From the NCBI GenBank assembly GCA_022969815.1, contig GCA_022969815.1_4535.1: a stretch of DNA of 64,000 nt. One strand, given 5' to 3'. A program made the position numbers and the translations under genes. Under the pieces are notes generated by a model. The model worked only from the letters and a program-made list of their open reading frames with translations, had not been told where the DNA came from and made no database searches. This document shows, piece by piece, positions 1 to 64,000 of the stretch (position 1 is the first letter of the stretch; the number at the start of each line of letters is the position of its first letter). This DNA comes from Escherichia coli. Its GTDB lineage: Bacteria > Pseudomonadota > Gammaproteobacteria > Enterobacterales > Enterobacteriaceae.

Positions 1-36
1 CAGTTTTTCTACGGTAACAATAGCGATAGTTTCCAT
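1..36 (-). CDS. 5' end of a leftward early gene that runs off the window edge (partial)
   Basis: ATG at 34-36 (minus) reads METIAIVTVEKL..., preceded by GAGGA SD and by promoter-hairpin module at 55-111. Confidence 0.3.
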   Translation of the reverse strand, partial: METIAIVTVEKL

Positions 37-54
37 TTTGTTTTCCTCATTATC

Positions 55-111
55 GGCGGCACCATTGCCGCCCTACGCATTAAATATAAGTTATCTAAGA
101 GATTAGATCAA
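55..111 (-). promoter_or_regulatory. early promoter-hairpin module E1
   Basis: hairpin GGCGGCACCATTGCCGCC 55-72; -10 TTATAT (rc of 84-89); -35 TTGATC (rc of 106-111); 16-nt spacer. Confidence 0.55.
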
Positions 112-114
112 GGA

Positions 115-306
115 TTATTTTGTAAAGATTACAGCTTCATCAAAATTTTCAACATAGTAAGCAAGCTCTTCATTTGCTGCAACCAGTTGTAAAAGTTGGT
201 CGTAAGATAATCCATTGATCCCCTCTTCATTGTTTAAAGCCTCGATGATTTCATCAACGGGGGCAAAAAACATGTTATTCGATTCCAGGTAGCTGATAGT
301 TTTCAT
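115..306 (-). CDS. hypothetical early protein, 63 aa
   Basis: ATG at 304-306, purine-rich SD, own promoter-hairpin module upstream; no recognisable motif. Confidence 0.6.
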   Translation of the reverse strand: MKTISYLESNNMFFAPVDEIIEALNNEEGINGLSYDQLLQLVAANEELAYYVENFDEAVIFTK

Positions 307-328
307 AATGTTTTACCTTTTTCGGGGA

Positions 329-384
329 GCGGCACCATTGCCGCCCTACGTGGTAAATATTAGCACACTGGCGATCGGTGTCAA
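329..384 (-). promoter_or_regulatory. early promoter-hairpin module E2
   Basis: -35 TTGACA (rc 379-384), 16-nt spacer, -10 TAATAT (rc 357-362), then CACGTAGGG and hairpin GCGGCA-CCAT-TGCCGC (329-344) at predicted 5' end of the 115..306 mRNA. Confidence 0.7.
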
Positions 385-390
385 TACTTT

Positions 391-777
391 TTATTCAATA
401 TAAATCAAATTATCTTCACCAATGTAAGCCGACACGTTCGGCATAAACTTAGCTGCATTTGTTAGGCGGTTCGCCGTGTTAGTGGTGTATACTTCAGGGC
501 GATCCCAGAATCCTACGCCGTGACCGTTACGGGTAAAATGTAAATCATTGCCGATCTGGTTGGCTGTAGCGCCGTCGCTCATTGCTTCCGCAATAGCGGC
601 AAGATTAGCATTAATAAAGGCTGTTACATCCTGGGCGATCCGTTCATCCGCACCAGGAGAAAAATCATAATCGTCTAAGTTATCAATAAAATCACCTTCG
701 TGATCCCTGGCGGATTCAGCAAAAATAAAGGCTTCTTTATAACCGTTGATGATTTCAATAATGATTTCTGTTTTCAT
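391..777 (-). CDS. hypothetical early protein, 128 aa
   Basis: ATG 775-777; ATGA overlap with upstream gene; no recognisable motif. Confidence 0.65.
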   Translation of the reverse strand: MKTEIIIEIINGYKEAFIFAESARDHEGDFIDNLDDYDFSPGADERIAQDVTAFINANLAAIAEAMSDGATANQIGNDLHFTRNGHGVGFWDRPEVYTTNTANRLTNAAKFMPNVSAYIGEDNLIYIE

Positions 778-989
778 GCTGTACGCTCGACAATAATAAT
801 AGTTTGCGGGATCTCGTTTTCTACTACTAACAAGGCTTTTTTCTGTGTAATAGATATTTTAACACGTTGTAACGTAGCGGTAAAGTCTTTCATTTCGTTA
901 TGTGCGGACTTGCTGCAATGCCAGATCTCAGGCTTACCGACTTGCAAACCGCGTAAAAATTCCGTTTTGCCTGTTTTGTTCGTGATCAT
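774..989 (-). CDS. hypothetical early protein, 71 aa
   Basis: track ORF 774..998 begins with GTG; in-frame ATG at 987-989 with AAGGTG SD chosen. Confidence 0.5.
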   Translation of the reverse strand: MITNKTGKTEFLRGLQVGKPEIWHCSKSAHNEMKDFTATLQRVKISITQKKALLVVENEIPQTIIIVERTA

Positions 990-999
990 TTGTTTCACC

Positions 1000-1104
1000 T
1001 TACCCGATACCGTGGGAAGATAGGATCATATTAGCCATAGTTGCAACCACTCCAACCGATAACGCCAGGCCAACTACTGCAACCGTGAAAATTTTCTCTA
1101 ACAT
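1000..1104 (-). CDS. small hydrophobic peptide, 34 aa (not in ORF track)
   Basis: ATG 1102-1104, GAGGG SD, reads MLEKIFTVAVVGLALSVGVVATMANMILSSHGIG, sits directly after promoter module E3. Confidence 0.35.
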   Translation of the reverse strand: MLEKIFTVAVVGLALSVGVVATMANMILSSHGIG

Positions 1105-1122
1105 GATGCTACCCTCATTAAT

Positions 1123-1185
1123 GGGCGTTGCCTTATTGCCCCGCCCTACAAGATGAATACTACGCGCTTACTTTGCTGTTGTCAA
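1123..1185 (-). promoter_or_regulatory. early promoter module E3 (variant leader)
   Basis: -35 TTGACA (rc 1180-1185), 17-nt spacer, -10 TAGTAT (rc 1157-1162), GC stem GGGCG...CGCCC 1123-1146; leader shares CAAGATGAATACTACG with E20. Confidence 0.55.
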
Positions 1186-1350
1186 CAACGGGCGAAAAAA
1201 CTTTTTGATCTGGCTTGCTGTTAGGCGCATATCTGCTTTGAGCGTTGCCAGGCGATAAGCTTTACCCTTGATCAGTTTATGGTGTCCGGTGCCGTTGCCG
1301 ATGATAACATCAATTTCACACAATACACGGGAATAATCAATCTTTTTCAT
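1168..1350 (-). CDS. hypothetical early protein, 60 aa
   Basis: ATG 1348-1350, module E4 upstream. Confidence 0.5.
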   Translation of the reverse strand: MKKIDYSRVLCEIDVIIGNGTGHHKLIKGKAYRLATLKADMRLTASQIKKFFRPLLTTAK

Positions 1351-1370
1351 GTTGTTACCTTTCGTGTTAT

Positions 1371-1427
1371 GGGGGCGCTTGTCGCCCCCTGTCTGATAAA
1401 GATAATCCCTTTCGGGATATCTGTCAA
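1371..1427 (-). promoter_or_regulatory. early promoter-hairpin module E4
   Basis: hairpin GGGGGCGCTTGTCGCCCCC 1371-1389; -10 TATCTT (rc 1399-1404); -35 TTGACA (rc 1422-1427). Confidence 0.55.
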
Positions 1428-1433
1428 CTATTT

Positions 1434-1619
1434 TTATTGTACGGTGTGGCGATCGCTGTATTCAGCGTAAAACTCACATCCATCGTCACGGCTATCAAGT
1501 TTAACGATATATCCACTATTCCAACGTTCAACTGATACTACCGGATAATACTTCCCGTTAAGGATATTTTTCACCAGGTCGCCTTTTACCAGTTCTTTCG
1601 TTTTCTTATAAGTAGTCAT
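1434..1619 (-). CDS. hypothetical early protein, 61 aa
   Basis: track ORF 1434..1700 runs through promoter hairpin E5; internal ATG at 1617-1619 chosen (MTTYKKTKELVKG...). Confidence 0.55.
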   Translation of the reverse strand: MTTYKKTKELVKGDLVKNILNGKYYPVVSVERWNSGYIVKLDSRDDGCEFYAEYSDRHTVQ

Positions 1620-1639
1620 GATGTTTTCTCTTCTGTTTT

Positions 1640-1700
1640 GCGGTGGACCGTTCCGCCGCCCTATGTGGTAAACTATACGCGCCAACGTTCCAGGCGTCAA
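1640..1700 (-). promoter_or_regulatory. early promoter-hairpin module E5
   Basis: hairpin 1640-1659; -10 TATAGT (rc 1672-1677); -35 TTGACG (rc 1695-1700); 17-nt spacer. Confidence 0.65.
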
Positions 1701-1730
1701 GCATATTTTTAAAATTATTTTCTACAACGT

Positions 1731-1757
1731 AAAACGCCCCAGCATAAACCAGGGCGC
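1731..1757 (-). terminator. candidate intrinsic terminator after gene 1818..2045
   Basis: minus-sense hairpin GCGCCC-loop-GGGCG followed by UUUU. Confidence 0.45.
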
Positions 1758-1817
1758 ACTAATTAAATCAGATAGGGGATTGCATTGCCTTACACCTTTT
1801 AGGCTGTTAGCTGGCGA

Positions 1818-2045
1818 TTAGTAGCGTAGGATGTTTACGGATTCATCGCGCCCTAAAATATTCTCATATCTGTTTCCCCTTCCTTCGTACCAGATGATCA
1901 CGGTGTCAGGATCAAACGGATTGTTTTCGATAGCCGTTACCTTGCAGAAGTCATAAGACGGGAACGGATAAACGCCAACCTGTAAACGCGCCCGATCTCC
2001 TGGGCGAATAGTAGCGGCACGATCTGCAATGATATTGTTATACAT
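1818..2045 (-). CDS. hypothetical early protein, 75 aa
   Basis: ATG 2043-2045; no recognisable motif. Confidence 0.55.
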   Translation of the reverse strand: MYNNIIADRAATIRPGDRARLQVGVYPFPSYDFCKVTAIENNPFDPDTVIIWYEGRGNRYENILGRDESVNILRY

Positions 2046-2169
2046 GGTGCACCCCCTTAATATTTTTCTTTTTCTTTGCTTCCAACCGTCTAAGGTTACG
2101 GCTTGACTTATTGCGCAAGGCGCTTAGATCGTCGTACCCTTTCCATGCTTGCATATCTTTCGGATTCAT
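2038..2169 (-). CDS. small basic protein, 43 aa (not in ORF track)
   Basis: ATG 2167-2169 with AAGGGGGG SD 12 nt after the stop of 2181..2459; reads MNPKDMQAWKGYDDLSALRNKSSRNLRRLEAKKKKNIKGVHHV. Confidence 0.4.
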   Translation of the reverse strand: MNPKDMQAWKGYDDLSALRNKSSRNLRRLEAKKKKNIKGVHHV

Positions 2170-2180
2170 GTTATCCCCCC

Positions 2181-2459
2181 TTAACGATTATAAACATTAT
2201 GGATGGCTTCAAAGGCAAGATGACCATAAGCCGCCAAATCGGGATTGATCCAAGCGTTATCCAACATCGTTTCAAGGACTGTGGAATCATCGTATAAAGC
2301 ATCATAGAAATCTGCACGGATGATCGTTTCAATGTCGTCCGGTGTTAGTTTGTCGTTCAACTTGCACACTGTTTCAACGTCAACACCAATTTTCCAATTT
2401 TGTAAATTAGTGGTTAACATTGTTTTCATTTCTTCGGTTGTTAATTTAACGATGGTCAT
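2181..2459 (-). CDS. hypothetical early protein, 92 aa
   Basis: ATG 2457-2459, module E6 upstream. Confidence 0.6.
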   Translation of the reverse strand: MTIVKLTTEEMKTMLTTNLQNWKIGVDVETVCKLNDKLTPDDIETIIRADFYDALYDDSTVLETMLDNAWINPDLAAYGHLAFEAIHNVYNR

Positions 2460-2483
2460 GATTTTTTCTCTCTTCTGTTAGGC

Positions 2484-2538
2484 GGGGCGCTTGTCGCCCC
2501 TATGTGATACATCTTATCAGGTTGATTCAGCTTGTCAA
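2484..2538 (-). promoter_or_regulatory. early promoter-hairpin module E6
   Basis: hairpin GGGGCGCTTGTCGCCCC 2484-2500; -10 TAAGAT (rc 2511-2516); -35 TTGACA (rc 2533-2538). Confidence 0.65.
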
Positions 2539-2539
2539 A

Positions 2540-2719
2540 CTATTTGTTAGCCGGATTATATGCCAGGACCGCGCCGCTCGCTTTCACGCTTTCCGTTTCA
2601 TAGTTGCGCAGATCGTTTTCTGTAAGATTGAGCGCGATCACTTCCTCGATCTCAATGCCAGTGGCAAGGGCGATCTCTTTAATGATGTTTGATGATCTGA
2701 TAACGTTTACTGTTTTCAT
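2540..2719 (-). CDS. hypothetical early protein, 59 aa
   Basis: internal ATG 2717-2719 with AAGGTG SD chosen over the longer track ORF 2540..2776. Confidence 0.5.
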   Translation of the reverse strand: MKTVNVIRSSNIIKEIALATGIEIEEVIALNLTENDLRNYETESVKASGAVLAYNPANK

Positions 2720-2729
2720 GGTGTGCACC

Positions 2730-2849
2730 TTATAAGATGATTGATAAGATAGTGATAACGAAAGCGATAACACCAACGGCGATCGTAGTCTTACGCCCTT
2801 CAGATACTGCCGGATTCTCTACCGTGTATTCTACTGTGTATTTGTTCAT
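2730..2849 (-). CDS. small C-terminally membrane-anchored peptide, 39 aa (not in ORF track)
   Basis: ATG 2847-2849, GAGAGG SD, reads MNKYTVEYTVENPAVSEGRKTTIAVGVIAFVITILSIIL; follows module E7. Confidence 0.35.
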   Translation of the reverse strand: MNKYTVEYTVENPAVSEGRKTTIAVGVIAFVITILSIIL

Positions 2850-2872
2850 TGTGTTATCCTCTCGCTTGCTTT

Positions 2873-2929
2873 GGGAACTATTCCCGCCGCCCTATGAATT
2901 AAATATACACTATCCCAAAATGATTGCAA
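2873..2929 (-). promoter_or_regulatory. early promoter-hairpin module E7
   Basis: hairpin GGGAACTATTCCC 2873-2885; -10 TATATT (rc 2902-2907); -35 TTGCAA 2924-2929. Confidence 0.5.
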
Positions 2930-2948
2930 GCCTTTTTCTAAATTATTT

Positions 2949-3233
2949 TTATGCAGTAAACAGACCATCATTTACAACGGCGGCGATGATCTCCCGCGCC
3001 ATTGATTCAGGAAACGGGGCGCTATAGTCCTGGCTTGTCTCGTCGCTGTCTGTTACCCAATGATAAGCCAACGAGTAAAAGCCTTTACTCCCTGTTTTCA
3101 GTGAAACGATGATCACTCGGTTAAGTCCATCGGTAAACGTTGCCGTTAATGTGCTATCATCTTGCGTCATATTGGACAAGTAAGCGGCATCATTAACCAG
3201 GGAAAACAGTAGCACCGTGTTAGCTTTAACCAT
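2949..3233 (-). CDS. hypothetical early protein, 94 aa
   Basis: track ORF start lies inside hairpin E8; in-frame ATG 3231-3233 with GAGGA SD chosen. Confidence 0.55.
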   Translation of the reverse strand: MVKANTVLLFSLVNDAAYLSNMTQDDSTLTATFTDGLNRVIIVSLKTGSKGFYSLAYHWVTDSDETSQDYSAPFPESMAREIIAAVVNDGLFTA

Positions 3234-3253
3234 GATTTGATCCTCAAACGGGC

Positions 3254-3310
3254 GCGGCACCATTGCCGCCCTACGTAATACAGTTTACCCTATTTCTTCC
3301 AAAAAGCAAG
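3254..3310 (-). promoter_or_regulatory. early promoter-hairpin module E8
   Basis: hairpin GCGGCACCATTGCCGC 3254-3269; -10 TAAACT (rc 3282-3287); -35 TTGCTT (rc 3304-3309). Confidence 0.5.
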
Positions 3311-3490
3311 TTTATTTGCAATTGGTGACAAATAACGTTTACCCGCGTAAAACAGTACAGCGACACTAACCACGGCGGCGATCTCATGCATAACCGACGG
3401 GAAACGAGTATCATAATAAGATCCAATAATAGCAATAGCGGCAACGGCTGCAACGTCGATAATGATTTTTTCTTGTTTTGCGGTGATCAT
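3290..3490 (-). CDS. small membrane protein, 66 aa
   Basis: ATG 3488-3490; hydrophobic stretch DVAAVAAIAIIGSYY and VVSVAVLFYAG. Confidence 0.55.
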   Translation of the reverse strand: MITAKQEKIIIDVAAVAAIAIIGSYYDTRFPSVMHEIAAVVSVAVLFYAGKRYLSPIANKLAFWKK

Positions 3491-3514
3491 AATATTTACC
3501 TTTTTGTATGGTGG

Positions 3515-3571
3515 GGGGAACTATTCCCCGCCTGATGTAATACAGTTTAACAGGTCCGGTTATGGTGTCAA
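3515..3571 (-). promoter_or_regulatory. early promoter-hairpin module E9
   Basis: hairpin GGGGAACTATTCCCC 3515-3529; -10 TAAACT (rc 3544-3549); -35 TTGACA (rc 3566-3571). Confidence 0.6.
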
Positions 3572-3577
3572 CCACTT

Positions 3578-3763
3578 TTAAAGATATTTTATGTTGATAA
3601 CGTTTTCCGGTTTAACCTGGTTGTGATAAGCATCAATGTAAATCAAACCATCATCGGACACGCCCAGGATCACGCCTTGCGCAATAAAACCGTATTGGTC
3701 GCGGTAACGTGCTGCCACTTTGTTCGCTGCGTTGTAGGCTGTTTTAATCTCGTTTAAGGTCAT
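3578..3763 (-). CDS. hypothetical early protein, 61 aa
   Basis: ATG 3761-3763. Confidence 0.5.
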   Translation of the reverse strand: MTLNEIKTAYNAANKVAARYRDQYGFIAQGVILGVSDDGLIYIDAYHNQVKPENVINIKYL

Positions 3764-3793
3764 GTGCTGTTATACTCTCGTTAGATATAAGAA

Positions 3794-3812
3794 AGGGCGC
3801 TATTTGCGCCCT
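3794..3812. terminator. intergenic hairpin, candidate attenuator
   Basis: AGGGCGC-TATTT-GCGCCCT with T-rich flank. Confidence 0.35.
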
Positions 3813-3821
3813 TGATTTGTT

Positions 3822-3968
3822 TTAGTCTTCCAGGTCCATCCATGCACGTTTCTCGGTGCGGTCGCGCTTAGTTTTGTTGCGCTTGTCGCCCTTGCGGATC
3901 ACTTCCTCATTCCACGCTGCGCGTGTTTTGGAGGATTGGATTTTTTCGGCGCGATTAGATGTATTCAT
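3822..3968 (-). CDS. small basic protein, 48 aa (not in ORF track)
   Basis: ATG 3966-3968, AGAGGA SD, reads MNTSNRAEKIQSSKTRAAWNEEVIRKGDKRNKTKRDRTEKRAWMDLED; follows module E10. Confidence 0.4.
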   Translation of the reverse strand: MNTSNRAEKIQSSKTRAAWNEEVIRKGDKRNKTKRDRTEKRAWMDLED

Positions 3969-3992
3969 GATGTTTCCTCTTTTTAGTTGTGA

Positions 3993-4049
3993 GCGGCACC
4001 ATTGCCGCCCTACGTGTTTAAATTTACTTTATTGCTTGATGCCTGTCAA
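3993..4049 (-). promoter_or_regulatory. early promoter-hairpin module E10
   Basis: hairpin 3993-4008; -10 TAAATT (rc 4021-4026); -35 TTGACA (rc 4044-4049); 17-nt spacer. Confidence 0.65.
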
Positions 4050-4066
4050 CTACTTTTAAAAACTTT

Positions 4067-4420
4067 TTATTCGTGGGAAAGTGTAAGGATCACCCCTGCA
4101 ATATATAACCAATAGTTTTCCCTTTCTTTCTGGATCTTGTTTTCGCTACTACGTTCGTTAATGTACCCCCAGGCTGTTAACAACCGATCTACTTCCCAAT
4201 ACTCGAAAGCTATATTAATATTTGACGGCAATCCTTGTAACCATGATGCTATTGCTCTGATAATATTATGATCGTAACGTTTTTGATTATCGGTATACCA
4301 ATACTCGGATTTAAAACAGCGCATCAATTCCGCGATCTTCTCTTTATCTTCTGTGATGCCATACTCGCTATAATCAATTGAGGCCAGAATATAAAGTTTA
4401 ATTGCATTCTGTGCTTTCAT
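4067..4420 (-). CDS. hypothetical early protein, 117 aa
   Basis: ATG 4418-4420, module E11 upstream. Confidence 0.65.
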   Translation of the reverse strand: MKAQNAIKLYILASIDYSEYGITEDKEKIAELMRCFKSEYWYTDNQKRYDHNIIRAIASWLQGLPSNINIAFEYWEVDRLLTAWGYINERSSENKIQKERENYWLYIAGVILTLSHE

Positions 4421-4441
4421 GTTGTCTCTCTTCTGTTGTGA

Positions 4442-4497
4442 GCGGCACCATTGCCGCCCTATGTGTTACATCTTACCGGATTTTTAAAACTTGTCAA
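4442..4497 (-). promoter_or_regulatory. early promoter-hairpin module E11
   Basis: hairpin 4442-4457; -10 TAAGAT (rc 4470-4475); -35 TTGACA (rc 4492-4497). Confidence 0.65.
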
Positions 4498-4718
4498 TCA
4501 TTTTTTACTATCATTTGATACCCTGTTTCCAGGTTAGTAAACACCGTGATCCCGTCCTGGCGTTCACTCATAAGCAAGCAAGGCGCTAACATCCTTCCTA
4601 CTTCCTTGCACTCGTTATAAGCGGCGGTAATGTCTCCCGCTGCCTTGTCTTCTGTGGTGAATGTATCGTTCACGTAAACTTGACCAGCGACAACGGCGAC
4701 AATAGCGAAAGTGATCAT
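4494..4718 (-). CDS. hypothetical protein with hydrophobic N-terminus, 74 aa
   Basis: internal ATG 4716-4718 (MITFAIVAVVAGQVYV...) chosen over the longer track ORF 4494..4790. Confidence 0.5.
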   Translation of the reverse strand: MITFAIVAVVAGQVYVNDTFTTEDKAAGDITAAYNECKEVGRMLAPCLLMSERQDGITVFTNLETGYQMIVKND

Positions 4719-4796
4719 AATGTTTTTCTCTTTATGTGTTTCATTTCGATTAGTTGATAATACGGCAATTCGCAGATTAGTCTTTAGCAATTCATG

Positions 4797-5015
4797 CTAT
4801 TTACTCACAACAATATCGAAAACAAATTTTTCTTTGTTGTCTAAGCTCACGTATCCGATTCGACCACGCAATCCGTGAGTAGTGCCGTATTCGTAACCAT
4901 CCAGACCTTTAACCTTCCAATCCATGCCCATTAAAACCGCATTATATTTCTGACCAACTACAAAAGCGCCACCAGTTGATTCAATGCAAATAACTTTAAT
5001 TTTACGGATTGCCAT
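4797..5015 (-). CDS. hypothetical early protein, 72 aa
   Basis: ATG 5013-5015. Confidence 0.55.
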   Translation of the reverse strand: MAIRKIKVICIESTGGAFVVGQKYNAVLMGMDWKVKGLDGYEYGTTHGLRGRIGYVSLDNKEKFVFDIVVSK

Positions 5016-5054
5016 TTTCTTTCTCTCTCTGTGGTAATTGGTTTCTCTTCTCTA

Positions 5055-5090
5055 TAACGCCCATTATAGGGCGTTATAACGAAAAGTCAA
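5055..5090 (-). promoter_or_regulatory. early promoter with palindrome over the -10 region
   Basis: -35 TTGACT (rc 5085-5090), 16-nt spacer, -10 TATAAT (rc 5063-5068), palindrome TAACGCCC-ATTA-TAGGGCGTTA 5055-5076. Confidence 0.6.
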
Positions 5091-5091
5091 A

Positions 5092-5259
5092 TTATTTTTT
5101 ACGGCTTAAGGTGCCCAGGTTATCAGCGTGGCGCAAACCAGGGAAGATCCACGCGCCTGATGCATCTTTCACAGGGGCTTTAAGCGTAGCGCCCAGGTTG
5201 GCGGCGTTAACTTTACGGGCAACGTTGCGAGCGGCTTCACGGGTAGTAAAAGTGATCAT
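5092..5259 (-). CDS. small protein, 55 aa (not in ORF track)
   Basis: ATG 5257-5259, reads MITFTTREAARNVARKVNAANLGATLKAPVKDASGAWIFPGLRHADNLGTLSRKK; follows module E12. Confidence 0.4.
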   Translation of the reverse strand: MITFTTREAARNVARKVNAANLGATLKAPVKDASGAWIFPGLRHADNLGTLSRKK

Positions 5260-5283
5260 GATGTTTTCCTCTTCTCTTTGTTA

Positions 5284-5345
5284 GGCGGTGGACCATTCCG
5301 CCGCCTTGATGTAATACAGTTTACTTTATTTTGTTAAGATTGCAA
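5284..5345 (-). promoter_or_regulatory. early promoter-hairpin module E12
   Basis: hairpin 5284-5305; -10 TAAACT (rc 5318-5323); -35 TTGCAA 5340-5345. Confidence 0.55.
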
Positions 5346-5351
5346 GTAGTT

Positions 5352-5567
5352 TTATGAAATAATTGTCAAAGTAAAATCATAATCTTTTGACAGTTTATAT
5401 TGCACCTTGTTACCGTATATGTCACCTTTACGTAAAGATCCACGGATACCGATAACATCCTTCACGTCTTTTAAATTTTTCACGCCTGTAATGTCTTTGT
5501 TGAAATACTCGTCATCTGAAAATAAAACTTGACTTGCATTTTTTAACAGTGTGCGGATATTAGCCAT
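5352..5567 (-). CDS. hypothetical early protein, 71 aa
   Basis: ATG 5565-5567. Confidence 0.55.
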   Translation of the reverse strand: MANIRTLLKNASQVLFSDDEYFNKDITGVKNLKDVKDVIGIRGSLRKGDIYGNKVQYKLSKDYDFTLTIIS

Positions 5568-5591
5568 TGAGATAATCTCTCTTTGTTGTGA

Positions 5592-5647
5592 GCGGCACCA
5601 TTGCCGCCCTACGTAATACAGTTTACTCTTTTTCTTTCCGGTGTCAA
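5592..5647 (-). promoter_or_regulatory. early promoter-hairpin module E13
   Basis: hairpin 5592-5607; -10 TAAACT (rc 5620-5625); -35 TTGACA (rc 5642-5647). Confidence 0.65.
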
Positions 5648-5656
5648 CAATCTTTT

Positions 5657-5884
5657 TCAGATTAATTCATCCAGGCATAACAGGCGATCAACGTTGAGAT
5701 CGGTCAGGCTGATGGTTGGCACCTGATAGGATTCGATGTACTCGACGCTCGCATATTCCCCAAAATTAGCAATAGCCCACTTATTCAAGATCTCACATAC
5801 ATCATTAATCTTTTTATTTGTTACAACTGCAATAACCTGGGAAGTGCCAACGGTGCCGGATACGCGAACAATATTGATAGCCAT
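5657..5884 (-). CDS. hypothetical early protein, 75 aa
   Basis: internal ATG 5882-5884 chosen; the longer track ORF runs into hairpin E14. Confidence 0.55.
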   Translation of the reverse strand: MAINIVRVSGTVGTSQVIAVVTNKKINDVCEILNKWAIANFGEYASVEYIESYQVPTISLTDLNVDRLLCLDELI

Positions 5885-5906
5885 GATTTTTCTCTCTTCG
5901 TTAGGC

Positions 5907-5961
5907 GGGGCGCTTGTCGCCCCTATGTGATACATCTTACACTAATTTTAAACGTTGTCAA
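5907..5961 (-). promoter_or_regulatory. early promoter-hairpin module E14
   Basis: hairpin 5907-5923; -10 TAAGAT (rc 5934-5939); -35 TTGACA (rc 5956-5961). Confidence 0.65.
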
Positions 5962-6056
5962 ATTATTTTCTATTTCTTCCGTAATAGCCCAATTTATGAT
6001 CTAAGCTAAAACGTTTTGTTAGATAGGTTGAACGATGTTTCATTTTTATGTCTCCT

Positions 6057-6296
6057 TTACATTCCAACCATAGCGGCGCGGATTGCAGTAGTGCTATATT
6101 TGAATCCGTCCGGTGTTTTATCTTGTCCAGTCTGTTCTAAAAATAACATCATATGACGGGCCGCATCATTGCGATTAGTGTTGTCGTTAATAAAATCCAG
6201 GGCCAACCGATACAATCCCTCATCGTTATTAATCCACAGGCTTACATTCCAATGAGTTTTGTTTTTGTGACCGTTGTACATTTTAGATTTAGCCAT
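6057..6296 (-). CDS. hypothetical early protein, 79 aa
   Basis: ATG 6294-6296. Confidence 0.55.
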   Translation of the reverse strand: MAKSKMYNGHKNKTHWNVSLWINNDEGLYRLALDFINDNTNRNDAARHMMLFLEQTGQDKTPDGFKYSTTAIRAAMVGM

Positions 6297-6317
6297 GATT
6301 TTTCTCTCTTTTTGTTA

Positions 6318-6379
6318 GGCGGTGGACCATTCCGCCGCCTTGATGTAATACAGTTTACTCTTTTTCTTCGTGCTGTCAA
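6318..6379 (-). promoter_or_regulatory. early promoter-hairpin module E15
   Basis: hairpin 6318-6339; -10 TAAACT (rc 6352-6357); -35 TTGACA (rc 6374-6379). Confidence 0.65.
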
Positions 6380-6385
6380 TGCTTT

Positions 6386-6751
6386 TTATAGATCTTTTTT
6401 ACGTTTAACATCGCTTGCATGACTGTATACAGTGATCCCATTGTCACGGCAAAAACGGGAAAGATACGCACCGCGTGAAAATTCCTTGCCCTCAAGGTTG
6501 ATAACCTTGCTAAATTCTTCCAGGGCGACGGTATCGAAATGATCACCATAACCATATTGAAACGGCACGTTAACCACTTCAACCAATTTACCGCAGATCT
6601 CAACGTCTACACTTAAAGAAAAATATGTATTACCGTAGGACTGTTGAAACCAGCGACGGGCGCTAATATGCACCGCCTCAATGCTGGATAATTCAATTTT
6701 AGCCGTGTTAGCCAGGGTAGCATAAGCGGAAACATTGATATTAATAGCCAT
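6386..6751 (-). CDS. hypothetical early protein, 121 aa
   Basis: ATG 6749-6751. Confidence 0.6.
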   Translation of the reverse strand: MAININVSAYATLANTAKIELSSIEAVHISARRWFQQSYGNTYFSLSVDVEICGKLVEVVNVPFQYGYGDHFDTVALEEFSKVINLEGKEFSRGAYLSRFCRDNGITVYSHASDVKRKKDL

Positions 6752-6777
6752 GATGATAATCTCTCTTTTTGGTTAGT

Positions 6778-6829
6778 GGGAAGTATTCCCGATAAAAGTT
6801 ATTATGCTTATACTATCACTCATTGTCAA
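6778..6829 (-). promoter_or_regulatory. early promoter-hairpin module E15b
   Basis: hairpin GGGAAGTATTCCC 6778-6790; -10 CATAAT (rc 6801-6806); -35 TTGACA (rc 6824-6829); 17-nt spacer. Confidence 0.6.
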
Positions 6830-6848
6830 TAGTATAAGACTAAAACTT

Positions 6849-7028
6849 TTAACGATAATCGTTATAGGCTTTATTGACCTGGCGAATGTAACATTCGAAA
6901 GCAAGATCAATGTATTCGTATTCACGCACATAATCACCATAGGTCACTACATACATTTTTAAAGTTTCCTCATAAGCCAGGAGGATCGAATCTAAACCTA
7001 TAATCTCAGTTTTTGCAATGATAGCCAT
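6849..7028 (-). CDS. small protein, 59 aa (not in ORF track)
   Basis: ATG 7026-7028, reads MAIIAKTEIIGLDSILLAYEETLKMYVVTYGDYVREYEYIDLAFECYIRQVNKAYNDYR; follows module E16. Confidence 0.4.
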   Translation of the reverse strand: MAIIAKTEIIGLDSILLAYEETLKMYVVTYGDYVREYEYIDLAFECYIRQVNKAYNDYR

Positions 7029-7049
7029 GATGTTAACCTTTTTATTGTT

Positions 7050-7106
7050 GGCGGCACCATTGCCGCCCTACGTGATAAACTATAACAGAATTTTAAACAG
7101 TGTCAA
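7050..7106 (-). promoter_or_regulatory. early promoter-hairpin module E16
   Basis: hairpin 7050-7067; -10 TATAGT (rc 7079-7084); -35 TTGACA (rc 7101-7106). Confidence 0.65.
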
Positions 7107-7116
7107 ACGTTTTTTC

Positions 7117-7362
7117 TTAGTTTGCGAAATATGGCGCGGCGGCTGATGCCGTTAAGCTCCAAGTGATTTGACTATCGATCAAGTATTCTTCATTCTTGAT
7201 CCGCACGGTATCAATCGAGAAGTTACTAAAAGGCTTACTTTTAATTTTACGAATAACCGTTACACGGCGATCACCTTTCATCTCTTTTAACTGAATCCAG
7301 GCGTAACCTTTTTCATTGACAAAAATTTCATTGTGGTTGGTGATAGATGATAGGTGTTTCAT
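7117..7362 (-). CDS. hypothetical early protein, 81 aa
   Basis: internal ATG 7360-7362 chosen; the longer track ORF runs into hairpin E17. Confidence 0.55.
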   Translation of the reverse strand: MKHLSSITNHNEIFVNEKGYAWIQLKEMKGDRRVTVIRKIKSKPFSNFSIDTVRIKNEEYLIDSQITWSLTASAAAPYFAN

Positions 7363-7383
7363 GATTTCTCTCTTCTGTTTTGA

Positions 7384-7443
7384 GCGGTGGACCATTCCGC
7401 CGCCCTATGTGTTACATCTTACTACTTTTTTAAACATTGTCAA
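7384..7443 (-). promoter_or_regulatory. early promoter-hairpin module E17
   Basis: hairpin 7384-7403; -10 TAAGAT (rc 7416-7421); -35 TTGACA (rc 7438-7443). Confidence 0.65.
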
Positions 7444-7451
7444 GGATATTT

Positions 7452-7733
7452 TTAACTATATGATCCACATCGTTCGCAGTAGTGATCATCGTCGTCATCT
7501 GCTACCTGGCTGATAAAGTGATCAACCTTTGATTTCAGGTTTTTATAGTCGTTTTCGACTTCCTGTAGTCGTCGCTGGTAATATTCCAGGGCTTGCACAT
7601 ATGCCGCTTGTTCGGTTTTCGCTTGCATTGCTAAATTCATGCCGCGCGTTTCATCATACAGCCAATACCCATCATTGCACCCGCTAATTGATAGTGTAGG
7701 GCTTAGTTTTTCGTGGCTGATTGCCTTGCTCAT
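7452..7733 (-). CDS. hypothetical early protein with C-terminal CxxC, 93 aa
   Basis: track start is GTG; in-frame ATG 7731-7733 with AAGGTGG SD chosen; coiled-coil-like middle. Confidence 0.55.
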   Translation of the reverse strand: MSKAISHEKLSPTLSISGCNDGYWLYDETRGMNLAMQAKTEQAAYVQALEYYQRRLQEVENDYKNLKSKVDHFISQVADDDDDHYCERCGSYS

Positions 7734-7743
7734 AGTGTCCACC

Positions 7744-7935
7744 TTACAAAATGACTACGTTATCTTTTTCGTGCAGTGTGGCGGTAATGTTGCGCCCTTT
7801 GTCGCACATTAGCGAGATCTTGCGGTGATGCGGTGGCACTTTCTCGATGTGCGCTACTGTCATTGTGATCCGGTGCAATTCTACTTTGTCACCTGCTTTC
7901 AATGTTGCTACGTTGCCAGTGATATTTTTAAACAT
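7744..7935 (-). CDS. hypothetical early protein, 63 aa
   Basis: in-frame ATG 7933-7935 with AAGGGG SD chosen over the longer track ORF. Confidence 0.5.
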   Translation of the reverse strand: MFKNITGNVATLKAGDKVELHRITMTVAHIEKVPPHHRKISLMCDKGRNITATLHEKDNVVIL

Positions 7936-7945
7936 GGTGCGCCCC

Positions 7946-8056
7946 TTACTTGAAAATGATTGTTGTGATAACTGCCACGGTGATCCAAAATGGAACAACC
8001 AAGATAATAGCGTTAATAGTTCCAACTGTCAAACTATTTTCTTTCTTGATCATCAT
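7946..8056 (-). CDS. small membrane peptide, 36 aa
   Basis: track ORF 7946..8176 starts with GTG inside hairpin E18; ATG 8054-8056 with AAGGA SD gives MMIKKENSLTVGTINAIILVVPFWITVAVITTIIFK. Confidence 0.3.
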   Translation of the reverse strand: MMIKKENSLTVGTINAIILVVPFWITVAVITTIIFK

Positions 8057-8169
8057 GTTTTCCTTACAGTGTCCAAAGAATGATTTCAAGTGCAGCACGG
8101 AAACCAGGAATAAAATTGATTGCAAAAAACAGGGAAGTAGTAGACATTTTTCTATCCTTTCAGTTGTGA

Positions 8170-8225
8170 GCGGCACCGTTGCCGCCCTATGAGTTAACTA
8201 TAAGTGATCACGTTTTACCTGTCAA
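8170..8225 (-). promoter_or_regulatory. early promoter-hairpin module E18
   Basis: hairpin GCGGCACCGTTGCCGC 8170-8185; -10 TTATAG (rc 8198-8203); -35 TTGACA (rc 8220-8225). Confidence 0.55.
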
Positions 8226-8779
8226 CCTAAATCATCAAAATAAAGATAATTTTTTTCGGCTTCTTTCTTCTCTTCCTGCGTTGCCTCAAAGACTGGGAGG
8301 AAGTGATCAAAGGCTATGCACTCAACCGCGTGATCGTCTTCCTCTTCCTGGTCTTCCTCCTGGGCTATGGCTGCAATTTTGGCCAATTTCCTTTCAGCCT
8401 GGATAAGCTTACCATCTAATACGCTTTTTGCAGTACTGTACGCCGTCCAGGTGATGCGCTTACTTTCGAGCGCGGCATCAAGCGCCGCTATCTTGCTGGG
8501 GTATTCATCCAGGACACGAAAAGCCGGATCTACCTTGTACAGCGGATTATCTTTCGCGCCGTCGCTATCATCTGCGGCGCTTGCAATGTCAGCGTTACCA
8601 TTCGCCAGCCAACCAGGGCGATCGCTGCGTGTTTTGGTATTCCCATGACTACGCGCCGATCTGTTGCCTACTTGCTCGCCACTATAACCAGGAGCGTGAT
8701 CGATCATGTCATCCGGTACAATACGCGGATCATTAGCGTCATGTTTTACCCAGGACTGGATCACATATTCGCGCCCCAT
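8222..8779 (-). CDS. hypothetical early protein with acidic patches, 185 aa
   Basis: ATG 8777-8779, AAGGGG SD; acidic run QEEDQEEEDD. Confidence 0.6.
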   Translation of the reverse strand: MGREYVIQSWVKHDANDPRIVPDDMIDHAPGYSGEQVGNRSARSHGNTKTRSDRPGWLANGNADIASAADDSDGAKDNPLYKVDPAFRVLDEYPSKIAALDAALESKRITWTAYSTAKSVLDGKLIQAERKLAKIAAIAQEEDQEEEDDHAVECIAFDHFLPVFEATQEEKKEAEKNYLYFDDLG

Positions 8780-9039
8780 TATACACCCCTTTTAACAATC
8801 ATTTCACACACAAAAAATAAACTGGCGGAATCACGGCAAGGGTAGAAAGATGTGCGATAATCTCTCACCCCTGCTTTTATGATCTCCGTGGTTTTACCTG
8901 ATAGCACATTGTAAATAGTGTAACTTGTCGGACTGTTTTTATATACCTTGCCAGGGTAGATCATAACATAACGAGCAAGGTTATAAAATTCCTCGTTACG
9001 AAAAGCTATGATCTTCCCGCATACCTTAAGAAAATGCAC
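8779..9039 (-). CDS. hypothetical early protein, 86 aa (GTG start)
   Basis: GTG 9037-9039 with AGGGGG SD; alternative ATG at 8962-8964 lacks an SD. Confidence 0.4.
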   Translation of the reverse strand: MHFLKVCGKIIAFRNEEFYNLARYVMIYPGKVYKNSPTSYTIYNVLSGKTTEIIKAGVRDYRTSFYPCRDSASLFFVCEMIVKRGV

Positions 9040-9048
9040 GTTAGCCCC

Positions 9049-9321
9049 CTACAGCAAAAAGTTTACTTGTCTTGCTGTTAATGTAGTATCAACCATCTTC
9101 GGGCTTTTATAATCCACAAAGCGCGCGGTTTTTTCAATAGCGAAACCGAGATAATCTTGCTTGTTGAAATTACATTCTTTCTTAAATGTCTCCCGTGCAA
9201 TGGCGATCGCTGCGTCCAGGGATAAACGCCCGTCAATATTGATATTAGCGAAAGATCCGCCACCGCTCATAGGTTTACCAGTTGTGCCCGTTACGATCAT
9301 TGTTGCGCTATATGATGCCAT
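9049..9321 (-). CDS. hypothetical early protein, 90 aa
   Basis: internal ATG 9319-9321 chosen; the longer track ORF runs into hairpin E19. Confidence 0.55.
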   Translation of the reverse strand: MASYSATMIVTGTTGKPMSGGGSFANINIDGRLSLDAAIAIARETFKKECNFNKQDYLGFAIEKTARFVDYKSPKMVDTTLTARQVNFLL

Positions 9322-9345
9322 GATGATAATCTCTCTTAGTTGTGA

Positions 9346-9405
9346 GCGGTGGACCATTCCGCCGCTCTACGTGATACATCTTATCAGGTTGTTGCCTGTT
9401 GTCAA
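9346..9405 (-). promoter_or_regulatory. early promoter-hairpin module E19
   Basis: hairpin 9346-9365; -10 TAAGAT (rc 9378-9383); -35 TTGACA (rc 9400-9405). Confidence 0.65.
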
Positions 9406-9411
9406 TACTTT

Positions 9412-9609
9412 TTATTCAAGCCCTACGATATGTAAGACACGGCGATCAGCCGTGGCGTGCTGGTCGTCTGTTATAACGCCCATTTCTACCAGGGAATCAA
9501 GGAAGGAAAGCACCGTGATATATTCGTCATCGGGTACACTCATTTCATTAGTACCGTTTACCACTACGCTGATTTGTCCTGCTTTCGCTACTATGTGCAA
9601 TGTTGCCAT
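9412..9609 (-). CDS. hypothetical early protein, 65 aa
   Basis: ATG 9607-9609, GGAG SD. Confidence 0.55.
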   Translation of the reverse strand: MATLHIVAKAGQISVVVNGTNEMSVPDDEYITVLSFLDSLVEMGVITDDQHATADRRVLHIVGLE

Positions 9610-9720
9610 GATCTTAACTCCAGGTGATGAATGATGTTTTTTGTTGGTGGACGGTGGATTATGGAGATCCTCACCTTTGCCCGTCCTACATTGCGCCCTC
9701 CTGTTGTTTATTGTCGTTGT

Positions 9721-9773
9721 GCCTCGCCCCCCTCGACAAGATGAATACTACGCTACCAGGTGCGGAACGTCAA
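9721..9773 (-). promoter_or_regulatory. early promoter E20 (variant leader, about 130-nt 5' UTR)
   Basis: -35 TTGACG (rc 9768-9773), 17-nt spacer, -10 TAGTAT (rc 9745-9750); GC-rich leader shares a motif with E3. Confidence 0.5.
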
Positions 9774-9844
9774 CCACTTTTTCAATCTTTTTTATTTTCT
9801 TTTTGCTTGCTATATATAAAGGAAAGGGCTATCATCTTTCTACC

Positions 9845-9860
9845 GCGCCAACCAGGGCGC
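9845..9860 (+). promoter_or_regulatory. GC hairpin in the leader of the rightward gene 9883..10149
   Basis: GCGCC-AACCAG-GGCGC just upstream of the SD; AT-rich promoter-like sequence at 9795-9836. Confidence 0.35.
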
Positions 9861-9882
9861 ACAACAAAGAAAGGGCGACACC

Positions 9883-10149
9883 ATGACAACTACTACATTA
9901 CACCTCATGCACTCGTTAGGCTGGCAAGGCGGCACGGTCCACCAGGTAGCAAGCGCAACGGGCTTAAAGGTTGAAACCGTTCTCAACCTGGGCGATCATA
10001 AAGTGGAAGAGATAGATCATTTTGATTCGTTCGCTGATGGTTATTTATGGGCTTGCAGTGGCGGCGGGGAAAGCAAGATACCGCCAGGGGCGCGGGGTGA
10101 TATGTATTTTTGGTTAGGCGTTCTTGCCTGGCAAGAAGACAAAAAATAG
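9883..10149 (+). CDS. hypothetical protein, 88 aa (lone rightward gene)
   Basis: ATG 9883, AAGGG SD; divergent from the early array. Confidence 0.45.
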   Translation: MTTTTLHLMHSLGWQGGTVHQVASATGLKVETVLNLGDHKVEEIDHFDSFADGYLWACSGGGESKIPPGARGDMYFWLGVLAWQEDKK

Positions 10150-10151
10150 TC

Positions 10152-10180
10152 TTGACAAGCCCAGGGATCGGGCTTATACT
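10152..10180 (+). promoter_or_regulatory. strong sigma70-type promoter reading into the non-coding region
   Basis: -35 TTGACA 10152-10157, 17-nt spacer, -10 TATACT 10175-10180; no ORF with a start codon downstream for more than 100 nt. Confidence 0.7.
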
Positions 10181-10186
10181 GTTTTA

Positions 10187-10285
10187 CATACAGAAGAGGA
10201 AGCGCCACCCCCACGGCGTAAAGGCGGGGCTAACATACCAGGGGCACCGGTTGGAAGGTCGATCGCCGGGAGGCTGGGCGCTATA
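10187..10285 (+). ncRNA. candidate structured GC-rich transcript
   Basis: about 65% GC with complementary runs (GCGCCACCCCC, GGCGGGG, CCGG-N-CCGG) downstream of the 10152 promoter; 3' end undefined. Confidence 0.3.
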
Positions 10286-10400
10286 TATTTGTAAAGAAAT
10301 GTAAAGATAAAATAATCGCTTGCTTTCCTGGCTGGATCTGTTATTCTTATTACATGGCGAGGGGACACGGGAGCGCGAGATAATCACCGGACCTGCCCGT

Positions 10401-10640
10401 CATTCTCTAAATGAGAATGATTATCATTTACCTTATTGAATAAAAATCAATCTTATTTGGATAGTTGAATGAGAATCAATCTCATTCGCAAGGTGAGAAT
10501 AAATCTCATTTACGCTATTGAATGCGAATCATTCGTATTTACCATGTTGAATGAGAATCATTATCATTTCCGATGCGAAATGAGAATCATTATCATTCTC
10601 ATTCGTATTTCGATTTTAAGTGAGAATAATTCTCATTTCG
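10401..10640. repeat. array of about 7 inverted repeats on GAGAAT/ATTCTC and AATGAG/CTCATT half-sites
   Basis: CATTCTC-TAAAT-GAGAATG (10401-10419), AATGAGAAT-N7-ATTCTCATT, GAGAATAATTCTC (10622-10634) and others. Confidence 0.7.
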
Positions 10641-10653
10641 GTAATTTTCACGC

Positions 10654-10711
10654 AAACTTTAGAATTTGCTTTTCAACTTTCACTTTTGTAAAAGCAAAAA
10701 AACTTTAAATA
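10654..10711. repeat. 58-bp direct repeat, copy R1
   Basis: AAACTTTAGAATTTG...TTTTGTAAA...TTTAAATA, about 80% identical to R2. Confidence 0.7.
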
Positions 10712-10757
10712 CCTGGTGCGCGCGACTTTTTTAAAAATTTTTCTCGGTTTTTTTGTT

Positions 10758-10787
10758 TTGCAATCTGGTCCACCCATTTGAGATAAT
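10758..10787 (+). promoter_or_regulatory. extended -10 promoter
   Basis: -35 TTGCAA 10758-10763, 18-nt spacer, TGaGATAAT 10779-10787; predicted start at the beginning of R2. Confidence 0.45.
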
Positions 10788-10793
10788 GTGTGT

Positions 10794-10851
10794 AAACTTT
10801 AGAATTTGGTTTTGGATTCTCGTTTTTGTAAACTCATAAAAAGTTTAAATA
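10794..10851. repeat. 58-bp direct repeat, copy R2
   Basis: second copy of the R1 unit. Confidence 0.7.
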
Positions 10852-10888
10852 ATTGTAGGGATTTTTGAGATAGTTTGCTTGTAAGATT

Positions 10889-10897
10889 TGAGATAAT
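10889..10897 (+). promoter_or_regulatory. second copy of the extended -10 element ATTTGAGATAAT
   Basis: TGaGATAAT 10889-10897, weak -35; predicted start near 10904. Confidence 0.35.
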
Positions 10898-10903
10898 CTT
10901 TCC

Positions 10904-11006
10904 TGAAGATGCTACGCAGCCTACAACCTACCTGAATGCTCGTCTAACGAGGTTAACTCTAAAAGATGAGTGTTGGTGTAGCTAAAGAGAAAAGGCTCTC
11001 TACGGA
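10904..11006 (+). ncRNA. candidate small RNA, about 100 nt
   Basis: bounded by the extended -10 at 10889-10897 and a terminator; 10-bp inner stem CCTACAACCT/AGGTTGTAGG. Confidence 0.3.
10971..11006. terminator. bidirectional intrinsic terminator
   Basis: AAAA-GGCTC-loop-GAGCC-TTTTT; ends the leftward NADAR operon and the candidate rightward small RNA. Confidence 0.55.
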
Positions 11007-11090
11007 GGTTGTAGGAGCCTTTTTCTGTGGCACAAAGTTGACGTATTCTTTTTAAAAACGAATTTTTTCAAAATATCACGAATATCGCCT

Positions 11091-11618
11091 TTATGGTATT
11101 TTGGCTGGGAACAGGATTTTAATCAGATTGTTGTGGTATTGTCCTAAAAGATTCTGCCCTTTCCAGTTGGCAGGATTAAGCACCCCTGGTTCGTACATAC
11201 CCATTCCAATTCCGTAAACCTTATCATAAGGACTCGCCTCAACGAACGTTTTGAATTGGTACAGTCGCAAGTCAGAGTAAAGATCAGGGTTCTGTGTATA
11301 CTTCAAGCATAAGCCTCGCATTACGATACGCTCTCGGTACTCTTCCCACATGTCATTATTAAAACCAGACACCGCTCGACCCATACGCTTGTAGTATGCC
11401 TGTCCCTTCTCGTCGTCACGCTTCATTGAGTGATCAATGATAGCTGCTGCGATTACCTGATCCTTGAACAGCAAAGCCTTACGCCACATCATGTATTGCT
11501 CTACACAACAGAAAGTCTCACTGTATCCTGGTTCCGTCTCTGTGAATGGTGCAATGTACCAATTGCTAAACACATCTTTATGTGAAAAGAAGAATACATA
11601 TTCATCAGTTATTCGCAT
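11091..11618 (-). CDS. NADAR (YbiA-like) family protein, 175 aa
   Basis: ATG 11616-11618; resemblance to the NADAR/YbiA family over blocks FSNWY, SETFCCVEQYMMWRKALLF, DMWEEYRERIVMRGLCLKYTQNPDL, GIGMG, GQNLLGQ. Confidence 0.7.
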   Translation of the reverse strand: MRITDEYVFFFSHKDVFSNWYIAPFTETEPGYSETFCCVEQYMMWRKALLFKDQVIAAAIIDHSMKRDDEKGQAYYKRMGRAVSGFNNDMWEEYRERIVMRGLCLKYTQNPDLYSDLRLYQFKTFVEASPYDKVYGIGMGMYEPGVLNPANWKGQNLLGQYHNNLIKILFPAKIP

Positions 11619-11793
11619 TTTTCATACCTCTTAAGACTTCAGCTTGCCCGTCTTGAAAAGCTTTCATCAGAACTATCTTAAGATTGACTTCCAAGCGTTC
11701 TTCATCCTCTTTATAACAATCCAACACTGCCTTAAGTTCATCATAGTGGTTCAGAATAGGTTTAAAGATTTCATGATCTGCTAAACGTGCCAT
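11605..11793 (-). CDS. hypothetical protein, 62 aa
   Basis: internal ATG 11791-11793 with AAAGGAG SD chosen. Confidence 0.45.
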   Translation of the reverse strand: MARLADHEIFKPILNHYDELKAVLDCYKEDEERLEVNLKIVLMKAFQDGQAEVLRGMKNANN

Positions 11794-11806
11794 AGTTTCT
11801 CCTTTG

Positions 11807-12172
11807 TTAGTCCATCCACCAGTAGCCATAAACTGCGTCTGCGTCGATGAGTTTGTGTTTGTTGTTCCGCATGTAGTCTAAGATAAGTAGACGTTTATTG
11901 TATCTGGAGAGATTATGACCCTCTTTTCCGCCATAGTCAAAATATTTTGCAAGATCTTTACACTCAAACAAAATCAGTTCGGGAGTTTCTTCACATTGAT
12001 CTGTCTGGTACACTTGACGGATGATCATGTATACATCATCGTCTTCCGCTAAATGCTCTACTGGTCCACATCCAGCAGGAACAAATTCATAGTCCCATCG
12101 AATCAGATGTTTCTCTACTGCTTCAAAGAAATCCATTTTTTCGTTACGCATGATCTGAACATCAACTAACAT
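11807..12172 (-). CDS. hypothetical protein, 121 aa
   Basis: ATG 12170-12172, GGAGG SD. Confidence 0.55.
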   Translation of the reverse strand: MLVDVQIMRNEKMDFFEAVEKHLIRWDYEFVPAGCGPVEHLAEDDDVYMIIRQVYQTDQCEETPELILFECKDLAKYFDYGGKEGHNLSRYNKRLLILDYMRNNKHKLIDADAVYGYWWMD

Positions 12173-12194
12173 AATTTTCCTCCATATGTGAGAA

Positions 12195-12212
12195 ATGCCC
12201 CTTGCGGGGCAT
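12195..12212 (-). terminator. intergenic hairpin, candidate attenuator
   Basis: ATGCCCC-TTGC-GGGGCAT between the ATPase gene and the next gene; weak U tract. Confidence 0.4.
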
Positions 12213-12217
12213 CTTTA

Positions 12218-13357
12218 TTAGAACACACTGCTCAGTGTTGCTGATCGTGTAGTTGTTGGCTCCAGAACTACGCGGAACGTATCTCCAGGTTTATCGCTCA
12301 CTACTACAATCTTACCACCCTCGATCAGGTCACACTTCAAACCTTCGGCAGTAGCTTTCAGGTCGATGCGTGGATCACCATCATCATCCAGGATGACGTA
12401 GCTGCTATCTTCGAGAGGCTCCAGTTCTTCGTCCTTCACTGCTTCCAGGTAGATGTTCAGTTCACATGCACCCGACAAGAACTTGGTAGGAGTGAACTCA
12501 TGCCAGTTGTTGACCCAGTTAGGCTTGATAGCTTTACCGTTGACAACAATAGAGCTAATCGTCCAGCGTGCATCGTTACCCAGAGAGATACCCATCATCT
12601 CCAGACAGGTCTTGAACGTCATTTTCGGATAGAAGTTTAACTCTTCTACGATCCCTTGAATAACATCGAAAGACAGTTCAGTGCTAACATCCCACAAACG
12701 TTGGAAGCTTTCAACATGTTTGCGATTCTTCAGATTCTTATCCAGGTAGTCCAGCATAGTTTCAATAGACAGTTTGTCGTAGTTGAAGCTATAGAAGATA
12801 CGGCTCGGACGGTTGACGAAGTATTCCGAGATGTATCCGCTGTTCTTTGTCAGCATGAACAGTTTGTTACCGCTACCTGTGCCATCCAGCAGAGTCAGCA
12901 GTGCTTCCTGATCTTCCTTCTTGGAATACACTTTGTCGAACTCATCGAACAGTACTACTGCGCGTTCAGAGATTTTACTCATGAACTCCAGGAAGTTGGC
13001 ATCAGAATATGGCTGCGTTACCAGAATAGTTGGGATTCCCAGGTCTTCCGCTTCCAACAGAGTGTTACTGATCAGTTTTGCCAGCATTGTCTTGCCACTG
13101 CCTTTTGTACCCGACAACAGGACACCTGTGTTCTTACCTTCTTTACTACGACGAGCGAAGGTACGGATAACGTGGGCTGCACGTTCTTTGGTTTCCCCGT
13201 ACAGGCGATCAGGAATCGTGAACTTATCAGCACGACTAAGAGAGTAGTTACCATGTGGATCACAATTGACAGTCCAAACGCCAGCGGGGAGTTTATCAAC
13301 CTCTACACCGAAGTCTTTATTAACAATAGCAACATCCCCGTACACTGTGTATTTCAT
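12218..13357 (-). CDS. P-loop NTPase (AAA-like), 379 aa
   Basis: Walker A GTKGSGKT, Walker B VVLFDEFD; ATG 13355-13357, GAGGAG SD. Confidence 0.75.
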   Translation of the reverse strand: MKYTVYGDVAIVNKDFGVEVDKLPAGVWTVNCDPHGNYSLSRADKFTIPDRLYGETKERAAHVIRTFARRSKEGKNTGVLLSGTKGSGKTMLAKLISNTLLEAEDLGIPTILVTQPYSDANFLEFMSKISERAVVLFDEFDKVYSKKEDQEALLTLLDGTGSGNKLFMLTKNSGYISEYFVNRPSRIFYSFNYDKLSIETMLDYLDKNLKNRKHVESFQRLWDVSTELSFDVIQGIVEELNFYPKMTFKTCLEMMGISLGNDARWTISSIVVNGKAIKPNWVNNWHEFTPTKFLSGACELNIYLEAVKDEELEPLEDSSYVILDDDGDPRIDLKATAEGLKCDLIEGGKIVVVSDKPGDTFRVVLEPTTTRSATLSSVF

Positions 13358-13382
13358 TTAATCTCTCCTCTTCTGTTGGAAT

Positions 13383-13417
13383 AGACGTATTATCTCTTGT
13401 CTAATACGTCTTGTCAA
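13383..13417 (-). promoter_or_regulatory. promoter with operator-like palindrome for the ATPase gene
   Basis: -35 TTGACA (rc 13412-13417), 17-nt spacer, -10 GATAAT (rc 13389-13394); 10-bp inverted repeat AGACGTATTA/TAATACGTCT 13383-13411. Confidence 0.55.
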
Positions 13418-13425
13418 TACTTATT

Positions 13426-13785
13426 TTAGATCCCTTCGCCTTTAGTGATGATAGCTTCCATCACCACAGCTTTCTTCTTCTGTTGAACATCTTGACGGAT
13501 CAGGAGGCTACCGCCTTGATCATCCTTATACTGCTTCATGATGATGAAGTTGTTGCCACACACAGCGCCGATAGCCACGTATGGGCGATTAGAGTTATCC
13601 ACATCCACAGATGGGGTTACATCCGTGCAAGTAAAGAACTTGCCATCAGGATCAGTATAAGCAAAGTGGCCTTTAGCAGTTACTGCAACTTCTCCAGTGC
13701 TTGTGGACTGTGCAGCCACAAACGGTGCAGCAGATGCTACGAAACTTGCAGACAGCAGGGCTACAGCTAAAATAATCTTTTTCAT
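13426..13785 (-). CDS. secreted or periplasmic protein, 119 aa
   Basis: N-terminal signal peptide MKKIILAVALLSASFVASAAP; ATG 13783-13785. Confidence 0.6.
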   Translation of the reverse strand: MKKIILAVALLSASFVASAAPFVAAQSTSTGEVAVTAKGHFAYTDPDGKFFTCTDVTPSVDVDNSNRPYVAIGAVCGNNFIIMKQYKDDQGGSLLIRQDVQQKKKAVVMEAIITKGEGI

Positions 13786-13797
13786 GGTGATCTCCTC

Positions 13798-13959
13798 TTA
13801 TTCCAACAACATACACAATGCAGCTACAACCAAGAACAGAGTAGCCACGCTTAAAGCGATAAACATTCCTAATTGAGAATGAAATTCGCCTATGATAGGT
13901 GCAGACAACGCACTTAGCAAACAACCTGTCAAACTTGATTTGATAATAAGATCTAACAT
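13798..13959 (-). CDS. small membrane protein, 53 aa (not in ORF track)
   Basis: ATG 13957-13959, AGGAGG SD; reads MLDLIIKSSLTGCLLSALSAPIIGEFHSQLGMFIALSVATLFLVVAALCMLLE; replaces the overlapping track ORF 13673..13924. Confidence 0.45.
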   Translation of the reverse strand: MLDLIIKSSLTGCLLSALSAPIIGEFHSQLGMFIALSVATLFLVVAALCMLLE

Positions 13960-13967
13960 ATTACCTC

Positions 13968-14219
13968 CTACAATTCCACAATAGTTTTATCTAAGTGGTG
14001 TGCCTCAACTTGAGATAAGGTTAGCACTTCAACCAAACCTCTGTCAATGCCTAATTTGATCACTTGCAAATAATCACCGAAAAGATCAGAGATTTCAATC
14101 TGGTGTTCAGTAACCACCACGACCTCGTTACCCTTGGTATACTCTCTCCAGATTCGTCCACACTTGTAAATGAAATCTTTCTGGTCTTCACTGATCATCT
14201 TAGGCTTAACGCTTAACAT
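13968..14219 (-). CDS. hypothetical protein, 83 aa
   Basis: ATG 14217-14219. Confidence 0.5.
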   Translation of the reverse strand: MLSVKPKMISEDQKDFIYKCGRIWREYTKGNEVVVVTEHQIEISDLFGDYLQVIKLGIDRGLVEVLTLSQVEAHHLDKTIVEL

Positions 14220-14557
14220 TACATACTCCCGTAGTCTGGTTCAATATGGTGTTTACGACAAACAGCATCCCAACGTTCACTACCGAAACCCCGTCCGTGT
14301 AGTGCATCGTATGCGAAATGTTCTGCCAACCACAATACTACACCATCCGGTTCAGTGTCAAGAGGAATTCGAAATTCTCGATCATAACGCATACGGAGAA
14401 CAAACTCATTACCGTCTTCCAGGAGATGCATGTGACTTTTCGCTCGTGATGCTAAGTCAAAGAAAGGTGCCTCATCTTTCCAAGCTTGACGTTCAACCTC
14501 GATACCATGATCAACTACCAGAGTAGCGATCACATCTCTCATTTCTTTACTAAACAT
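14219..14557 (-). CDS. hypothetical protein, 112 aa
   Basis: ATG 14555-14557, GGAGGA SD. Confidence 0.55.
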   Translation of the reverse strand: MFSKEMRDVIATLVVDHGIEVERQAWKDEAPFFDLASRAKSHMHLLEDGNEFVLRMRYDREFRIPLDTEPDGVVLWLAEHFAYDALHGRGFGSERWDAVCRKHHIEPDYGSM

Positions 14558-14566
14558 ATTTCCTCC

Positions 14567-14743
14567 TTAACTAATTAGTTGAACTGCCTTGCAGATGTAA
14601 ATCCAAACAGGACTAAGCATAAGAGCTATACCGAATGTACAAGCCCACTTAATTCCCATATTCTCTATTAGAGACATGATTAAGCCAACAGCATTAATAA
14701 CCAGATAAATCCCTAAGAAAACCACTGTAAAAAATTCAGACAT
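14567..14743 (-). CDS. small membrane protein, 58 aa
   Basis: track start is GTG; ATG 14741-14743 chosen; two hydrophobic segments. Confidence 0.5.
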   Translation of the reverse strand: MSEFFTVVFLGIYLVINAVGLIMSLIENMGIKWACTFGIALMLSPVWIYICKAVQLIS

Positions 14744-14745
14744 AG

Positions 14746-15078
14746 TTAGCTCCACAAGTTATGAAAGTATTCAGCAAACAGGCAACGACCTTCCATTTTA
14801 TCTGTTTTGGTCATAACTGATTCAGGTTTAAAACCTTCGATCATTTGATCAATAATGGATAACCACTCCACTGTAGCTTCCCGCTCCTGCTCTTCTGTTA
14901 GTTTACGGTAATCTGACACATATTTAGCCCAAATCTTAGATGGGATAAGGATATCCCCTCGTTCTACAATACGCGCCTTGAACGCACACAGTCCAGCACA
15001 GATAATCGCGGAGAACGTATCGTCCAGGTCTTGCAGATCTTCTACGTCAAACTGTAATTCATCATGGATAAGTTTCAT
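14746..15078 (-). CDS. hypothetical protein, 110 aa
   Basis: ATG 15076-15078, GAGGAG SD. Confidence 0.55.
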   Translation of the reverse strand: MKLIHDELQFDVEDLQDLDDTFSAIICAGLCAFKARIVERGDILIPSKIWAKYVSDYRKLTEEQEREATVEWLSIIDQMIEGFKPESVMTKTDKMEGRCLFAEYFHNLWS

Positions 15079-15362
15079 TTTGTTTCTCCTCGTTCTGCGT
15101 CCAATTTCAATAAGAAGGCTGCATACTCTTCCGAACCTTTGTGTAAGAACATACGATAAGAACTCACCAGTTTCTTCGTTGTCGTATAACGTTCCATTTC
15201 CCCAACAACACCTCCACCCAGAGTGTAGAGAACAACGCCTTCAACCCCGACATGGGTTACGACTTCAACCATGTCCGTGTTATCCCAGTGATATTTAGGG
15301 GATACAATAAGATCGCCAACTGCTAATTTGATGTTTGCCACTTCGTCTTGTGAATAGTACAT
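15075..15362 (-). CDS. hypothetical protein, 95 aa
   Basis: internal ATG 15360-15362 with GAGGAG SD chosen. Confidence 0.5.
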   Translation of the reverse strand: MYYSQDEVANIKLAVGDLIVSPKYHWDNTDMVEVVTHVGVEGVVLYTLGGGVVGEMERYTTTKKLVSSYRMFLHKGSEEYAAFLLKLDAERGETK

Positions 15363-15399
15363 TTTGTTCTCCTCTCTTAGTTGATGGAAGTAGTATACC

Positions 15400-15891
15400 T
15401 TACCACATAATCTCGCGCAACTCTTTTTCTTCTTTAAAATTACGTAAGTTCTCGATTGCACGGTTTAGTTCTTGTTCCGTCTCTGCTTTCTGAACTTTTT
15501 CCATCATTTTTGCAACAATATCTTTCTTAACTTGAAGATCTGGAACAGGCATACGTTTTTCCATTTCATAAACTTCTCGTCTGTGACGTTCTTCCATCTC
15601 TGCCTTTTCTTTCACCCAATCCGCCTCGTCCATTGCGCCTTTGCAGACACAAGTGTAACCTTTAATATCATAATCCCCATGCTCAATACCAGGTTGAAGG
15701 GATAACGCTTCATTGCCACAATACGCGCACAATGGACGACCTGGCATTTTCAAAGTTTTGGTGGCCTTAGCGCCACATTGACTGTCCCAGCTTGTTTTGT
15801 AGCTGGAACCTGCATCTCCATGTGTTTTTCCAACAAGGAAGTTACGGAAGAAGCCAGTAGCACGTTCGTCGATGTATTCAGGGTAAGCCAT
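15400..15891 (-). CDS. cysteine-cluster (zinc-binding) protein, 163 aa
   Basis: CAYC...CVC cysteines followed by a charged coiled-coil tail; ATG 15889-15891. Confidence 0.6.
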   Translation of the reverse strand: MAYPEYIDERATGFFRNFLVGKTHGDAGSSYKTSWDSQCGAKATKTLKMPGRPLCAYCGNEALSLQPGIEHGDYDIKGYTCVCKGAMDEADWVKEKAEMEERHRREVYEMEKRMPVPDLQVKKDIVAKMMEKVQKAETEQELNRAIENLRNFKEEKELREIMW

Positions 15892-15904
15892 TGTATTTCT
15901 CCTC

Positions 15905-16195
15905 TCACATTAAGACACGTTTTGTGTCGATGGGTGCATTATCAAACATCCGAAGAACGTTGTCAAGCAGTTTTACTAATTCATTTGTAATTTGTTCCTC
16001 TGAACGAGAAGAAGTAAGTACCTTACTCTCACCAACGATGTGCATCACCTTGATAGGAGCGTTCAGGATAATATTATGCTGCTCATCTTCTTCAAAAGAT
16101 GCTAACCACTTCTCATTATTCCCGTGCAAAGCCACGATAACACCAAAACCGTTGATAGTTTGTGAAATGTTCTTAGTTGCTAATGTAATGTTCAT
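15905..16195 (-). CDS. hypothetical protein, 96 aa (first gene of the leftward operon)
   Basis: ATG 16193-16195, AGAGAGG SD. Confidence 0.55.
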   Translation of the reverse strand: MNITLATKNISQTINGFGVIVALHGNNEKWLASFEEDEQHNIILNAPIKVMHIVGESKVLTSSRSEEQITNELVKLLDNVLRMFDNAPIDTKRVLM

Positions 16196-16223
16196 TGTTC
16201 ACCTCTCTTAATAATGTAGGGCT

Positions 16224-16251
16224 ATTGTACACTAAAAATATTTCAGGTCAA
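16224..16251 (-). promoter_or_regulatory. leftward promoter of a divergent pair
   Basis: -35 TTGACC (rc 16246-16251), 16-nt spacer, -10 TACAAT (rc 16224-16229). Confidence 0.6.
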
Positions 16252-16254
16252 GTG

Positions 16255-16282
16255 TTGACAAGCTTTTTGGTTCTGTTATGAT
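16255..16282 (+). promoter_or_regulatory. rightward promoter of a divergent pair
   Basis: -35 TTGACA 16255-16260, 16-nt spacer, extended -10 TGtTATGAT 16274-16282. Confidence 0.65.
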
Positions 16283-16312
16283 TAGCTCATACCAAATGAG
16301 AGGAGAAAACAA

Positions 16313-16729
16313 ATGCAAAACATCAAACTGACTTGGACCGAAGCTAAAGAAGCAATGAAGGAAGGTAGACGTGTTGAGCACAGCTATTTTTGTGGTGGCG
16401 AATGGTTTGAGATGCGGGATGGTGTTATTCTCGACGAACACGGTTATAACATGGAAACTTGGTTCAGAGGGGAGGCTTGGCAAGAAGAGGATTGGTCTGT
16501 AATTGAGGAAGAAGACAATAAGGAAGAACGCGAAATGCGTGAAACAAAGATGCCTGAACTGGACTACCATCGCCTGGAACTTCTTGTGGCAGCATCTTTC
16601 GCTACTGGAGATACAATGTGGCAAACTCCGGTGTCCCGTGTCGATAACCAAAATAAACCGTCTGCCCGTAATCACAAGCTTTACAAAGGTAAAGGTCATA
16701 ACAAACTGAAGAAAGGAAAGAAGAAATGA
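16313..16729 (+). CDS. hypothetical protein with basic C-terminal tail, 138 aa
   Basis: ATG 16313, GAGAGGAG SD; C-terminus KGKGHNKLKKGKKK. Confidence 0.6.
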   Translation: MQNIKLTWTEAKEAMKEGRRVEHSYFCGGEWFEMRDGVILDEHGYNMETWFRGEAWQEEDWSVIEEEDNKEEREMRETKMPELDYHRLELLVAASFATGDTMWQTPVSRVDNQNKPSARNHKLYKGKGHNKLKKGKKK

Positions 16730-16872
16730 TCTACAAAAACAAGTTCACTGGTTGTCTACGTAAGTTTGTCGATAAGAAAGGTTATGTTTCGCTTGACAAC
16801 GGGACTACATGGGTGCAGAATGGGACTTCAGAACAATTGATCAAGGCTCTGCCTTACTACGAGGAGGTTTAA
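16726..16872 (+). CDS. small protein, 48 aa (not in ORF track)
   Basis: ATGA overlap with the upstream stop; its stop abuts the next ATG at 16873; reads MIYKNKFTGCLRKFVDKKGYVSLDNGTTWVQNGTSEQLIKALPYYEEV. Confidence 0.4.
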   Translation: MIYKNKFTGCLRKFVDKKGYVSLDNGTTWVQNGTSEQLIKALPYYEEV

Positions 16873-17196
16873 ATGTCCAACAATCTGTTTAGCGTGTCAA
16901 TCGCACCGCGTGTTAATATTCGCTGCCAGTTTGTTACCTTGCCAGGCGTGACACACATTACTTTAGAGTATGATCCTCGTTCACGAGAGAACCCAATTAC
17001 AGGTAAGATTGATTCAGCCTACGGCGACTTCCTGATGGATCACCAAGCGATCTTATGTTGTGTGCAACGCTTACAGGCAGGGTCTTTATACATCTTTAAG
17101 AAGTCTGTGTTCCAAGAGATTGCTCAAGCAGTTGAAAGCGGTATGGAGACTCTTAACGCTATGATTGAATCAGCTAACAAGAAGGAGGTTTTATGA
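16873..17196 (+). CDS. hypothetical protein, 107 aa
   Basis: ATG with GAGGAGG SD. Confidence 0.6.
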   Translation: MSNNLFSVSIAPRVNIRCQFVTLPGVTHITLEYDPRSRENPITGKIDSAYGDFLMDHQAILCCVQRLQAGSLYIFKKSVFQEIAQAVESGMETLNAMIESANKKEVL

Positions 17197-17450
17197 CACT
17201 TTATCACGTAACTACAGAAGGCGACTGTGAAGGCCGCACTACAAAAGATTTGGGGTATGTTGAAGCAGATTCACCTGAACATGCTATCAAATACCTGCAC
17301 TCCATCGGGAAGTATGCGGGTTATGAGTATACTATCAACGAGGTTGAAGTTAACCCTATACAAGTGGCAACTCCTATGGCAGAGTTGAAACATCTTAAGG
17401 CAAAAGTAAGACCTGGTATAGTGTCCGATTACAAAGGGGAAGTAAAATGA
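17193..17450 (+). CDS. hypothetical protein, 85 aa
   Basis: ATGA overlap, AAGGAGG SD. Confidence 0.6.
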   Translation: MTLYHVTTEGDCEGRTTKDLGYVEADSPEHAIKYLHSIGKYAGYEYTINEVEVNPIQVATPMAELKHLKAKVRPGIVSDYKGEVK

Positions 17451-17656
17451 GTGGATGGATTAAAGTATCTGGCACCGAGGATGTTCCTGTCGGAGAGTGG
17501 TTTGTAATCATGGCAAACGGCAAGAAGGGATTCTGTGAAGTTAACAAAACACGCAATGGCACGGTAGCTGTTATCAATGGTCATTTTTATTTTGACTTGG
17601 CACCTGTGATCGCATATCATGAACTACCAACATATGAAGAGGAGACTAACAAATGA
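17447..17656 (+). CDS. hypothetical protein, 69 aa
   Basis: ATGA overlap. Confidence 0.55.
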   Translation: MSGWIKVSGTEDVPVGEWFVIMANGKKGFCEVNKTRNGTVAVINGHFYFDLAPVIAYHELPTYEEETNK

Positions 17657-17949
17657 GCCTTACCACTATGCACAAAACACTGCTCAAACTATTTAACAAT
17701 CAACGTAATCTTTTGATCGAAGATTTCCGTAGCTTTAAACGTAACAAGGTCAATCGTGCCTACATGCCTCATTCAGCCTTTGATGCCACGTTAAAAGAGT
17801 TTCGTAACCGTATCTCTGAAATGGATGCTTACATCCGTGGCACAAAGCTTGCACGCACAGTAACTATCCAAACAGGGTTGTTGCACTTTTATGATGGAAC
17901 TACCGGATCGATCTACAATCCAGACAGCATAGAGAATTATTTAAAATAA
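17653..17949 (+). CDS. hypothetical protein, 98 aa
   Basis: ATGA overlap. Confidence 0.6.
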   Translation: MSLTTMHKTLLKLFNNQRNLLIEDFRSFKRNKVNRAYMPHSAFDATLKEFRNRISEMDAYIRGTKLARTVTIQTGLLHFYDGTTGSIYNPDSIENYLK

Positions 17950-17952
17950 TTG

Positions 17953-17982
17953 TTGACTTTGATATACGAAGTATGCTACCCT
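17953..17982 (+). promoter_or_regulatory. candidate promoter TTGACTTTGAT...TACCCT
   Basis: -35 TTGACT 17953-17958, 18-nt spacer, -10-like TACCCT 17977-17982; same motif recurs at 42838. Confidence 0.35.
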
Positions 17983-18058
17983 ACCCACGAAGTGCCGAGC
18001 GGGAGCGAGGTATAAGTGTTACCCTCCCGTTAGGGTAGAGGGTAGTAATTATAGTTTC

Positions 18059-18112
18059 TATCGTTAGATTGTTCGAAGAACAGAAACTTAGATCTTGTTC
18101 TTATCGTTAGAT
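18059..18112. repeat. direct repeat TATCGTTAGAT x2 with palindrome TGTTCGAAGAACA
   Basis: copies at 18060-18070 and 18102-18112; palindrome at 18070-18082; in the 200-bp leader of gene 18152. Confidence 0.5.
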
Positions 18113-18151
18113 GATCGTAAGATCAAGAACATAATATAGAGGAGATAAAGA

Positions 18152-18688
18152 ATGAAATTGTTAGATTATGCGATGGTTATGGATCTTAGTGTGCTTCGTG
18201 ACGATGCTCAATACATGACACAGAACCAGGAAGGCACCTTAAACCTGTATTCTGCCTATCCACGTAATCATGGCCCAGTTACAACTTACGGTTGGGGTGA
18301 TAGCAACTTCCTGGATTACTACCCAGCGCCACGTAGCCTGGAAACTGCTGAAGATTGGTTCCACTCTATTATCAACTTGCAAGCAATCCGTGACTACCAA
18401 GAGAGTGGGTCAGATAGCAACCTGGCAAATACATTAGGAACATTGAATACCATCTCTTACACAGAGAAGCCGCCTAAGCTTTACTTCCTGCGGGATATTC
18501 CAGAAGGCACTTTCTTTGTCTATGGCGGTGCTGACGCTTCTGGTGAGCCTCCTATCTGGCAGAAAGTAGATGGTGGTTTAGCAGTTATGTTTGATACAGG
18601 GATCACTTCTCCGCAAGATACCTTCTCTCAAGATCGTATGTGGAAAATCTTGAAAGCGCATCTGACTGTTAGCCCAATCCGAGAATAA
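18152..18688 (+). CDS. hypothetical protein, 178 aa
   Basis: ATG 18152, GAGGAG SD. Confidence 0.65.
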   Translation: MKLLDYAMVMDLSVLRDDAQYMTQNQEGTLNLYSAYPRNHGPVTTYGWGDSNFLDYYPAPRSLETAEDWFHSIINLQAIRDYQESGSDSNLANTLGTLNTISYTEKPPKLYFLRDIPEGTFFVYGGADASGEPPIWQKVDGGLAVMFDTGITSPQDTFSQDRMWKILKAHLTVSPIRE

Positions 18689-18708
18689 TCTTAATCTGTA
18701 AATAAGTC

Positions 18709-18737
18709 TTGATCACGAGGTTGTATTCTGGTAGAAT
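18709..18737 (+). promoter_or_regulatory. sigma70-type promoter
   Basis: -35 TTGATC 18709-18714, 17-nt spacer, -10 TAGAAT 18732-18737. Confidence 0.55.
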
Positions 18738-18766
18738 GCAATCTCACTAAACAAAAGGAGATTTAA

Positions 18767-18964
18767 ATGGCTACGAAGAAACAAAAAATGAAATGTCTGT
18801 CACTGACTCAACTGGGACACAGTGCAGGTTGTGTGACGATCGGTAAAACCTACTCCACCACTTTGAATAAAGAGAACAACAGCTTTACATTCAAAGATGA
18901 CAATGGTAACATGCAGGTGGGTATTTACCCTGAGTGTGCATTCGGCACTTGGGAAAAAGTTTAA
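18767..18964 (+). CDS. hypothetical protein, 65 aa
   Basis: ATG 18767, AAGGAG SD. Confidence 0.55.
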   Translation: MATKKQKMKCLSLTQLGHSAGCVTIGKTYSTTLNKENNSFTFKDDNGNMQVGIYPECAFGTWEKV

Positions 18965-18983
18965 TTAACTGATCGGAGGGAGT

Positions 18984-19157
18984 ATGCAAGACAAGAAAAA
19001 TAATGTTCGTTATGCTTTGTACGGACGTATGGGCGTAGACTGCGAATGGAGACTTCTGTTACAGCGTATTCCCTCTTATCAAGAAGCCATGACGAAGCGA
19101 GAACATTATAAGAAGACGTGGAGACACGTTGTTTGCAAACATTACGAGGAGGCATAA
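18984..19157 (+). CDS. small protein, 57 aa (not in ORF track)
   Basis: ATG 18984 with GGAGGGAG SD; stop overlaps the next start (TAATG); reads MQDKKNNVRYALYGRMGVDCEWRLLLQRIPSYQEAMTKREHYKKTWRHVVCKHYEEA. Confidence 0.4.
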   Translation: MQDKKNNVRYALYGRMGVDCEWRLLLQRIPSYQEAMTKREHYKKTWRHVVCKHYEEA

Positions 19158-19465
19158 TGAGCACATTATCAACAGCAGTCAAGTTCCACCAGGATTATGA
19201 AGAAGCTGTCAAAGATGCTGACAATCCTTCCTCATTAGTGTTTGAGGATCGTACAGGTTTGAAGTGGGTTAAATCTTTCGATGAGATCTATTTCTGGTAT
19301 CCGCAGGGAGCCACAAGCAATAGTTCTCTGTATAGCTACGAACTGGAATACCGTGGCCCTGTAGACGAAGATGAAAACTTTATCATGTATTTCGTAAATA
19401 ATGGTTGCGGTGAAACGTTTAATGTTGTATTCTCTAAAGCAGATGAGTCTGACGAGGAGGTGTGA
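19157..19465 (+). CDS. hypothetical protein, 102 aa (paralog A)
   Basis: ATG 19157 with GAGGAGG SD chosen over the track start 19118; paralogous to 19462..19770. Confidence 0.55.
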   Translation: MSTLSTAVKFHQDYEEAVKDADNPSSLVFEDRTGLKWVKSFDEIYFWYPQGATSNSSLYSYELEYRGPVDEDENFIMYFVNNGCGETFNVVFSKADESDEEV

Positions 19466-19770
19466 TGCAGTACAATACGACTTTAAGTTTGGCAGTTGCA
19501 GCCCACATGCTGTACAATGATTCTGTGAAGGATGAGTTGTCGCCTGTGAGTTTAGCTTTCTATCTGATAGACAGGGATTGGATGTTCTCTGGTGAGGATG
19601 AAATCTACTACGTAAATTCGCGCGGGTTTATTGAAAGTTTTGAACTTGAACATCGCGCACCAACAGCAGAAGATGATCGTTTTATTATGTTCTGTGTAAA
19701 TGATGGTTACGGAGAGGTATATGACGTAGTATTCTTCAAAAACCGACAGAAGACTGAAGAGGAATTCTAA
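19462..19770 (+). CDS. hypothetical protein, 102 aa (paralog B)
   Basis: shares F(V/I)E...E(L/Y)(E/R)...(V/I)N(N/D)G(C/Y)GE(T/V)(F/Y)(N/D)VVF with the upstream gene. Confidence 0.6.
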   Translation: MMQYNTTLSLAVAAHMLYNDSVKDELSPVSLAFYLIDRDWMFSGEDEIYYVNSRGFIESFELEHRAPTAEDDRFIMFCVNDGYGEVYDVVFFKNRQKTEEEF

Positions 19771-20133
19771 ATGAAAAAGCTACTTTGTATCTTGATGTTG
19801 ATGATTGCCACCAATGCTACAGCCGCCCGTGACGGTTTCAAGATTGGGGTGGAAGGTAGCCAATTCTTCACTTGGTACGGTGGTGAAGCTGTCTACCAGG
19901 TGGATGATAAAAAGTATAACTGTAAGTTTGATCGTATAGATCGTGGAGTAGATAGTTGGGGCGACGCTTATAAAGCAACAGGTTTCTATTGCACAAAAGA
20001 TTTATATATTACAGTCAAAGAACCACAAGACAACAGAAAGGTGTTGTTTATTGTGATAAACCCTGCTAAATTTGAAGAACGTAAAGCTTATTATGCAGAT
20101 ATGTTCATTGAATACAAAAAGGAGGAGAAATGA
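19771..20133 (+). CDS. secreted protein, 120 aa
   Basis: signal peptide MKKLLCILMLMIATNATAA. Confidence 0.6.
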   Translation: MKKLLCILMLMIATNATAARDGFKIGVEGSQFFTWYGGEAVYQVDDKKYNCKFDRIDRGVDSWGDAYKATGFYCTKDLYITVKEPQDNRKVLFIVINPAKFEERKAYYADMFIEYKKEEK

Positions 20134-20492
20134 GAGAAACAATCGTAGATGTTGTTATTAATGGTCAACGTTATGTACCTGTTGTAGAGAAGGCTGAACC
20201 AGATGCTTTAGATGTTGTCTTTGAGGATGATGATCTTGGCACTGTTACTGTACGTGAATATTTCAGACGACTGCTCTCTACACTTTGGGAAGAAGAAGAT
20301 AGTTTCAGTGGAAAACGACCTTTTGGTAACTCTTGCTGGCAGTTCGATTTGATTATCGGTTTGATCGATGCTGGCTACCTGGAGGGTAAAGTTTATCGTG
20401 ACGAAGATGGTGGTATAGAAGATACTGATTATGATCGTGAAGAAGCAGATAAACTCATTCAAGGTCTAATTTCACGCATGTGTTTGGGGTAA
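20130..20492 (+). CDS. hypothetical protein, 120 aa
   Basis: ATGA overlap, AAGGAGGAG SD. Confidence 0.6.
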   Translation: MRETIVDVVINGQRYVPVVEKAEPDALDVVFEDDDLGTVTVREYFRRLLSTLWEEEDSFSGKRPFGNSCWQFDLIIGLIDAGYLEGKVYRDEDGGIEDTDYDREEADKLIQGLISRMCLG

Positions 20493-20493
20493 T

Positions 20494-20862
20494 ATGAAAG
20501 TCTTGAACTTCTACCATTTAGGTAAAGTTGTTCCCGACACTGCAACATACATTGGACGCGCGATGCCCCACTTCGGGCTGAAAGCGTCAAAGTTTGCCAA
20601 CCCGTTCAAACTGAAAGAGGATGAACCAAGAGGTGCTACTATCCAAAGATACAAAGAGTGGTTGTGGGATCAGATTCGTTCTGGTAAGATAACTCTTGAA
20701 GATTTGTTGGAGTTGGAAGGTAAAGATGTAGTCTGCTTTTGCTCGCCACAACCGTGCCACGGAGATGTGCTCGTTGCAGCCGTGACATGGGCGAGAAGGG
20801 AATACGATAGACGTAATCCACCGTTTGTGGATGGGTATTGGAACTGGGAGGAGAATCTATGA
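20494..20862 (+). CDS. DUF4326-like protein, 122 aa
   Basis: G(K/R)...NPF...(V/L)xCFCSPQPCHGDVL pattern. Confidence 0.55.
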   Translation: MKVLNFYHLGKVVPDTATYIGRAMPHFGLKASKFANPFKLKEDEPRGATIQRYKEWLWDQIRSGKITLEDLLELEGKDVVCFCSPQPCHGDVLVAAVTWARREYDRRNPPFVDGYWNWEENL

Positions 20863-21212
20863 AGAACATTGTTGCGGTGGATGTATTTGGTGCAAGCGTT
20901 TTGCAAGACAAGCAAGCTCTGCTGTACCACTATGAAGAAGACAAGCTTACGTACATTTATGTCGGGTCAGAAAAGTATCGTATCTTTGATTTGGCTTTGT
21001 TGAAAGAGGGTGATCTCCCTTTAACAGAGAAGCTATACGGCTTCAAATTCAGACGAGATGTAAAGCTTGATGGGAAGATTGCAGTGATTCAAGTTGACGC
21101 GTATTATATCATTACCTTTGTCACCCCTGTGTTCAGCGATCTGAACGGAGAAGGTGCTATTAATGATGTGATCGTCCTGAAAGTAGGTAATGCACTGCAC
21201 GATGTGAAATAA
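20859..21212 (+). CDS. hypothetical protein, 117 aa
   Basis: ATG 20859 with GGGAGGAG SD and ATGA overlap chosen over the track start 20838. Confidence 0.55.
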   Translation: MKNIVAVDVFGASVLQDKQALLYHYEEDKLTYIYVGSEKYRIFDLALLKEGDLPLTEKLYGFKFRRDVKLDGKIAVIQVDAYYIITFVTPVFSDLNGEGAINDVIVLKVGNALHDVK

Positions 21213-21223
21213 CAGGAGGTAGT

Positions 21224-21733
21224 ATGTTCTTTGACGTAGATTCCTTATTCGTTGCCACTGCTGGACAATCTGCGGTTAACGCAGAGTTTGAAGAAAGGGA
21301 GGCGTGGATTGATGCTCATAACTATGATCCTACAAACCTAAACTGGTGCCGTATGGATATCAAAGGTATGAGCAGGGATAGTGCGTTTAGGGCATACTAC
21401 GCTGTATATACTCTTGACAATCTTTATCAGTATTTTGTATTCCGTAATATGATTGTCAACCTTAATCTTGCTGGGAGGCTCAAGAACAAGAAAGAGTTTA
21501 CCCTGGGTCACTACATACCGTTCAAAAAAGGTGGTGAACATTTTCCTTCCAACTGGACAGTGCAAATAAGAGTTGAAAATAACCATGCAGGTGATACAAT
21601 ACCAAAAGTCAAAACAAAATGGTCATGGGAGAAACAGGAACGTTATATACGTTCCCATCTCCCACCAAACTTGAGAGAGCCGTATGCGAGTCGGGCCTTT
21701 CATTTAATGAATATTGTCAAGAGTTTTTACTAA
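21224..21733 (+). CDS. hypothetical protein, 169 aa
   Basis: ATG 21224, AGGAGG SD. Confidence 0.6.
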   Translation: MFFDVDSLFVATAGQSAVNAEFEEREAWIDAHNYDPTNLNWCRMDIKGMSRDSAFRAYYAVYTLDNLYQYFVFRNMIVNLNLAGRLKNKKEFTLGHYIPFKKGGEHFPSNWTVQIRVENNHAGDTIPKVKTKWSWEKQERYIRSHLPPNLREPYASRAFHLMNIVKSFY

Positions 21734-21743
21734 GGAGGATTTA

Positions 21744-23345
21744 GTGTCTAATAATTTGAGTTTCACTCCAACCGAAGAGCAATTTGCTATTGAGCGTGCT
21801 TTCGGGGAAAACCGTTTTGTAACTATTCAAGCAAAATCTGGTTCGGGGAAAACATCTACCCTATACATGCTGGCAAATGGCACAGACAAGAGCATCCTGT
21901 ACCTGGCATTCAACAAAAGCATGGCAGAAGAAGCGCGTCGTAAGATGCCGAGTAATGTAGAGTGTCGAACTCTGCACTCAATTTGCTATCAGAAGCTTCC
22001 GCAAAATTTACGTCACAAACTCTCACGTCCTGAAGGAAAATATGTGAATGTGGCGGGAACAGGTAGCGAAATCGCCAAGAAGTTTAAGATCCAAAACCTT
22101 ATTGATAAAAACGGAAAGACTTTGGTCACTCGTGCTATGATCGGTTTAATGGTTAAACAAACTTTGGCTAAATATGAGTTTTCAGATGATGAGCATATCT
22201 CTTTGAAACACTTCCCTAAAATGCACATCTCTGACCTGAAACGTAAGAATGTGAATGAGAATAAGCTGATCGCAGAAGTCGTTAAATATGCAAAACAATT
22301 GTGGCGTGAGCGTATTGATCCTAACTCGGAAACGATCATGACTCATGACACCTATGTGAAACTGTTCGAACTATCGGGCGAAGACTTAGGGTATGATATC
22401 ATCTTTGGTGATGAGTTCCAGGATGTTAACCCTGCGTTTCTGTCTATCCTGTGTAACGCAGAAAAGGCCAGTCGTATTGTGGTTGTAGGTGATGAGTTCC
22501 AGAGTATTTATCAGTTCCGAGGTAGTCAGAACATGATGAAAGAGACTGCTCAATATGGTGTGGAATTACCATTGACAGCATGTTTCCGTTTTGGTCCTAA
22601 AGTGGCAGATATTGCTAATGCGATCCTTAGTGATAAAACTCCCCTGGCCCATCCATTGGTAGGGAAAGGGTATAACACGGTGACAGGTAGCTTCCACTCG
22701 GATATAGTGGACTTCTCCAAACCGTACACAATCATCTTCCGTAAAAACCTGACATTGCTTATGGATGCAATGGATCGTATTGCGAACGGAGAAGATATCA
22801 ATATTAACGTTGACACCAAAGATTTTATTGCTATGGTGGACAGTGTGAATGCATTGCGTCGCGGAGATATTGATAAAGTTAAGCATGAGACTGTTCTCCC
22901 TTATGCAGACTGGCAGGAGTTTGTGGATTGTGCAGAATCAGATCCAGACGCTAAACGTTTACTGAATATTGTTGTTTCCGGTAAGGCTAACAATATTGCT
23001 TATACGTTGCGTATGCACCGTAATTCACCTACAGCAAAGGTGACGCTGACCACAGCACACAAATCGAAAGGTTTGGAATGGGATCAAGTTATCGTTGCAA
23101 ATGACTTCCCTTCAAACTATGATAAGAAGACACGCGAGTGGGTAGGACTGGAAGAATCTGAACGTAACCTTCTGTATGTTGCTCACACACGTTGTATTAA
23201 ATGTTTGCAGTGGAATGAGACAGTGCATGAGATCTTAACCATGCAGCAATTAGGCGGAGATACATCTCCTAAGATGACTGAAGAAGATGAAATGGTTGCA
23301 GCATTGGCTCGTAAGATCAAGCAGATTCGATGCGAGGAGTATTAA
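21744..23345 (+). CDS. SF1 UvrD/Rep-like DNA helicase, 533 aa
   Basis: Walker A AKSGSGKTS, motif II VVVGDEFQ, motif VI TAHKSKGLEWDQV; GTG start 21744 with AAGGAGG SD just after the upstream stop. Confidence 0.85.
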   Translation: MSNNLSFTPTEEQFAIERAFGENRFVTIQAKSGSGKTSTLYMLANGTDKSILYLAFNKSMAEEARRKMPSNVECRTLHSICYQKLPQNLRHKLSRPEGKYVNVAGTGSEIAKKFKIQNLIDKNGKTLVTRAMIGLMVKQTLAKYEFSDDEHISLKHFPKMHISDLKRKNVNENKLIAEVVKYAKQLWRERIDPNSETIMTHDTYVKLFELSGEDLGYDIIFGDEFQDVNPAFLSILCNAEKASRIVVVGDEFQSIYQFRGSQNMMKETAQYGVELPLTACFRFGPKVADIANAILSDKTPLAHPLVGKGYNTVTGSFHSDIVDFSKPYTIIFRKNLTLLMDAMDRIANGEDININVDTKDFIAMVDSVNALRRGDIDKVKHETVLPYADWQEFVDCAESDPDAKRLLNIVVSGKANNIAYTLRMHRNSPTAKVTLTTAHKSKGLEWDQVIVANDFPSNYDKKTREWVGLEESERNLLYVAHTRCIKCLQWNETVHEILTMQQLGGDTSPKMTEEDEMVAALARKIKQIRCEEY

Positions 23346-23346
23346 T

Positions 23347-23598
23347 ATGGCGGGTTATCATTTAATAGATATTGAGAAACAACCTTACGGCAGTATTGAA
23401 AAGATTCAGGAAGAAGTTTATGAACTTTTTGATGCTGTCGAACAGGATTGCAGACTTATGCAATTGGTCGAATTGTCAGATATTGTGGGTGCTGTTGAAG
23501 GTGTGCTGGAGACACAGTTTCCTGGGATGACGTTGCAAGATTTGATCACTATGTCAGACCTTACCAAACGTGCTTTCCGCACAGGAGGAAGATCATGA
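23347..23598 (+). CDS. hypothetical protein, 83 aa
   Basis: ATG 23347 with GAGGAG SD chosen over the track start 23287. Confidence 0.5.
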   Translation: MAGYHLIDIEKQPYGSIEKIQEEVYELFDAVEQDCRLMQLVELSDIVGAVEGVLETQFPGMTLQDLITMSDLTKRAFRTGGRS

Positions 23599-24158
23599 AT
23601 GGGGAAGTCATTGCCAATGCGATCCACTATTACGGACGCTATGCACAAATGATTCAAGTACCTTACCTGGTAGATGCAGATATTCTTGCATACACACTAC
23701 CAGAAGGTAAAGAGGATCGCCCTTTGGGGCATCCTAATGGGAGATTCTATGTTGCCAGCGCAGAACAATCCTTCCTCCAGATGGAGAAAGATGGTTTTGA
23801 GTTTGTAGCAGAACACCCTTATATGGCATTGACCCCATGTTACCGCACAGAAGATGTTCTTGATGAAAGTCATTTTAACATCTTTCTGAAACTGGAATTG
23901 ATTGAGTTTTATCCGAAACATGGACCTATAGCATATGCAAAGGATATGTGTAATTTTCTTTGGACCTATTATAGTCTGGAAACACGTATAGTAAAAACTG
24001 AAATAGGGTTTGACGTGGAAGACAAATATGGGTTAGAATTAGGGTCATTCGGAATGAGGAATTCTCCGAAAGGTCATCCGTACATGTATGCCACAGGCAT
24101 AGCAGAACCACGAGCATCTATTGCTCTTAACCACAGAGAGGGGTTTATTTATGAATAA
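23595..24158 (+). CDS. hypothetical protein with class II aminoacyl-tRNA synthetase-like motifs, 187 aa
   Basis: PCYRTEDVLDESH...LELIEFY resembles class II motif 2; GLELGSFGMR resembles motif 3; tentative. Confidence 0.45.
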   Translation: MNGEVIANAIHYYGRYAQMIQVPYLVDADILAYTLPEGKEDRPLGHPNGRFYVASAEQSFLQMEKDGFEFVAEHPYMALTPCYRTEDVLDESHFNIFLKLELIEFYPKHGPIAYAKDMCNFLWTYYSLETRIVKTEIGFDVEDKYGLELGSFGMRNSPKGHPYMYATGIAEPRASIALNHREGFIYE

Positions 24159-25653
24159 GTCGATGGAAGAATTGGTTAAATATTATGTCCACACAGAAGA
24201 CCTGACAGATGCAGAGTTTACCAAGATCTATGATCTTTGCGAGCAGATTCAGCAAGGTCCGTGGGACAACGAAGAAGATTTTCGTAATGATGTAGGCGCA
24301 GAGACAGGGTTTTTGTTCTTTGATCCGTCTAATGGTATTGATGCTACACACTCCGAGGATTATCTGCCAGCAGGTGTTTCTTCTGTTACCACTACCGAAC
24401 ATTTTATTGATCTGCTTTTGGAGACAGCCTGGTGTGATTCGAAGCCTATCTACTACTGCATGAAGGATACGCTGCGTATGGCAGCAAGTCGTCTGTACGA
24501 TGGGAACTCCCGTTTATATACGGCTGTAGCCGCGCTTTATGGGAATGGTTGGACTGCCGATCAACTCCAAAAAGCTTGGGAAGAAGGGCATGGTGGGCGT
24601 GACGTTGTTATTTTCTCTGAAGTTTTAGGGGTGGATTCTATCTCCTATGAAAATATTCCACGCTTAGGGACAAAACCAGAAATCATAGATGGAGAAGAAA
24701 TGTTAGATCTTATTTTAGCTAAAGTGGCAGGGCGATCTATTCACGAAGTGTGCGTATCTACCAGAAAGATTTCCACAAGTCAAATGGAATCTCTTTTAAA
24801 GATTTTCACCCTGGTAACTGGTGAAGGGTATTGGAAAGATGCTGAACATTTTCTGATGTATAGTCGTGGTCTGTCTGAACACTACTCTTTCTATAGTTCT
24901 AAGTCGGGGATTGATGGTCACAACAGTCCACAAGGATTAGAAATAGGTGTTGACGAATTTATCAAACTGTTTTTGAAGCATTTAGGTATTGACAATACCG
25001 AGAAATCATTGGAAGATATCATTGCTGACTTAACAAAAGAAGGAGATAAAGTGGAAGAGAATACTTTTGAAGTTGAAGAATATGTGGACGAATATCTTCC
25101 GAACCCTGGTTTCCCTCCAGAGGGTAATCCTTATGTGAAGATCGTCTGCCGTAACGGGCAAACTTTCACAGGTCCAGCCGATGATATGGGTTGGAGAGTA
25201 GATGAGAACCATCCTGATAATTGGGATCTGGTGAAATACATGATTGTTCCGCGTGTAGCTAAAGTGGAGGCTGTTCGAGATGATGTGGTTGCTCCGGTAT
25301 ATGCACCTAAACCACGTTATCGCAAGACTCGCCAAAAACCTCCTGTAGGTAAGAAGCCAGTTGTGCGTATTCTCTACACCACACAACAAACCTACATGTT
25401 TAAGAATGTGGACAGTGTACAGGTTACAGGCGAGAAAGTGTATATCCAATATGCGCGTAATATTGCAGAAGGTATTGTTGAGTCTGTTGTTTCCGAGATC
25501 GACAGCAATCTGCTTCTCGCGGTGGTGATTGAAGAGAATGGACACCGTGATAACTTCTTAGCTAACATCGACGGTTCTTGGGATTACCAAGGTCATGATG
25601 GTACTGCCGTTAAAGGTGGTAAGCTGATGGGACGACAGTTCCTTTCTAAATAA
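24151..25653 (+). CDS. hypothetical protein, 500 aa
   Basis: ATG 24151 chosen (8-nt overlap with the upstream gene); no recognisable motif. Confidence 0.65.
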   Translation: MNKSMEELVKYYVHTEDLTDAEFTKIYDLCEQIQQGPWDNEEDFRNDVGAETGFLFFDPSNGIDATHSEDYLPAGVSSVTTTEHFIDLLLETAWCDSKPIYYCMKDTLRMAASRLYDGNSRLYTAVAALYGNGWTADQLQKAWEEGHGGRDVVIFSEVLGVDSISYENIPRLGTKPEIIDGEEMLDLILAKVAGRSIHEVCVSTRKISTSQMESLLKIFTLVTGEGYWKDAEHFLMYSRGLSEHYSFYSSKSGIDGHNSPQGLEIGVDEFIKLFLKHLGIDNTEKSLEDIIADLTKEGDKVEENTFEVEEYVDEYLPNPGFPPEGNPYVKIVCRNGQTFTGPADDMGWRVDENHPDNWDLVKYMIVPRVAKVEAVRDDVVAPVYAPKPRYRKTRQKPPVGKKPVVRILYTTQQTYMFKNVDSVQVTGEKVYIQYARNIAEGIVESVVSEIDSNLLLAVVIEENGHRDNFLANIDGSWDYQGHDGTAVKGGKLMGRQFLSK

Positions 25654-25658
25654 TGCAT

Positions 25659-25684
25659 AGGGCGCTCTCTGCGCCCTTTTTCTT
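25659..25684 (+). terminator. intrinsic terminator
   Basis: AGGGCGC-TCTCT-GCGCCCT followed by TTTTTCTTT. Confidence 0.65.
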
Positions 25685-25694
25685 TGGAGGTGAT

Positions 25695-25886
25695 ATGGTT
25701 ACGTATTTTGCAGTGAAAAACGAAGTAGGAACGGCTGGGAAGCTGATTATGGACAGCGATCGAGACACTCGTGAGGTTATTTGTATCCTGATTGATATTT
25801 TACAAAGAAAAGAGTTGCTTTCTGATCGAGATATTGCTAATCTACTTGGCATCGGCGGTGACGAACTTCAACGACTGCCATTCTAA
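25695..25886 (+). CDS. hypothetical protein, 63 aa
   Basis: ATG 25695 with GGAGG SD; the track start 25653 lies inside the terminator hairpin. Confidence 0.45.
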   Translation: MVTYFAVKNEVGTAGKLIMDSDRDTREVICILIDILQRKELLSDRDIANLLGIGGDELQRLPF

Positions 25887-25898
25887 AGGAGACTAACA

Positions 25899-26501
25899 AT
25901 GCAACAACTGATCGTTAATATGCCTCGCACTGGTAATGAAGTTTTTGGTGTACCAGTAGACAAAGTTTGGAAAGCACACTTTCATCTGACCTTAGCCGAG
26001 GTAAGTAGTGAAGAGCTTATGCGAGCAGCAAAGATTATCGGTGCAAAATGCACAACTATCGATCTACATCGTGACACGCAATCACAACGCGATCGTATGT
26101 TAACTAAGTATCAGGGTGGCATTGACACAGGCTTGATGTTGGAATGTGTGGCAAAGTTAAAAGCTGCTGGCTTCAAAGTGTTACGCTATAAACTGGAACA
26201 AATGTTCAAGGATGTAGAACATGTAATGCAGATGAACCTAAGCAAAGAGCACTACGGAGAGGTACACATCAAGACTCCTGCTTCTATGCCGGAGATTGAC
26301 ACTGGCTTCTTCCGTATCTCTTCTAATGCAGAAGAGGTGGATTATCGTTTCTATAATGCCCGTCTGTATACCGAAGAAGATAAGTTGCAGTTCAAGAAAG
26401 CTTATGATATGCTTCTGGCACATAATGTTGAAATAAAGGGCTACCATGTAGAACAAGTGGTAGTAGACAGTAATCTTAACTTAGACGCATGGTGGGCTTA
26501 A
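25899..26501 (+). CDS. hypothetical protein, 200 aa
   Basis: ATG 25899, AAGGAG SD. Confidence 0.6.
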   Translation: MQQLIVNMPRTGNEVFGVPVDKVWKAHFHLTLAEVSSEELMRAAKIIGAKCTTIDLHRDTQSQRDRMLTKYQGGIDTGLMLECVAKLKAAGFKVLRYKLEQMFKDVEHVMQMNLSKEHYGEVHIKTPASMPEIDTGFFRISSNAEEVDYRFYNARLYTEEDKLQFKKAYDMLLAHNVEIKGYHVEQVVVDSNLNLDAWWA

Positions 26502-26502
26502 T

Positions 26503-27159
26503 ATGACAATCAAACACATTTCTTTCGATGTATGGAACACACTGATCACAGCAAACCCAAATTACGCGGATATGCGAGCTTGGACTATCGCAAAATACGG
26601 AGATATTTCGGAAGTAGAAGCAAGAGCAGCTTACAAGAAGATCAAAAAGGAACTGGATAATGCGGCACTTCAGGGAACAGCCGAGTGTGCAGCATATGCC
26701 TGGGAAAGACTTGGTTACGAACTTGGGATAACACCTTTGAAGTCTGCAAAGCTTCGTTTCGAGTGTGAACAATGGTTCCTTAAGTTTCCACCTCATGTAG
26801 CTGTGGATCTACCGATGCACTTGCTATATCTTTCGGGGCGTTATGATTTGAGCATTAAGAGCAATACCAACTTCATATCAGGAGATATCTTGCGACGTGC
26901 CTGTAAGTTTGAAAGTTGGAATTGTTTTGAGTTCACACATTTCTCGGATGAAGCTTTACTTTGTAAACCAGATCCGCGATTCTTTGCTCGCACGATCACT
27001 TATTCTCCAATCCCTCTGGTAGGGCAGGAAGTGTTGCACGTAGGTGATAGTGAAGAATATGATGGAAAATGTGTTGACGTAGGATTTAACTTCTGTCATA
27101 TTAAGAACCCTAACGACTTGTTAGATAAACTTGCTAAAGGAGAACTTGTTAATGCGTAA
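26503..27159 (+). CDS. HAD-superfamily hydrolase, 218 aa
   Basis: motif I FDVWNTL (haloacid-dehalogenase-like), motif III KPDP, motif IV GDSEEYD. Confidence 0.65.
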   Translation: MTIKHISFDVWNTLITANPNYADMRAWTIAKYGDISEVEARAAYKKIKKELDNAALQGTAECAAYAWERLGYELGITPLKSAKLRFECEQWFLKFPPHVAVDLPMHLLYLSGRYDLSIKSNTNFISGDILRRACKFESWNCFEFTHFSDEALLCKPDPRFFARTITYSPIPLVGQEVLHVGDSEEYDGKCVDVGFNFCHIKNPNDLLDKLAKGELVNA

Positions 27160-27979
27160 TCAAACTCAAATCTTTGCTCACAAATTTGATAATCTGGAAA
27201 CTGCTCGCTTTGATATTCGTGATTATTCCAAACTGAAGTTTGGTAGCAACCAGGCGGCACGCCGTATGGGGAAAACATTAGCAGTCTCTTTCTATGACTT
27301 GGTAGTCAAGAATATGCCGGAAGAAGAGTTTGTGGTGATCCCTTCACCTTACAATCATGTGCATAACGCAGCAACGATGATGACCAATCAGTTCATCAAC
27401 TTCCTGAACCTGTTGCTGTTGAATCACAAGGGTAGCCGTGCAGTAGAGTTGGATACGATCCACCGCAAGGTGAGTTACATTAACGATTATGGTTTCCTGG
27501 ACAAAGCAAGCCGTAAGAAACTGATCGACGGGGACACATTTTATTGCAACAAAGATTTTTGGGGCAACAAGAAGTTGATCTTCATTGATGATGTGAACAT
27601 CACGGGGACTCATGAAGACAAACTCATTGAGATCCTGGATGAAAACAAAGTTACAAACGATGTTTACTTCCTGTATTTTGCCAAGTACACTGGTAATCAA
27701 GCAGACACAGAAGCTAAACTGAACTTCAATCATATTAACACGACAGATGCTTTTGTTAAGATGATCAATGAAGAACAGGATGCACAATGTTTGGTTCGTC
27801 CTATCAAGTATCTGATGGGACAAGCACCGGAAGAGTTTAAAATCATTCTCTCCCGTCTGCCACACCGTTATGTAGAAGCACTGTTCTTTGGGTGTCTTGG
27901 GGAAGGTTATGACAAGATCGAGAAGTATTCTGAAAACTTCGTCTTCCTGAACCGTTACTTTAACCAACATATCCTGTAA
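27152..27979 (+). CDS. phosphoribosyltransferase-like protein, 275 aa
   Basis: PRPP-binding-loop-like LIFIDDVNITGT; ATG 27152 with AAAGGAG SD chosen. Confidence 0.5.
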   Translation: MRNQTQIFAHKFDNLETARFDIRDYSKLKFGSNQAARRMGKTLAVSFYDLVVKNMPEEEFVVIPSPYNHVHNAATMMTNQFINFLNLLLLNHKGSRAVELDTIHRKVSYINDYGFLDKASRKKLIDGDTFYCNKDFWGNKKLIFIDDVNITGTHEDKLIEILDENKVTNDVYFLYFAKYTGNQADTEAKLNFNHINTTDAFVKMINEEQDAQCLVRPIKYLMGQAPEEFKIILSRLPHRYVEALFFGCLGEGYDKIEKYSENFVFLNRYFNQHIL

Positions 27980-27988
27980 GGAGGCAAA

Positions 27989-28462
27989 ATGTTGAAGGTT
28001 GTTACTGGGAATCTGATCGATGCAGCCAAGAATGGGGAAGTGAACGTTATAGCCCACTGTTGTAACTGTATGTGTAATATGGGTGCAGGAATTGCTCCGC
28101 AAATTAAACGAGCATTTCCTTATGCATATGCAGCAGATCTGGGCACAATGGCAGGTGATCAAAGTAAGTTAGGTTATTTTAGTTTAGGGGTGCCAGACGA
28201 ACAATCAGATCCTTTGGTATATAATCTATACGGGCAGTATCGTTATGGATACAATGCTAAAGGTCGTCAGTTGGACTATGATGCCCTCTACGATGCACTA
28301 ATAGCTATGGCTAATGATTTGCTTCTCCGTGACCAAAAATGTAAGATCGGTTTACCTATGATTGGAGCGGGACACGCTGGAGGTAATTGGGCTATCATCC
28401 AAGTGATGATTGAAGAAACTTTAGTAAAAACAGGTCACGATGTGACTATCTATAAACTTTAA
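27989..28462 (+). CDS. macro-domain protein, 157 aa
   Basis: VVTGNLIDA...VNVIAHCCNC...GAGIA and later GAGHAGG match the macro-domain (ADP-ribose binding/hydrolase) pattern. Confidence 0.7.
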   Translation: MLKVVTGNLIDAAKNGEVNVIAHCCNCMCNMGAGIAPQIKRAFPYAYAADLGTMAGDQSKLGYFSLGVPDEQSDPLVYNLYGQYRYGYNAKGRQLDYDALYDALIAMANDLLLRDQKCKIGLPMIGAGHAGGNWAIIQVMIEETLVKTGHDVTIYKL

Positions 28463-28475
28463 GAGGAGAAATATT

Positions 28476-28697
28476 ATGGGCGTTTTAGCAGGTATTCTTG
28501 CAGTGATTATTGTGTTTGTTATTGCTTTTCTGATCAGTATGATTCCAGCATGGCTTCTGCTGCTGGCTTATAACTACGTTGTTGAAATGATGGGTCACAC
28601 AGATATCACTGTTCCTATCACCTTCTGGACTGTGGTGTGTGTGGCATTTATCATGGCTGTACTACGTGGGATCTTTTCCTCAAGTTCTTCAAAATAA
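28476..28697 (+). CDS. small membrane protein with two hydrophobic segments, 73 aa
   Basis: AGGAG SD; predicted TM segments. Confidence 0.55.
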   Translation: MGVLAGILAVIIVFVIAFLISMIPAWLLLLAYNYVVEMMGHTDITVPITFWTVVCVAFIMAVLRGIFSSSSSK

Positions 28698-28700
28698 GTG

Positions 28701-28759
28701 TTGACAAAGTTTTAGAATAGAGTAAGATGTATCACATGAGGCGGGGAGTGGTTCCCCGC
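28701..28759 (+). promoter_or_regulatory. early-type promoter-hairpin module on the + strand, upstream of terC
   Basis: -35 TTGACA 28701-28706, 16-nt spacer, -10 TAAGAT 28723-28728, then GTATCACAT and hairpin GCGGGGAGTGGTTCCCCGC 28741-28759. Confidence 0.65.
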
Positions 28760-28778
28760 AAAGAGAAAGGAGAAAATA

Positions 28779-29753
28779 ATGCAACTTGGTTTCCCCATTA
28801 TTGATGTAGTGGTTCTGGTAGGTATCTTAGTACTGTCTATTGCGGTGGATTTTTTCGGGCACCGTGAGAACAAGGAGATCTCATTCAAATCAGCAGTCGG
28901 TTGGTCAATCTTTTGGATTGGGGTGTCACTGGCGTACTACGGTTTTGTATACTTCCAACATGGCGCTGACTTCGCCAACCTGTTCCTAAGTGGGTATGTG
29001 TTAGAGAAGTCGCTTTCGGTAGATAACTTAGTTGTGTTTGTGGCAGTGTTCACCAGTTTCGGTATTAAGAGCACGCACTTACAACATAAGATTCTGCTGT
29101 GGGGTATTGCAGGTGCGATTGTCTTCCGAGGTGTGTTTGTAGCAGCAGGTACTTACTTGTTAAGTTTGGGCTGGTATGTTAACATTATCTTCGGTGCTGT
29201 TATCCTGTTCTGTGCATTCAAAATGGTAATGGCTGGCGGGGATGATGAAGAAGTTGATTACTCTAAACATTGGGCTACCCGCGTCGTTCGTAAACTGTTC
29301 CCAGTATCGGATCAGATGGATGGTGAGAAGTTCTTCACGATTAAGAATGGTGTTCGTGTAGCAACTCCGGCTCTGGTTTGTGTGTTCGTGATGGAAATGG
29401 TAGATGTGATCTTTGCAGTAGACTCGGTTCCGGCTGTAATTGCAGTGACACAAGAACCTCTGCTGGTGTTCTCTTCGATGCTCTGTGCAATCTTAGGCTT
29501 ACGTGCTCTGTTCTTTGTTCTTAGTGTGGCCCTGAAGTATCTGGTTCACCTGGAGAAAGCAGTTATCGCGGTACTGGTGTTTGTTGGTGTGAAACTGATG
29601 TATCACCCGTTTGCAGAAACGCTGCACGCAAAAGTGAGCTTCCTGCCAGCGCATATTGACCCGACGATCAGCATGTATATCGTGCTTGGTACTCTGACCC
29701 TGGGCGTGATTGCAAGTTTCATCTTCCCTGAAAAAGAAGAAGCTACCGCTTAA
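28779..29753 (+). CDS. terC: TerC-family integral membrane protein, 324 aa
   Basis: multiple TM helices and the TerC signature EKSLSVDNL. Confidence 0.8.
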   Translation: MQLGFPIIDVVVLVGILVLSIAVDFFGHRENKEISFKSAVGWSIFWIGVSLAYYGFVYFQHGADFANLFLSGYVLEKSLSVDNLVVFVAVFTSFGIKSTHLQHKILLWGIAGAIVFRGVFVAAGTYLLSLGWYVNIIFGAVILFCAFKMVMAGGDDEEVDYSKHWATRVVRKLFPVSDQMDGEKFFTIKNGVRVATPALVCVFVMEMVDVIFAVDSVPAVIAVTQEPLLVFSSMLCAILGLRALFFVLSVALKYLVHLEKAVIAVLVFVGVKLMYHPFAETLHAKVSFLPAHIDPTISMYIVLGTLTLGVIASFIFPEKEEATA

Positions 29754-29761
29754 TACCAATG

Positions 29762-29786
29762 AACCTCCTTCGGGAGGTTTCTTACT
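29762..29786 (+). terminator. candidate intrinsic terminator after terC
   Basis: AACCTCC-TTCG-GGAGGTT followed by a T-rich tract. Confidence 0.55.
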
Positions 29787-29801
29787 AACATAGGAGGAAT
29801 T

Positions 29802-30152
29802 ATGTCTGTATATTTTGACGATGTTCAGGAATATGTTTGGTGTCTTTCTGGCACAATCTCGGAGGTAGAAGCTGCGATTCAAGAGGTTTTTCCTTACGCT
29901 TATGTAGAAGTTAAACAGGCACCTCCTATGGATCTTCCCCCTAATGTGGAAGCTTGTTGTGGTTCCGGCGAGGGTACAGTCATCCCAGTTCTGCGTTACG
30001 AACTACAAGCAGCAAGTGCAAATGTCGATGATATTATTACAGAAATTAAGGCGTATGGTTTCTGGACCTCTCCTTACGCTAAATGGGATAACTCTGACAC
30101 TTGGGATTTATTCTTCTGGGATAATGAGACAGATGACGAGGTATTTCTGTAA
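29802..30152 (+). CDS. hypothetical protein, 116 aa
   Basis: ATG 29802, AGGAGG SD. Confidence 0.55.
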   Translation: MSVYFDDVQEYVWCLSGTISEVEAAIQEVFPYAYVEVKQAPPMDLPPNVEACCGSGEGTVIPVLRYELQAASANVDDIITEIKAYGFWTSPYAKWDNSDTWDLFFWDNETDDEVFL

Positions 30153-30394
30153 TGAAAGTTGTTTGGGTTGTGTTTGAAAATATTTGTTTTGCAATAGGTT
30201 TGTTCGTCATACTTTTTGTGTTGACAAACGTGATCAATGGTAGTAAAGTATCCCTATACAAAGACGGGGAGCAGATTTACTGCTTCTCTGGAGATTTCAA
30301 ACACACCTGTGTTAATATGCAGAAAGAAGAAACTCCACACCAGAAGTCAAGAGAAGATTTTGATTGGTGGTCACTACTTAATAACTTAAGATGA
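30152..30394 (+). CDS. small protein with N-terminal TM helix, 80 aa
   Basis: hydrophobic N-terminus VVWVVFENICFAIGLFVILFVL. Confidence 0.5.
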   Translation: MKVVWVVFENICFAIGLFVILFVLTNVINGSKVSLYKDGEQIYCFSGDFKHTCVNMQKEETPHQKSREDFDWWSLLNNLR

Positions 30395-30403
30395 GGAGAA
30401 AAT

Positions 30404-31270
30404 ATGAAAAATATTCAGCCATTACCTGTAGTTGGGGATTTGTATTTCTTATCTGGTACGGGTTATTCCCCAGAAGCATTAGAAGTTAACAAGAACGTCT
30501 TCCGAGTGAAAGAAATAAGAGAAGAATGTAATGAAATTGTTTTCGAAGGTATTACTAACGGAGTTCTTCAGTATGCAGAGATGCGTAGCTGCTTCCAGCA
30601 ACCTTTCCGCCCGTTGGCAGACGAGTATAAGATTGCGGTAAATATTGACGATCTTAAAAAATCTCCTTTGTTTGAAGGGTTCTCTGCTTTTATGGCAGAT
30701 ACTTATGTTGATGTAAAGAGATCTAACCTTTTCGCAGGGGATAATTTCCCTCACTTTGTAGCAGAGAAAAGTCATGGTTTTTCCGATTATGTGGATGCTG
30801 TAAACTATGATGTTTCTGAATTGACAGGAGAGCAGGATTATCTCCTGTTGTCTCCTGAAGATTTCATGAGTGTAATGTATGCCGTAGCTGAACAGAAATG
30901 GAAGAAAGAAGAACCTGTAGCCAAAGTTAAAAAGGTTAAAGGTAAACGTGCCAAAGGTGTTCCAGAACGTAAGCGCACCGTAAATAAGGCGACAGTTTTC
31001 TTTACCAGCGGTGAGCAATATACGATCAAAGGTTTTAAAGAAGTGGGTTACACTGCTGGCGGAAACCTTATGTTCTTCACAGTTGCAGAAGAAGGAGAAA
31101 CTTTTATCCGTTTTTCCAATATGTGGGAAATGTCTGTAGAAGATATTAAAAGTGTTGTTGTTTTAGGTGTACATAAGAGTTTCATTATTAACCAAATCTC
31201 TGATTTCAGTGCACACTTAACGGCACCAGATTTCGAAACTACCACAACAAGCTTTAACTTCAAGGTGTAA
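30404..31270 (+). CDS. hypothetical protein, 288 aa
   Basis: ATG 30404, GAGGAG SD. Confidence 0.6.
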   Translation: MKNIQPLPVVGDLYFLSGTGYSPEALEVNKNVFRVKEIREECNEIVFEGITNGVLQYAEMRSCFQQPFRPLADEYKIAVNIDDLKKSPLFEGFSAFMADTYVDVKRSNLFAGDNFPHFVAEKSHGFSDYVDAVNYDVSELTGEQDYLLLSPEDFMSVMYAVAEQKWKKEEPVAKVKKVKGKRAKGVPERKRTVNKATVFFTSGEQYTIKGFKEVGYTAGGNLMFFTVAEEGETFIRFSNMWEMSVEDIKSVVVLGVHKSFIINQISDFSAHLTAPDFETTTTSFNFKV

Positions 31271-31273
31271 TGC

Positions 31274-31864
31274 ATGAATACCGAGAGAGATTTAAAACTC
31301 TTGTGGTGGGAAGTGATGCAGGAGATCAAGGAAGATTTCCCTGTTTACTACAACATGCTACGTGAAGCTGGATATACGGCTTGCGTTAGGAACAAAGTGA
31401 ATAACTCTTTCGGTTGGTGCAACTACCGAGAAAAGATTGTTGTTGTGAATTGGTACTTGCATAAAAACTCCACAAGGGATATGATAGTGGACACAATGAA
31501 GCATGAAATTGCTCATGCTATTGATGGTTGTATGGGTAAGTTCAGTCGTCATGGACCACACTGGCAAAAACTGGCAGCAGAGTTGGGAGCCAATCCTAAA
31601 GCTACTTCCAAAGAACCGTTCAATCATGAATACAAATATGTTCTTGTTTTGGTAGACAGATTTGCCACAAGATGTGTTAGAGGGTATAATCGTAAACCTA
31701 ACCGTATGACTCCAGGGAAACAACCACATATTTGGTTGAAGAGTGATAAAGAGGGGACAGAAGGAAAAATATGGTTGTATAAATGGGAAGATTGGGTTAA
31801 AGTAGCTAAAGAATATGGTGTTTCACCTTACACAAGAGAAATAGAAGAGGAGAATGAAGAATGA
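31274..31864 (+). CDS. SprT-like zinc metallopeptidase, 196 aa
   Basis: HExxH motif MKHEIAHAIDG with a downstream H and SprT-like N-terminal region. Confidence 0.6.
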   Translation: MNTERDLKLLWWEVMQEIKEDFPVYYNMLREAGYTACVRNKVNNSFGWCNYREKIVVVNWYLHKNSTRDMIVDTMKHEIAHAIDGCMGKFSRHGPHWQKLAAELGANPKATSKEPFNHEYKYVLVLVDRFATRCVRGYNRKPNRMTPGKQPHIWLKSDKEGTEGKIWLYKWEDWVKVAKEYGVSPYTREIEEENEE

Positions 31865-32973
31865 CAAGTCCATTTTTGAAAGCGGCAACTGGTGGTCAAA
31901 AGAAATCTGAAACGAGTGTACTGACTGCTACTACAGACGCAAGCAAGTCCGTGTTCGCTCCGAGTGTCCTGGATGCAAGTCCGGTGTATGCTCCAGCAGC
32001 GCCAAAAGCTGTGCCTACCCTGCCAACAATGTCTCGTAAAGAGATTGAAGAAGTAGGTGCAGAAGCAGGTTTAACTCTCCGTTCTCTGAACGCTGAAGTG
32101 CTGAAGCACCAACGTAGCAATCAAGGTGACGAAATGAGTCAACGCCTTACCGCCTTGATTAAACAAGCCAAACAGCTTGATCCTGCCTCCATTAAGCAGA
32201 GTAAAGGTGTAGGTAAACTCATCAAGAAACTGATGGGGATGAAAGAAGATCTCTTCGGCGAGTTTGATAACGTGAACAACCGTATCGAAGAACTCGTTAA
32301 GAATCTTCAAATGGATATCCGTAAAGAAGAAGACTCTCTGGTGTACCTGGAGAAGCTGCACCAGGCGATCGGGCAGTACGCCGCAAGTCTGAATCGTGAT
32401 ATGGAATTACTCACAGCAGCTTATGAGCAAGAACTGGCTACTTTTGAAGCCACACCAGAAGATGATGTAGAAGCCCGTCAGAGCGTCCGTGACACGCTTG
32501 ATCTTCTGGAGATACGTATTGCTGACTTAAAGGCATTACGCTTGCTGTGCGTGCAAATGGGGCCGCGTGTACTGGGTATGCAGAAAGTATCTGCCAGCCT
32601 CATGCGTTCTGCTCGTAATATTGTGAACAATGTGATTCCTGCTTACTCTGCCAACTTCTCAATGTATATTGAAAGTCTGCGCCAGAAGAAAGCAGCAGAA
32701 ACACAGAACAACGTTCTGGACGAGTTCAACCTGGCAATCAAACTGGGTAGCGATCTTGCCACACAGAATCAGATCGAAGCAGCAGCACTGGCTAACCGCC
32801 AAGTGTTGGATATTGAAACCCTGCGTCACGATCAGGAAAACTTGGTTAAGATGTTGGAAGAAACTAACCGCATCAATACGGAAGCCCGTGCTGCCCGTGT
32901 TGATTACATCAATGAAGTTCAATCTCTCGAAGATGGGATGGTTGATGCTGTTAAGAAGGGGCTTGGTAAATGA
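31861..32973 (+). CDS. coiled-coil protein, possibly TelA-like, 370 aa
   Basis: long helical, charged repeats; size and composition are compatible with TelA-type proteins; family assignment unverified. Confidence 0.55.
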   Translation: MTSPFLKAATGGQKKSETSVLTATTDASKSVFAPSVLDASPVYAPAAPKAVPTLPTMSRKEIEEVGAEAGLTLRSLNAEVLKHQRSNQGDEMSQRLTALIKQAKQLDPASIKQSKGVGKLIKKLMGMKEDLFGEFDNVNNRIEELVKNLQMDIRKEEDSLVYLEKLHQAIGQYAASLNRDMELLTAAYEQELATFEATPEDDVEARQSVRDTLDLLEIRIADLKALRLLCVQMGPRVLGMQKVSASLMRSARNIVNNVIPAYSANFSMYIESLRQKKAAETQNNVLDEFNLAIKLGSDLATQNQIEAAALANRQVLDIETLRHDQENLVKMLEETNRINTEARAARVDYINEVQSLEDGMVDAVKKGLGK

Positions 32974-33164
32974 GAATCCGTATCTATATAATTGATGATA
33001 GTTTTGGTGTACGTTATGATGACGAACGTCGATTCGCACCTATGAGCAGCGTACATCCCCCAAGCATTTTAGCAAGTTTACGGAAAGATTATTCTTATGA
33101 AACTTGTAATAGTTTCGGTTTTGAGATTCTTTCAGATATAGAATTTAATGAGGAAGAAGAATGA
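32970..33164 (+). CDS. hypothetical protein, 64 aa
   Basis: ATGA overlap. Confidence 0.45.
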   Translation: MRIRIYIIDDSFGVRYDDERRFAPMSSVHPPSILASLRKDYSYETCNSFGFEILSDIEFNEEEE

Positions 33165-33334
33165 AAATTTTACGAGTGAGCATCGAAACAGCTTGGTGTG
33201 GATGTAGTGAGGTTGTTGATATTGAGATTGAAGAGGATATGTCTCAAGAAGATATCGAAGATCTTGCAAAAGAAACATTCCAGGATTATTGTAACTACGG
33301 GTTCCATATTTTAGAGGAGGGAGAAGATGTTTAA
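33161..33334 (+). CDS. small acidic protein with CGC motif, 57 aa (not in ORF track)
   Basis: ATGA overlap; the stop overlaps the next ATG; reads MKILRVSIETAWCGCSEVVDIEIEEDMSQEDIEDLAKETFQDYCNYGFHILEEGEDV. Confidence 0.4.
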   Translation: MKILRVSIETAWCGCSEVVDIEIEEDMSQEDIEDLAKETFQDYCNYGFHILEEGEDV

Positions 33335-33530
33335 CTACGAGAACGACCCTAACATTATCCAGTTAACTCGACAAGAACTGATCACAATCATGGAAGATGC
33401 TTTTATCGATGGGTGGAAGACTCAAAACTATGATTGGAGTGGCCCAGAAGACTTTCTGCGTCTTCATAAAGAGTATGACGAGTCCAGTGAGACGACTATT
33501 GCCATTGACGATCTTAAGGCAGGTGTATAA
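33327..33530 (+). CDS. hypothetical protein, 67 aa
   Basis: GGAGGGAG SD. Confidence 0.5.
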   Translation: MFNYENDPNIIQLTRQELITIMEDAFIDGWKTQNYDWSGPEDFLRLHKEYDESSETTIAIDDLKAGV

Positions 33531-34099
33531 TGGGTTGCTTTAGTTTTCTGTGTAAGGAGTCGGGCAAAGCTGCCCTCTCCACCTCTTTCGATGGATCTCC
33601 TTGCTATCTCTTTCTACTGAAAGATGGAAAGGTTATCGAAGAGATGCACGGCAATTATGATAGTTATGGGCGTGTCTTCTCCAGTAAGCAGGATGCTCAC
33701 GGGAACAGAGAAAGCTTTAAATGGACTATACCTTGGAGCGACGTTTGTGATCTTATGTTCTCTGTAAACCGTGGAGACGGTATTGCTATGGTTTTAGCAG
33801 AACACTTTACAGGAGAAGCCCCCACAGAACGATCCGAGGATGATCCTAATCAAGGTTGGGGAGACGGAGAAGAAGAGGAAGAAGAGGATTATTTCTACAG
33901 CACCGAAAATAATATTTTCAAACGTGTTGACAACCCTTATCATAAAGTGCATAATGTCCTCACTGAAACAGAAGACGACAAAATGGAAATTGAAGAAGAT
34001 GATCCTCTTGTAACACTGCCTACAAGCGAGTTACAAAAAATCATCAAAGAAGCTTACGATTTGGGCTTCAAAACTGGTAAAGGAGGAGTTAATGTTTGA
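33530..34099 (+). CDS. hypothetical protein with polyacidic tract, 189 aa
   Basis: GEEEEEEDYFY acidic run. Confidence 0.55.
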   Translation: MGCFSFLCKESGKAALSTSFDGSPCYLFLLKDGKVIEEMHGNYDSYGRVFSSKQDAHGNRESFKWTIPWSDVCDLMFSVNRGDGIAMVLAEHFTGEAPTERSEDDPNQGWGDGEEEEEEDYFYSTENNIFKRVDNPYHKVHNVLTETEDDKMEIEEDDPLVTLPTSELQKIIKEAYDLGFKTGKGGVNV

Positions 34100-34364
34100 T
34101 TTTAAAATAAAAGATTCAAAACCCCAAGACGTAGCGGTTCGCTTCGAAGAGTTGGGGATTGGTGAAACTTTCATGTATTATTCAGCATACGAAGAAAATG
34201 GTTTGGATACATTTGCAAACTTAGTATTTCTTAAAAGCGGCGGCGCGACTGCTGTTTGTTTGAATAGTTCATCAAGAGGGAGTGTTCATACCGTATCCCC
34301 AGATGTGCCGATGGTTGCAGTTCGTTTAGTAGTTACCGATATTACACTTACAGAGGAGAAATAA
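34092..34364 (+). CDS. hypothetical protein, 90 aa (paralog of 35386..35667)
   Basis: shared F.IK(K)DSKP...SAY(E/D)E(N/D)GLD pattern. Confidence 0.5.
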   Translation: MFDFKIKDSKPQDVAVRFEELGIGETFMYYSAYEENGLDTFANLVFLKSGGATAVCLNSSSRGSVHTVSPDVPMVAVRLVVTDITLTEEK

Positions 34365-34365
34365 T

Positions 34366-35166
34366 ATGTCCAATAAAATTAGCCTGAAGAAACGCCAAGA
34401 CACCCTGACCATTTCACTGAAGAAAAAGAAAATCGTGAACGAAGATCAAAAGATCGTTCTGCGTGTTGCAAGTGCACTGGATATCTCCGGTAGCATGTCC
34501 AGCCTGTATCGTAACGGTACTGTAAGTGAGTTTGTTGGTAAGTTGCTTCCGTTTGGTATGCTGTTCGATGATAACGCGCAGATCGATATGTGGGCTTTCA
34601 ACAATAGCTCTCGTGAAATCACTCCAGCAACTGCTGATGTGTATGATGATTACGTTGGTAAATGCATTAATGGTCGTGTAACAGTCCAGGGTGGCACAAG
34701 CTATGCACCTGTTATGCAGGATATTTACGATTCCTACTTCGGTAGCACCACTAAATATGAAACTGTAGAAACTCCTGTAACCAAAGAAGTTCCTAAGAAA
34801 GGTTTCTTCAACCGTTTACTGGGTAAAACTGAAACTGTAGAAGCTGTTGTAGAAAAAACTGTAGCCGTTGCTGTGCCTGGTGTAGACGTTACTCCGGCAG
34901 TTGTGTTCTTCCAGACAGATGGTGAGAACGATGATCCGAGCCGTGTACTCTCCGTACTGGAAAAGAACAAGGGTAAACCTATCTACTGGTTCATGGTGGG
35001 TGTTGGTAGTGCTCGTTTCTCTTTCCTGAAAGATTTGGCTGAAGCTTACGACAACGTAGCATTCATTGGTCTGAACGATCTTTCCTTGACAGACGAGCAG
35101 CTTTACGATAAACTCTTGTCTGAAGAGTTCGGTGAGTGGGTCGAAAAGGTTGGTGCTAAGAAATGA
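34366..35166 (+). CDS. vWA-domain protein (TerY-like), 266 aa
   Basis: MIDAS motifs DISGSM, GGTSY, QTDGEND; N-terminus ISLKK...ISLKK like the TerD-type protein downstream. Confidence 0.7.
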   Translation: MSNKISLKKRQDTLTISLKKKKIVNEDQKIVLRVASALDISGSMSSLYRNGTVSEFVGKLLPFGMLFDDNAQIDMWAFNNSSREITPATADVYDDYVGKCINGRVTVQGGTSYAPVMQDIYDSYFGSTTKYETVETPVTKEVPKKGFFNRLLGKTETVEAVVEKTVAVAVPGVDVTPAVVFFQTDGENDDPSRVLSVLEKNKGKPIYWFMVGVGSARFSFLKDLAEAYDNVAFIGLNDLSLTDEQLYDKLLSEEFGEWVEKVGAKK

Positions 35167-35405
35167 TCGACACGCTGATCTCTCAAACGGTGTTACAAGT
35201 GATGCGCGAGAGAGAAGCTTTCATCATGAAGGGTCTTAAAGATTACTTTGGGACTCTTTCTTTGGAAGAACTCAAGCTACGCGTTGAAATCCATCAGTAT
35301 CCTTTTTATGAAGAATGGATTGACAAAGCAAATAAAGCTGTTATAATGCGTATCAACAAACCAGAAATCACGACAGGAGGACAAGATGTTAAATTTCGCC
35401 ATTAA
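35163..35405 (+). CDS. hypothetical protein, 80 aa
   Basis: ATGA overlap. Confidence 0.5.
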   Translation: MIDTLISQTVLQVMREREAFIMKGLKDYFGTLSLEELKLRVEIHQYPFYEEWIDKANKAVIMRINKPEITTGGQDVKFRH

Positions 35406-35667
35406 GAAAGATAGCAAACCAGAGATTCAGACTTGTCGCATTGCAAATCTTACACATCGGGATTTGTTTGTTCTGAAAAGCGCCTACGATGAAGACGGTC
35501 TTGACCCAGAAGCAGTCATCGTTTATATGGTATTGCGGCGAGACGAAGACACCAAGCACCCATATAATGCGGTAGAAATGAATTACAATGCAATGTTGTG
35601 TTCAATACACCATACGGCAGAGTTGGTGCAGGTAGAGTTAACAGTTAACGAAATTAAACTTAAATAA
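35386..35667 (+). CDS. hypothetical protein, 93 aa (paralog of 34092..34364)
   Basis: AGGAGG SD; shared pattern with 34092..34364. Confidence 0.5.
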   Translation: MLNFAIKKDSKPEIQTCRIANLTHRDLFVLKSAYDEDGLDPEAVIVYMVLRRDEDTKHPYNAVEMNYNAMLCSIHHTAELVQVELTVNEIKLK

Positions 35668-35682
35668 TAGAGGAGACATATA

Positions 35683-36285
35683 ATGAGCGATAAAATTTCC
35701 CTGAAAAAAGGTTCCACCGACAAGATTTCCCTGAAGAAAGTTGCTCCGGCACTGAAAGAACTGCGTCTGGAGTTCTCCTGGAAATCAAACTCTAAACTGG
35801 ATCTGGATGTAAGCGCACTGGTATGCCGACACAACGCTTCTGGCAACCCTGAAATGCTGTCTGCACGTCATCTGGTTTGTTATGCTAACAAGTTTGATCC
35901 AGAACGTTCTGTATTCGCGGGTGATGATGTTCGTGACGGTACTGGTCAAATGGAACAGATCGATGTAACCTTGGCTAAGATCTCCGATAAAGCCGAAGAG
36001 ATTGCTTTTGTCCTGACTATTGATGATGAAACGGGTCAGAAACGTCTGGGTCACGCTACTGAAGGTATGCTGAAGATTTTCGATTCCGAACGTAACGTAG
36101 AGATCCTGGACTTCGACTTCCTGGCTCCTGAAGTAGCTGGTAACACGATCTGCCACGTAGCTTCCTTGGTTCGTGAAGACGGCGAATGGAAACTGAAAGC
36201 TTACGGTGTTGGTAAAGCAGGTATGGATATCTGTGATGTGGTTATGGCCTTCGGTGGTCAGAAAGAATGGTATGATTGCCCGTAA
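35683..36285 (+). CDS. terD: TerD-family protein, 200 aa
   Basis: ISLKKG...ISLKK, LDLDVSALV, FAGDDVRDGTGQMEQIDV, EIAFVLTIDDE, EDGEWKLKAYGVG match the TerD/TerZ/TerE domain pattern. Confidence 0.8.
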   Translation: MSDKISLKKGSTDKISLKKVAPALKELRLEFSWKSNSKLDLDVSALVCRHNASGNPEMLSARHLVCYANKFDPERSVFAGDDVRDGTGQMEQIDVTLAKISDKAEEIAFVLTIDDETGQKRLGHATEGMLKIFDSERNVEILDFDFLAPEVAGNTICHVASLVREDGEWKLKAYGVGKAGMDICDVVMAFGGQKEWYDCP

Positions 36286-36322
36286 GATTTAACTGAAATG
36301 TTGTTGGGGGAGAAATCCCCCA

Positions 36323-36351
36323 TTGCAAAAACGCCTCTCATGTGTTATACT
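36323..36351 (+). promoter_or_regulatory. sigma70-type promoter for the hydrolase gene
   Basis: -35 TTGCAA 36323-36328, 17-nt spacer, -10 TATACT 36346-36351; hairpin GGGGGAGAAATCCCCC 36306-36321 just upstream. Confidence 0.6.
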
Positions 36352-36382
36352 GGTAGTTCATTCACCCAAAAGGAGGCAAAAT

Positions 36383-36904
36383 TTGCTGATAAAAAACTTT
36401 GTAACAGTTGCGTTACTATCCTTAACTGCTTTTACATTTACACCTGTCACGGCAACCGCCGAAGCTGCAAACGTAAAGACTGCTAAAGTAGTTCACAAAT
36501 GTGCAAAGCAAGATACTAAAGAAAATCTCTTAGCTTGTGCAATTTACGCTGAAAGTCGTAATCAGGGTAAACGTGGAATGTATGCTGTAGGTAACGTAGT
36601 ATTGAACAGGAAAGGTGATGATTACTTCCCTGACAATATTAAAGATATTCTCTTCCAACGGGGACAATTCTCTTACAGGAAGAAGTTTAACGTTACTGAA
36701 GCAGAGCGATGGAAAGAAGCTAAAGCTATCGCAAAACGACTTATATACCTGGATACAAACTTCCCTACACTTAGAGAAGCCCAGGACATGACAAAAGGTG
36801 CGACATTTTTTAAGAAAGTAAAAACCCGTGCACACTGGACAAAAGATATGGTCTTAGTGTATCGTTATAAAGAACATCAGTTCTACTCACCGACAAGGAG
36901 CTAA
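36383..36904 (+). CDS. SleB-like cell-wall hydrolase with signal peptide (probable endolysin), 173 aa
   Basis: hydrolase motifs LACAIYAESRNQGKRGMYAVGNVVLNRKG...FP...QRGQFS; TTG start 36383 six nt after AGGAGG; cleavable signal-like N-terminus VTVALLSLTAFTFTPVTATAEA. Confidence 0.7.
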   Translation: MLIKNFVTVALLSLTAFTFTPVTATAEAANVKTAKVVHKCAKQDTKENLLACAIYAESRNQGKRGMYAVGNVVLNRKGDDYFPDNIKDILFQRGQFSYRKKFNVTEAERWKEAKAIAKRLIYLDTNFPTLREAQDMTKGATFFKKVKTRAHWTKDMVLVYRYKEHQFYSPTRS

Positions 36905-36905
36905 T

Positions 36906-37190
36906 ATGCGAGAAGATAATACTGTTGTTGTTGCGAGCTATCTCGTTATCGGTTTAACCGAAGAAGATGTGTACTACATTCGTAAAGGTTTGGAAGCTTA
37001 CGCTACCCTCTTCATGGAAGACGAAAGCGATGTTGATAAATATTCCGTGGAGTTGATCAACGACAGTATTTATCCTTGCATAGCTCTTAAAGTAGATGCT
37101 GTTCTGTGGGAGCGTTTTGCAAGAAGTCACGATGCTATTGAATCTTCAATGGTTATGACACAAAACAACATTTTGGGGGTGATTCACTAA
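36906..37190 (+). CDS. hypothetical protein, 94 aa
   Basis: AAGGAG SD. Confidence 0.5.
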   Translation: MREDNTVVVASYLVIGLTEEDVYYIRKGLEAYATLFMEDESDVDKYSVELINDSIYPCIALKVDAVLWERFARSHDAIESSMVMTQNNILGVIH

Positions 37191-37420
37191 TGGCAGATAT
37201 CATTGAGGTAAACTTCCGTACTCGGAAGAAAGTAGAGAAATATACAATATTGAAAAGTGTTTGCGTTGTTTGTTTCAATAGTGTAATCTACGATTCAAGA
37301 AAGGGCGAAGACGGTAATGAGCCGTATATCGAACTGTCAAAGGGCAACGGTAGTTGCATTTGTAAAGCTTGTGCTGTTCAGATTAAGGGGGTTGTTGATG
37401 AAAACGAATGGGATAAATAA
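37190..37420 (+). CDS. CxxC zinc-ribbon protein, 76 aa
   Basis: CVVC...CICKAC. Confidence 0.5.
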   Translation: MADIIEVNFRTRKKVEKYTILKSVCVVCFNSVIYDSRKGEDGNEPYIELSKGNGSCICKACAVQIKGVVDENEWDK

Positions 37421-37592
37421 TACAGGGGAACTTTCTCTTGAGAACGTAACAAACGACAAACTGATTAAAATGCGAGATGTAGCTTTGGATCATCTCCAAG
37501 ACTCCTTCAAGGAATATATGGAAGCACGGGATCGTGTGCTTGAGATTCGTCAAGCAATGGTTAAACGCGGAATGGTAGTGGATTCTAAGTAA
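37398..37592 (+). CDS. hypothetical protein, 64 aa
   Basis: internal ATG 37398 with AAGGGGG SD chosen; 23-nt overlap with the upstream gene. Confidence 0.4.
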   Translation: MKTNGINNTGELSLENVTNDKLIKMRDVALDHLQDSFKEYMEARDRVLEIRQAMVKRGMVVDSK

Positions 37593-37601
37593 GGGGTTAG
37601 T

Positions 37602-38165
37602 ATGATTTATTATATTACCCCGTATCTGACTGGAGATATCGGCAAAGCAATTAACGATGCTATTGCCGTTCTTCATGAAGATAGTTGGGTGTGTTTACGT
37701 GATACAGATACCATGTTCTTACTGCCAGACCAACCTTCCATGTTGGAAGATTTGGTAGCAACCAACCCACCGTTCGATGTAATCGGTGCATCCTGTAACC
37801 GTTTAGGCAGTAGTTATCAACTCCTCGGCGGAAAGATTGATGATGATCCTGACATTCTGAACCATATTTCTCATGCCAAAGTTGCTCGTGATTACTATGG
37901 TGATGAAATTGAGGAAGTCCCACAAGGCACTCCCTTGGCAGGTTTCTTCCTATTGTTCAGGAAATCATTATGGAAGGAGATCCCTTTTGAAGAACGTAGC
38001 ATCCAGTTCGATATAATCTTCTCAAACACTTTACATGAACGAGGGAAAAGGTTAGGATTGATGCGTGGGATGTATCTCTTCCACATTTACCGTTTAGGTC
38101 AAAAAGATCCTCAACGGGCAATATCACACCTCATGCATTGTCATGATCACCGGAAAACTATTTAG
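37602..38165 (+). CDS. hypothetical protein, 187 aa (possible transferase)
   Basis: sits at the head of the glycosyltransferase cluster; no firm motif. Confidence 0.5.
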   Translation: MIYYITPYLTGDIGKAINDAIAVLHEDSWVCLRDTDTMFLLPDQPSMLEDLVATNPPFDVIGASCNRLGSSYQLLGGKIDDDPDILNHISHAKVARDYYGDEIEEVPQGTPLAGFFLLFRKSLWKEIPFEERSIQFDIIFSNTLHERGKRLGLMRGMYLFHIYRLGQKDPQRAISHLMHCHDHRKTI

Positions 38166-38173
38166 GGGGAAAG

Positions 38174-38857
38174 ATGGAAAATGTTAAAATTGGGGTTGGC
38201 GTTATCACTGTAGGCGTTCGTCCACTTAAAGATTACATGGTTGCACCTGGTGTAGACTTCAAAGTGTTTCACGATCCCGATCGTAAAGGTGTAGCTTATG
38301 CTCGCAACCAATTGATGAAACAGTTCTACGATGAAGGTTTTGACTACTGGTTTATTTTCGACGATGATTGCTATCCAGTTAAACGTGGTTGGGAAGAATA
38401 CTTCGTTAACCAGGCTGTCGAGAATGGTTGGGACTTCTTCGGTATGCCAGAATACTTCAAAGATACTGTGATCGGTTGTTCTGGAGAAGTAGTCTTCTGG
38501 GAATTGGCTATGTGTCAGTTTGCAATGTATTCTCGTGCAATTGTTGAGACGATGGGTTATTTCCGCCCGTATACGCACGGATATGGTTTTGAAGATGCGG
38601 AATGGACTAACCGTCTGAAAGCTTCAGGTTTGAATAAAGGACTCCAGGGCGTACCTTGCCCGATGCGCATTATGGCGTACATTCACCCCGACGATGTTTT
38701 CGGAGACAACCCTTTACCTTTTGCGAATCTGACGAAAGAAGAGAAAGAAGCAGCAATCGGGATCAACTGGGAAGAATACAAACTATCTTTGGAGGATATC
38801 AATAATGGCAAAACATACATCTCTTTTGAAGAGGCTGAAGGATATGGCGTTAAATAA
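38174..38857 (+). CDS. GT-A (family 2-like) glycosyltransferase, 227 aa
   Basis: GVGVITVGVRP...KGVAYARNQLM...YWFIFDDDCYP (ARN motif and DxD). Confidence 0.65.
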   Translation: MENVKIGVGVITVGVRPLKDYMVAPGVDFKVFHDPDRKGVAYARNQLMKQFYDEGFDYWFIFDDDCYPVKRGWEEYFVNQAVENGWDFFGMPEYFKDTVIGCSGEVVFWELAMCQFAMYSRAIVETMGYFRPYTHGYGFEDAEWTNRLKASGLNKGLQGVPCPMRIMAYIHPDDVFGDNPLPFANLTKEEKEAAIGINWEEYKLSLEDINNGKTYISFEEAEGYGVK

Positions 38858-39791
38858 GAAACCAACCCTACTGTGCGATAACAAATTCAACAGTGGTTGT
38901 GATTATCATCGCATTGTTATGCCATTTTCTCACATAGAGATCAAGCCACGTACTGATGTACTGGTCTTTAACCGCATCTTCTCGAAAGGTTCTGATGAAG
39001 TAGCCAAACTTAAGCGTCAAGGTGTTAAGATTGTTGTAGATTTGGATGATTTCTATCAGTTGAATCCAGAGCACTACCTTGCGCATCTGTACGCGCCAAA
39101 CACCCGCACCATTGTGGAAATGGTTAAATTGGCAGATGCGGTCATCGTGACAACAGAATACCTGGCATATAAAATTCGTCACTTAAACTCTAATGTTGTT
39201 GTGATCCGAAATGCTCTACCGTTCGATGATGACCAGTTCACTCTCTCGAATGATCGTACTTCGGGTACGCCTATTATCTGGGCTGGAGGTGCAAGTCATG
39301 AGCCTGATTTACGTTTGCTTTCAAATACTTTTGATGATAGTCTGTTGTCTATCGCAGGGTATGAAGCGAGCAGCACAGTGACAGGGCAAGAGTGGGTTAA
39401 GATTCGCCGTAGTTTGCCTAATGCGCAGTATAAACCTGCTGTACATTCTTTGGATGAGTATATGTCGGCATACGATGGTCACGCTATGGCGGTAGCCCCG
39501 TTAGTAGATAATGACTTCAACCATTGCAAGAGCAACCTGAAAGTATTAGAAGCTGGTGCTAAAGGCATTCCAATCGTTTGTTCTAAGGTATTACCTTACT
39601 ACAACCCGATCGATGCCCGTGCAGTAACCTTCGCAGATAGCAAGGCAGAGTGGCACTATGAAGTTGTAAAACTACTTCGTAATCCAAACTACCGTGAAGA
39701 TCGTGGACTGTTCTTGGCTGAACATGTTCGTACTCATTACAACTTGAAGGATGCAAACGAATTGCGTCGTCAAGTGATCGAAAGTCTATAG
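38844..39791 (+). CDS. GT-B-type glycosyltransferase, 315 aa (paralog 1)
   Basis: C-terminal K.NLK.LEAGAKG.P.VCS nucleotide-sugar-binding-like motif; ATG 38844 chosen by length match to the paralog (alternative ATG 38805). Confidence 0.6.
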   Translation: MALNKKPTLLCDNKFNSGCDYHRIVMPFSHIEIKPRTDVLVFNRIFSKGSDEVAKLKRQGVKIVVDLDDFYQLNPEHYLAHLYAPNTRTIVEMVKLADAVIVTTEYLAYKIRHLNSNVVVIRNALPFDDDQFTLSNDRTSGTPIIWAGGASHEPDLRLLSNTFDDSLLSIAGYEASSTVTGQEWVKIRRSLPNAQYKPAVHSLDEYMSAYDGHAMAVAPLVDNDFNHCKSNLKVLEAGAKGIPIVCSKVLPYYNPIDARAVTFADSKAEWHYEVVKLLRNPNYREDRGLFLAEHVRTHYNLKDANELRRQVIESL

Positions 39792-39797
39792 GTGTCT

Positions 39798-40742
39798 ATG
39801 GGACAAATTATTCTTGACAATCGTGCTGGAAAAGAATATAGTGTCTGCGATTATCACCGAGTAATGCTGCCTTACACAAGGCAGTTCTCGGCTCAACCGT
39901 CACAGAACGTATATGTCTTTAACGGTGTCCCTACAAAAGGGAAACAAGGTTTCATAGCCCTTAAGAGCATGGGTTTTAAGATGGTAATGGATTTGGATGA
40001 CTCCTTAAACATTCCTCAAGGACACATGCTGGAAGACATTTTTGATGCAGGTATTCGAGAAGACTTGCAATGGTTTCTTGAACGTAGCGATCTTGTGACG
40101 ACAACAACACCTGCTCTCCAGGTGGAACTGTCCCAGTACAATCCTAACGTACATATTATTCCAAATGGCTTACCGTTTGATGAGGATCAGTTCACGTTAA
40201 CTCGTGATCGCTATTCCAAATCGCCGATAGTATGGGCTGGAAGTGAAACACATAAACAAGATTTAGCTCTACTGCCGAATTTTGGAAGGGATTTAACAAT
40301 CTGCGGATTCCGTAGAGATAGTGAAGTCTTAAGTAGTAAGCAATGGACTGACATACGTGAAAAAGTGGCTCCAAGCTGCAATTATGAGGCTGTTAGACCA
40401 TATGAGAGCTATATGGAATCTTATGATGGTCATCAAATAATGCTTGCGCCTTTGACCGATAACCTGTTTAATAACGCCAAAAGTAACCTTAAGATTCTGG
40501 AGGCTGGTGCCAAGGGTCTGCCTTTGGTCTGTTCTCCTCGTGAGAATTACTTCACAGAAGAGTTTAAGGATTTACTGTTCTTTGCAGAATCAAGAAGTGA
40601 ATGGGAAGATATTGTTAATTACCTGATCCAAGAACCTGATGTGGGGATCGAGAAGGGATTGGCTTTAGCTAAATATGTTCGTAAGCATTATCACATTGAT
40701 GTGCTGAATGAACGCCGTAGATTATTATTTGAGGAGCTATAA
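39798..40742 (+). CDS. GT-B-type glycosyltransferase, 314 aa (paralog 2)
   Basis: about 35-40% identical by eye to 38844..39791 (CDYHR, PNGLPFDEDQFTL, LEAGAKGLPLVCS); ATG 39798 (track start is GTG 39792). Confidence 0.6.
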   Translation: MGQIILDNRAGKEYSVCDYHRVMLPYTRQFSAQPSQNVYVFNGVPTKGKQGFIALKSMGFKMVMDLDDSLNIPQGHMLEDIFDAGIREDLQWFLERSDLVTTTTPALQVELSQYNPNVHIIPNGLPFDEDQFTLTRDRYSKSPIVWAGSETHKQDLALLPNFGRDLTICGFRRDSEVLSSKQWTDIREKVAPSCNYEAVRPYESYMESYDGHQIMLAPLTDNLFNNAKSNLKILEAGAKGLPLVCSPRENYFTEEFKDLLFFAESRSEWEDIVNYLIQEPDVGIEKGLALAKYVRKHYHIDVLNERRRLLFEEL

Positions 40743-41020
40743 TGCTGAATACTTTTGATTTTGAGTACACTACGAAAAGTGGTTTTAATGTTGTGGTGGA
40801 AGTTGATTATTACTACGAAGAACCTGATCCACACTCACGGGAAAGTGATTGGGATTACCACGGTGGGTTACTGATCGACGGTATCCGTTTCTATGCGGGT
40901 CTGGAACAGCTTGATGCGGAAGATATTAACGTGACCGTAACAGAAATCGCATACCAATTCAAAAAACATATGGAGGCATTAGAAGCCGCGTACATGATGG
41001 AAACTAACGAATCATTTTAA
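40742..41020 (+). CDS. hypothetical protein, 92 aa
   Basis: TAATG overlap. Confidence 0.5.
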   Translation: MLNTFDFEYTTKSGFNVVVEVDYYYEEPDPHSRESDWDYHGGLLIDGIRFYAGLEQLDAEDINVTVTEIAYQFKKHMEALEAAYMMETNESF

Positions 41021-41032
41021 CAGGAGAGGATT

Positions 41033-42814
41033 GTGACACACATTATAACGAAATATGGATTTGATGTTGATCTTAGCAGGGAAGGGCACACTGGCTGTCC
41101 ACGCTGCATGAAAAATGGCAAGGATCGCTCTCGTAATAACCTGATGGTTTATGGATTGGATTCTAACGGTGAGCATAAAGGAGCTAAATGCTTTGCGTGT
41201 GAGTACACAATCCCCAGCGTTGAATGGTTAAGAGAGAATGGTGAAGTTTTAGAAGAAGAGGAGGATATTGTGGGTTCGGAATTTAATAAAGAGATTCATC
41301 GTAAGATTGTAGAAGAAACAGGTACTAACCCACGAGGCTACCGTGGGATCAAGGAAGAATATTCTAAATTCTACGGTGTTCGTTACCAGTATAAACAAGA
41401 AGAATCTAATCTTGTTGTGGAACATACTTTGTATCCAACAACTATCGGTAAAGAACTGGTAGGTTTTAAGCGTCGTATCCATCCTAAAGACTTCTCCAAG
41501 CCCATTGGTCAAGTAGGTAAAGATGTAGATTTGTTTGGACAATTTCGTTTCCTTGAGCGTTCCCATACCGTAATCATTACTGGTGGTGAACATGATGCCT
41601 TGGCAGCATATCAAATGTTGGCAGAAGGTCTTGACAGGAAATATGAATTACCAGCAGTAGTTAGTGGCACAACTGGTGAAACCAGTATGTACAAACAGGT
41701 ACAGGCACAGTACCCTTTCTTTGAGAAGTTCAAGAAGATCATCGTCTGCATGGATAATGATAAAGCAGGTAAGGAAGCTTTTGAGAACATTGTAAAAGTG
41801 TTGCCTCGTAATAAAGTTTACCTGATGAAGATGGAACTGAAAGATGCTAATGAATACCTGTTGCAAGATAAAGCAAAAGACTTTGTGAAGGCTTATTGGG
41901 GTGCAAAACTCTATACCCCAGCAGGTGTTTATGCTTCAAACGAACTTTATGAAGCTGCAATGGATTGCTTGGATGCACAAGTGATCACTCTCCCTCCGTT
42001 CATGCGTACTGCTGCGAACATGTTGGGTGGTGGTCTGGTAGAAGAAGAGATCACAGTTATTCTGGCTAAAACGAGTATCGGTAAGACGTTGATGGTGAAT
42101 GAGATCACCAAACACATTATCGTAGCTCATCCAGAACATGTGTTGGGTATTCTGTCCCTGGAAGCAACGTATAAGAAATACTCACGTAACCTTCTTTCTT
42201 CGTTCCTGCATATTCCTTTGCATCGTAAGACTAAGGAAGAAAAGGCTGCGATCCTGGAAGAGAACAAGGAAGCTATTAATAACTTCTACGTTCGTGAAGA
42301 TGGTTCTCCTCGCTTCTTTGTCTGTGATGACCGTGGTGCAGACATTGATTCAATCAAGGAGAAGGTGCTGGAGATGATTATCTACTTTGGCATTACCATC
42401 TTGGTAATTGACCCATACTCGGATCTGTTGTCGGGGATGAGTGTTCAGGAACAAGAAGAATTGGCAACGTGGTTGAAGCGCATCATGAAAGAATATGGCA
42501 TTACGATCATCGTGATCTCTCACGTTAAGAAAGCTGCGAACAATGGTAATGAGCACTTAACCGAAGATGATGCAATGGGTAGTAGTTTCTTGGCAAAAGG
42601 TGCAGGTATTACACTGGCACTGGAACGAGATAAAGCCGCAGAAGACCCTGTTGAGCGCAACACAACTCATTGTTATATCTTGAAAAACCGTGAGTTCTCA
42701 GAAACTGGTCCTGCTGGACAATTCTATTACGATATTAAAACTGCCACACTGCACGACAAAGCACAGTATTTTGCTAATCCTGATAATGCAGGTGGTGCAG
42801 AAGGCGCATATTGA
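41033..42814 (+). CDS. bifunctional primase-helicase (T7 gp4-like), 593 aa
   Basis: N-terminal zinc ribbon CPRC...CFAC, TOPRIM CMDNDKAGKE, helicase Walker A AKTSIGKT; GTG start with AGGAGAGG SD. Confidence 0.85.
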   Translation: MTHIITKYGFDVDLSREGHTGCPRCMKNGKDRSRNNLMVYGLDSNGEHKGAKCFACEYTIPSVEWLRENGEVLEEEEDIVGSEFNKEIHRKIVEETGTNPRGYRGIKEEYSKFYGVRYQYKQEESNLVVEHTLYPTTIGKELVGFKRRIHPKDFSKPIGQVGKDVDLFGQFRFLERSHTVIITGGEHDALAAYQMLAEGLDRKYELPAVVSGTTGETSMYKQVQAQYPFFEKFKKIIVCMDNDKAGKEAFENIVKVLPRNKVYLMKMELKDANEYLLQDKAKDFVKAYWGAKLYTPAGVYASNELYEAAMDCLDAQVITLPPFMRTAANMLGGGLVEEEITVILAKTSIGKTLMVNEITKHIIVAHPEHVLGILSLEATYKKYSRNLLSSFLHIPLHRKTKEEKAAILEENKEAINNFYVREDGSPRFFVCDDRGADIDSIKEKVLEMIIYFGITILVIDPYSDLLSGMSVQEQEELATWLKRIMKEYGITIIVISHVKKAANNGNEHLTEDDAMGSSFLAKGAGITLALERDKAAEDPVERNTTHCYILKNREFSETGPAGQFYYDIKTATLHDKAQYFANPDNAGGAEGAY

Positions 42815-42820
42815 TTCAGA

Positions 42821-42836
42821 AGGGGCGCAAGCCCCT
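42821..42836 (+). terminator. hairpin after the primase-helicase gene
   Basis: AGGGGC-GCAA-GCCCCT with a modest T tract. Confidence 0.45.
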
Positions 42837-42837
42837 C

Positions 42838-42867
42838 TTGACTTTTGATTGAGGAATGTGATACCCT
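42838..42867 (+). promoter_or_regulatory. candidate promoter TTGACTTTTGAT...TACCCT
   Basis: -35 TTGACT 42838-42843, 18-nt spacer, TACCCT 42862-42867; mirrors the element at 17953. Confidence 0.35.
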
Positions 42868-42897
42868 TCAGGTTGAGTTACATAATATGGAGGACTA

Positions 42898-45495
42898 ATG
42901 AGTAAGTTTACATGGGATATTGAAGCAACCGCATTACTGAACAATGACACAATTGATTACCTGGCAAGCCCTTATCGATTGAAAGACACTTTTGGTATGC
43001 ATTGTATTTGTCTGGAAAACCACGAAACAGGAGAGATCATTGCTTTTCACGATGGTCCTAAGTACATTTTCGATGGTCGTCCTTATGAAGAGTCTGACGG
43101 TAAGTACACTTATGTACTGAAGGAGTATGTGGCACAAGAATACACACACTTTCCTCTGGCAGATTTTCCAGATTTTGTCAACCATACAGGCAAGTTCGCA
43201 GATAAGCCTGAATACCTCGTAGAAATGGCTGTAGCCCATAACGGCATCAACTATGACCACTTGGCAGTTAAGCTTTACTACGGGCTGAATTACAGCGTTA
43301 AATACAACACTTGGGGTGATTCAAAAGTTAAGATTATTGATACCTTAATCCTTAGTAAAGTATTGAACCCTGATCGCAAGGTTGATGGTAAACCTGGACA
43401 CAACTTGAATGCCCTTTCTAAAAAAGCTGGCGGGGATGTTAAGATCGATTTCCGTAAAGAGATTCCAGAAGGAGAGCGATTCAAGACGTTCGCCGCAGAT
43501 ATGTTGTACTACTGTATCTACGACAACAAGGCAACTACAGCAGTATATTATTACCTCATGGAAGAATGGGGTGATTATAAGAAGTGGCAAGAGCCGTTCG
43601 ACTTGGAGCAACGTATTGCGGATATCATCACCCGTCAAGAACACCGTGGCTTTAAGTTCAACATGCAACAAGCTGAACAGAACCTGGAATTCTTGGACAA
43701 AGAAATGGAACGTCTACGTTTGTTGGTAGAGCCTATTCTTCCACCTAAACCAGCGACTAAAGGTTATCTGAAAGATTTTATTCCACCGAAACTTCAAATC
43801 AAGAAGAACGGTGAGCCAACAAATCATATCATCAGGTTTGCGGAGAAACATGGCGGTAGCCTTGAAGAACGTGAAGGTGATTGGTGGCTGCTTGTTTTAG
43901 ATAAAGAGTTTAAGTTACCGATCTCAAGTGAAGAACCTATTTGTGAACCTACCATTCCGTCTACACTGAATGATACGACACACATTAAAAACTGGCTTGT
44001 AGGTTTGGGTTGGGTTCCGTCTGAATATAAAGACAAAGACTTGACGCTTAAATCTGGTTCGAAGATCAAGAAAGATCCTGACGACTTAGAGAAAGGTATT
44101 CTGTCTTATGTCAAACAAACTCTGGAAAGCAACTTCTGTAATGATCGTTGCGAACACTTACAAGCTGATGCTGAAACATTAGAGCTTAGAATCCGTGAAC
44201 GTCTGGCTAAAGGGAAAGGTCGTGGTCTTAAAGTGCTGACCAACCCATGCTTCACGAAGGGGCAGGAGAAAGAGATTTGTCCTAATCTTGAAGCACTGGG
44301 CGAGAAGTTCCCGTATGCCACGCAGATTGTGCAGTACCTGACGTACAAACATCGTCGAAACTCTATTTTGGGCGGTGGTGCAGATTGGGAAGACGATGAG
44401 GAAGATCAAGAATACGATAAAGGCTTCTTAGCAGCAGTTCGTGCCGATGGTCGTATATCGACTCCAGCGGCTACGTGTGACGCTGCAACATCTCGTATGA
44501 AGCATCGCTCTGTTGCGAACGTTCCTCGCGTTACATCGTTGTTTGGGTACGAAATGCGTAACTTGTTTGGGGTAGAAACACCGCGTTACTTCCAGATCGG
44601 TTATGACTTTGACTCCTTGGAAGCAAAGATTGAGTCGCATTATTGTTGGCGCTACGAACCGGAGCCTCATGAATATTGTAACGCTCTCTTGTTGGAGAAG
44701 CCTAACGATGTTCATACCATGATGGCAAGACGTATCACAGAAACTATTGGACGTAAGTTTGAACGTAGTCCAGCTAAATCTGTTAAGTACGGGATTACAT
44801 ATGGAGCACAGGCAGACAAGGTTGCTAAGACAATTGGTAGTGATAAGTACACAGGACAACTGGTGTTTGATGCATTCTGGGAAGCGGCTTTCCCGTTAGC
44901 ACAACTGAAAGAGAAGTTGAATGCTTTCTGGGTTAACACTGGCAAGCAGTATGTTCTCGGTATCGATGGACGTAAAGTCCCAACACGATCTGCACATGCA
45001 ATCTTAAACTCACTGTTCCAAAGTGGCGGGGTTATCTGTGCTAAACGTGCAATGGTGATTTATGACGATATGATCGAAGAGGAAGGTTTAGCTGTTGACT
45101 TCTTCGTTGACGACTGGAAGAATAAAGACTTCGTTCAGCAAATGATCGCTTACCACGATGAAGCGCAGCTTGAAGTATCTCGTAACTTGGTGGAATTTAA
45201 ATGGTTCTCCAAAGAATCTTTAGGTTGGGTTAAAGTGGATGACGAGAAAGAGCAGAAGAAAATAGATGCGGAATGTCTTGCAAAAGCTAACGAATGGAAG
45301 CATAATAAAGAGAAAGAGACAGGGCAGATTTGGGCTAACGTTCACGAATCACCTAAAGGTGGTTGGTTTACCGCTTACAGTCGTGCCGGAGAACTTGCTT
45401 CTCTTGCTGTTATCAAAGCTGGGGAATATTACAAACTAAATGTTCAGCTTACTGCTGGATACGATGTTGGTAGTTCCTGGGCGAGCTGTCACTGA
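42898..45495 (+). CDS. family A DNA polymerase with 3'-5' exonuclease domain, 865 aa
   Basis: Exo I DIEAT; motif A DFDSLEAKI; motif B RRITETIGRKFERSPAKSVKYGITYG; motif C HDE. Confidence 0.9.
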   Translation: MSKFTWDIEATALLNNDTIDYLASPYRLKDTFGMHCICLENHETGEIIAFHDGPKYIFDGRPYEESDGKYTYVLKEYVAQEYTHFPLADFPDFVNHTGKFADKPEYLVEMAVAHNGINYDHLAVKLYYGLNYSVKYNTWGDSKVKIIDTLILSKVLNPDRKVDGKPGHNLNALSKKAGGDVKIDFRKEIPEGERFKTFAADMLYYCIYDNKATTAVYYYLMEEWGDYKKWQEPFDLEQRIADIITRQEHRGFKFNMQQAEQNLEFLDKEMERLRLLVEPILPPKPATKGYLKDFIPPKLQIKKNGEPTNHIIRFAEKHGGSLEEREGDWWLLVLDKEFKLPISSEEPICEPTIPSTLNDTTHIKNWLVGLGWVPSEYKDKDLTLKSGSKIKKDPDDLEKGILSYVKQTLESNFCNDRCEHLQADAETLELRIRERLAKGKGRGLKVLTNPCFTKGQEKEICPNLEALGEKFPYATQIVQYLTYKHRRNSILGGGADWEDDEEDQEYDKGFLAAVRADGRISTPAATCDAATSRMKHRSVANVPRVTSLFGYEMRNLFGVETPRYFQIGYDFDSLEAKIESHYCWRYEPEPHEYCNALLLEKPNDVHTMMARRITETIGRKFERSPAKSVKYGITYGAQADKVAKTIGSDKYTGQLVFDAFWEAAFPLAQLKEKLNAFWVNTGKQYVLGIDGRKVPTRSAHAILNSLFQSGGVICAKRAMVIYDDMIEEEGLAVDFFVDDWKNKDFVQQMIAYHDEAQLEVSRNLVEFKWFSKESLGWVKVDDEKEQKKIDAECLAKANEWKHNKEKETGQIWANVHESPKGGWFTAYSRAGELASLAVIKAGEYYKLNVQLTAGYDVGSSWASCH

Positions 45496-45501
45496 TGGTA
45501 C

Positions 45502-45520
45502 GGGGCTTCGGCCCCTTTAT
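45502..45520 (+). terminator. hairpin, partial terminator after the polymerase gene
   Basis: GGGGC-TTCG-GCCCC followed by TTTAT. Confidence 0.45.
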
Positions 45521-45530
45521 AGGAGGATAT

Positions 45531-45725
45531 ATGAGTTACGATTTAGATTACTTTGGTATGCCTTACCTACCCGATGAGTTCGCAGATGAGGCGGAGGATC
45601 GTGAGTGGGATGATGGGGATATCCGTTGTTGGTCTTGTGGTAAAGACATGTCTTATGAACAACACATGCACAACGATGGCTTCTGTCCACACTGTCAGAA
45701 TGAAATCGATTTAGAGGAGGACTAA
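45531..45725 (+). CDS. zinc-ribbon protein, 64 aa
   Basis: CWSC...CPHC; ATG 45531 with GGAGG SD (the track start lies before the hairpin). Confidence 0.5.
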   Translation: MSYDLDYFGMPYLPDEFADEAEDREWDDGDIRCWSCGKDMSYEQHMHNDGFCPHCQNEIDLEED

Positions 45726-45727
45726 TA

Positions 45728-45895
45728 ATGACTTCCGGTATTATGATCTGTTATAAGATCGTTCGTATTGTTGGGGATGAAGTTACTACTCGCCACTTTA
45801 TGATTGAAAATCACGCTGACGAAGTGTATAATGATTGGCTGGAACAAGGCGGATACGACTTCGTATCTAAAGAAACTTTCCACTTGGAAGTATAA
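45728..45895 (+). CDS. small protein, 55 aa (not in ORF track)
   Basis: ATG 45728; reads MTSGIMICYKIVRIVGDEVTTRHFMIENHADEVYNDWLEQGGYDFVSKETFHLEV. Confidence 0.4.
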   Translation: MTSGIMICYKIVRIVGDEVTTRHFMIENHADEVYNDWLEQGGYDFVSKETFHLEV

Positions 45896-45904
45896 GGAGA
45901 AGAA

Positions 45905-46123
45905 ATGCGTAAATTAGTGAGTTTTAATGTTTCAATTCTTGTTGATGAACAACATGAAGATGTTATTAAAGGTCTTGCAAATAAGCTTGCAGGTGGAATG
46001 ACGGAAGCTGAAGTGTGGGAAGAATGTGCTCGACTTTATGAGGAAGGTGTTATTGAGGTCTTGGGGGATGAGATTAATATGGACGATGTTGTAAAAGTAA
46101 CTGTGGAGCGTATCAATGACTAA
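45905..46123 (+). CDS. hypothetical protein, 72 aa
   Basis: GGAGAAG SD. Confidence 0.5.
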   Translation: MRKLVSFNVSILVDEQHEDVIKGLANKLAGGMTEAEVWEECARLYEEGVIEVLGDEINMDDVVKVTVERIND

Positions 46124-46712
46124 ATCAAGCCAGATTACCCTTGCCTGTGAGATCCTTACTGTTCTTAAGATTGCTGATCCTCGTTCAATCCTGGCAGGTG
46201 GCGCAGTCCGTGACTGGCGAATGTTAAATGCTGCTGGGCGAGATCTTGACTTCTACACCTCTCTTCCTGCATATAACGGGGAAGCAGAGATTAAAGAATT
46301 TATCACCACATCTTTACGTGGGACAAATATTAAGCTTTTAGGTAACAAAGATTTACCTGAAAACTATTCGTCAATGGTTGGTTTGAAACATGTGTTTGAA
46401 TTTGAACGTGATGGTCAATTATGTAACCTCATGATCATGGAAAGGGGCTACCTACCACAAGTAGCACATAACTTTGATACATCTGTTTGCCAAGCTTCTT
46501 TCGACGGAGACACCTACTGGTATAGTGATAACTTTGAAGTTACACTCGCTACTGGTATTTGTTTCTTGCACAAAGATGCAAAGGAGGATGCCAAACATGT
46601 TCGTAAACTTGCTGATCGCTTCCCAACTATGCGTTTTGTTCGTGAAGTACATGTTCGTCCCGACCCGCAAGCGGATAATTTTGAAGATTTTCAGGACGAC
46701 ATTCCTTGGTAA
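46116..46712 (+). CDS. minimal nucleotidyltransferase (Pol-beta superfamily head domain) with SSB-tip-like C-terminus, 198 aa
   Basis: GGAVRDWRMLNAAGRDLDF (GG.VRD...DxD, as in CCA-adding/poly(A) polymerase heads); C-terminus EDFQDDIPW. Confidence 0.55.
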   Translation: MTKSSQITLACEILTVLKIADPRSILAGGAVRDWRMLNAAGRDLDFYTSLPAYNGEAEIKEFITTSLRGTNIKLLGNKDLPENYSSMVGLKHVFEFERDGQLCNLMIMERGYLPQVAHNFDTSVCQASFDGDTYWYSDNFEVTLATGICFLHKDAKEDAKHVRKLADRFPTMRFVREVHVRPDPQADNFEDFQDDIPW

Positions 46713-46719
46713 ATAAAGC

Positions 46720-46749
46720 TTGACTTTCACTAATCTTTTATGATAGGAT
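46720..46749 (+). promoter_or_regulatory. candidate promoter
   Basis: -35 TTGACT 46720-46725, 18-nt spacer, -10 TAGGAT 46744-46749. Confidence 0.4.
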
Positions 46750-46757
46750 GACAATCA

Positions 46758-47153
46758 ATGACTGAACGTTCAAAAATAAGTGTTGAAACTGAATACAGCG
46801 AATACCTGAACAGTTTGATACTTGTTGAAAAAGATGTAATAGGTCTGGATAACTCGTTCTTCTTTCAAATCCTGATAGGTAAGGGTGGACACCGAAAGTT
46901 ATTCTCTCGTGTGGAAGACTCTGACCTATCCGAAACTGAAATAACGGTTAAAGAATTTATTAGCTTGCAGGATAACATCCGAAAAGTTATTGACACAGCC
47001 GGAAACGCTGTTACAATAAAACTCGATATGCATTCTGTGCAATTTGTTCATTTTCCGAATGGAGAAATTGGAGTTGGAATAGGTAAAGGTAAGTACCTTT
47101 TAGAAAAAGAAAACGCAGAGCTTCTTCGTGAGTTCTGTGCAAAAACAATGTGA
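46758..47153 (+). CDS. hypothetical protein, 131 aa
   Basis: ATG 46758. Confidence 0.55.
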   Translation: MTERSKISVETEYSEYLNSLILVEKDVIGLDNSFFFQILIGKGGHRKLFSRVEDSDLSETEITVKEFISLQDNIRKVIDTAGNAVTIKLDMHSVQFVHFPNGEIGVGIGKGKYLLEKENAELLREFCAKTM

Positions 47154-47170
47154 ATATAGAGGAGATAATA

Positions 47171-48079
47171 ATGTCCGTAATTAATACTGAAACTGATCGT
47201 AAAGGCAAAACTGTAACTTATGCAACTGGTGTTGTAGACTACGTTAAACTGGATAAATTTGCAGAGCCTAAAACCTTCCAATGGGATGGTAAGTCGATTG
47301 TTTCTACTCACCGTGCTTCACTCGTTCTGAAAGAAAAGGGTGCCAAGCAGGATGCAAAAGGGACGTGGATTAGCCTGGGTGATATTGAACTGAAAGAAGG
47401 TTACGAAAATCTTCAGGTTAAAGATGGTGATACTTGGATCACTATCGAAAAAGGTGTTGAAGTTAGTATTGATATCGACAAAGTTGATACCAAAGGTGAC
47501 AAAACTTACTACAATACTAAGAAATCTCGTATCACTGTTCTTTCTACTGAAGGCGTTCAAAAGAAAGAAAATAAATCAGGTGGCACTGGCGTTTCAGGTA
47601 ACACTGGAAACAAACAATCCTTCAAAAAACGTGATACCGTAGGTCTTGAGACTGGTCACGCAGTTAACGGAGCTTTGGAACTGATTCGTAATGGTGTGAA
47701 AGGTGAAGCGTTTGATATTGCAGGTGTGGTTCAGTCTGCTACTGTGACTCTGAAAGCTGAAGTGGCTAAAGAGCGTGGCGTAGATATCAGTGATTATGAT
47801 CTGGGGGCTTCTGTTGGTCACGCTGTTCTGAATGCCTGTAAAGATCATTCCGGTAAGTCTGTTTCAGTAGAAGATTTGATTGAAACTGCTCGTGAAGTTC
47901 TGGCACTTTCTGACAAGGTAGCTAATGCCATTCGTGGTGCAGCAGAACAACCTAAGAAAGAAGAAGCCAAGAAAGAGCCTAAGAAGGAAGAACCTAAGCA
48001 GGAGCCTAAGCAAGAACCTGCTCCTCAACAAAATCAAGAAGAACCTCCAATGGACTTCGACGATGATATTCCTTTTTGA
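47171..48079 (+). CDS. putative ssDNA-binding protein ending in the host SSB C-terminal tip, 302 aa
   Basis: last residues EPPMDFDDDIPF, preceded by a Pro/Glu/Lys-rich linker; ATG 47171 with GAGGAG SD. Confidence 0.6.
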   Translation: MSVINTETDRKGKTVTYATGVVDYVKLDKFAEPKTFQWDGKSIVSTHRASLVLKEKGAKQDAKGTWISLGDIELKEGYENLQVKDGDTWITIEKGVEVSIDIDKVDTKGDKTYYNTKKSRITVLSTEGVQKKENKSGGTGVSGNTGNKQSFKKRDTVGLETGHAVNGALELIRNGVKGEAFDIAGVVQSATVTLKAEVAKERGVDISDYDLGASVGHAVLNACKDHSGKSVSVEDLIETAREVLALSDKVANAIRGAAEQPKKEEAKKEPKKEEPKQEPKQEPAPQQNQEEPPMDFDDDIPF

Positions 48080-48110
48080 TCTTATTGATTTATAAAGAGT
48101 TTTTATAAAA

Positions 48111-48142
48111 GAAAAGGGAACCTTTGCGGGTTCCCTTTTTTA
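48111..48142. terminator. bidirectional intrinsic terminator at the convergence point
   Basis: AAAA-GGGAACC-TTTGCG-GGTTCCC-TTTTTT. Confidence 0.8.
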
Positions 48143-50818
48143 TTAGTCGTAATATTTCAAACCTGTAATGAACTTCGATCCCCAATCCGCACTTGCGGCG
48201 GTGAACGTCAACATCCAAGTAGTAGCTGTACCAGTGAAGACCTCTCGTTGCACAGTCCCATCCGTGTGGTAAATGTCCACCCCAGTGTGTCCGTTCTTAG
48301 GAATAGTGAAGGTAGCAGCACTGGAACTGTCTCGTGCATAAGAACAAACAAATGGTGTCCCCGCCCAAACTGGATTTGTCATATCACCCATCTCAAGCTG
48401 TGGAACCCAAGCAATAAGACCTGCCGTACCATCTCCTGCGAAAGTGTCTGATCCACTTGCATTCAAAGCTATAATCTCATAGGTTATAGATGCTTGTTTG
48501 GCAACTGTCACTTTGTGTAGAATTACACGATACCAACCATTCCCCATATCGATTATGTTTGCATCTGCACCTGTAAATGTTCCAGCTACAAGATCATAAG
48601 TCCCTTCGTTAATCTCGTCTCCTGAAGTCAATTTGAGTTTCACTTTAGTGATCCCGTCTGGCTTCAAGAATACAGATGCCGCCCATTGTTTACCTGCTGT
48701 GATATCCGAAGCCGTGTTCACTGCTGATAAAATATGTTGTCCTGAAGTTGTAGAAGGTGTTAACTTGTAAGTGTTAGCGGTAGTTCCAACCGGAGAGTTG
48801 ATTGTTGATGCTGCTACTGTCAAGTTAGTCTTCAGCCACGGGGAGGCGGTTGTCAAGTTATTGTTGATAAAGATATGTGTACGACTGTTTGCTACAACAC
48901 GTCTACCCTGTGGAGTTGTACCAACATATTCTAAAGGTGCTACGGGAGCAGAACTCTCTGTAGGTACAAGGATATCTCCAGAAGTCCTCGCATAACGGTT
49001 ACTCCTGTTTACGCTTACACCTGCCGGAATAGTTTCTTGCGTCAAATCATAGTCCATCACAATCACCACAGCATTTACCGCTAAATAAGAACTATCTTCC
49101 GCAGTTACCACGCCTTGATAGGTTGCTCTACAACCGATACGACAATCCCCATCAGTAACCGCTGTAATAACGCCTGTAACGGGGTCAACTGTTGCTACCG
49201 TAGGGTCGTTAGAGAAATACTCAACAACCATGCCAGGGAGGTTCTCCGCCCCTGCTGGAGTTATTTCTGCCACCAATGTCTGCGTTGTTCCTTCATCCAT
49301 AGCTGAAAGGCTCGGAGTATACACCCCCAGTACAGAAGCATATCCCCCAGAACTGTCGGATAAGGTTGTTCCTGCTGCGTTTAATGCTGTCATCCCTGCA
49401 TCAAAACCACCTTCAGCAACAAACGTCATCAAACCAGAGGAAGATATCGTCATATAAGCTGGGGCAGATGTTGTGTAAGCTTCGTTGAAGATCTTACCTC
49501 CTGAAGGACTTACTGAATAGGTTAACTGTTTGCTCCCACCAACAATACAAATACCTAAAGAATCTGTAGTTAAACTGGTAGCCAAATCTGATCCTAAGAT
49601 CGAATCTTGTGAAATAGGTGCGAACTTGTTAGAATTCAACGTCCCATTAAACAGAGGGTTGGTCTTACCGTCAACAGTAACACCAGAGTAAAACAGATTA
49701 CCATCGTAGACAAAGAAAGTAGCATGGTAGCCTAACTGGTTAGTCACATCCAGATTCTGACTGTGGACACTTGTTAGTTTGCTCATGTCCCAATTCGGAA
49801 CACCTTCGGGTTTAAGAGGCTTCTCAACAACCAAAGGATCTGCTGCCAGAGATGCGTAACCAACACCTAAGTTTCCTGTGTAGTTTTTACCTACAGCCCA
49901 CAAACTGTTATTAATACTTAAGAAGAAAGCGTGGCGACTCATTGGGAAACTCCATGCAGAGAAACCGCCGGAGAAGTTGCTTACTTTCGTATAAGTTGTC
50001 GCAGTGTTAGAACGTGCATACAAATAATTCGTTGTTCCAGTACCGCCAGAGGTATCTCCAATTACCAATGTCTGGGAAACCGTGTTAACGTAATCTTTCA
50101 CAAAAACTGTTTCGGTAGAAGATATAGTCGCAGTAACGAAAGCTGTTGTTGTACTGTTGTTACCTGCCATACCTTTGCTTGCACCGCAAACACGTAATGC
50201 ACCGACATTGTTAAGGTAAGAACACTGGTTGTATCCTGCATCAAATGCTAAAGCAACAGAAGTTATTTGACGTGGATTTGGGATTTGGTTAGTATTACTT
50301 GCACCAAGGCTTCCTACTGTGTTTTGTCCCGAACCATAAAGGACTCCATTGTTCATGAGCCACAAGGTGTTATTATAACCCCCTTTGACCTCTTTCAGGT
50401 TGGCTAAGGTTATGATTGAGGTAATAGATGATGGGAAGCTGGTCCACGTAGTCATGCAAACATCAGCGCCGCCAGCGGCTGTAGATCCAACAAGACCTGC
50501 TAACAATCCTGCATACTGCCAACCACCACTTTGAAGCTTGATAACGAAGCAACGATCTGCTGGAAATATATCTGCTGCTGTTGTTGATGCTAAATGGAAG
50601 GTAGAGTATTTTGCTGTACGTGTGCCGTCAGCAATCTCTCCGAACACATTATCCCCTTGAGTGAATAAACGCCCATCGTTCAAGAGGAGAGCTAAACTGC
50701 TTTTAGAATTGCCAGAAGCATCTGGGTAATCTAAAGTTATTACTTTCTTGATTATTCCTGCTGGAAGTGGAACTACACCTGTGCTGGTCATAATCATCAT
50801 TACTGGAATTGGAAACAT
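48143..50818 (-). CDS. large tail fibre or adhesin-like protein, 891 aa
   Basis: G/S/T/N-rich beta-type repeats typical of fibre and receptor-binding proteins; ATG 50816-50818, GGAGGA SD. Confidence 0.65.
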   Translation of the reverse strand: MFPIPVMMIMTSTGVVPLPAGIIKKVITLDYPDASGNSKSSLALLLNDGRLFTQGDNVFGEIADGTRTAKYSTFHLASTTAADIFPADRCFVIKLQSGGWQYAGLLAGLVGSTAAGGADVCMTTWTSFPSSITSIITLANLKEVKGGYNNTLWLMNNGVLYGSGQNTVGSLGASNTNQIPNPRQITSVALAFDAGYNQCSYLNNVGALRVCGASKGMAGNNSTTTAFVTATISSTETVFVKDYVNTVSQTLVIGDTSGGTGTTNYLYARSNTATTYTKVSNFSGGFSAWSFPMSRHAFFLSINNSLWAVGKNYTGNLGVGYASLAADPLVVEKPLKPEGVPNWDMSKLTSVHSQNLDVTNQLGYHATFFVYDGNLFYSGVTVDGKTNPLFNGTLNSNKFAPISQDSILGSDLATSLTTDSLGICIVGGSKQLTYSVSPSGGKIFNEAYTTSAPAYMTISSSGLMTFVAEGGFDAGMTALNAAGTTLSDSSGGYASVLGVYTPSLSAMDEGTTQTLVAEITPAGAENLPGMVVEYFSNDPTVATVDPVTGVITAVTDGDCRIGCRATYQGVVTAEDSSYLAVNAVVIVMDYDLTQETIPAGVSVNRSNRYARTSGDILVPTESSAPVAPLEYVGTTPQGRRVVANSRTHIFINNNLTTASPWLKTNLTVAASTINSPVGTTANTYKLTPSTTSGQHILSAVNTASDITAGKQWAASVFLKPDGITKVKLKLTSGDEINEGTYDLVAGTFTGADANIIDMGNGWYRVILHKVTVAKQASITYEIIALNASGSDTFAGDGTAGLIAWVPQLEMGDMTNPVWAGTPFVCSYARDSSSAATFTIPKNGHTGVDIYHTDGTVQREVFTGTATTWMLTFTAASADWGSKFITGLKYYD

Positions 50819-50838
50819 TTTTATCCTCCATAAAAGAA

Positions 50839-50856
50839 AAGCCCCTTGCGGGGCTT
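50839..50856 (-). terminator. hairpin terminator between tail genes
   Basis: AAGCCCC-TTGC-GGGGCTT followed by U-rich tract on the minus strand. Confidence 0.55.
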
Positions 50857-50859
50857 CTA

Positions 50860-52905
50860 TTATCGTGTTACAACAACCATGTCCACGATATTACCCACAC
50901 CTGGATACGTCAACTGTAGAATTGTCACAGCACTTGCTGCTGTTGCTACATCCGTATCGTTCAGTGCTCCGTAAGACGCATCCAGCGTCACGGTGTGTCC
51001 CGTTGTATCTTGCAGAAGGTAAATCATTGCAGAGAAAGCTTTCGGTTTTGTAGCCCCTGTAACTCCAGGCCATGCTCCGATCGTCAATGCGTCTGTAACG
51101 TTGACCACGTACATATTGGTGGCTCCAGAAGGAGTCCAAGAAGTACCTGAACTTGCTACCGTAGTAGTTTCCAGTTCCAGATAACCCGCTGTTACCTTCG
51201 TAGGCGTGATTGCTTCTGTAGGATCTCCCGCAGAGATTTCAATCCAATCACCATCAGAACGCCCGTAGGTTAAACCATCTTCAGGAGCTTCAGGAATGCT
51301 TGGAAGTGTACCAACTTGCGTCCAAACAGTAGCAGCGGTTTTCTTAAAGACAGCCCCTGTTGCAGTGTTGAAAGCGTAGTCGTTAATAACACCTTCGGCA
51401 TTGGTTGGGTTGGTTGCAGCTACAAACCATTGCGCTCCATCCTTACCATCTGTTCCATCAGTCCCTGGTGTACCGTTAGTTCCGTCTGTTCCGTTAGTAC
51501 CTGCTGGACCTGGATCACCCTTATCTCCCTTGTCACCTTTGTCCCCTTTTATACTACCCATGTCAACAAAAGAGGCGGTGTTCGTATCTTTGTCATAAGT
51601 GTAGATATAGAGGTTGCTGGTGTCTTCTGTCAGATAAGCATCGCCGTAGCTGTTGTACGTTGGCAGCGCAGAACCGTTTGGTACATGACCTTTGGCAGTG
51701 ATAGATGTTCCACCAAGGCTTCCTACGTTCATCCAGTCTGTAGCGCCTTCTACCCAAACATACAAGTTGTTGTTGATAATATATGCATCACCAACTTCCC
51801 CTGTTGCTGGGAGTTCAGATTCATTAGAGAGAACGTCTAAGATTTCCAAGCCAGAACCTGTTGCACCAACTGGACCTTGTGGGCCTACTTCACCCTGATC
51901 GCCTTGTTGACCCTGAATCCCTTGGTCGCCTTTCTCCCCTTTGATCGCTGCGATAAAATCTACTTCTGTCCCTGTGTTACCGATATCTAACCAAGATTGG
52001 TAAGCTGACTTCCCTTCGTCACCGTCTGTCCCATCAAGACCATCAACACCTGCTTCACCTTGCGGACCTTGTGGGCCTACAATGTTACCCATGTTAACCC
52101 AGTCTTCACCATTAGAGACATAAAGATATCCGCCAATAGAGTAAGCTTGGCTTACGTTATTTGGGTTAGCTGCTGGTAGGTTAGCAGTAGAGTCAAGATC
52201 CCCACGGTAATCAAAACCGTTCGCATTAAGACCTGCCGCCCCTTGTGGACCTTGAGGACCAACATCTCCTCGATCTCCTTTCAGGGATTCCAGGTAGTCG
52301 TAAATTGTACCAGTATTACCTATTGACAACCATACTTGGTACGCTGACTTCCCTTCTGGACCCAGAGAAGAAATCATTTTCCAAGTTGCGCCGTCCCAAG
52401 CGTAAATTGCGTCCCCGACAATCCAACCATCTCCTAAAGCATTACCTGTTGTAGGTAATTGGTTGATGTTGTTCAAAGATCCTTTGATATTTAATTGTGC
52501 GCCAGTGTCACCTTTAAGAGACGCTAACCACTGTTGTTCTGTGCCTACGAAACCATTATCCAGAGCAATCTGGTAGGCTGATTTCCCAGCTTCAGGGATT
52601 TGAGAAGAGATGTTATTGATCTCTTGCTGCATTATTGCAAAACGGGCATTAATTACTGCGATATCATCAGCAGTGCCTACGCTCTCCCATCCAGTGGAGT
52701 TAATGCCGCCTGTGCTTGCCGGAGTAGAGTTCTCAGGAACAACTTTCGGAAAAGCACCTTTCCATTTATAATAGTTACCGTCATCATCTAAAAGCAGAAC
52801 TTCACGGGCATTACGTAAAGTAAATCCCGCTGCAAAGCTTCGACGTTTACGGTACGTAGCTTCGACCATATCTGCAATCGAGCTATTCGGTCTTGTTAAA
52901 AGCAT
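50860..52905 (-). CDS. tail fibre with collagen-like Gly-X-Y repeats, 681 aa
   Basis: multiple G-X-Y tracts, e.g. KGDKGDKGDKGDPGPAGTNGTDGTNGTPGTDGTDGKDG. Confidence 0.8.
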   Translation of the reverse strand: MLLTRPNSSIADMVEATYRKRRSFAAGFTLRNAREVLLLDDDGNYYKWKGAFPKVVPENSTPASTGGINSTGWESVGTADDIAVINARFAIMQQEINNISSQIPEAGKSAYQIALDNGFVGTEQQWLASLKGDTGAQLNIKGSLNNINQLPTTGNALGDGWIVGDAIYAWDGATWKMISSLGPEGKSAYQVWLSIGNTGTIYDYLESLKGDRGDVGPQGPQGAAGLNANGFDYRGDLDSTANLPAANPNNVSQAYSIGGYLYVSNGEDWVNMGNIVGPQGPQGEAGVDGLDGTDGDEGKSAYQSWLDIGNTGTEVDFIAAIKGEKGDQGIQGQQGDQGEVGPQGPVGATGSGLEILDVLSNESELPATGEVGDAYIINNNLYVWVEGATDWMNVGSLGGTSITAKGHVPNGSALPTYNSYGDAYLTEDTSNLYIYTYDKDTNTASFVDMGSIKGDKGDKGDKGDPGPAGTNGTDGTNGTPGTDGTDGKDGAQWFVAATNPTNAEGVINDYAFNTATGAVFKKTAATVWTQVGTLPSIPEAPEDGLTYGRSDGDWIEISAGDPTEAITPTKVTAGYLELETTTVASSGTSWTPSGATNMYVVNVTDALTIGAWPGVTGATKPKAFSAMIYLLQDTTGHTVTLDASYGALNDTDVATAASAVTILQLTYPGVGNIVDMVVVTR

Positions 52906-52950
52906 TTATTTACTCCTGATTAATCATTCGTTTATCGTTGGGAGTTAAAA

Positions 52951-52965
52951 GGGGGACAAGCCCCC
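52951..52965 (-). terminator. hairpin terminator after the tailspike gene
   Basis: GGGGG-ACAAG-CCCCC followed by UUUU on the minus strand. Confidence 0.5.
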
Positions 52966-52971
52966 TTTCAC

Positions 52972-55900
52972 TTATGTCGTCGGAGTATCAATCACCGGAG
53001 TAGGACGAATTACCGCAGTGTTACCAACCGCAACGTTGCTTGCGCTATTAGGAATAGTTGTGATACGTACTCCTGCTGCTGTCGCTGTTTGGATAGGATC
53101 TGCAATATCCACCTTCACTGGGTTGGTCCAAGTATCGTTATCCTGATAAGGGGCACGAGTGATTACTGTGTCCAAATCAGATCCGCCTGGACCCGCACCT
53201 GGGATACGGATACGTGTACCTGCTGACAGTGGGTAATGATATAACCAAGAAGCATTTGTCGCTGTACCGTTAGGTGTCAGGTTCTGCACAATCGATTTAT
53301 CACCAACATTTGTCGCTCGGATACCGAAGGCTGGAATGTCTGGGATGTACGCACCACTTGTAGTTACAAGGAAGAACGTGTTATCTGCTTTAACGATAAT
53401 ATCTCCTTTATCGAACTCTTTCCCTGTTGGGAAGTGCATCCCGTCAATGTTACGACCTGGGATTGCTTCGATGTAGTAAGATTTACCAGTAGAGCCTACC
53501 AGAGCACCAATACCACCTGCGATGTTCGTATACATATTCGCTTCAACGTTACAGTTGATACGATGTATATCCGAGTAACGGCAACGGCTCCATTGAGGAC
53601 GACCAGTTACCATTGTGTTTCCATTTGGATAGCAGTTTACGTTCACCATCTCCAGTACGGACTTCTCTCTACGGAAGAAACCATCGTAGAAAGTACCTGG
53701 ACCAGATTCAGGCTGACCCACACACTCGAAAGAGTTACAAGTGATGTTAGCCATTGACAACCAAGAAGCGATACCAAACAATTGCAGAGCGTTACAACGG
53801 ATGTTATCGAAGCTAACGCGGTTCTCAAAGCCTGGACCCGCTGATACACCTGCGAAGACACGTCCTGTAGCTGTATGTACGTTACGTACCGAGTAATTGA
53901 AGCAAGGGTTTGATGGGCGACCCTGTGCAGGAACAACAGGTTTACCATCCTCGCCTAAAACTGCGTTCGTACCCCATTCCAGATAGATCATACGGATTGC
54001 ACTTGGCAACGTACTGTCGTCTGTAATAGGCTCACCATAAACACCATCGATCGTGAAATCTTTACAGCCGTACATTACAACAGCGCCTGTTGCAAGCCCT
54101 GTACCAACAGAAACTGTCTGGTCAGGATCACCGTGGATGTTCTGGATAGAAATGTTACGACCAACTTCTACGTGAACAATCTGGCGGCAACGTTTCGCAA
54201 ATACGTTACGGATTGTAATATTCTTACAATACTGCGTATCTGGAATGTCATAACCGTATGGGCCTTTACCTGCTACACCGATACCGATACCCCAGTTGGA
54301 AAGAGGAATTGGTGCGTTCGTTCCGTCGATGTGAGACAAGTAGATGTTCTCAATAACACAACCTTCATCGTAGTGCTTGTTGATTACGTTCAGTTCGATT
54401 GCATCGCCCTGCATATCCATAAACGTCAAGTTACGGAAGACACCGCGACTAACTGGTTCACCAGTACCTTGTTGAAGGATACCGTAAAGTCCGTTTTTAA
54501 ACGTACAGTTGTCAATCTCAAAAGTACCTGGAATTGGGTTGCCCTGGAATACCAAGCTACCAACCTGTCCTGGACGAGGTGCACCATCCCACAAGCAGTC
54601 ATAGATACGCACATCGCCACCCCAGTACATTACACGGGAGTTGCGGAAAGTTGTACCTTCCACTTTACAGTTTTGTAGACGGTAGTCACGTTGTCCACGG
54701 AAGACACCACCAAGGAGGGTGATCCCAGTAATATCAAAAGAACTTGTAGTGAAGGTCATATCACAACCATAAGCATTCAGGATCTTGCTCTTGGTTGCTG
54801 CTGTTGCCACGAGAGCCGCTTGGAAAGCTGCTTCTGGAGTAGCGTACACTGCACTGTTTGCAAACTCGGACAGGTAAACAACATCAAACAGATCATCAAA
54901 CTTACCACCATGTGGAGTTAACAGACCTTCTGTGTTTGTCAGTACCCAAGCATTTGGACCTACGCCACCAGAGGAGGCAAGGGTGTCACTCGCAGAGAGA
55001 GTTTTTGGCAAAGTGCCAGCCCAACGGTAACGACCTGCACCCATACCAATAGTCTGGTGTTTAAGGGTCAGGGTAATTTCATTACCGAAACTGGTAGGCA
55101 GATGTACATATTGCTGACGTTCAACTGCTAATGCTGCCAAGTCAACAGTACCAGAAGAGTGGGTAAGAACACCAGTATCTGATAAGCTAACAAATGTCCC
55201 AGTTAAACCAGGTGGCAGGGTGTAAGCTATTTGGTTAGTGGCATCATACAGGGCTTTCAGACCTACTAAAGCTTGTCCTGATTTTGCGTAAGCCACTTCA
55301 TAATTCAGGAAACCATATTTACGAGCAATTGTCTGAAGAGGAACAGCGTTCATATCTTCGGTCAATGTTTCAGTAGTTGTTTCCAGGTTAGAAATTCGGT
55401 TTTCGAGGTTAGGATCGTTTTCTGCGCTTGCTACAATCTTGCCGATGTAAGCAAACAACTGATTAGGTAATCCAGTTGCAGGATCATGTCCAAGTGGTTC
55501 GGACAAGATGATCTGACTGTTCTCAATACGGAATGCATCACCCACGATCTGGATAACGCCGTTGATAGTCACAATAGCACTATCGAACACATAAGGAGGA
55601 CTGATTACTTTTTCATAACCTGTTGCAGAGGTATACAGCCAAGGAATAACTTCACTTGGCAGTTGTTCAGTCTGCATTCCCCACAGCACCCAGTTATTGT
55701 CCCCGACTGGAGTCCCTTGCATTGGGATAGGGTTCACCAGTGTTGCTGCTGGAGCGTAGTAGTATCCACTCAAGATTCCGTTCTGATAGAAACGGAGTTG
55801 GTTGAATACTGTTTCATTGGTCCCTTGCGCCCAGGCAATAGGACTTTTGAAGTAAAAGTTATCAACCAAAGCCTTACGTAAAGTCGGAATCAATCCTGAT

Positions 55901-56022
55901 TCCGTATCAATACTTTCTGTTGCGCTTCCGTTGATGATATCATGTATCTGGTTAGAAGAAAAGATTACCAGATCTACGCCCTGTTCCAAGGACGTAGCGG
56001 GATATGTTGGGAATAGTGTCAT
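52972..56022 (-). CDS. tailspike with probable right-handed beta-helix (pectate-lyase-like) domain, 1016 aa
   Basis: periodic short beta-strand repeats (NITIRNV, ISIQNIHGD, DFTIDGVYG, FRNLTFMDMQGDAIE) typical of parallel beta-helix depolymerases. Confidence 0.7.
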   Translation of the reverse strand: MTLFPTYPATSLEQGVDLVIFSSNQIHDIINGSATESIDTESGLIPTLRKALVDNFYFKSPIAWAQGTNETVFNQLRFYQNGILSGYYYAPAATLVNPIPMQGTPVGDNNWVLWGMQTEQLPSEVIPWLYTSATGYEKVISPPYVFDSAIVTINGVIQIVGDAFRIENSQIILSEPLGHDPATGLPNQLFAYIGKIVASAENDPNLENRISNLETTTETLTEDMNAVPLQTIARKYGFLNYEVAYAKSGQALVGLKALYDATNQIAYTLPPGLTGTFVSLSDTGVLTHSSGTVDLAALAVERQQYVHLPTSFGNEITLTLKHQTIGMGAGRYRWAGTLPKTLSASDTLASSGGVGPNAWVLTNTEGLLTPHGGKFDDLFDVVYLSEFANSAVYATPEAAFQAALVATAATKSKILNAYGCDMTFTTSSFDITGITLLGGVFRGQRDYRLQNCKVEGTTFRNSRVMYWGGDVRIYDCLWDGAPRPGQVGSLVFQGNPIPGTFEIDNCTFKNGLYGILQQGTGEPVSRGVFRNLTFMDMQGDAIELNVINKHYDEGCVIENIYLSHIDGTNAPIPLSNWGIGIGVAGKGPYGYDIPDTQYCKNITIRNVFAKRCRQIVHVEVGRNISIQNIHGDPDQTVSVGTGLATGAVVMYGCKDFTIDGVYGEPITDDSTLPSAIRMIYLEWGTNAVLGEDGKPVVPAQGRPSNPCFNYSVRNVHTATGRVFAGVSAGPGFENRVSFDNIRCNALQLFGIASWLSMANITCNSFECVGQPESGPGTFYDGFFRREKSVLEMVNVNCYPNGNTMVTGRPQWSRCRYSDIHRINCNVEANMYTNIAGGIGALVGSTGKSYYIEAIPGRNIDGMHFPTGKEFDKGDIIVKADNTFFLVTTSGAYIPDIPAFGIRATNVGDKSIVQNLTPNGTATNASWLYHYPLSAGTRIRIPGAGPGGSDLDTVITRAPYQDNDTWTNPVKVDIADPIQTATAAGVRITTIPNSASNVAVGNTAVIRPTPVIDTPTT

Positions 56023-56028
56023 TTATAA

Positions 56029-56364
56029 TTAACCCTTACTCTGTGTACGTTTAGTAATATCCTCTAACATCATCTGGATCGTTGCATTCTTGAGGTCCAT
56101 GATTTTTTCAATCTTCTGCTCAAGAGTCGTATTGTTCGCCAGTAATGTAGAGTTAATCTGATTCAGCATTTGAGTAAGTTCAGCTTTCGTTGCGTAAGTG
56201 GATTCGACGAAAACAAGTTTCTTTTCCAACTCACGGGCCTTGTCTTCGACCTTCTCCAAATCAACACCAAACTTATCTATTTTTTGTTTAAACAGAAACC
56301 AGATTAAACCGATTAGAGGGATGATTGCATCCTTAGCAAGACCCCAGACTTCTTGAAATTCCAT
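56029..56364 (-). CDS. membrane-anchored coiled-coil protein, 111 aa
   Basis: N-terminal TM helix AIIPLIGLIWFLF followed by a charged heptad region. Confidence 0.5.
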   Translation of the reverse strand: MEFQEVWGLAKDAIIPLIGLIWFLFKQKIDKFGVDLEKVEDKARELEKKLVFVESTYATKAELTQMLNQINSTLLANNTTLEQKIEKIMDLKNATIQMMLEDITKRTQSKG

Positions 56365-56375
56365 ATTTGCATCCC

Positions 56376-56921
56376 TTATTTTGTTGGTAGGGTAGGCCAG
56401 TTAACCTCGTAAGGATATCCCTCTTGAAGAGGCACACGGTTCAATTCCACAACATAAACTTGGAGTTGCTTCAGTTCCGCAAGTTCTTCGGGTGTCGCTA
56501 TCTCAAGATCTTTTGCATATTGCAAAGGCGTGATAAGGGCAACGGCTGCTTCTTGCTTATTCTTTATTTCAGCAGAAACCTTGACAATCATTTGTTCACG
56601 ACTGTACTCTTTATCTTTCAGTGTAAGAGTTTCTAAGTCTAAAACCTTGTCACGGATATCTTCGAAACTTGTAATCTCAAAATCAACTTGTGCAAGAGAC
56701 ATGTTTTCGGGACACAACAGAGTAGGATCTGTGTTCCAAAAAACTATACGGTTCTGATCGTCAAACACAACTTTCATTTTGTCGTTTTTTAACAGACCAT
56801 CGCGTAATTCATACCAATCAAAACCCTGGTCGCAAAGTAGGAACAAAATGTTCTCTACTTCTACGAGTTCTCTTAGGGCGGGATCTTCTGGGATATACTT
56901 CTTAAAATTAGTGTAGAGCAT
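56376..56921 (-). CDS. hypothetical tail-associated protein, 181 aa
   Basis: ATG 56919-56921, GGAGG SD. Confidence 0.55.
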   Translation of the reverse strand: MLYTNFKKYIPEDPALRELVEVENILFLLCDQGFDWYELRDGLLKNDKMKVVFDDQNRIVFWNTDPTLLCPENMSLAQVDFEITSFEDIRDKVLDLETLTLKDKEYSREQMIVKVSAEIKNKQEAAVALITPLQYAKDLEIATPEELAELKQLQVYVVELNRVPLQEGYPYEVNWPTLPTK

Positions 56922-57983
56922 TTAGCCTCCAATATCGTACCAGTTTCCGTTCACGTTTCGCTGGAGACGTTTGAAGTAAACACCACCAATGTTATCCGCA
57001 GAACTACGGCCTGTTTCCTGGACAATAATACCAGAAAGAACATAGCCGGAAGAACAAACATATGTCCAAGACACTTCGTTACCTGGTGGGTAATATACGC
57101 CTTGGCTGGTATAACGTATGTCACGAACAAAAGTACCATTCGCATAGTTATAGTTGTTACTGATCTGGTTTTGCAAGTTATTGTTCACGTTGTCAATACG
57201 TGAGTTCAAGTTGTTGTTAACGTTGTTCAGGTTGTTTTGAACAGAGTTAATATTCGTTTGCAAGGTGTTCTGTAAAGAGCTTAAACGTGAGTTCAAGTAA
57301 TCTAAACGAACCAGAGCATTACCGTTCCCAGTATCTTGTCCACTATTAGATCGTGGATTATCAATCAGGACATAACCACCATCATACAAACGTACTGCAC
57401 AGGATACGTTACCATTGGTAGGGTTCCTGCGATACATGTAAAGGTGTCCTCCGTTATTGTATTCGGAAGAGATTTCACCGTTGGTTTGACCTGCGAAGTT
57501 TTTAAAGAATATAGTAGCAGGATCTGAAGTAGATGTACCATTTACATAAATATCTCCACCATAGATAGCACCGCCGCCGTCACGTTTAACTAACACGTTA
57601 GGGGTTACTGTAGTGCTTGTTGCATCTGTGATGTTTGAAGATAAGTGGTTGTGGCTGTTATCTACAACTTGGATAGAAAGCGTTACTGCTGCATTTCCGT
57701 TCCAGGTTACTTCACCTGTTGCATCCCCTGCCATTGTTATTTTAGTACCAACCAGAGGAAGATATGTATTTGGTAATGTTGGAAGAAACTCGTCAACCAG
57801 ATAACGAATCCATAGCCCGTTATTGTTGAGTACCCAGTTCATTTCTTCACAAGTCATGATCTGACCATAATCCATACCCACGGTACGAATAATTTCTTTA
57901 GGTCGAATCTTGTTTAAGTTTTGTGTTCCTGGGAGGGTAACTGTTTCTACAGCCCAATCAGGATAGTATATTGGCTTCGCCAT
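56922..57983 (-). CDS. tail fibre protein, 353 aa
   Basis: Asn-rich heptad region NINSVQNNLNNVNNNLNSRIDNVNNNLQNQ, Gly/Thr/Ser-rich distal part. Confidence 0.65.
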   Translation of the reverse strand: MAKPIYYPDWAVETVTLPGTQNLNKIRPKEIIRTVGMDYGQIMTCEEMNWVLNNNGLWIRYLVDEFLPTLPNTYLPLVGTKITMAGDATGEVTWNGNAAVTLSIQVVDNSHNHLSSNITDATSTTVTPNVLVKRDGGGAIYGGDIYVNGTSTSDPATIFFKNFAGQTNGEISSEYNNGGHLYMYRRNPTNGNVSCAVRLYDGGYVLIDNPRSNSGQDTGNGNALVRLDYLNSRLSSLQNTLQTNINSVQNNLNNVNNNLNSRIDNVNNNLQNQISNNYNYANGTFVRDIRYTSQGVYYPPGNEVSWTYVCSSGYVLSGIIVQETGRSSADNIGGVYFKRLQRNVNGNWYDIGG

Positions 57984-57992
57984 TGGAACTCC

Positions 57993-58622
57993 TTAATCGA
58001 TTTGTTTCAGAAGCATACACATGCGTCCAGTTTCATCTCCTGTAGATTCCAAGTACAAGGAACCCAAACCACCAATACCATGAGGATCTTTGGTAGCGTA
58101 ATAAGAGGTGAATCCAAAAGCTGATCCGGCTTTAGCTCCCAGTCGATAGTTGCTTATAATTGGGAACACACTTAAAAGTTGCTCAAGAGCTTGATCAGAC
58201 TGAAGACACAAGTTATAAAAGAACACATCAAAGGATTTATTCAATCCCACATATGTGTTAATTGTATCTCGTTTTGTACCTGTGAAACGGGCGAAGATAT
58301 CAATAATGTCCCCACGAGTCCCCGAAGAGGCAACACGATAAGCCCTGATTTTTAAAATTGTGCGGTACTCTTCATCATCAGAACCATTTCGTTCAATACC
58401 CATCTCTTCACCAAGGAGATCAAGATAATCTCCCGTGGCTGTAGATATTAAACGGTGTTTAGCAAGATAGATCATTGCCTGATCTATCTTTTGCTTTTCA
58501 CTTGATACGATGTAGAGGAGCTTGACAATGTTAGGGGAAGATTTAAAATCTTCAATCAACAGATCTTTAACGTCTTCATTGATATTCTCCCAAGTCGTTA
58601 CATGGTCAACACTCACTGCCAT
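57993..58622 (-). CDS. baseplate-associated protein (assumed), 209 aa
   Basis: position within the tail module. Confidence 0.5.
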   Translation of the reverse strand: MAVSVDHVTTWENINEDVKDLLIEDFKSSPNIVKLLYIVSSEKQKIDQAMIYLAKHRLISTATGDYLDLLGEEMGIERNGSDDEEYRTILKIRAYRVASSGTRGDIIDIFARFTGTKRDTINTYVGLNKSFDVFFYNLCLQSDQALEQLLSVFPIISNYRLGAKAGSAFGFTSYYATKDPHGIGGLGSLYLESTGDETGRMCMLLKQID

Positions 58623-58624
58623 TT

Positions 58625-60112
58625 TTAGACTCCATACTCGTAGGAAATGTTATCAAGGTCGAAAGACGGGACAATATTGTAGGCAGGAATAATGTTCCCT
58701 TCTGTATATTTACTGTCGTCTTCATTATTAAGTTTAACATAAACACGGAGAGAAGTCAAGCGCCCAAAGGCAAGTGCTGCATAAATAACACCTTTAATCT
58801 GGTCGTTTGTCACAGAAGAACCCAATTCGAAATAGGCTTGCAGGTTATCCAATGCTTTAACAATGTTTTCTTTCTCTGTTCCACTTAACGTTGTACCGTT
58901 GATTGTCTGGTATACAAGTTTCAAAGAGTACGTTGCAGTAGCACCAGGAGAGAAGCGGATAATCTCTTGTCCACCGTCTTCCGTCATGACAGTAATGTTA
59001 GTTGTGCCATACGTCAAGGTATTGATTGGTTTAGTGTCGTAAATCACTTTAGCAACTTCTTCGGCACTCCCACCATACACGATTGTCTGGAAACTCATTG
59101 CAGGTGCATGTTCCTGATCGTGGATTGTCGGGTTGTCGTAAATCTTAACCTTAGTTACGCCATCAGTTTGCAACAAGGCTTTAACGATAGCTGCGCGTGT
59201 ACCTGCGTTTGCTTCATCAAGGTTATCGTTGAAACGTGAGCGGAACTCTGCGTCTGTCTCTACATCTCGTCCTGAAGAGAAAGCATAGAAGTTACCAGAA
59301 TCAAGGTAGCCTGTGAAGGTTGAAGAGATTCCAGAAATGGATTCCACACCTACCGGATTGTACCCTGCTTCCGCCCCTACCACTGGAATTTCACTCCACT
59401 TCATCCCAACAGGGACAGAAGCGTAGAATTTTATTGGTGTTACCAAACCAACAGGTTCTGCATCTCCCGCTGCTGCGAAGCCAACGTAAACGTTACTTGC
59501 GTCTGCGTGGATTAAACCTTGATCCGTAGTGGAGAGGTTGTCTCGAATAAAGTTTGCAAGATCTGTAATGAATGTCGAAGAAGCTGGAGAGAGTACTCGA
59601 CTGTTCAGACCACCATCATTTGCACTTTGTGCGTAGAAAGTTATGTTAGCCATACCTGTAGCTGTTGCATTCGCACGCGAGATTTGATATGCTGCGATCT
59701 TAGCATTCAACATAGTAGGTGCACTGACATAATAGTTCATGTCGTTGTCTGCATTAAAATACGTATCTGTACCAAGTTCAAAAGTCCAAGGGGCTTTGTT
59801 GTTGCTTTTCACATAAGCAAAACCTGAACCAGGTGCAGCGGCTGAACGGTAGAAACCACGTTTGGAGAAGATCTCATCAAGGTAGATACCTTCGGCACCA
59901 TCCAGTGTCTGGGTATTATAAACCCCTTGCATCCCTTCCCATAATGTGTAGTCGGTATAAGCAATAATACGGAACAACTGCCCGAAAACAGTATCCTCCG
60001 AAGTCGCTGCATCAGCACCAAAGGTGTTCTTAAGTGCAGTCATGTAGTTGTTAAGTACATCGTCGAATGTCGGGATTACAAATCCCGCATCGGTTAAACC
60101 ATATTCATCCAT
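58625..60112 (-). CDS. baseplate-like structural protein, 495 aa
   Basis: position and size within the tail module. Confidence 0.55.
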   Translation of the reverse strand: MDEYGLTDAGFVIPTFDDVLNNYMTALKNTFGADAATSEDTVFGQLFRIIAYTDYTLWEGMQGVYNTQTLDGAEGIYLDEIFSKRGFYRSAAAPGSGFAYVKSNNKAPWTFELGTDTYFNADNDMNYYVSAPTMLNAKIAAYQISRANATATGMANITFYAQSANDGGLNSRVLSPASSTFITDLANFIRDNLSTTDQGLIHADASNVYVGFAAAGDAEPVGLVTPIKFYASVPVGMKWSEIPVVGAEAGYNPVGVESISGISSTFTGYLDSGNFYAFSSGRDVETDAEFRSRFNDNLDEANAGTRAAIVKALLQTDGVTKVKIYDNPTIHDQEHAPAMSFQTIVYGGSAEEVAKVIYDTKPINTLTYGTTNITVMTEDGGQEIIRFSPGATATYSLKLVYQTINGTTLSGTEKENIVKALDNLQAYFELGSSVTNDQIKGVIYAALAFGRLTSLRVYVKLNNEDDSKYTEGNIIPAYNIVPSFDLDNISYEYGV

Positions 60113-60369
60113 TACTCATCCTCTTTGTTGTGTTCAGGGTTAGAAGACCTACCCCAACGCAGGTCTATTAGATTTTTCATTAATCGTGAGGGAGTGATCA
60201 TAAAAACAAAAGCCCAGCCCATCCATTCAGGAATTTCTTTTTCTATTCCTAAAAAGATGAACATGCCTGTCATTGTCATCATACCTACGGCGTTCCATAC
60301 TTTAGTGGAACTTACCCCGTTCCCAGGGTAAGTGCAGAACATGCCACGTAAAAATTTTTTAATGCTCAT
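60112..60369 (-). CDS. small membrane protein with two TM segments and charged C-terminus, 85 aa
   Basis: MMTMTGMFIFLGI and GWAFVFMITP hydrophobic segments, tail ...SSNPEHNKEDE. Confidence 0.45.
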   Translation of the reverse strand: MSIKKFLRGMFCTYPGNGVSSTKVWNAVGMMTMTGMFIFLGIEKEIPEWMGWAFVFMITPSRLMKNLIDLRWGRSSNPEHNKEDE

Positions 60370-60370
60370 A

Positions 60371-63202
60371 TTATGGCCTCAAGTCAATACCGATGTTTGG
60401 TAAGCTGGATTGTGCATTGCTTCGACGATACAAAGCGTACAGACCAAAGCCACGGAGGATTTCTCCAGAGTGGAAACCAAACGCCGGAGCGTTATCATTT
60501 GCAGCATCAGGGTTAGAACTCCAAGAACCGTTCATTACATGGTTGGGACCAGCAACAACATAATTCTCTTGCAGGAGGTCAAAGCAACGATCCGCTACGA
60601 TGGAAATATTAGGGATCTGGTTTTCCAGATTAGCCAACCCGATATAACAGCAACCCGCCAGGAACAATGCAGACATGTGGGATGTAAAGTCCCATGTAGG
60701 AGCCGAGACTGTGCCATCAGGCATGAAGATTGTAGGAGTACGCCCTTCGTTGTTGTCTTGGAACCACTTCAGATAGTTCACCCAGTTCTTAGTCACTGTC
60801 ATGAGTTTGGCTGGAATAGGTTCACCACGAGCTTGCAGTTCATGCAAACAACGAGCACCACAATAAAATGCACGAGCTTCATATCCATCCCAAGCTTTTT
60901 CATTCCAGTGTTTCATTGTAAACTGGTTCTTTTCCCCGTACTTCAATGCATCCCAACGATCCCATACAAAGGCTTGAGCCATTGGTCCAGGCATAACAGG
61001 ATCAAATGTTTCATAGAACCACATTTGAGAGTCATAAAGGAAGTTGATACTTTCTGTTAATCGTGTATACTCAATATTCTCACCAGCAAAGCAATACAAT
61101 ACTGGGTACTGGTATCCAGGGTAGGGCAGTCCACGCCAACCATCAAAGAGCGCCGTATTAGGATCGCTAATGTTGGAGAATGGAATAATACCTGGTGTGT
61201 AATGGAGGCTATTCAGTTTGTAGTCAACAATTACGCAGTCGCCAAGTTTCGCGCTGTATGGATTTTGTGCTTGCAAAGAGATGCGGAAATACATTGTGTA
61301 ATCATCACCATTTGCAGAAGAATACCGAGTAGGTACTTCATTCACACAATACCAATCAAACTGTGCGTTAACACCATTAACAGGATCAGTGTCCAATCCG
61401 ATGTTGATTTGGTCGAGAGCACTAATGTCGATAGTCGCAGGTTTAGGATCTGTTTCTGGGTGATTCGGTTGCCAAGAGCTTAACTGGAAACTTGCCGCAG
61501 TTATTGTCTTAGTTACCCAAGTCCCACCAGTTTTCTCCAACATAGCCCACCATCTCCATCCGTCTTTATCCGTCAATGTGATATTGAAATCATCATTGTA
61601 AGTACGGTAAGATAAAGATTGGAGTGGTGCTACTTCTTCATCCAGTAACCAGAAACCAATAGAGATTCCACCGTCAGTATCCATAACCGCAGTGCAAATC
61701 TGATCGCTAATGTTTGAAGGTAAAATATTCGTTGTATACTGGAAGTTTACCACAGTATTGTCACCCCAGTCAATAACATTTCGCGGATCAGCAACAATAT
61801 ACTGTCCACCACCTGGAGGTGTTGAACGAATGAAGCTGGATAGCGGAATATCCATCGACTGGATAGAGGTTGTCGCTGTTGGGATACCACAACGATAATC
61901 TACCAGGTCATCATTCGTTTTTGTCTTACTCAAAGACAATTCTGGACGGAAGATAACAGGGACACCCGCATCATCCACACCTGCAAACTCTACACGCAAT
62001 TTGGAATTATTATCCACACGGAACCAAATAGCTTGTTGCTCCATTGTCGTCTGTGCAGCCACTTTCTGACGAATGGTAATGTACCCTTGAGCATCACGAC
62101 CAAAATCAGCCGTAGATCCTGATGGATAGTAATAGTCATAACTAATACCATCTGTGAACGGAATACTTGCCAATGTGGATTTACGGAAGAACTTGTCGAA
62201 ACGGTCAATATCAGAGTAATCAATACAAACCATCAAAGAAGACTTCCATGCCAGACGATACTTTTCTTCTCCGGTGATCTTGTACATCATGTAACAAGCA
62301 TCGCACCACCAAGTTTCAGCATCGGAAGCATTATCTGCAAACGAAATATCAATCGGAACGTTTACTGGGCGGTTATGCCACATTTCGTTACGTCCGATCA
62401 GATAACCACCTTTGTCTACAGGATTACATGTTGCATAGTTGAACTTGTAGTTGCCAGTGACTGTCTTGTTTTTCAGTTGAACCGTACCGTACTCGGAAAG
62501 AGAGTGTCCAGTAGAAAGAATGTTTCCGTCCCAGTCTACTTTACGTCCCAGACGATCGATAATCCAATCTACATCCCACTGACTACCCTTAACGTCCCAA
62601 TCTGTTGATCCGTCTGCCTTGGTGCCATATACTGTAGCGTTTACAGAGTTCCATCCCAGATTACCGTCGAAAGCAAACCAAGCTTTATCCAAGTATTCTC
62701 CCCAATGTGGAGCACCTTTAGGAATCACTGTGCGTCCGTTGGTCCAAGTCATCACGCTTCCTTTAAAGCCGCCGTGAGTTGGATACCCATCGTCTGTCAG
62801 AGGATAGTGAGCCAAACGAGGCTCCTTTCCGTTGATGATCCAGTTAGGACGATATTTTGCCGGAGGATTAGGGATTGGCTGACCACCAAAGAAGTGGTCA
62901 ATGTAAGCTTGCCAGTAAGTTTTAGCCAAGTCAAGATACTTAACATCGCCAGTACCCAAATAAGCATAAGCACACCCCAGAACTAAAACAGATTGACCTT
63001 CTGTGGTCGCATCTCCGTTGGGCTGTCCTTCCTGTCCAGTCCAGTTGATGAAGTGTCGGTTGTTTGCAAGAACATGCTCTGGGTTGATAAGGTAATGCTG
63101 TACCGTTGGGTCGATTGTCAAACCTGTGCTTCTTTCCATGAACTGGACATGACCATCAATCAGTTGGAAAGCATTATCAATATTGTGCTTAATTTGAGAC
63201 AT
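60371..63202 (-). CDS. large virion protein, possibly with a carbohydrate-active domain, 943 aa
   Basis: Trp/Tyr-rich; ATG 63200-63202, GGGAG SD; function unassigned. Confidence 0.6.
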   Translation of the reverse strand: MSQIKHNIDNAFQLIDGHVQFMERSTGLTIDPTVQHYLINPEHVLANNRHFINWTGQEGQPNGDATTEGQSVLVLGCAYAYLGTGDVKYLDLAKTYWQAYIDHFFGGQPIPNPPAKYRPNWIINGKEPRLAHYPLTDDGYPTHGGFKGSVMTWTNGRTVIPKGAPHWGEYLDKAWFAFDGNLGWNSVNATVYGTKADGSTDWDVKGSQWDVDWIIDRLGRKVDWDGNILSTGHSLSEYGTVQLKNKTVTGNYKFNYATCNPVDKGGYLIGRNEMWHNRPVNVPIDISFADNASDAETWWCDACYMMYKITGEEKYRLAWKSSLMVCIDYSDIDRFDKFFRKSTLASIPFTDGISYDYYYPSGSTADFGRDAQGYITIRQKVAAQTTMEQQAIWFRVDNNSKLRVEFAGVDDAGVPVIFRPELSLSKTKTNDDLVDYRCGIPTATTSIQSMDIPLSSFIRSTPPGGGQYIVADPRNVIDWGDNTVVNFQYTTNILPSNISDQICTAVMDTDGGISIGFWLLDEEVAPLQSLSYRTYNDDFNITLTDKDGWRWWAMLEKTGGTWVTKTITAASFQLSSWQPNHPETDPKPATIDISALDQINIGLDTDPVNGVNAQFDWYCVNEVPTRYSSANGDDYTMYFRISLQAQNPYSAKLGDCVIVDYKLNSLHYTPGIIPFSNISDPNTALFDGWRGLPYPGYQYPVLYCFAGENIEYTRLTESINFLYDSQMWFYETFDPVMPGPMAQAFVWDRWDALKYGEKNQFTMKHWNEKAWDGYEARAFYCGARCLHELQARGEPIPAKLMTVTKNWVNYLKWFQDNNEGRTPTIFMPDGTVSAPTWDFTSHMSALFLAGCCYIGLANLENQIPNISIVADRCFDLLQENYVVAGPNHVMNGSWSSNPDAANDNAPAFGFHSGEILRGFGLYALYRRSNAQSSLPNIGIDLRP

Positions 63203-63675
63203 TAGATCACTCCCGCCATTACCATACTTCCAATCCAGGAAGCACCGTTGTCTAAACTGATAAATTCAAAAGTATCGATCGCACCTTGACGATAACTCAA
63301 AACAGGTGCACGCCCAAAACTCCACTTAACCGATGCTGGCCATACCACTTTATTCGCCCCACTACCCTGACGCAAAGCCAAACTAAAGTTTAAAACTGTC
63401 GCTGTGGTAACAGGAATGTTTGTAAAGCTGATCGTACAAGAAGCGGAAGAGAGAGTCGCATAAAAATACTCTGCCGAACCCACATCTAAAGCCAATGTAC
63501 TGGTGGCAGTGCCACGGGTACTTAAACGATTACGAGTAACCCCAGCACCATTCAAAAGAACGCGCAGGGACGTTTTCTTAGTTATCCCTGCCTGATCCGT
63601 TACAAAGAAATCTGTATCTGAGACAGACGTGGTTTGAACCAAATCTGTAACTTTGATAGTTGTTAAATCTGCCAT
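63202..63675 (-). CDS. hypothetical tail protein, 157 aa
   Basis: ATG 63673-63675, AGGAG SD. Confidence 0.55.
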   Translation of the reverse strand: MADLTTIKVTDLVQTTSVSDTDFFVTDQAGITKKTSLRVLLNGAGVTRNRLSTRGTATSTLALDVGSAEYFYATLSSASCTISFTNIPVTTATVLNFSLALRQGSGANKVVWPASVKWSFGRAPVLSYRQGAIDTFEFISLDNGASWIGSMVMAGVI

Positions 63676-63676
63676 T

Positions 63677-63988
63677 TTATACTCCTGTCATAGCCGTAAG
63701 GCCGAAGTTATTACTTGTTGAAAGAACTGAACCAGAATCGCTAACCATCATGCGTTCAACAGCAGTTTCCGTCGCCCATTCATTCCACCAAGTAGAATAT
63801 GTATTTTCAGGCAGACCAACAAAGTTAATGAAGCGGTACAGACGGTTAGAAGATTCAACAATGGTATATGCTTCACAAGTGATTGCTGCATTGTCATCGC
63901 CAGCTTCTGGGTAAATAAATTCTTCAGAAGGTTGGGTGTTGAAACTTGTTGTTACTGTGTCTGCGCCTACTGTGACAACAACATCCAT
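63677..63988 (-). CDS. hypothetical structural protein, 103 aa
   Basis: ATG 63986-63988; its upstream region lies outside the window. Confidence 0.5.
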   Translation of the reverse strand: MDVVVTVGADTVTTSFNTQPSEEFIYPEAGDDNAAITCEAYTIVESSNRLYRFINFVGLPENTYSTWWNEWATETAVERMMVSDSGSVLSTSNNFGLTAMTGV

Positions 63989-64000
63989 ATTATAATAGCG

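Follow-up and report, generated by a model that had tools for sequence, protein, structure and literature searches.

An array of predicted host Fur operators within a conserved non-coding module of rV5-like phages, a candidate replication-control region

Introduction

Fur boxes are classic elements of iron regulation in bacteria, and the cellular Fur pool comprises about 5,000-10,000 molecules. Titration systems are exemplified by E. coli datA, which titrates DnaA, and by the Fur titration assay, in which the Fur boxes are multicopy, while transcription-activated phage origins are represented by the T7 primary origin (promoters 1.1A/1.1B and an AT-rich zone), T4 oriF/oriG and the lambda ori. 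In E. coli, Fur clusters reach 14 sites over ~140 bp, 83% of the clusters overlap a sigma-70 promoter, and genuine clusters are characterised by a site spacing of 6 bp (Chen et al. 2007, PMC2189734). Phage T5 harbors a large untranslated, repeat-packed region termed 'Repeat Region 3' or the injection stop region (AY587007, Wang et al.; Davison, bioRxiv 10.1101/866236), which is located within the 10-kb terminal repeat at the first-step-transfer boundary and carries paired DnaA boxes together with GTGCGAATCCGAC repeats; Fur is not mentioned in that preprint. The literature searched yielded no description of Fur-box clusters conserved in non-coding sequence of virulent phages.

The window analysed here is a stretch of 64,000 nucleotides from an E. 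coli myovirus of the Stephanstirmvirinae ("Wecvirus"/Phapecoctavirus-like), in which positions 10150-11090 constitute a gap without genes. This gap is regarded as one copy of a conserved cis-acting module of the rV5-like phages that would most likely act as an origin of replication or control replication, with host RNA polymerase transcribing it and host proteins loaded onto it, a reading to which we give slightly less than an even chance.

A non-coding gap conserved among rV5-like phages

The first-pass annotation of the window had described the gap as a control region and a candidate origin and/or small-RNA locus. All the features that it listed are present with minor corrections of coordinates, and its picture of a non-coding, promoter-driven and highly organised layout of promoters, repeats and AT-rich DNA is borne out by the indels and the conserved layout found in relatives, whereas the GAGAAT/ATTCTC repeats are not phage-specific iterons and no known RNA family matches. 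Coding potential kept in relatives was sought as well, and protein coding of the gap is ruled out by indels of 1, 5, 10 and 29 nt among relatives, the 1-, 5- and 10-nt ones implying that the GC-rich segment is not coding. The array length differs from that of phiWec188 by one 29-nt unit. Some open reading frames called in the gap, e.g. 10469-10708, traverse the repeat array, and the tRNA/tmRNA scan found no genes of either kind.

The module was found in 346 rV5-like phage records. It is constructed of a promoter (P1), a GC-rich segment, a GTAAA-N5-GTAAA repeat, a second promoter (P2), a short GC segment and Fur boxes, which are followed by AT-rich DNA with iteron-like repeats and then by a distal AAATATC motif. 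The order of these parts and their distances are constant across 16 viral contigs, and in L016/L027 the module is inverted en bloc. Of the 15 other loci with sufficient extent, 14 have the first Fur site at +186 to +242 from the core, the exception lying at +930. Moreover, a small conserved gene (88 aa) adjoins the module in several lineages; it was not detected beside the module in the 4MG-like lineages and its domain search gave no informative or DNA-binding domain, on which grounds it was rejected as an obligatory partner. The 'pseudo-ToxI' antitoxin-mimic locus of phiTE was also set aside, which is located at 106.7 kb in that genome, the module being at 39.6 kb.

Promoters, GC-rich segments and a CpxR-type repeat

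The upstream part of the module contains the following features.

10152-10180, plus strand: promoter P1, sigma-70 type (TTGACA, 17 nt, TATACT), 11/12 consensus match
10187-10283, plus strand: near-invariant GC-rich non-coding segment 'RNA1', core CACGGCGTAAAGGCGGGGCTAAC at 10212-10234
10291-10305, plus strand: direct repeat GTAAAGAAATGTAAA (GTAAA-N5-GTAAA, CpxR-type), directly upstream of P2
10320-10347, plus strand: promoter P2, -35 TTGCTT at 10320-10325 and -10 TATTCT at 10342-10347
10354-10405, plus strand: short GC-rich 'RNA2' segment (...GAGATAATCACCGGACCTGCCCGTCATTCTC), separating P2 from the first Fur box

Both promoters are directed rightward. The strong promoter at 10152-10180 that had been noticed earlier is confirmed as P1, whose hexamers and 17-nt spacing are constant in all lineages, divergent relatives included, while the spacer sequence diverges. 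P2 scores under the threshold of the promoter scan and was called from the alignment, where its position and hexamers are conserved in the lineages (TTGCAA/TTGATT and TATATT/TATTAT). The GTAAA-N5-6-GTAAA sequence is the published CpxR motif (PMC9600279), and the repeat at 10291-10305, which stands upstream of the -35 hexamer as expected of a CpxR-dependent promoter, is its sole GTAAA-N5-GTAAA match within 64 kb (chance expectation 0.27). It is present in 15 of the 16 aligned sequences; L039, which lacks the repeat, carries an insertion there. In the clade of the window the box is separated from the -35 by a 10-11-nt insertion, which amounts to about one helical turn, so that the phase between box and -35 is preserved. 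As a consensus match, the repeat is only a lead to a putative CpxR-dependent promoter.

The GC-rich non-coding stretch was likewise recognised correctly in the first reading (57-59% GC, 10150-10300). Its core CACGGCGTAAAGGCGGGGCTAAC, present in 16 viral contigs, gave no match among 5,426 complete E. coli genomes and a single occurrence, in one MAG contig, among 185,579 species genomes, which rules out a host origin. RNA2 is conserved in every lineage, with two tandem copies in rV5, and its closing stem is partly supported, one pair being an A-C mismatch in about 6 of 15 sequences of an alignment read by eye.

An array of palindromes matching the Fur box

Past RNA2, the module of this lineage is occupied by regularly spaced palindromes.

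10407-10640, no strand assigned: 8-9 palindromic Fur boxes in an array that repeats every 29 bp, unit AATGAGAATCATTCTCATT
10407 (12.1 bits), 10413 (22.0), 10436 (10.5), 10465 (13.5), 10471 (13.8), 10495 (15.1): Fur-matrix sites, first six
10547 (18.0 bits), 10553 (18.3), 10576 (15.7), 10582 (20.8), 10622 (11.6): Fur-matrix sites, last five

About seven inverted repeats on GAGAAT/ATTCTC half-sites had been reported at 10401-10640; they are present, and both their count (8-9 units) and their span (10407-10640) needed correction. Eight of the 12 window-wide matches to TGAGAATNATTCTCA (at most three mismatches) fall inside the array, and 12 matches were reached in 0 of 100 shuffles. TRF returned a 29-nt period with 6.7 copies, and a repeat search returned a 32-nt unit in seven copies. 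E. coli genomes gave no BLAST matches to the array because the sites are too short; hence a Fur matrix was derived from footprinted operators, trained solely on 13 DNase-footprinted E. coli operator regions. With this matrix, 11 sites of at least 10 bits were obtained within 256 bp, versus 0.48 expected from local-composition simulations. The top site scores 22.0 bits, the training operators spanning 11.4-23.5, and the four sites of at least 18 bits in the window are all inside the array.

Two traits of genuine Fur clusters are displayed here, namely 19-bp boxes with scores comparable to those of footprinted operators and an overlapping register of 6 bp (or 3 bp), with four site pairs offset by 6 bp (10407/10413, 10465/10471, 10547/10553 and 10576/10582). 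Two units agree with the textbook Fur consensus at 16/19 positions (chance expectation 0.05), and the unit consensus coincides exactly with the Fur box published for Xanthomonas, AATGAgAATcATTctCATT, and also agrees with A. baumannii Fur boxes. In addition, the GAGAAT/ATTCTC half-sites occur in the E. coli ryhB and fecI operators. The repeats, described earlier as operator-like, are not phage-specific iterons; they match the host Fur box on a par with the best native operators. Judged by their sequence, the palindromes are predicted host Fur operators, and Fur would be expected to bind them.

It is improbable that a phage-encoded initiator or repressor binds the palindromes instead, their likeness to the Fur box being mimicry or coincidence. 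The regular 29-bp spacing with partly conserved flanks, the position of the array amid other phage-specific repeat families and the conserved 88-aa gene that adjoins the module in several lineages are all consistent with such a binder. However, the same units exist in unrelated T5-like phages, which have no known shared binder, the scores equal those of the best native operators and come with the Fur-specific 6-bp offset, and the 88-aa gene is undetected beside 4MG-like modules and has no DNA-binding domain match.

The position of the array is less typical. P2 lies ~60 nt upstream, promoter-like matches within the array are weak (10538-10567, 9/12), and in the 4MG-like relatives a strong promoter begins 12-15 nt past the Fur box. 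The array appears to be placed between promoters and not on one, in contrast to 83% of the Fur clusters in E. coli, and its regular 29-bp spacing with partly conserved spacers is unlike native clusters, which recent duplication or another binder could explain; both properties count against the origin reading.

Most lineages possess one double Fur site at a fixed distance from P2, and relatives have between 2 and 11 sites. From an ancestral state of one or two operators, the array of this lineage has expanded to 8-9. It is conceivable, albeit unlikely, that the main function of the array is that of a Fur decoy (sponge), which would titrate the repressor as genomes multiply and derepress iron uptake, RyhB and the like for iron-dependent phage enzymes, ribonucleotide reductases among them. 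Eight to nine strong operators without a downstream gene on that strand agree with a decoy, and the variation in site number among close relatives through gain or loss of 29-nt units is expected under dosage selection. Moreover, ribonucleotide reductases of class I and of class III are encoded by Bas55, a V5-like relative, and ~16 dimers per genome in at least 100 genomes would, by our own estimate, approach the Fur pool. Nevertheless, the one double site at a fixed P2 distance in most lineages implies that the ancestral role was positional, regulatory or architectural, and titration alone would explain neither the essential AT-rich, repeat-bearing part of the module nor the Fur boxes in a terminal repeat and in the single-copy first-step DNA of T5.

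The AT-rich zone and the terminal hairpin

Downstream of the array, the gap is crowded with repeats and short motifs.

10654-10711, plus strand: 58-bp direct repeat, copy 1, 3' end AAAAACTTTAAATA, invariant in relatives
10727-10760, no strand assigned: A/T tract TTTTTTAAAAATTTTTCTCGGTTTTTTTGTTTTG, inside the 26-34% GC zone
10777, 10864 and 10887 (zone 10777-10900), plus strand: TTTGAGATA, three copies, two of them readable as extended -10 elements (TGaGATAAT)
10794-10851, plus strand: 58-bp direct repeat, copy 2, 3' end AAAAAGTTTAAATA
10904-11024, plus strand: possible terminal transcript of ~120 nt, with a bidirectional hairpin terminator (10994-11024) at its end
11066-11088, plus strand: distal motif CAAAATATCACGAATATCG (AAATATC class), a same-strand cluster in relatives

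The GC content is 26-34% across 10400-10900, and P1 and P2 aim rightward into this easily unwound zone, which, together with direct repeats and helically spaced short motifs, is an origin-like trait. The pair of 58-bp direct repeats reported before was confirmed with 81% identity, and the extended -10 element ATTTGAGATAAT was found twice as described, exact at 10776 and 10886, a recurrence that is weakly significant when taken alone (14 of 100 shuffles); promoter-like matches are located at 10758-10787 and 10778-10805. The TTTGAGATA motif is also repeated in other lineages, as TTGAGATA four times in L026 and as TTTTGAGATA in L033; GATCGAGA-type iterons occur in these lineages too. The sequence AAAAASTTTAAATA was rejected as a genome-wide phage promoter motif, there being no enrichment outside the gap. 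The A/T tract resembles the AAAAAATTTTTT tracts of ~95-nt repeats in relatives and is the positional counterpart of the Bas54 interval with 0/11 TA insertions. Meanwhile, the AAATATC cluster is situated on the same strand at +710 to +875 from the core in 15 of 15 loci, mostly as 2-5 copies with 10-13-bp spacing; the window and phiWec188 have one exact copy each, and no enrichment of the motif was observed over the whole window. The 58-bp repeats, the TTTGAGATA copies and the AAATATC cluster are candidate iterons.

The bidirectional terminator of the earlier description exists, although at 10994-11024 rather than 10971-11006. It is formed by GGCTC-T-CTAC, the loop GGAGGTT and GTAG-GAGCC, with an A-run before and a T-run after, and the NADAR gene cluster on the minus strand is also terminated by it. 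The 10-bp internal stem exists too (10920-10929 paired to 11006-11015), as a structure in competition with the hairpin, and relatives preserve it only in part. In the Phapecoctavirus relatives the terminal hairpin is kept, whereas the internal fold of the transcript is not.

These elements raise the question of an iron-responsive non-coding RNA locus, in which P1, P2 and the downstream promoters would make trans-acting small RNAs whose output or read-through is set by Fur according to iron; we judge this unlikely. The conserved promoters are followed by no ORF, about 85 nt of RNA1 are nearly invariant, and the ~120-nt terminal unit is bounded by a promoter-like element and a hairpin and has a folding z-score of -3.3. 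Furthermore, Fur-repressed small RNAs are an established class, with RyhB possessing an operator like the phage units. The covariation check proposed by the first-pass annotation was run in relatives and yielded one clean covarying pair in the alignment of RNA1 (A-U in nine and G-C in seven sequences, none broken), but the terminal small RNA showed no conserved fold. The other 15 of the 16 predicted pairs are invariant, and RNA1 folds with an ordinary energy (z-score just -1.0), so the RNA structure support is thin, which also weakens the origin reading. Rfam covariance models at gathering thresholds gave no match over the 64 kb, and at E up to 10 they gave over the region chance miRNA-like matches on palindromes only, and a known RNA family was rejected. 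Finally, the Fur boxes are downstream of P2 and not over it, and the Bas54 interval tolerating the fewest insertions is AT-rich repeat DNA, not the GC-rich segments.

Transposon insertions in the Bas54 counterpart

Published transposon data are available for Bas54, a distant relative whose module is devoid of the long GC-rich segment. The tiny 'genes' annotated on its counterpart of the module are essential or strongly deleterious to disrupt: bas54_0101 was hit at 0/11 TA sites and scored 'Essential', and bas54_0102 at 5/15 and scored 'Strong fitness defect'. These intervals, placed on the module via size and order, include the AT-rich stretch directly past the Fur boxes. The 18 neighbours (bas54_0091-0099 and 0103-0111), by contrast, are largely dispensable, mostly with 73-100% of TA sites hit and 15 of them non-essential, the exception being bas54_0110 (9/31 TA sites, 'Essential'). 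Such insertion intolerance fits a cis-acting element, e.g. an origin; an essential RNA, or technical bias in the screen, might account for it as well.

Two points tell against the origin reading at this stage, namely that the evidence comes from a distant relative, and that the V5-like phages have a separate insertion-free gap of ~2.5 kb, ~11 kb from the module, which could be the real origin. The ~2-kb transposon-free gap highlighted in the HIDEN-SEQ text is not the module, the published coordinates assigning it to a different locus, ~11 kb from the module in Bas54 and ~10 kb in Bas55. In the Bas55 counterpart of this gap no tRNAs, tandem repeats or Fur cluster were found.

Genome ends and DNA entry

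In T5, 'direct repeat C' and 'palindromes E-I' consist of the same AAATGAGAATCATT units, which score 18.5-20.6 bits when the Fur matrix is applied and lie at the first-step-transfer boundary; a terminal repeat of a Phapecoctavirus scores as Fur boxes too. A packaging or DNA-entry signal, similar to a pac/terminal site or to the injection stop region of T5, was weighed for the module as well, with which a cis-essential phenotype would agree. This is very improbable. In Schickermooser the module is situated ~13.4 kb inside from the mapped 329-bp terminal repeat, and phiTE, which carries the module, has a circularly permuted genome, so a genome terminus or packaging site was rejected. In Bas54 the module is ~81 kb from the terminase operon, which is position 1 of that study's map. 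A DnaA-box region as in T5 was dismissed too, because DnaA boxes (TTWTNCACA) number zero in 10150-11090, the five matches of the window all being elsewhere.

Proposed role and significance

In the origin or replication-control reading, Fur-Fe2+ dimers would occupy the array, with about eight operators of which several are fit for two dimers. The resulting nucleoprotein block would sit between the promoters and the AT-rich repeat zone, where it might gate or shape promoter-driven opening or priming and thereby tie module activity to host iron status. With the growth of the array from the ancestral one or two operators to 8-9, replicated phage DNA would, as a side effect, sequester a large part of the cellular Fur too.

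A broader and somewhat unlikely proposal is that virulent phages of two unrelated groups, rV5-like and T5-like, recruit Fur to key cis-acting DNA, i.e. the origin-like module, terminal repeats and the T5 injection stop. Fur would then act as a structural factor or an iron checkpoint for DNA entry or replication, and expanded arrays would reprogram the iron regulon by titration.

In hundreds of deposited genomes the module is annotated as nothing or as tiny hypothetical proteins, and a transposon screen rated one such "gene" essential, the non-coding module passing unrecognised. If the origin or replication-control reading is true, the module would offer an entry point to the replication of a large therapeutic phage group (phAPEC8, phi92 and rV5 relatives). 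If Fur binds, phage development or host reprogramming would hinge on iron status, which is relevant to the iron-poor gut and to infection sites. If the same holds for T5, a candidate would be at hand for the decades-old question of what halts T5 DNA transfer at 8%.

Comparison with known systems

Like the T7, T4 oriF/oriG and lambda origins, the module is non-coding and has promoters that fire into AT-rich, repeat-flanked DNA, and its Bas54 counterpart accepts hardly any insertions; unlike them it bears host Fur boxes and a CpxR-type repeat. With datA and the Fur titration assay the array shares many high-affinity sites, the absence of a regulated gene and copy-number expansion, while its ancestral state of one or two sites at a fixed position sets it apart. 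The T5 injection stop region is likewise large, untranslated and packed with repeats, but the phage module is internal to the genome, away from any long terminal repeat at a first-step-transfer boundary, and has neither paired DnaA boxes nor the accompanying T5 repeats.

The enterobacterial Fur clusters of fepA-fes, entC, fhuF, ryhB and iucA (PMC2189734) have the 19-bp box and the 6-bp register in common with the phage array, whose matrix scores are comparable to or above theirs. In contrast with those clusters, the array resides in a virulent phage, over no clear promoter and with no gene downstream, and is constructed of regular 29-bp units over 234 bp inside a larger conserved non-coding module.

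The gap and its neighbourhood

The window derives from an E. coli myovirus of about 150 kb in the subfamily Stephanstirmvirinae, and its nearest records are phiWec188 and phiWec190 (97% identity across the region), for which the genus "Wecvirus" was recently proposed (PMC12695924). The gene-free gap at 10150-11090, termed here the module, is set among the following features.

Features of the gap and its surroundings
9883-10149, plus strand: 88-aa gene, left border of the gap; no informative domain
10152-10180: promoter P1
10212-10234: invariant core CACGGCGNAAAGGCGGGGCTAAC, inside a GC-rich segment
10320-10347: promoter P2
10407-10640: array of palindromes
10994-11024: terminal hairpin
11091-11618, minus strand: gene for a NADAR-domain protein of 175 aa (Pfam E = 2.4e-33), its end forming the right border of the gap
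12218-13357, minus strand: AAA-type ATPase of 379 aa, third gene rightward of the module; 'putative ATPase' in relatives

NADAR domains are associated with the reversal of ADP-ribosylation, and the gene at 11091-11618 may therefore be an anti-defence gene; the label 'GTP cyclohydrolase II' carried by its homologue in several related records looks like a mis-annotation. The 88-aa gene (motif GWQGGTVHQV; loci L012-L025), for which no domain match was found, is a neighbour of the module, in one orientation or the other, in Stephanstirmvirinae, in phiTE-like phages and in some further lineages, and was not detected beside it in 4MG-like lineages. Left of the module the minus strand carries a long series of tiny genes (window 7000-9700 and 1-5600 of contig L001), many of them spaced roughly 50-100 nt; the arrangement is typical of an early host-takeover region, and all are annotated as hypothetical.

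All elements listed in the first-pass annotation are present, several of them as described: the promoter at 10152-10180 is an 11/12 match to the sigma-70 consensus, the two 58-bp direct repeats are present and 81% identical, and the extended -10 element ATTTGAGATAAT occurs twice, exactly. Others required adjustment, since the inverted repeats, estimated at about seven, number 8-9 units, the terminator assigned to 10971-11006 is a terminal hairpin at 10994-11024, and the 10-bp internal stem, which is real (10920-10929 / 11006-11015), is in competition with that hairpin, relatives keeping it only in part. In the downstream repeat zone of the window, TTTGAGATA is found three times. A repeat search of the array found a 32-nt unit seven times, in most cases at 29-bp intervals, together with an 82-nt higher-order repeat, while TRF reported a period of 29 nt in 6.7 copies (consensus AATGAGAATCATTCTCATTTACCATGTTG); eight of the twelve matches to TGAGAATNATTCTCA in the window fall inside the array, and none of 100 shuffles reached twelve.

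Identification of the palindromes as Fur boxes

Two array units match the Fur box GATAATGATAATCATTATC at 16 of 19 positions, where 0.05 such matches are expected. A palindromic 19-nt Fur matrix was derived from 13 DNase-footprinted E. coli operator regions, with coordinates from Chen et al. 2007 (PMC2189734) and sequences from K-12, and it reproduced the textbook consensus; the training sites scored 11.4-23.5 bits (8-22 bits in leave-one-out). Scanning of 10395-10650 yielded 11 sites of at least 10 bits, nine of at least 12, six of at least 15 and four of at least 18 (maximum 22.0), the last four being all such sites in the window; the 63 kb outside the module hold one site of at least 15 bits. 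In simulated DNA of equal local composition, 0.48 sites reaching 10 bits are expected, and none of 2000 trials exceeded five. Four array operators are pairs with an exact 6-bp offset, an arrangement characteristic of real Fur clusters according to Chen et al. 2007 (PMC2189734).

The array units also resemble the E. coli ryhB (AATAATCATTCTCATTCGCA) and fecI (ATGAGAATGGTTATCATT) operators. Of six papers found by a literal search for the 13-mer AATGAGAATCATT, five concern iron or Fur by title; A. baumannii Fur boxes contain this 13-mer, as does the Fur-box consensus of Xanthomonas, AATGAgAATcATTctCATT, a letter-for-letter match to the phage unit. The reading of the array palindromes as Fur boxes is well supported by these matches, and Fur would be expected to bind them.

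A conserved module in rV5-like phages

Across 140 phage records the left 390 nt of the gap share about 92% identity, and at lower search stringency the module is found in 346. Its carriers include Phapecoctavirus, Justusliebigvirus (phi92) and Vequintavirus (rV5, Murica, BASEL phages), as well as rV5-like phages of Klebsiella, Cronobacter, Pectobacterium (phiTE), Enterobacter and Salmonella. A search with the core CACGGCGNAAAGGCGGGGCTAAC gave 16 viral contigs; the core is phage-specific, being found in none of 5,426 E. coli genomes and just once among 185,579 species genomes.

Parts of the module, in the order that is constant in alignments
Part 1: P1, in which the hexamers and their 17-nt distance are preserved and the spacer sequence varies freely
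Part 2: GC-rich segment of ~95 nt, almost invariant even where the adjoining 88-aa protein is down to ~40% identity
Part 3: direct repeat TGTAAAGAAATGTAAAGA
Part 4: P2
Part 5: GC-rich segment of ~50 nt
Part 6: first Fur box

The first Fur site lies 186-242 nt past the core in 14 of the 15 other loci extending far enough, the outlier having it at +930 with an inserted ORF present. The viral contig L039 carries ~700 extra nt, including a ribosome-binding site and an ATG, at alignment columns ~100-300, where the GC-rich segment should lead into P2. This insertion splits the module, destroys the GTAAA repeat and leaves the Fur boxes at +930, and could be a mobile gene, for instance one for a homing endonuclease. 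Two loci (L016 and L027) have the entire module flipped with respect to the 88-aa gene, which indicates that it behaves as an autonomous block. Phages of the rV5 type are without the long GC-rich segment and carry two tandem units of promoter, short GC segment and Fur box.

Conservation by class extends to the downstream parts, which are A/T tracts, long direct repeats bearing motifs of the GATCGAGA type and, farther out, an AAATATC cluster. The latter lies +710 to +875 from the core in 15/15 loci, always on the same strand, with 2-5 copies at 10-13-bp spacing in most loci and one exact copy in the window and phiWec188. Fur sites per locus range from one double site to the 9-11 of the window, the largest array seen, from which that of phiWec188 is one 29-nt unit apart. 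A dedicated Fur sponge, for which such sites would serve to sequester the protein, is one of the main rivals to a replication role.

Coding capacity, RNA structure and a CpxR-type repeat

The non-coding nature claimed in the first-pass annotation holds, because indels of 1, 5, 10 and 29 nt among relatives rule out coding, and 2-5 "hypothetical proteins" are annotated across the gap in many relatives' records (such as PsgM04F, WPEC1, Bas54/55/58, rV5 ORF198). An iron-regulated small-RNA locus is a second main rival. No Rfam family matched in the gap. In the covariation analysis that had been called for, RNAalifold predicted 16 pairs within the long GC-rich segment: 15 never vary, and a single pair shows clean covariation (A-U in nine sequences, G-C in seven, none broken). 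This hints at a hairpin at the RNA or DNA level; the folding energy of the segment is ordinary (z = -1.0). On reading of the alignment, about 6/15 sequences have a mismatch that disrupts the stem closing the short GC segment, and the ~120-nt stretch upstream of the terminal hairpin folds well (z = -3.3), its fold not being conserved.

A CpxR-type repeat (GTAAA-N5-GTAAA, a motif given for CpxR in PMC9600279), the sole match in the window (0.27 expected), ends a few nt upstream of the P2 -35 and is retained in 15/16 aligned sequences, L039 with its insertion being the exception. The window clade has a 10-11-nt insertion between repeat and -35, about one helical turn, so that phase is kept. The CpxR-type reading is a lead, according to which CpxR may bind here.

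Insertion tolerance in Bas54

Transposon mapping of phage gene essentiality has included the V5-like Bas54 (preprint, 10.1101/2025.11.20.689424).

TA sites hit in Bas54 (supplementary table of 10.1101/2025.11.20.689424)
bas54_0100: 1/3; not classified
bas54_0101, 34 codons: 0/11; "Essential"
bas54_0102: 5/15; "Strong fitness defect"
18 neighbours (bas54_0091-0099, 0103-0111): 73-100% in 17, 9/31 in 0110; 15 "Non-essential", 0095 reduced fitness, 0103 intermediate, 0110 "Essential"

Judged by their sizes and their order, bas54_0100/0101/0102 correspond to bas55_0098/0099/0100, which lie on the module in Bas55. Mapped there, the strongly defective interval spans both promoter-GC segment-Fur box units, and the zero-insertion interval covers the AT-rich stretch directly after the Fur boxes, followed by GAAAACGAAAAA..GATCGAG repeats. 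The counts, obtained by others in this relative, reveal intolerance of the module to insertions, so that it matters for growth in at least one relative. The product bas54_0101 is one of the tiny annotated proteins on the non-coding module, yet it was scored as an essential gene.

The only gap commented on by the authors is a different one of ~2 kb (Bas54 92,785-95,298; 10.1101/2025.11.20.689424), about 11 kb from the module by published coordinates. Its counterpart in Bas55 (MZ501082.1, 90967-93522) is a ~2.55-kb gene-free gap between convergent genes, about 10 kb from the module, in which no tRNAs, tandem repeats or Fur cluster were found. This insertion-free gap of V5-like phages is a candidate second cis element near the module.

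Fur boxes in T5-like phages and a terminal repeat

Outside the rV5-like group, a low-stringency search with the array led to T5-like phages. Salmonella phage 8sent1748 carries AAATGAGAATCATT units, as in the window, after paired DnaA boxes in a large untranslated region with Fur-matrix sites up to 23.4 bits. The published T5 repeats at 9468-9637 (AY587007.1), named 'direct repeat C copies 1-4' and 'palindromes E-I', reach 13.7/12.3, 18.5/18.8 and 20.6 bits, with further half-site units; they are located at the estimated shear point of first-step transfer (~9618), directly ahead of the 7.9% nick. The transfer stop was attributed to DnaA boxes, and Fur is never mentioned (T5 preprint, bioRxiv 10.1101/866236). 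Schickermooser (MK373788.1, Phapecoctavirus) has a perfect 329-bp direct terminal repeat (1-329 = 150866-151194), within which the Fur matrix finds one site at 17.2 bits and two at a 6-bp offset from each other (17.8/18.9 bits); further sites, scoring 13-15 bits, stand just upstream of the right terminal repeat.

A terminus or packaging role of the module itself is unlikely, because in Schickermooser it lies 13.4 kb inward of the terminal repeat, and because the circularly permuted phiTE also has it. Predicted Fur boxes are concentrated in cis-acting non-coding DNA of two unrelated virulent enterobacterial phage groups, which argues for a host protein as binder rather than a lineage-specific phage protein, the third main rival being a phage-encoded protein that binds the palindromes. 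Another case in phage-derived DNA is offered by nohA/nohB (K-12 prophage, terminase-like), which have strong predicted Fur clusters upstream (22-25 bits), that of nohA being confirmed by gel shift (PMC2189734, Table 4).

Proposed function and comparison with known systems

The favoured reading, at a little under even odds, is that the gap serves in cis as an origin of replication or as a region that controls replication. Host RNA polymerase would start at P1 and P2 toward the AT-rich, repeat-bearing DNA, and Fur-Fe2+ on the intervening array could act as a gate or architectural block, which would render module activity iron-sensitive; the expanded array of the window lineage might also sequester Fur as phage genomes accumulate. 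Computation shows the sequence identity of the sites, the conserved architecture and the non-coding nature of the module, and the binding of Fur and CpxR, transcription and any replication role are predictions.

The identification of the Fur boxes is solid at the sequence level and gives access to cheap, decisive experiments, and the functional reading is a candidate one. The literature searched gave no description of a conserved Fur-box cluster within an insertion-intolerant non-coding phage module with counterparts in T5 injection-stop repeats and a terminal repeat. Each taken alone, Fur boxes and phage origins are known kinds of element.

Follow-up and report, generated by a model that had tools for sequence, protein, structure and literature searches.

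Two separate putative ADP-ribose hydrolase genes, of the NADAR and macrodomain families, in a Stephanstirmvirinae-type Escherichia coli phage

The 64,000-nucleotide window (the whole stretch of DNA analysed here) derives from a ‘Wecvirus’-type Stephanstirmvirinae E. coli myophage, and its positions 11091–28462 hold two genes rather than a single feature: a stand-alone NADAR gene and a stand-alone macrodomain gene, identified by family, fold, active-site conservation and orthology or synteny with characterised phage proteins, with no toxin gene adjoining. As judged from sequence, each product appears to be a single-domain, ‘orphan antitoxin-like’ ADP-ribose hydrolase that is independent of the other. 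The NADAR protein is probably an anti-DarT1 DNA de-ADP-ribosylase and the macro protein an AdfM-like anti-DarT2 hydrolase, each acting independently. Recent work has shown that phage proteins closely related to these two inactivate ADP-ribosylating defences of bacteria, so that the phenomenon has already been explained.

The original prediction had read the two enzymes together, as a counter-defence against DarT-like toxins or as processors of ADP-ribose metabolites. Both genes are indeed present in one phage (with PsgM04F as a 95–98% identical relative), but they are not a linked pair here: they lie ~16.4 kb apart on opposite strands, are separated by ~30 unrelated genes and belong to different transcription units. 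No DarT-like neighbour of either gene was found among the flanking ORFs or in a PADLOC scan. The hedged functional proposal is supported by homology, because AdfN^Bas60, T4 AdfM and Gary Adpp, the nearest characterised phage homologues that the two proteins match, do jobs of these kinds.

The macro protein and its relatives

The macro gene (27989..28462, + strand) is an ORF of 157 aa, whose product belongs to the phage AdfM/Adpp family (PHROG 335, E 4e-55) and is of the Gln type. Its score against Pfam Macro was slightly under the gathering threshold (20.6 bits, threshold 22; E 4e-4), while DarG macro-domain models matched it (PADLOC, E 2.5e-10; NCBIfam, E 3e-9), and sequence matches in the PDB were SCO6735 (1e-12, the best), BT1257, Thermus DarG (1.6e-7) and TARG1 (3e-6). 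Foldseek with the AF2 model (pLDDT 95.5) gave TM scores of 0.75–0.88 to TARG1, BT1257, DarG and Poa1p, placing the predicted fold in the ALC1/TARG1/DarG class. Despite the Pfam score, the PHROG, PDB, DarG-model and AF2/Foldseek evidence is unambiguous and agrees with the macro-domain blocks first noticed at this site.

Key residues are H23, N26, Q83 and the G126-A-G128 loop. Q83 aligns with the catalytic Lys of DarG (K80) and TARG1 (K84), where SCO6735 likewise has Gln (Q85). Q83, N26 and G128 are invariant or almost so in the phage family and correspond to Q85, N27 and G128 of SCO6735, which requires these three residues, cleaves dT-ADPr and rescues cells from DarT. SCO6735 and BT1257 are, like the macro protein, Gln-type and ALC1-like (Q85, N27, H24 and G128 conserved), but they are cellular proteins of 27–30% identity, and the DNA-contact lysines K34 and K89, which aid DNA binding in SCO6735, are not kept (Ala and Gly here). 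On a crude NJ tree, the phage macro family is sister to the SCO6735/BT1257 group, and the clade of the macro protein joins neither Gary Adpp nor T4 AdfM.

Two members of the phage family have been characterised, and the nearer of them is Adpp of Vibrio phage Gary (42% identity, E 3e-36, full-length alignment with the same motifs), ahead of T4 Tk.4/AdfM (33%, E 1e-20). T4 Tk.4/AdfM is nevertheless alike in being a stand-alone PHROG 335 protein of ~155 aa with Gln at the Lys position, in sharing the AHxCNC, NLY(G/T)Q and GxGxxxGxW motifs, and in being paired with a NADAR protein (AdfN) in the same phage; it differs in its low identity and in its own neighbours, the vs/tk region. T4 AdfM (anti-DarT factor macrodomain), a putative DNA glycohydrolase, is needed for DarTG2 resistance, with AdfN and AdfM serving as independent anti-DarTG1 and anti-DarTG2 factors (HIDEN-SEQ preprint, bioRxiv 10.1101/2025.11.20.689424). 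Gary Adpp, the phosphatase of NARP1-AP, dephosphorylates ADPR-1''-phosphate and is part of NARP1 operons (Osterman et al., bioRxiv 10.64898/2026.01.28.702374).

By sequence, an AdfM-like role on DNA and an Adpp-like role on metabolites are inseparable for the macro protein. It may instead be an Adpp-type ADPR-1''-phosphate phosphatase, or a hydrolase of some other soluble ADP-ribose derivative, that would act against RES-type (aRES) NAD+ phosphorolysis, or against signals based on ADPR, and not against DNA ADP-ribosylation; we regard this as possible but rather doubtful. The closeness to Gary Adpp speaks for it, as do the macro proteins that Thalassa and PAK_P2 encode within NARP1 (41–44% identity), the presence of Poa1p among the structural matches, and the argument of Iyer et al. 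that phage Macro and NADAR proteins act chiefly on soluble ADPr derivatives. Among the nearest IMG/VR macro homologues, moreover, 6 of 32 dereplicated clusters adjoin Nampt/Namat-like and Prs-like genes. This NARP association is, however, scattered over the macro tree, and T4 AdfM, of the same family, counters DarTG2 in a phage that has no NARP1. Adpp sits between Adps and Namat in Gary, whereas no Adps, Namat or Nampt gene was found in the window or the PsgM04F genome, which argues against a NARP1-feeding role for the macro protein, as NARP1 could not recycle the ADPR made. The Adpp-type and anti-DarTG2 activities may coexist in one protein.

Neighbourhood of the macro gene

The macro gene lies in a tightly packed unit (25899..28697, + strand), in which neighbours are spaced by 2–14-nt gaps or overlap. 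Its other members, given as context only and all on the + strand, encode an AbiEi-like protein of 200 aa (25899–26501), a HAD-like hydrolase (26503–27159), a PRTase_3/ComF-like phosphoribosyltransferase (27131–27979) and, 3' of the macro gene, a 73-aa membrane protein, TM73 (28476–28697). A terminator-like hairpin is predicted upstream of the unit (25659–25677) and a promoter-like site before TerC (28701–28728). The gene order reads AbiEi-like, HAD, PRTase_3, macro, TM73, then TerC, TelA, vWA-TerF and TerD.

This setting could suggest that the macro protein functions within a HAD–PRTase_3/Ter module, processing a phosphoribosylated, nucleoside-like metabolite from the phosphoribosyltransferase, and both the tight packing and the persistence of the AbiEi-like-to-Ter arrangement with macro in Bas60, KP2025 and five IMG/VR loci would fit such a role. 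We consider it unlikely. The HAD–PRTase_3 pair was invariant (19/19 loci), but macro adjoined it in only five of these, all Stephanstirmvirinae-type, and this limited distribution does not support a functional link. In the 14 more distant loci, no macro gene was found within 6 kb of HAD–PRTase_3; seven of these 14 loci carry TerD, vWA-TerF, TelA or TerC. One relative has its macro gene and PRTase_3 ~10 kb apart on the same contig (L012, L108), and most macro homologues are without any HAD, PRTase_3 or Ter neighbours.

The NADAR protein and its orthologue in phage Bas60

The NADAR gene (11091..11618, − strand), assigned as an ADP-ribosyl glycohydrolase gene by HMM, fold and homology, is an ORF of 175 aa. 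The NADAR/YbiA-type blocks of the original prediction, for which no strand had been stated, agree with this ORF, its HMM matches and the AF2/Foldseek comparison. The protein matched Pfam NADAR PF08719 (E 2.4e-33; 116 bits, gathering threshold 35.1), PHROG 1017 (E 2e-48) and, by sequence, the solved structure 8bau (E 5e-13). Its AF2 model (pLDDT 96.6) aligned in Foldseek with 8bau (TM 0.81) and with E. coli YbiA 2b3w (TM 0.71), and no significant Foldseek match was found beyond these two. HMM and structure comparison together place both proteins of this phage in their families far beyond chance, and catalytic residues are conserved in both.

Mapping onto PnNADAR E43/K50/R79/W89/R93/E125/D130 gave E40, K47, R81, W91, R95, E127 and D132 as predicted catalytic or ligand residues, with Y135 replacing a Trp; the residues critical in NADARs, by mutagenesis or ADPr co-crystal, are all present and invariant across 42 homologues. 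Position 127 is Glu, as in the YbiA/NADAR families, whereas the T4 NADAR, of another subfamily, has His at this position, and DarG1 has Asp together with an N-terminal extension that the protein here does not have.

NADAR is the last gene of a leftward unit, the best sigma70-like site of which is predicted at 13417..13389. The part of the unit upstream of NADAR (11605..13357, − strand) comprises, as context only, an AAA ATPase gene (12218–13357), a 121-aa ORF (11807–12172) and a 74-aa ORF (11605–11829) with a 14-nt overlap with the NADAR start, all on the − strand.

AdfN^Bas60 is the anti-DarT factor NADAR of the phi92-like BASEL phages Bas60–62 (Johannesman et al., Nat Commun 2025). The NADAR protein of the window is 56% identical over the whole protein (E 2e-67) to bas60_0111 of phage Bas60, which is almost certainly AdfN^Bas60, and is its orthologue. 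The two share the catalytic set, a lineage-specific insertion and the Trp-to-Tyr change; their genes are syntenic, each downstream of an AAA ATPase gene at the end of the unit it leads, and their phages belong to the same subfamily. They differ in 44% of residues, in genus (Justusliebigvirus for Bas60, Wecvirus-type here) and in what lies between ATPase and NADAR, where Bas60 has a single 467-aa ORF and the phage studied here two small ones. Expressed ectopically, AdfN^Bas60 neutralises DarT1 inside cells; against DarTG1, though not against DarTG2, it rescues the phages RB69, T5 and Bas25 (PMC11825919).

That orthologue bears on whether the NADAR protein might be, rather than a DNA de-ADP-ribosylase, a housekeeping N-glycosidase of the YbiA type, clearing reactive intermediates of the riboflavin pathway or other small ribosylated molecules. 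It passes the cut-off of the NCBIfam equivalog-domain riboflavin-intermediate N-glycosidase model TIGR02464 (109 bits, cut-off 73.7), shares fold and the conserved Glu (E127) with YbiA, and has many relatives labelled ‘GTP cyclohydrolase II’ or ‘YbiA-like N-glycosidase’. Yet E. coli YbiA gives no DarT1 protection in vivo, whereas the Bas60 protein does; identity to YbiA in the structural alignment is ~23%; and every NADAR family tested cleaves G-ADPr in vitro. The riboflavin/LexA-operon context of YbiA is absent, and no riboflavin genes were found in the Pfam/PHROG matches of the scanned window ORFs or in the PsgM04F annotation. We therefore hold a YbiA-type function to be quite unlikely.

Proposed roles

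What the two proteins act on, what they do in vivo and when they are expressed is inferred. In the reading that we prefer, the NADAR protein would act on phage DNA modified by DarT1-type toxins, holding the ADP-ribose moiety via K47, R81, W91 and R95 and using E40 and E127 to cut the N-glycosidic bond between ribose C1'' and guanine N2; guanine de-ADP-ribosylation would give back a replicable template, and a DarTG1-type abortive defence would be beaten. The macro protein, in an AdfM-like role, would take ADP-ribose off thymine N3 of DarT2-modified ssDNA by a SCO6735-like mechanism, with Q83 and N26 holding the distal ribose and a water molecule in place; it may have a second, closely related activity as well, hydrolysing ADPR-1''-phosphate to ADPR as Adpp does.

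With DarG1, DarG2 and PhiKZ AdfM the pair shares a macro or NADAR fold and, putatively, the chemistry of reversing DNA ADP-ribosylation. In DarTG systems, however, DarT is adjacent; DarG2 has a C-terminal DarT-binding domain and K80, neither of which is present in the macro protein, with Gln instead; and PhiKZ AdfM belongs with the Lys-type proteins (K78).

That the two hydrolases might reverse or tidy ADP-ribose products of the phage's own NAD+-using enzymes, such as sirtuin O-acetyl-ADPR or ADP-ribosylation, is very unlikely: PsgM04F does encode Sir2-family and DprA/SLOG-like proteins elsewhere in its genome, ALC1-like macros such as TARG1 stand in the PDB as O-acetyl-ADP-ribose deacetylase, and one Streptomyces phage homologue adjoins an ADP-ribosyltransferase, but the Sir2 gene lies beyond the window, at a distance of tens of kilobases, no ART was found in the Pfam/PHROG matches of the scanned window ORFs or the PsgM04F annotation, and those homologues that have been characterised deal with products inflicted by the host.

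Elsewhere, there are phages in which NADAR and macro genes stand side by side, next to Nampt-like genes.

Separate NADAR and macrodomain genes in one phage

The window had been predicted to hold a NADAR gene and a macrodomain gene within 11091–28462. Both genes were borne out; the span is not a single feature, and they lie ~16.4 kb apart on opposite strands: the NADAR gene is a 175-aa open reading frame (ORF) at 11091..11618 (minus strand) and the macro gene a 157-aa ORF at 27989..28462 (plus strand). Profile searches and structure comparison, the latter using AlphaFold2 (AF2) models built from 42-sequence alignments and searched with Foldseek, recovered both families, although the Pfam score of the macro protein fell under the gathering threshold. 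The functions proposed in the original prediction, counter-defence against DarT toxins or processing of ADP-ribose metabolites, match by homology the activities of the nearest characterised homologues.

The NADAR protein resembles the anti-DarTG1 factor of Bas60

The NADAR assignment was unambiguous by Pfam, PHROG, NCBIfam, PDB and fold. The product scored 116.1 bits against PF08719 (gathering 35.1; E = 2.4e-33; profile positions 3–154 of 163), matched PHROG 1017 (E = 2e-48) and NCBIfam TIGR02464 (109 bits versus a cut-off of 73.7), and had the Phytophthora NADAR 8bau as its sole PDB sequence match (E = 5e-13). Its AF2 model (pLDDT 96.6) returned 8bau (E = 1.4e-9, TM 0.81) and YbiA 2b3w (TM 0.71) as the only significant Foldseek matches in the PDB. 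The protein also matched the PADLOC candidate-defence component PDC-M42C (E = 7e-35), so NADARs of this type occur in candidate bacterial defence loci too.

Schuller et al. set the functional residues of NADARs by a PnNADAR–ADP-ribose co-crystal and E. coli C7 mutants: the catalytic glutamate and phosphate-binding lysine (E43/E88 and K50/K95, PnNADAR/E. coli C7) and R79, W89, R93, E125, D130 and W133, the E125 position being Asp in DarG1 and His in T4-type proteins. HMMER and MAFFT alignments gave E40, K47, R81, W91, R95, E127, D132 and Y135 as the equivalents in the window protein. The catalytic and ADP-ribose-contact residues are conserved in it (E40, K47, R81, W91, R95, E127 and D132 are all present), and E40, K47, W91, E127 and D132 were invariant across 42 NADAR homologues. 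The accuracy of this mapping is supported by the same alignment, which recovers the published His of T4 gp30.3.

The phage anti-DarT factor AdfN of T4 (30.3) is a NADAR that reverses DarT1 DNA ADP-ribosylation, and a separate NADAR, AdfN^Bas60 from phi92-like BASEL phages Bas60–62, neutralises DarT1 in cells, rescuing RB69, T5 and Bas25 from DarTG1 but not from DarTG2 (Johannesman et al., Nat Commun 2025, PMC11825919). Megablast with the Justusliebigvirus NADAR gene located the NADAR gene of Bas60 (PaulScherrer, MZ501100) as bas60_0111; we infer that this is the published AdfN^Bas60 because no other NADAR match was found in the Bas60 genome. The bas60_0111 and window products are 56% identical over their full length (E = 2e-67), have in common an insertion and a Trp-to-Tyr change, and are both encoded at the end of a unit led by an AAA ATPase. 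Identity, insertion and synteny together argue strongly that the window NADAR is an orthologue of AdfN^Bas60, a validated anti-DarTG1 factor. In vitro, Glu-bearing NADARs remove cytidine-ADPr and RNA G-ADPr as well, so the window protein may act on more than guanine in DNA.

A role as a YbiA-type N-glycosidase of riboflavin intermediates, the activity described by TIGR02464, would fit the score above that model’s cut-off and the presence of the conserved glutamate (E127). However, YbiA does not give DarT1 protection in vivo, and rib genes were absent both from the Pfam and PHROG matches of the scanned window ORFs and from the annotation of the near-identical relative PsgM04F (OR584014.1), so we regard riboflavin-intermediate cleavage as unlikely. 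TIGR02464 evidently also captures AdfN^Bas60-type proteins, and passing it therefore leaves the substrate undecided. We rejected an identity as DarG1, the antitoxin of DarTG1: whereas DarG1 has an N-terminal extension and a catalytic Asp (D171), the window protein starts directly with the NADAR core (the Pfam match begins at residue 11) and carries E127, and no DarT toxin gene is adjacent, PADLOC DarT models matching none of the neighbouring products (74-aa ORF, 121-aa ORF and AAA ATPase).

The NADAR gene is the last of a leftward unit, running AAA ATPase, 121-aa ORF, 74-aa ORF, NADAR, in which 14 nt are shared between the 74-aa ORF and the NADAR start. The best sigma70-like site of the unit was upstream of the AAA ATPase gene, but promoter counts were near shuffled expectation, as were promoter and terminator scans generally, making unit boundaries tentative. 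In PsgM04F and phages phiWec179/181/186, a ~1-kb endonuclease gene (4583–5578 in L002, a locus from this comparison) separates the AAA ATPase and 121-aa genes; it is absent at window ~12172–12218, as in phiWec188/190, and looks like a mobile homing-endonuclease insertion.

A Gln-type macrodomain

The 27989..28462 product proved to be a macrodomain by all measures save Pfam, where its match to PF01661 (Macro) was sub-threshold (20.6 bits, gathering 22; E = 4.4e-4); many close homologues carry precomputed PF01661 matches. It matched PHROG 335 (E = 4e-55) and, among PDB sequences, SCO6735 (1e-12), BT1257, Thermus DarG (1.6e-7), TARG1 (3e-6) and M. tuberculosis DarG. The AF2 model (pLDDT 95.5) had 224 PDB macrodomain matches in Foldseek at E ≤ 1e-3, with TM of 0.70–0.88 to TARG1, BT1257, DarG, Poa1p and SCO6735 and of 0.75–0.88 for the top matches, and the predicted structure has the macro fold with its ADP-ribose pocket. 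With TARG1, BT1257, Thermus DarG, Poa1p, M. tuberculosis DarG and SCO6735 as its best relatives by structure or sequence, the macro product falls in the ALC1-like class (TARG1/DarG/Poa1p/SCO6735).

The catalytic lysine of this class is absent, the aligned residue (HMMER alignments to DarG K80 and TARG1 K84) being Q83. All 41 sequences compared (phage proteins, SCO6735 and BT1257) have Gln at this position, and by this residue the window protein is assigned to the SCO6735/BT1257 (Gln) subtype. SCO6735 splits ADP-ribose from thymidine in DNA and protects cells against DarT; Q85, N27 and G128 are needed for this, and a water-mediated mechanism has been proposed. The key residues of the window protein, H23, N26, Q83 and G126/G128, were invariant or nearly so across 42 homologues, in keeping with the original prediction, while the equivalents of the SCO6735 DNA-contact residues K34 and K89 were unconserved in it. 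The diphosphate loop reads GAGHAGG in the window protein versus GxGLAGG in 39 of 42 homologues; the changed residue, His 129, adjoins the position of the TARG1 catalytic Asp and is lineage-specific (3/42).

Candidate roles for the macrodomain protein

Matches to the phage macro family PHROG 335 were found in 2,927 of 50,697 phage records, and the family now has two published activities, anti-DarTG2 and ADPR-1''-phosphate phosphatase. T4 Tk.4 (AdfM, the macrodomain anti-DarT factor) was the only gene picked up by a transposon screen on DarTG2, and knocking it out sensitised T4 (bioRxiv 10.1101/2025.11.20.689424). In Vibrio phage Gary, the phosphatase gene, adpp, is placed between the genes for Adps and Namat, the enzymes of the NAD+ rebuilding route NARP1; Adpp converts ADPR-1''-phosphate to ADPR and thereby lets NARP1 overcome aRES defence (bioRxiv 10.64898/2026.01.28.702374). 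The window protein is 33% identical to Tk.4 (E = 1e-20; Gln in both) and 42% identical to Gary Adpp (gp137; E = 3e-36), which are 35% identical to one another. PhiKZ carries a separate, Lys-type AdfM, which is probably more distant from the window protein. A Migulavirinae/Thoeris preprint was set aside as evidence on macro function in phages, since it speaks of macro only in host ThsA.

In a crude neighbour-joining tree, which was star-like, the phage family was sister to SCO6735/BT1257; neither AdfM nor Adpp grouped with the window clade, and members with a NARP association were scattered and polyphyletic, so sequence alone cannot settle between a role on DNA and one on ADPR-1''-phosphate. 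Nor did the Lys/Gln position, the DNA-contact lysines or the Poa1p H23/S30 positions discriminate AdfM-like from Adpp-like proteins. Genomic context favours the DNA role. When Adps, Namat and Nampt-like sequences served as tblastn seeds, neither the window nor 147 kb of PsgM04F gave a match at E ≤ 0.1, and the PsgM04F annotation lists no gene of these three kinds; we thus rejected a hidden NARP1 or NARP2 pathway within these sequences, and NARP1 could not turn ADPR released by an Adpp activity back into NAD+.

Removal of DarT2-derived ADP-ribose from DNA is our leading, tentative reading of the macro gene, to which we give nearly an even chance. ADPR-1''-phosphate phosphatase activity, which would agree with the likeness to Adpp, ranks after it and is rather unlikely given the missing NARP1 partners. 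A single enzyme may have both activities; the window clade, lying between AdfM and Adpp and without NARP1, is therefore a convenient test of bifunctionality, which is the main residual question for PHROG 335. An identity as DarG2, the antitoxin of DarTG2, was rejected: the 157-aa protein lacks the C-terminal DarT-binding domain, no DarT2 lies alongside (the neighbours encode PRTase_3 and a 73-aa membrane protein), and DarG models (PADLOC and NCBIfam) matched over the macro domain only, at positions 1–147 and with 36.5 bits where the cut-off is 250.

The macro gene within a Ter-type neighbourhood

The macro gene is part of a rightward unit of closely spaced genes encoding an AbiEi-like 200-aa protein, a HAD-like hydrolase, PRTase_3 (ComF-like), the macrodomain protein and the 73-aa membrane protein, followed by TerC, SprT-like, TelA, vWA-TerF-like and TerD genes. 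Bas60, KP2025 and five IMG/VR loci keep this gene order. A near-complete ‘Ter’ (tellurite-resistance-type) cluster, including the HAD-like hydrolase and PRTase_3 genes, occupies window 26503–36285 (plus strand), with TerC at 28779–29753, the SprT-like protein at 31274–31864, TelA at 31861–32973, the vWA-TerF-like protein at 34366–35166 and TerD at 35683–36285, all on the plus strand. The HAD–PRTase_3 pair also occurs with TerD, TerC, TelA and vWA-TerF in other large phages and jumbo-size contigs, sometimes joined by PRPP synthetase.

Functional coupling of the macrodomain protein with PRTase_3 and HAD was rejected as the main explanation. HAD was directly upstream of PRTase_3 in all 19 PRTase_3 loci examined, whereas the macro gene adjoined the pair in only 5 of the 19, all Stephanstirmvirinae-type; the other 14 had no macro gene within 6 kb, and 7 of these carry TerD, vWA-TerF, TelA or TerC. 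The adjacency is lineage-specific and gives weak evidence for coupling. PRTase_3 had no significant match in a PDB sequence search. It is improbable, in our estimate, that the Stephanstirmvirinae Gln-type macro was recruited into the Ter/HAD–PRTase_3 set to form an undescribed ADP-ribose/phosphoribosyl salvage or detoxification route. Such a route would be a functional analogue of NARP1-AP, the form of NARP1 with Adpp, but would operate without Adps and Namat; with the AbiEi-like gene at its head, it would make up a small island of counter-defence genes, some of the orphan-antitoxin and some of the metabolite kind.

The AbiEi-like gene itself (25899–26501, plus strand) matched PADLOC AbiEi antitoxin models along the whole length of the models (E = 4e-13 and 4e-10), with no Pfam AbiEi match and nothing significant in a PDB sequence search. 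It is kept in several relatives and absent from Bas60, and may be another orphan antitoxin-like counter-defence gene, directed against AbiE.

Pairing of the two families in other phages

T4 is already known to combine the two families (AdfN and AdfM), and large myophages commonly do so. In IMG/VR, the 80 nearest macro loci formed 32 clusters at 70% identity, six of them with Nampt/Namat-like genes beside the macro gene. One of these six, with 24 members, has a NADAR–macro operon in an NAD+-salvage setting: NADAR was directly upstream of macro in 18 loci, beside Nampt-like and Prs-like genes, and in L026, the representative locus, the two genes overlap by 7 nt at the macro start. Loci of the NADAR–macro type include L026, L038–L044, L047, L059, L071, L074, L087 and others. 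The two families are therefore physically linked in other phages, which agrees with the finding of Iyer et al. (2022) that DNA viruses carry Macro and NADAR together at above-chance frequency, with NADAR in 27% of myoviruses.

By megablast, the window was placed with phiWec179/181/186/188/190 (94–98% identity); its identity was 95–97% with ‘Pseudomonas phage’ PsgM04F and ~82% with phAPEC8-type Phapecoctavirus. The phiWec group is the newly proposed genus ‘Wecvirus’ of the Stephanstirmvirinae, and the paper proposing it makes no mention of macro, NADAR or Ter genes. ‘Wecvirus’ thus joins the phages whose ‘orphan antitoxins’ include a NADAR as well as a macrodomain, a two-pronged kit like that of T4 against DarTG1 and DarTG2, which predicts that these therapy-relevant, broad-host-range phages would resist both systems.

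OR584014.1 (PsgM04F) was deposited as a Pseudomonas coronafaciens phage, yet is 95–97% identical to E. coli Wecvirus-type phages, which makes its host label questionable. Beyond the window, PsgM04F encodes a Sir2-family NAD-dependent protein (80846–81649) and a DprA/SLOG-like protein (86456–87034), which are more members of the NAD+/ADP-ribose network of this phage group. A four-gene run at window 37602–40742 (plus strand), corresponding to PsgM04F 13530–16670 and annotated there as glycosyltransferases, lies directly upstream of primase/helicase and DNA polymerase genes and might serve DNA or surface-glycan modification.
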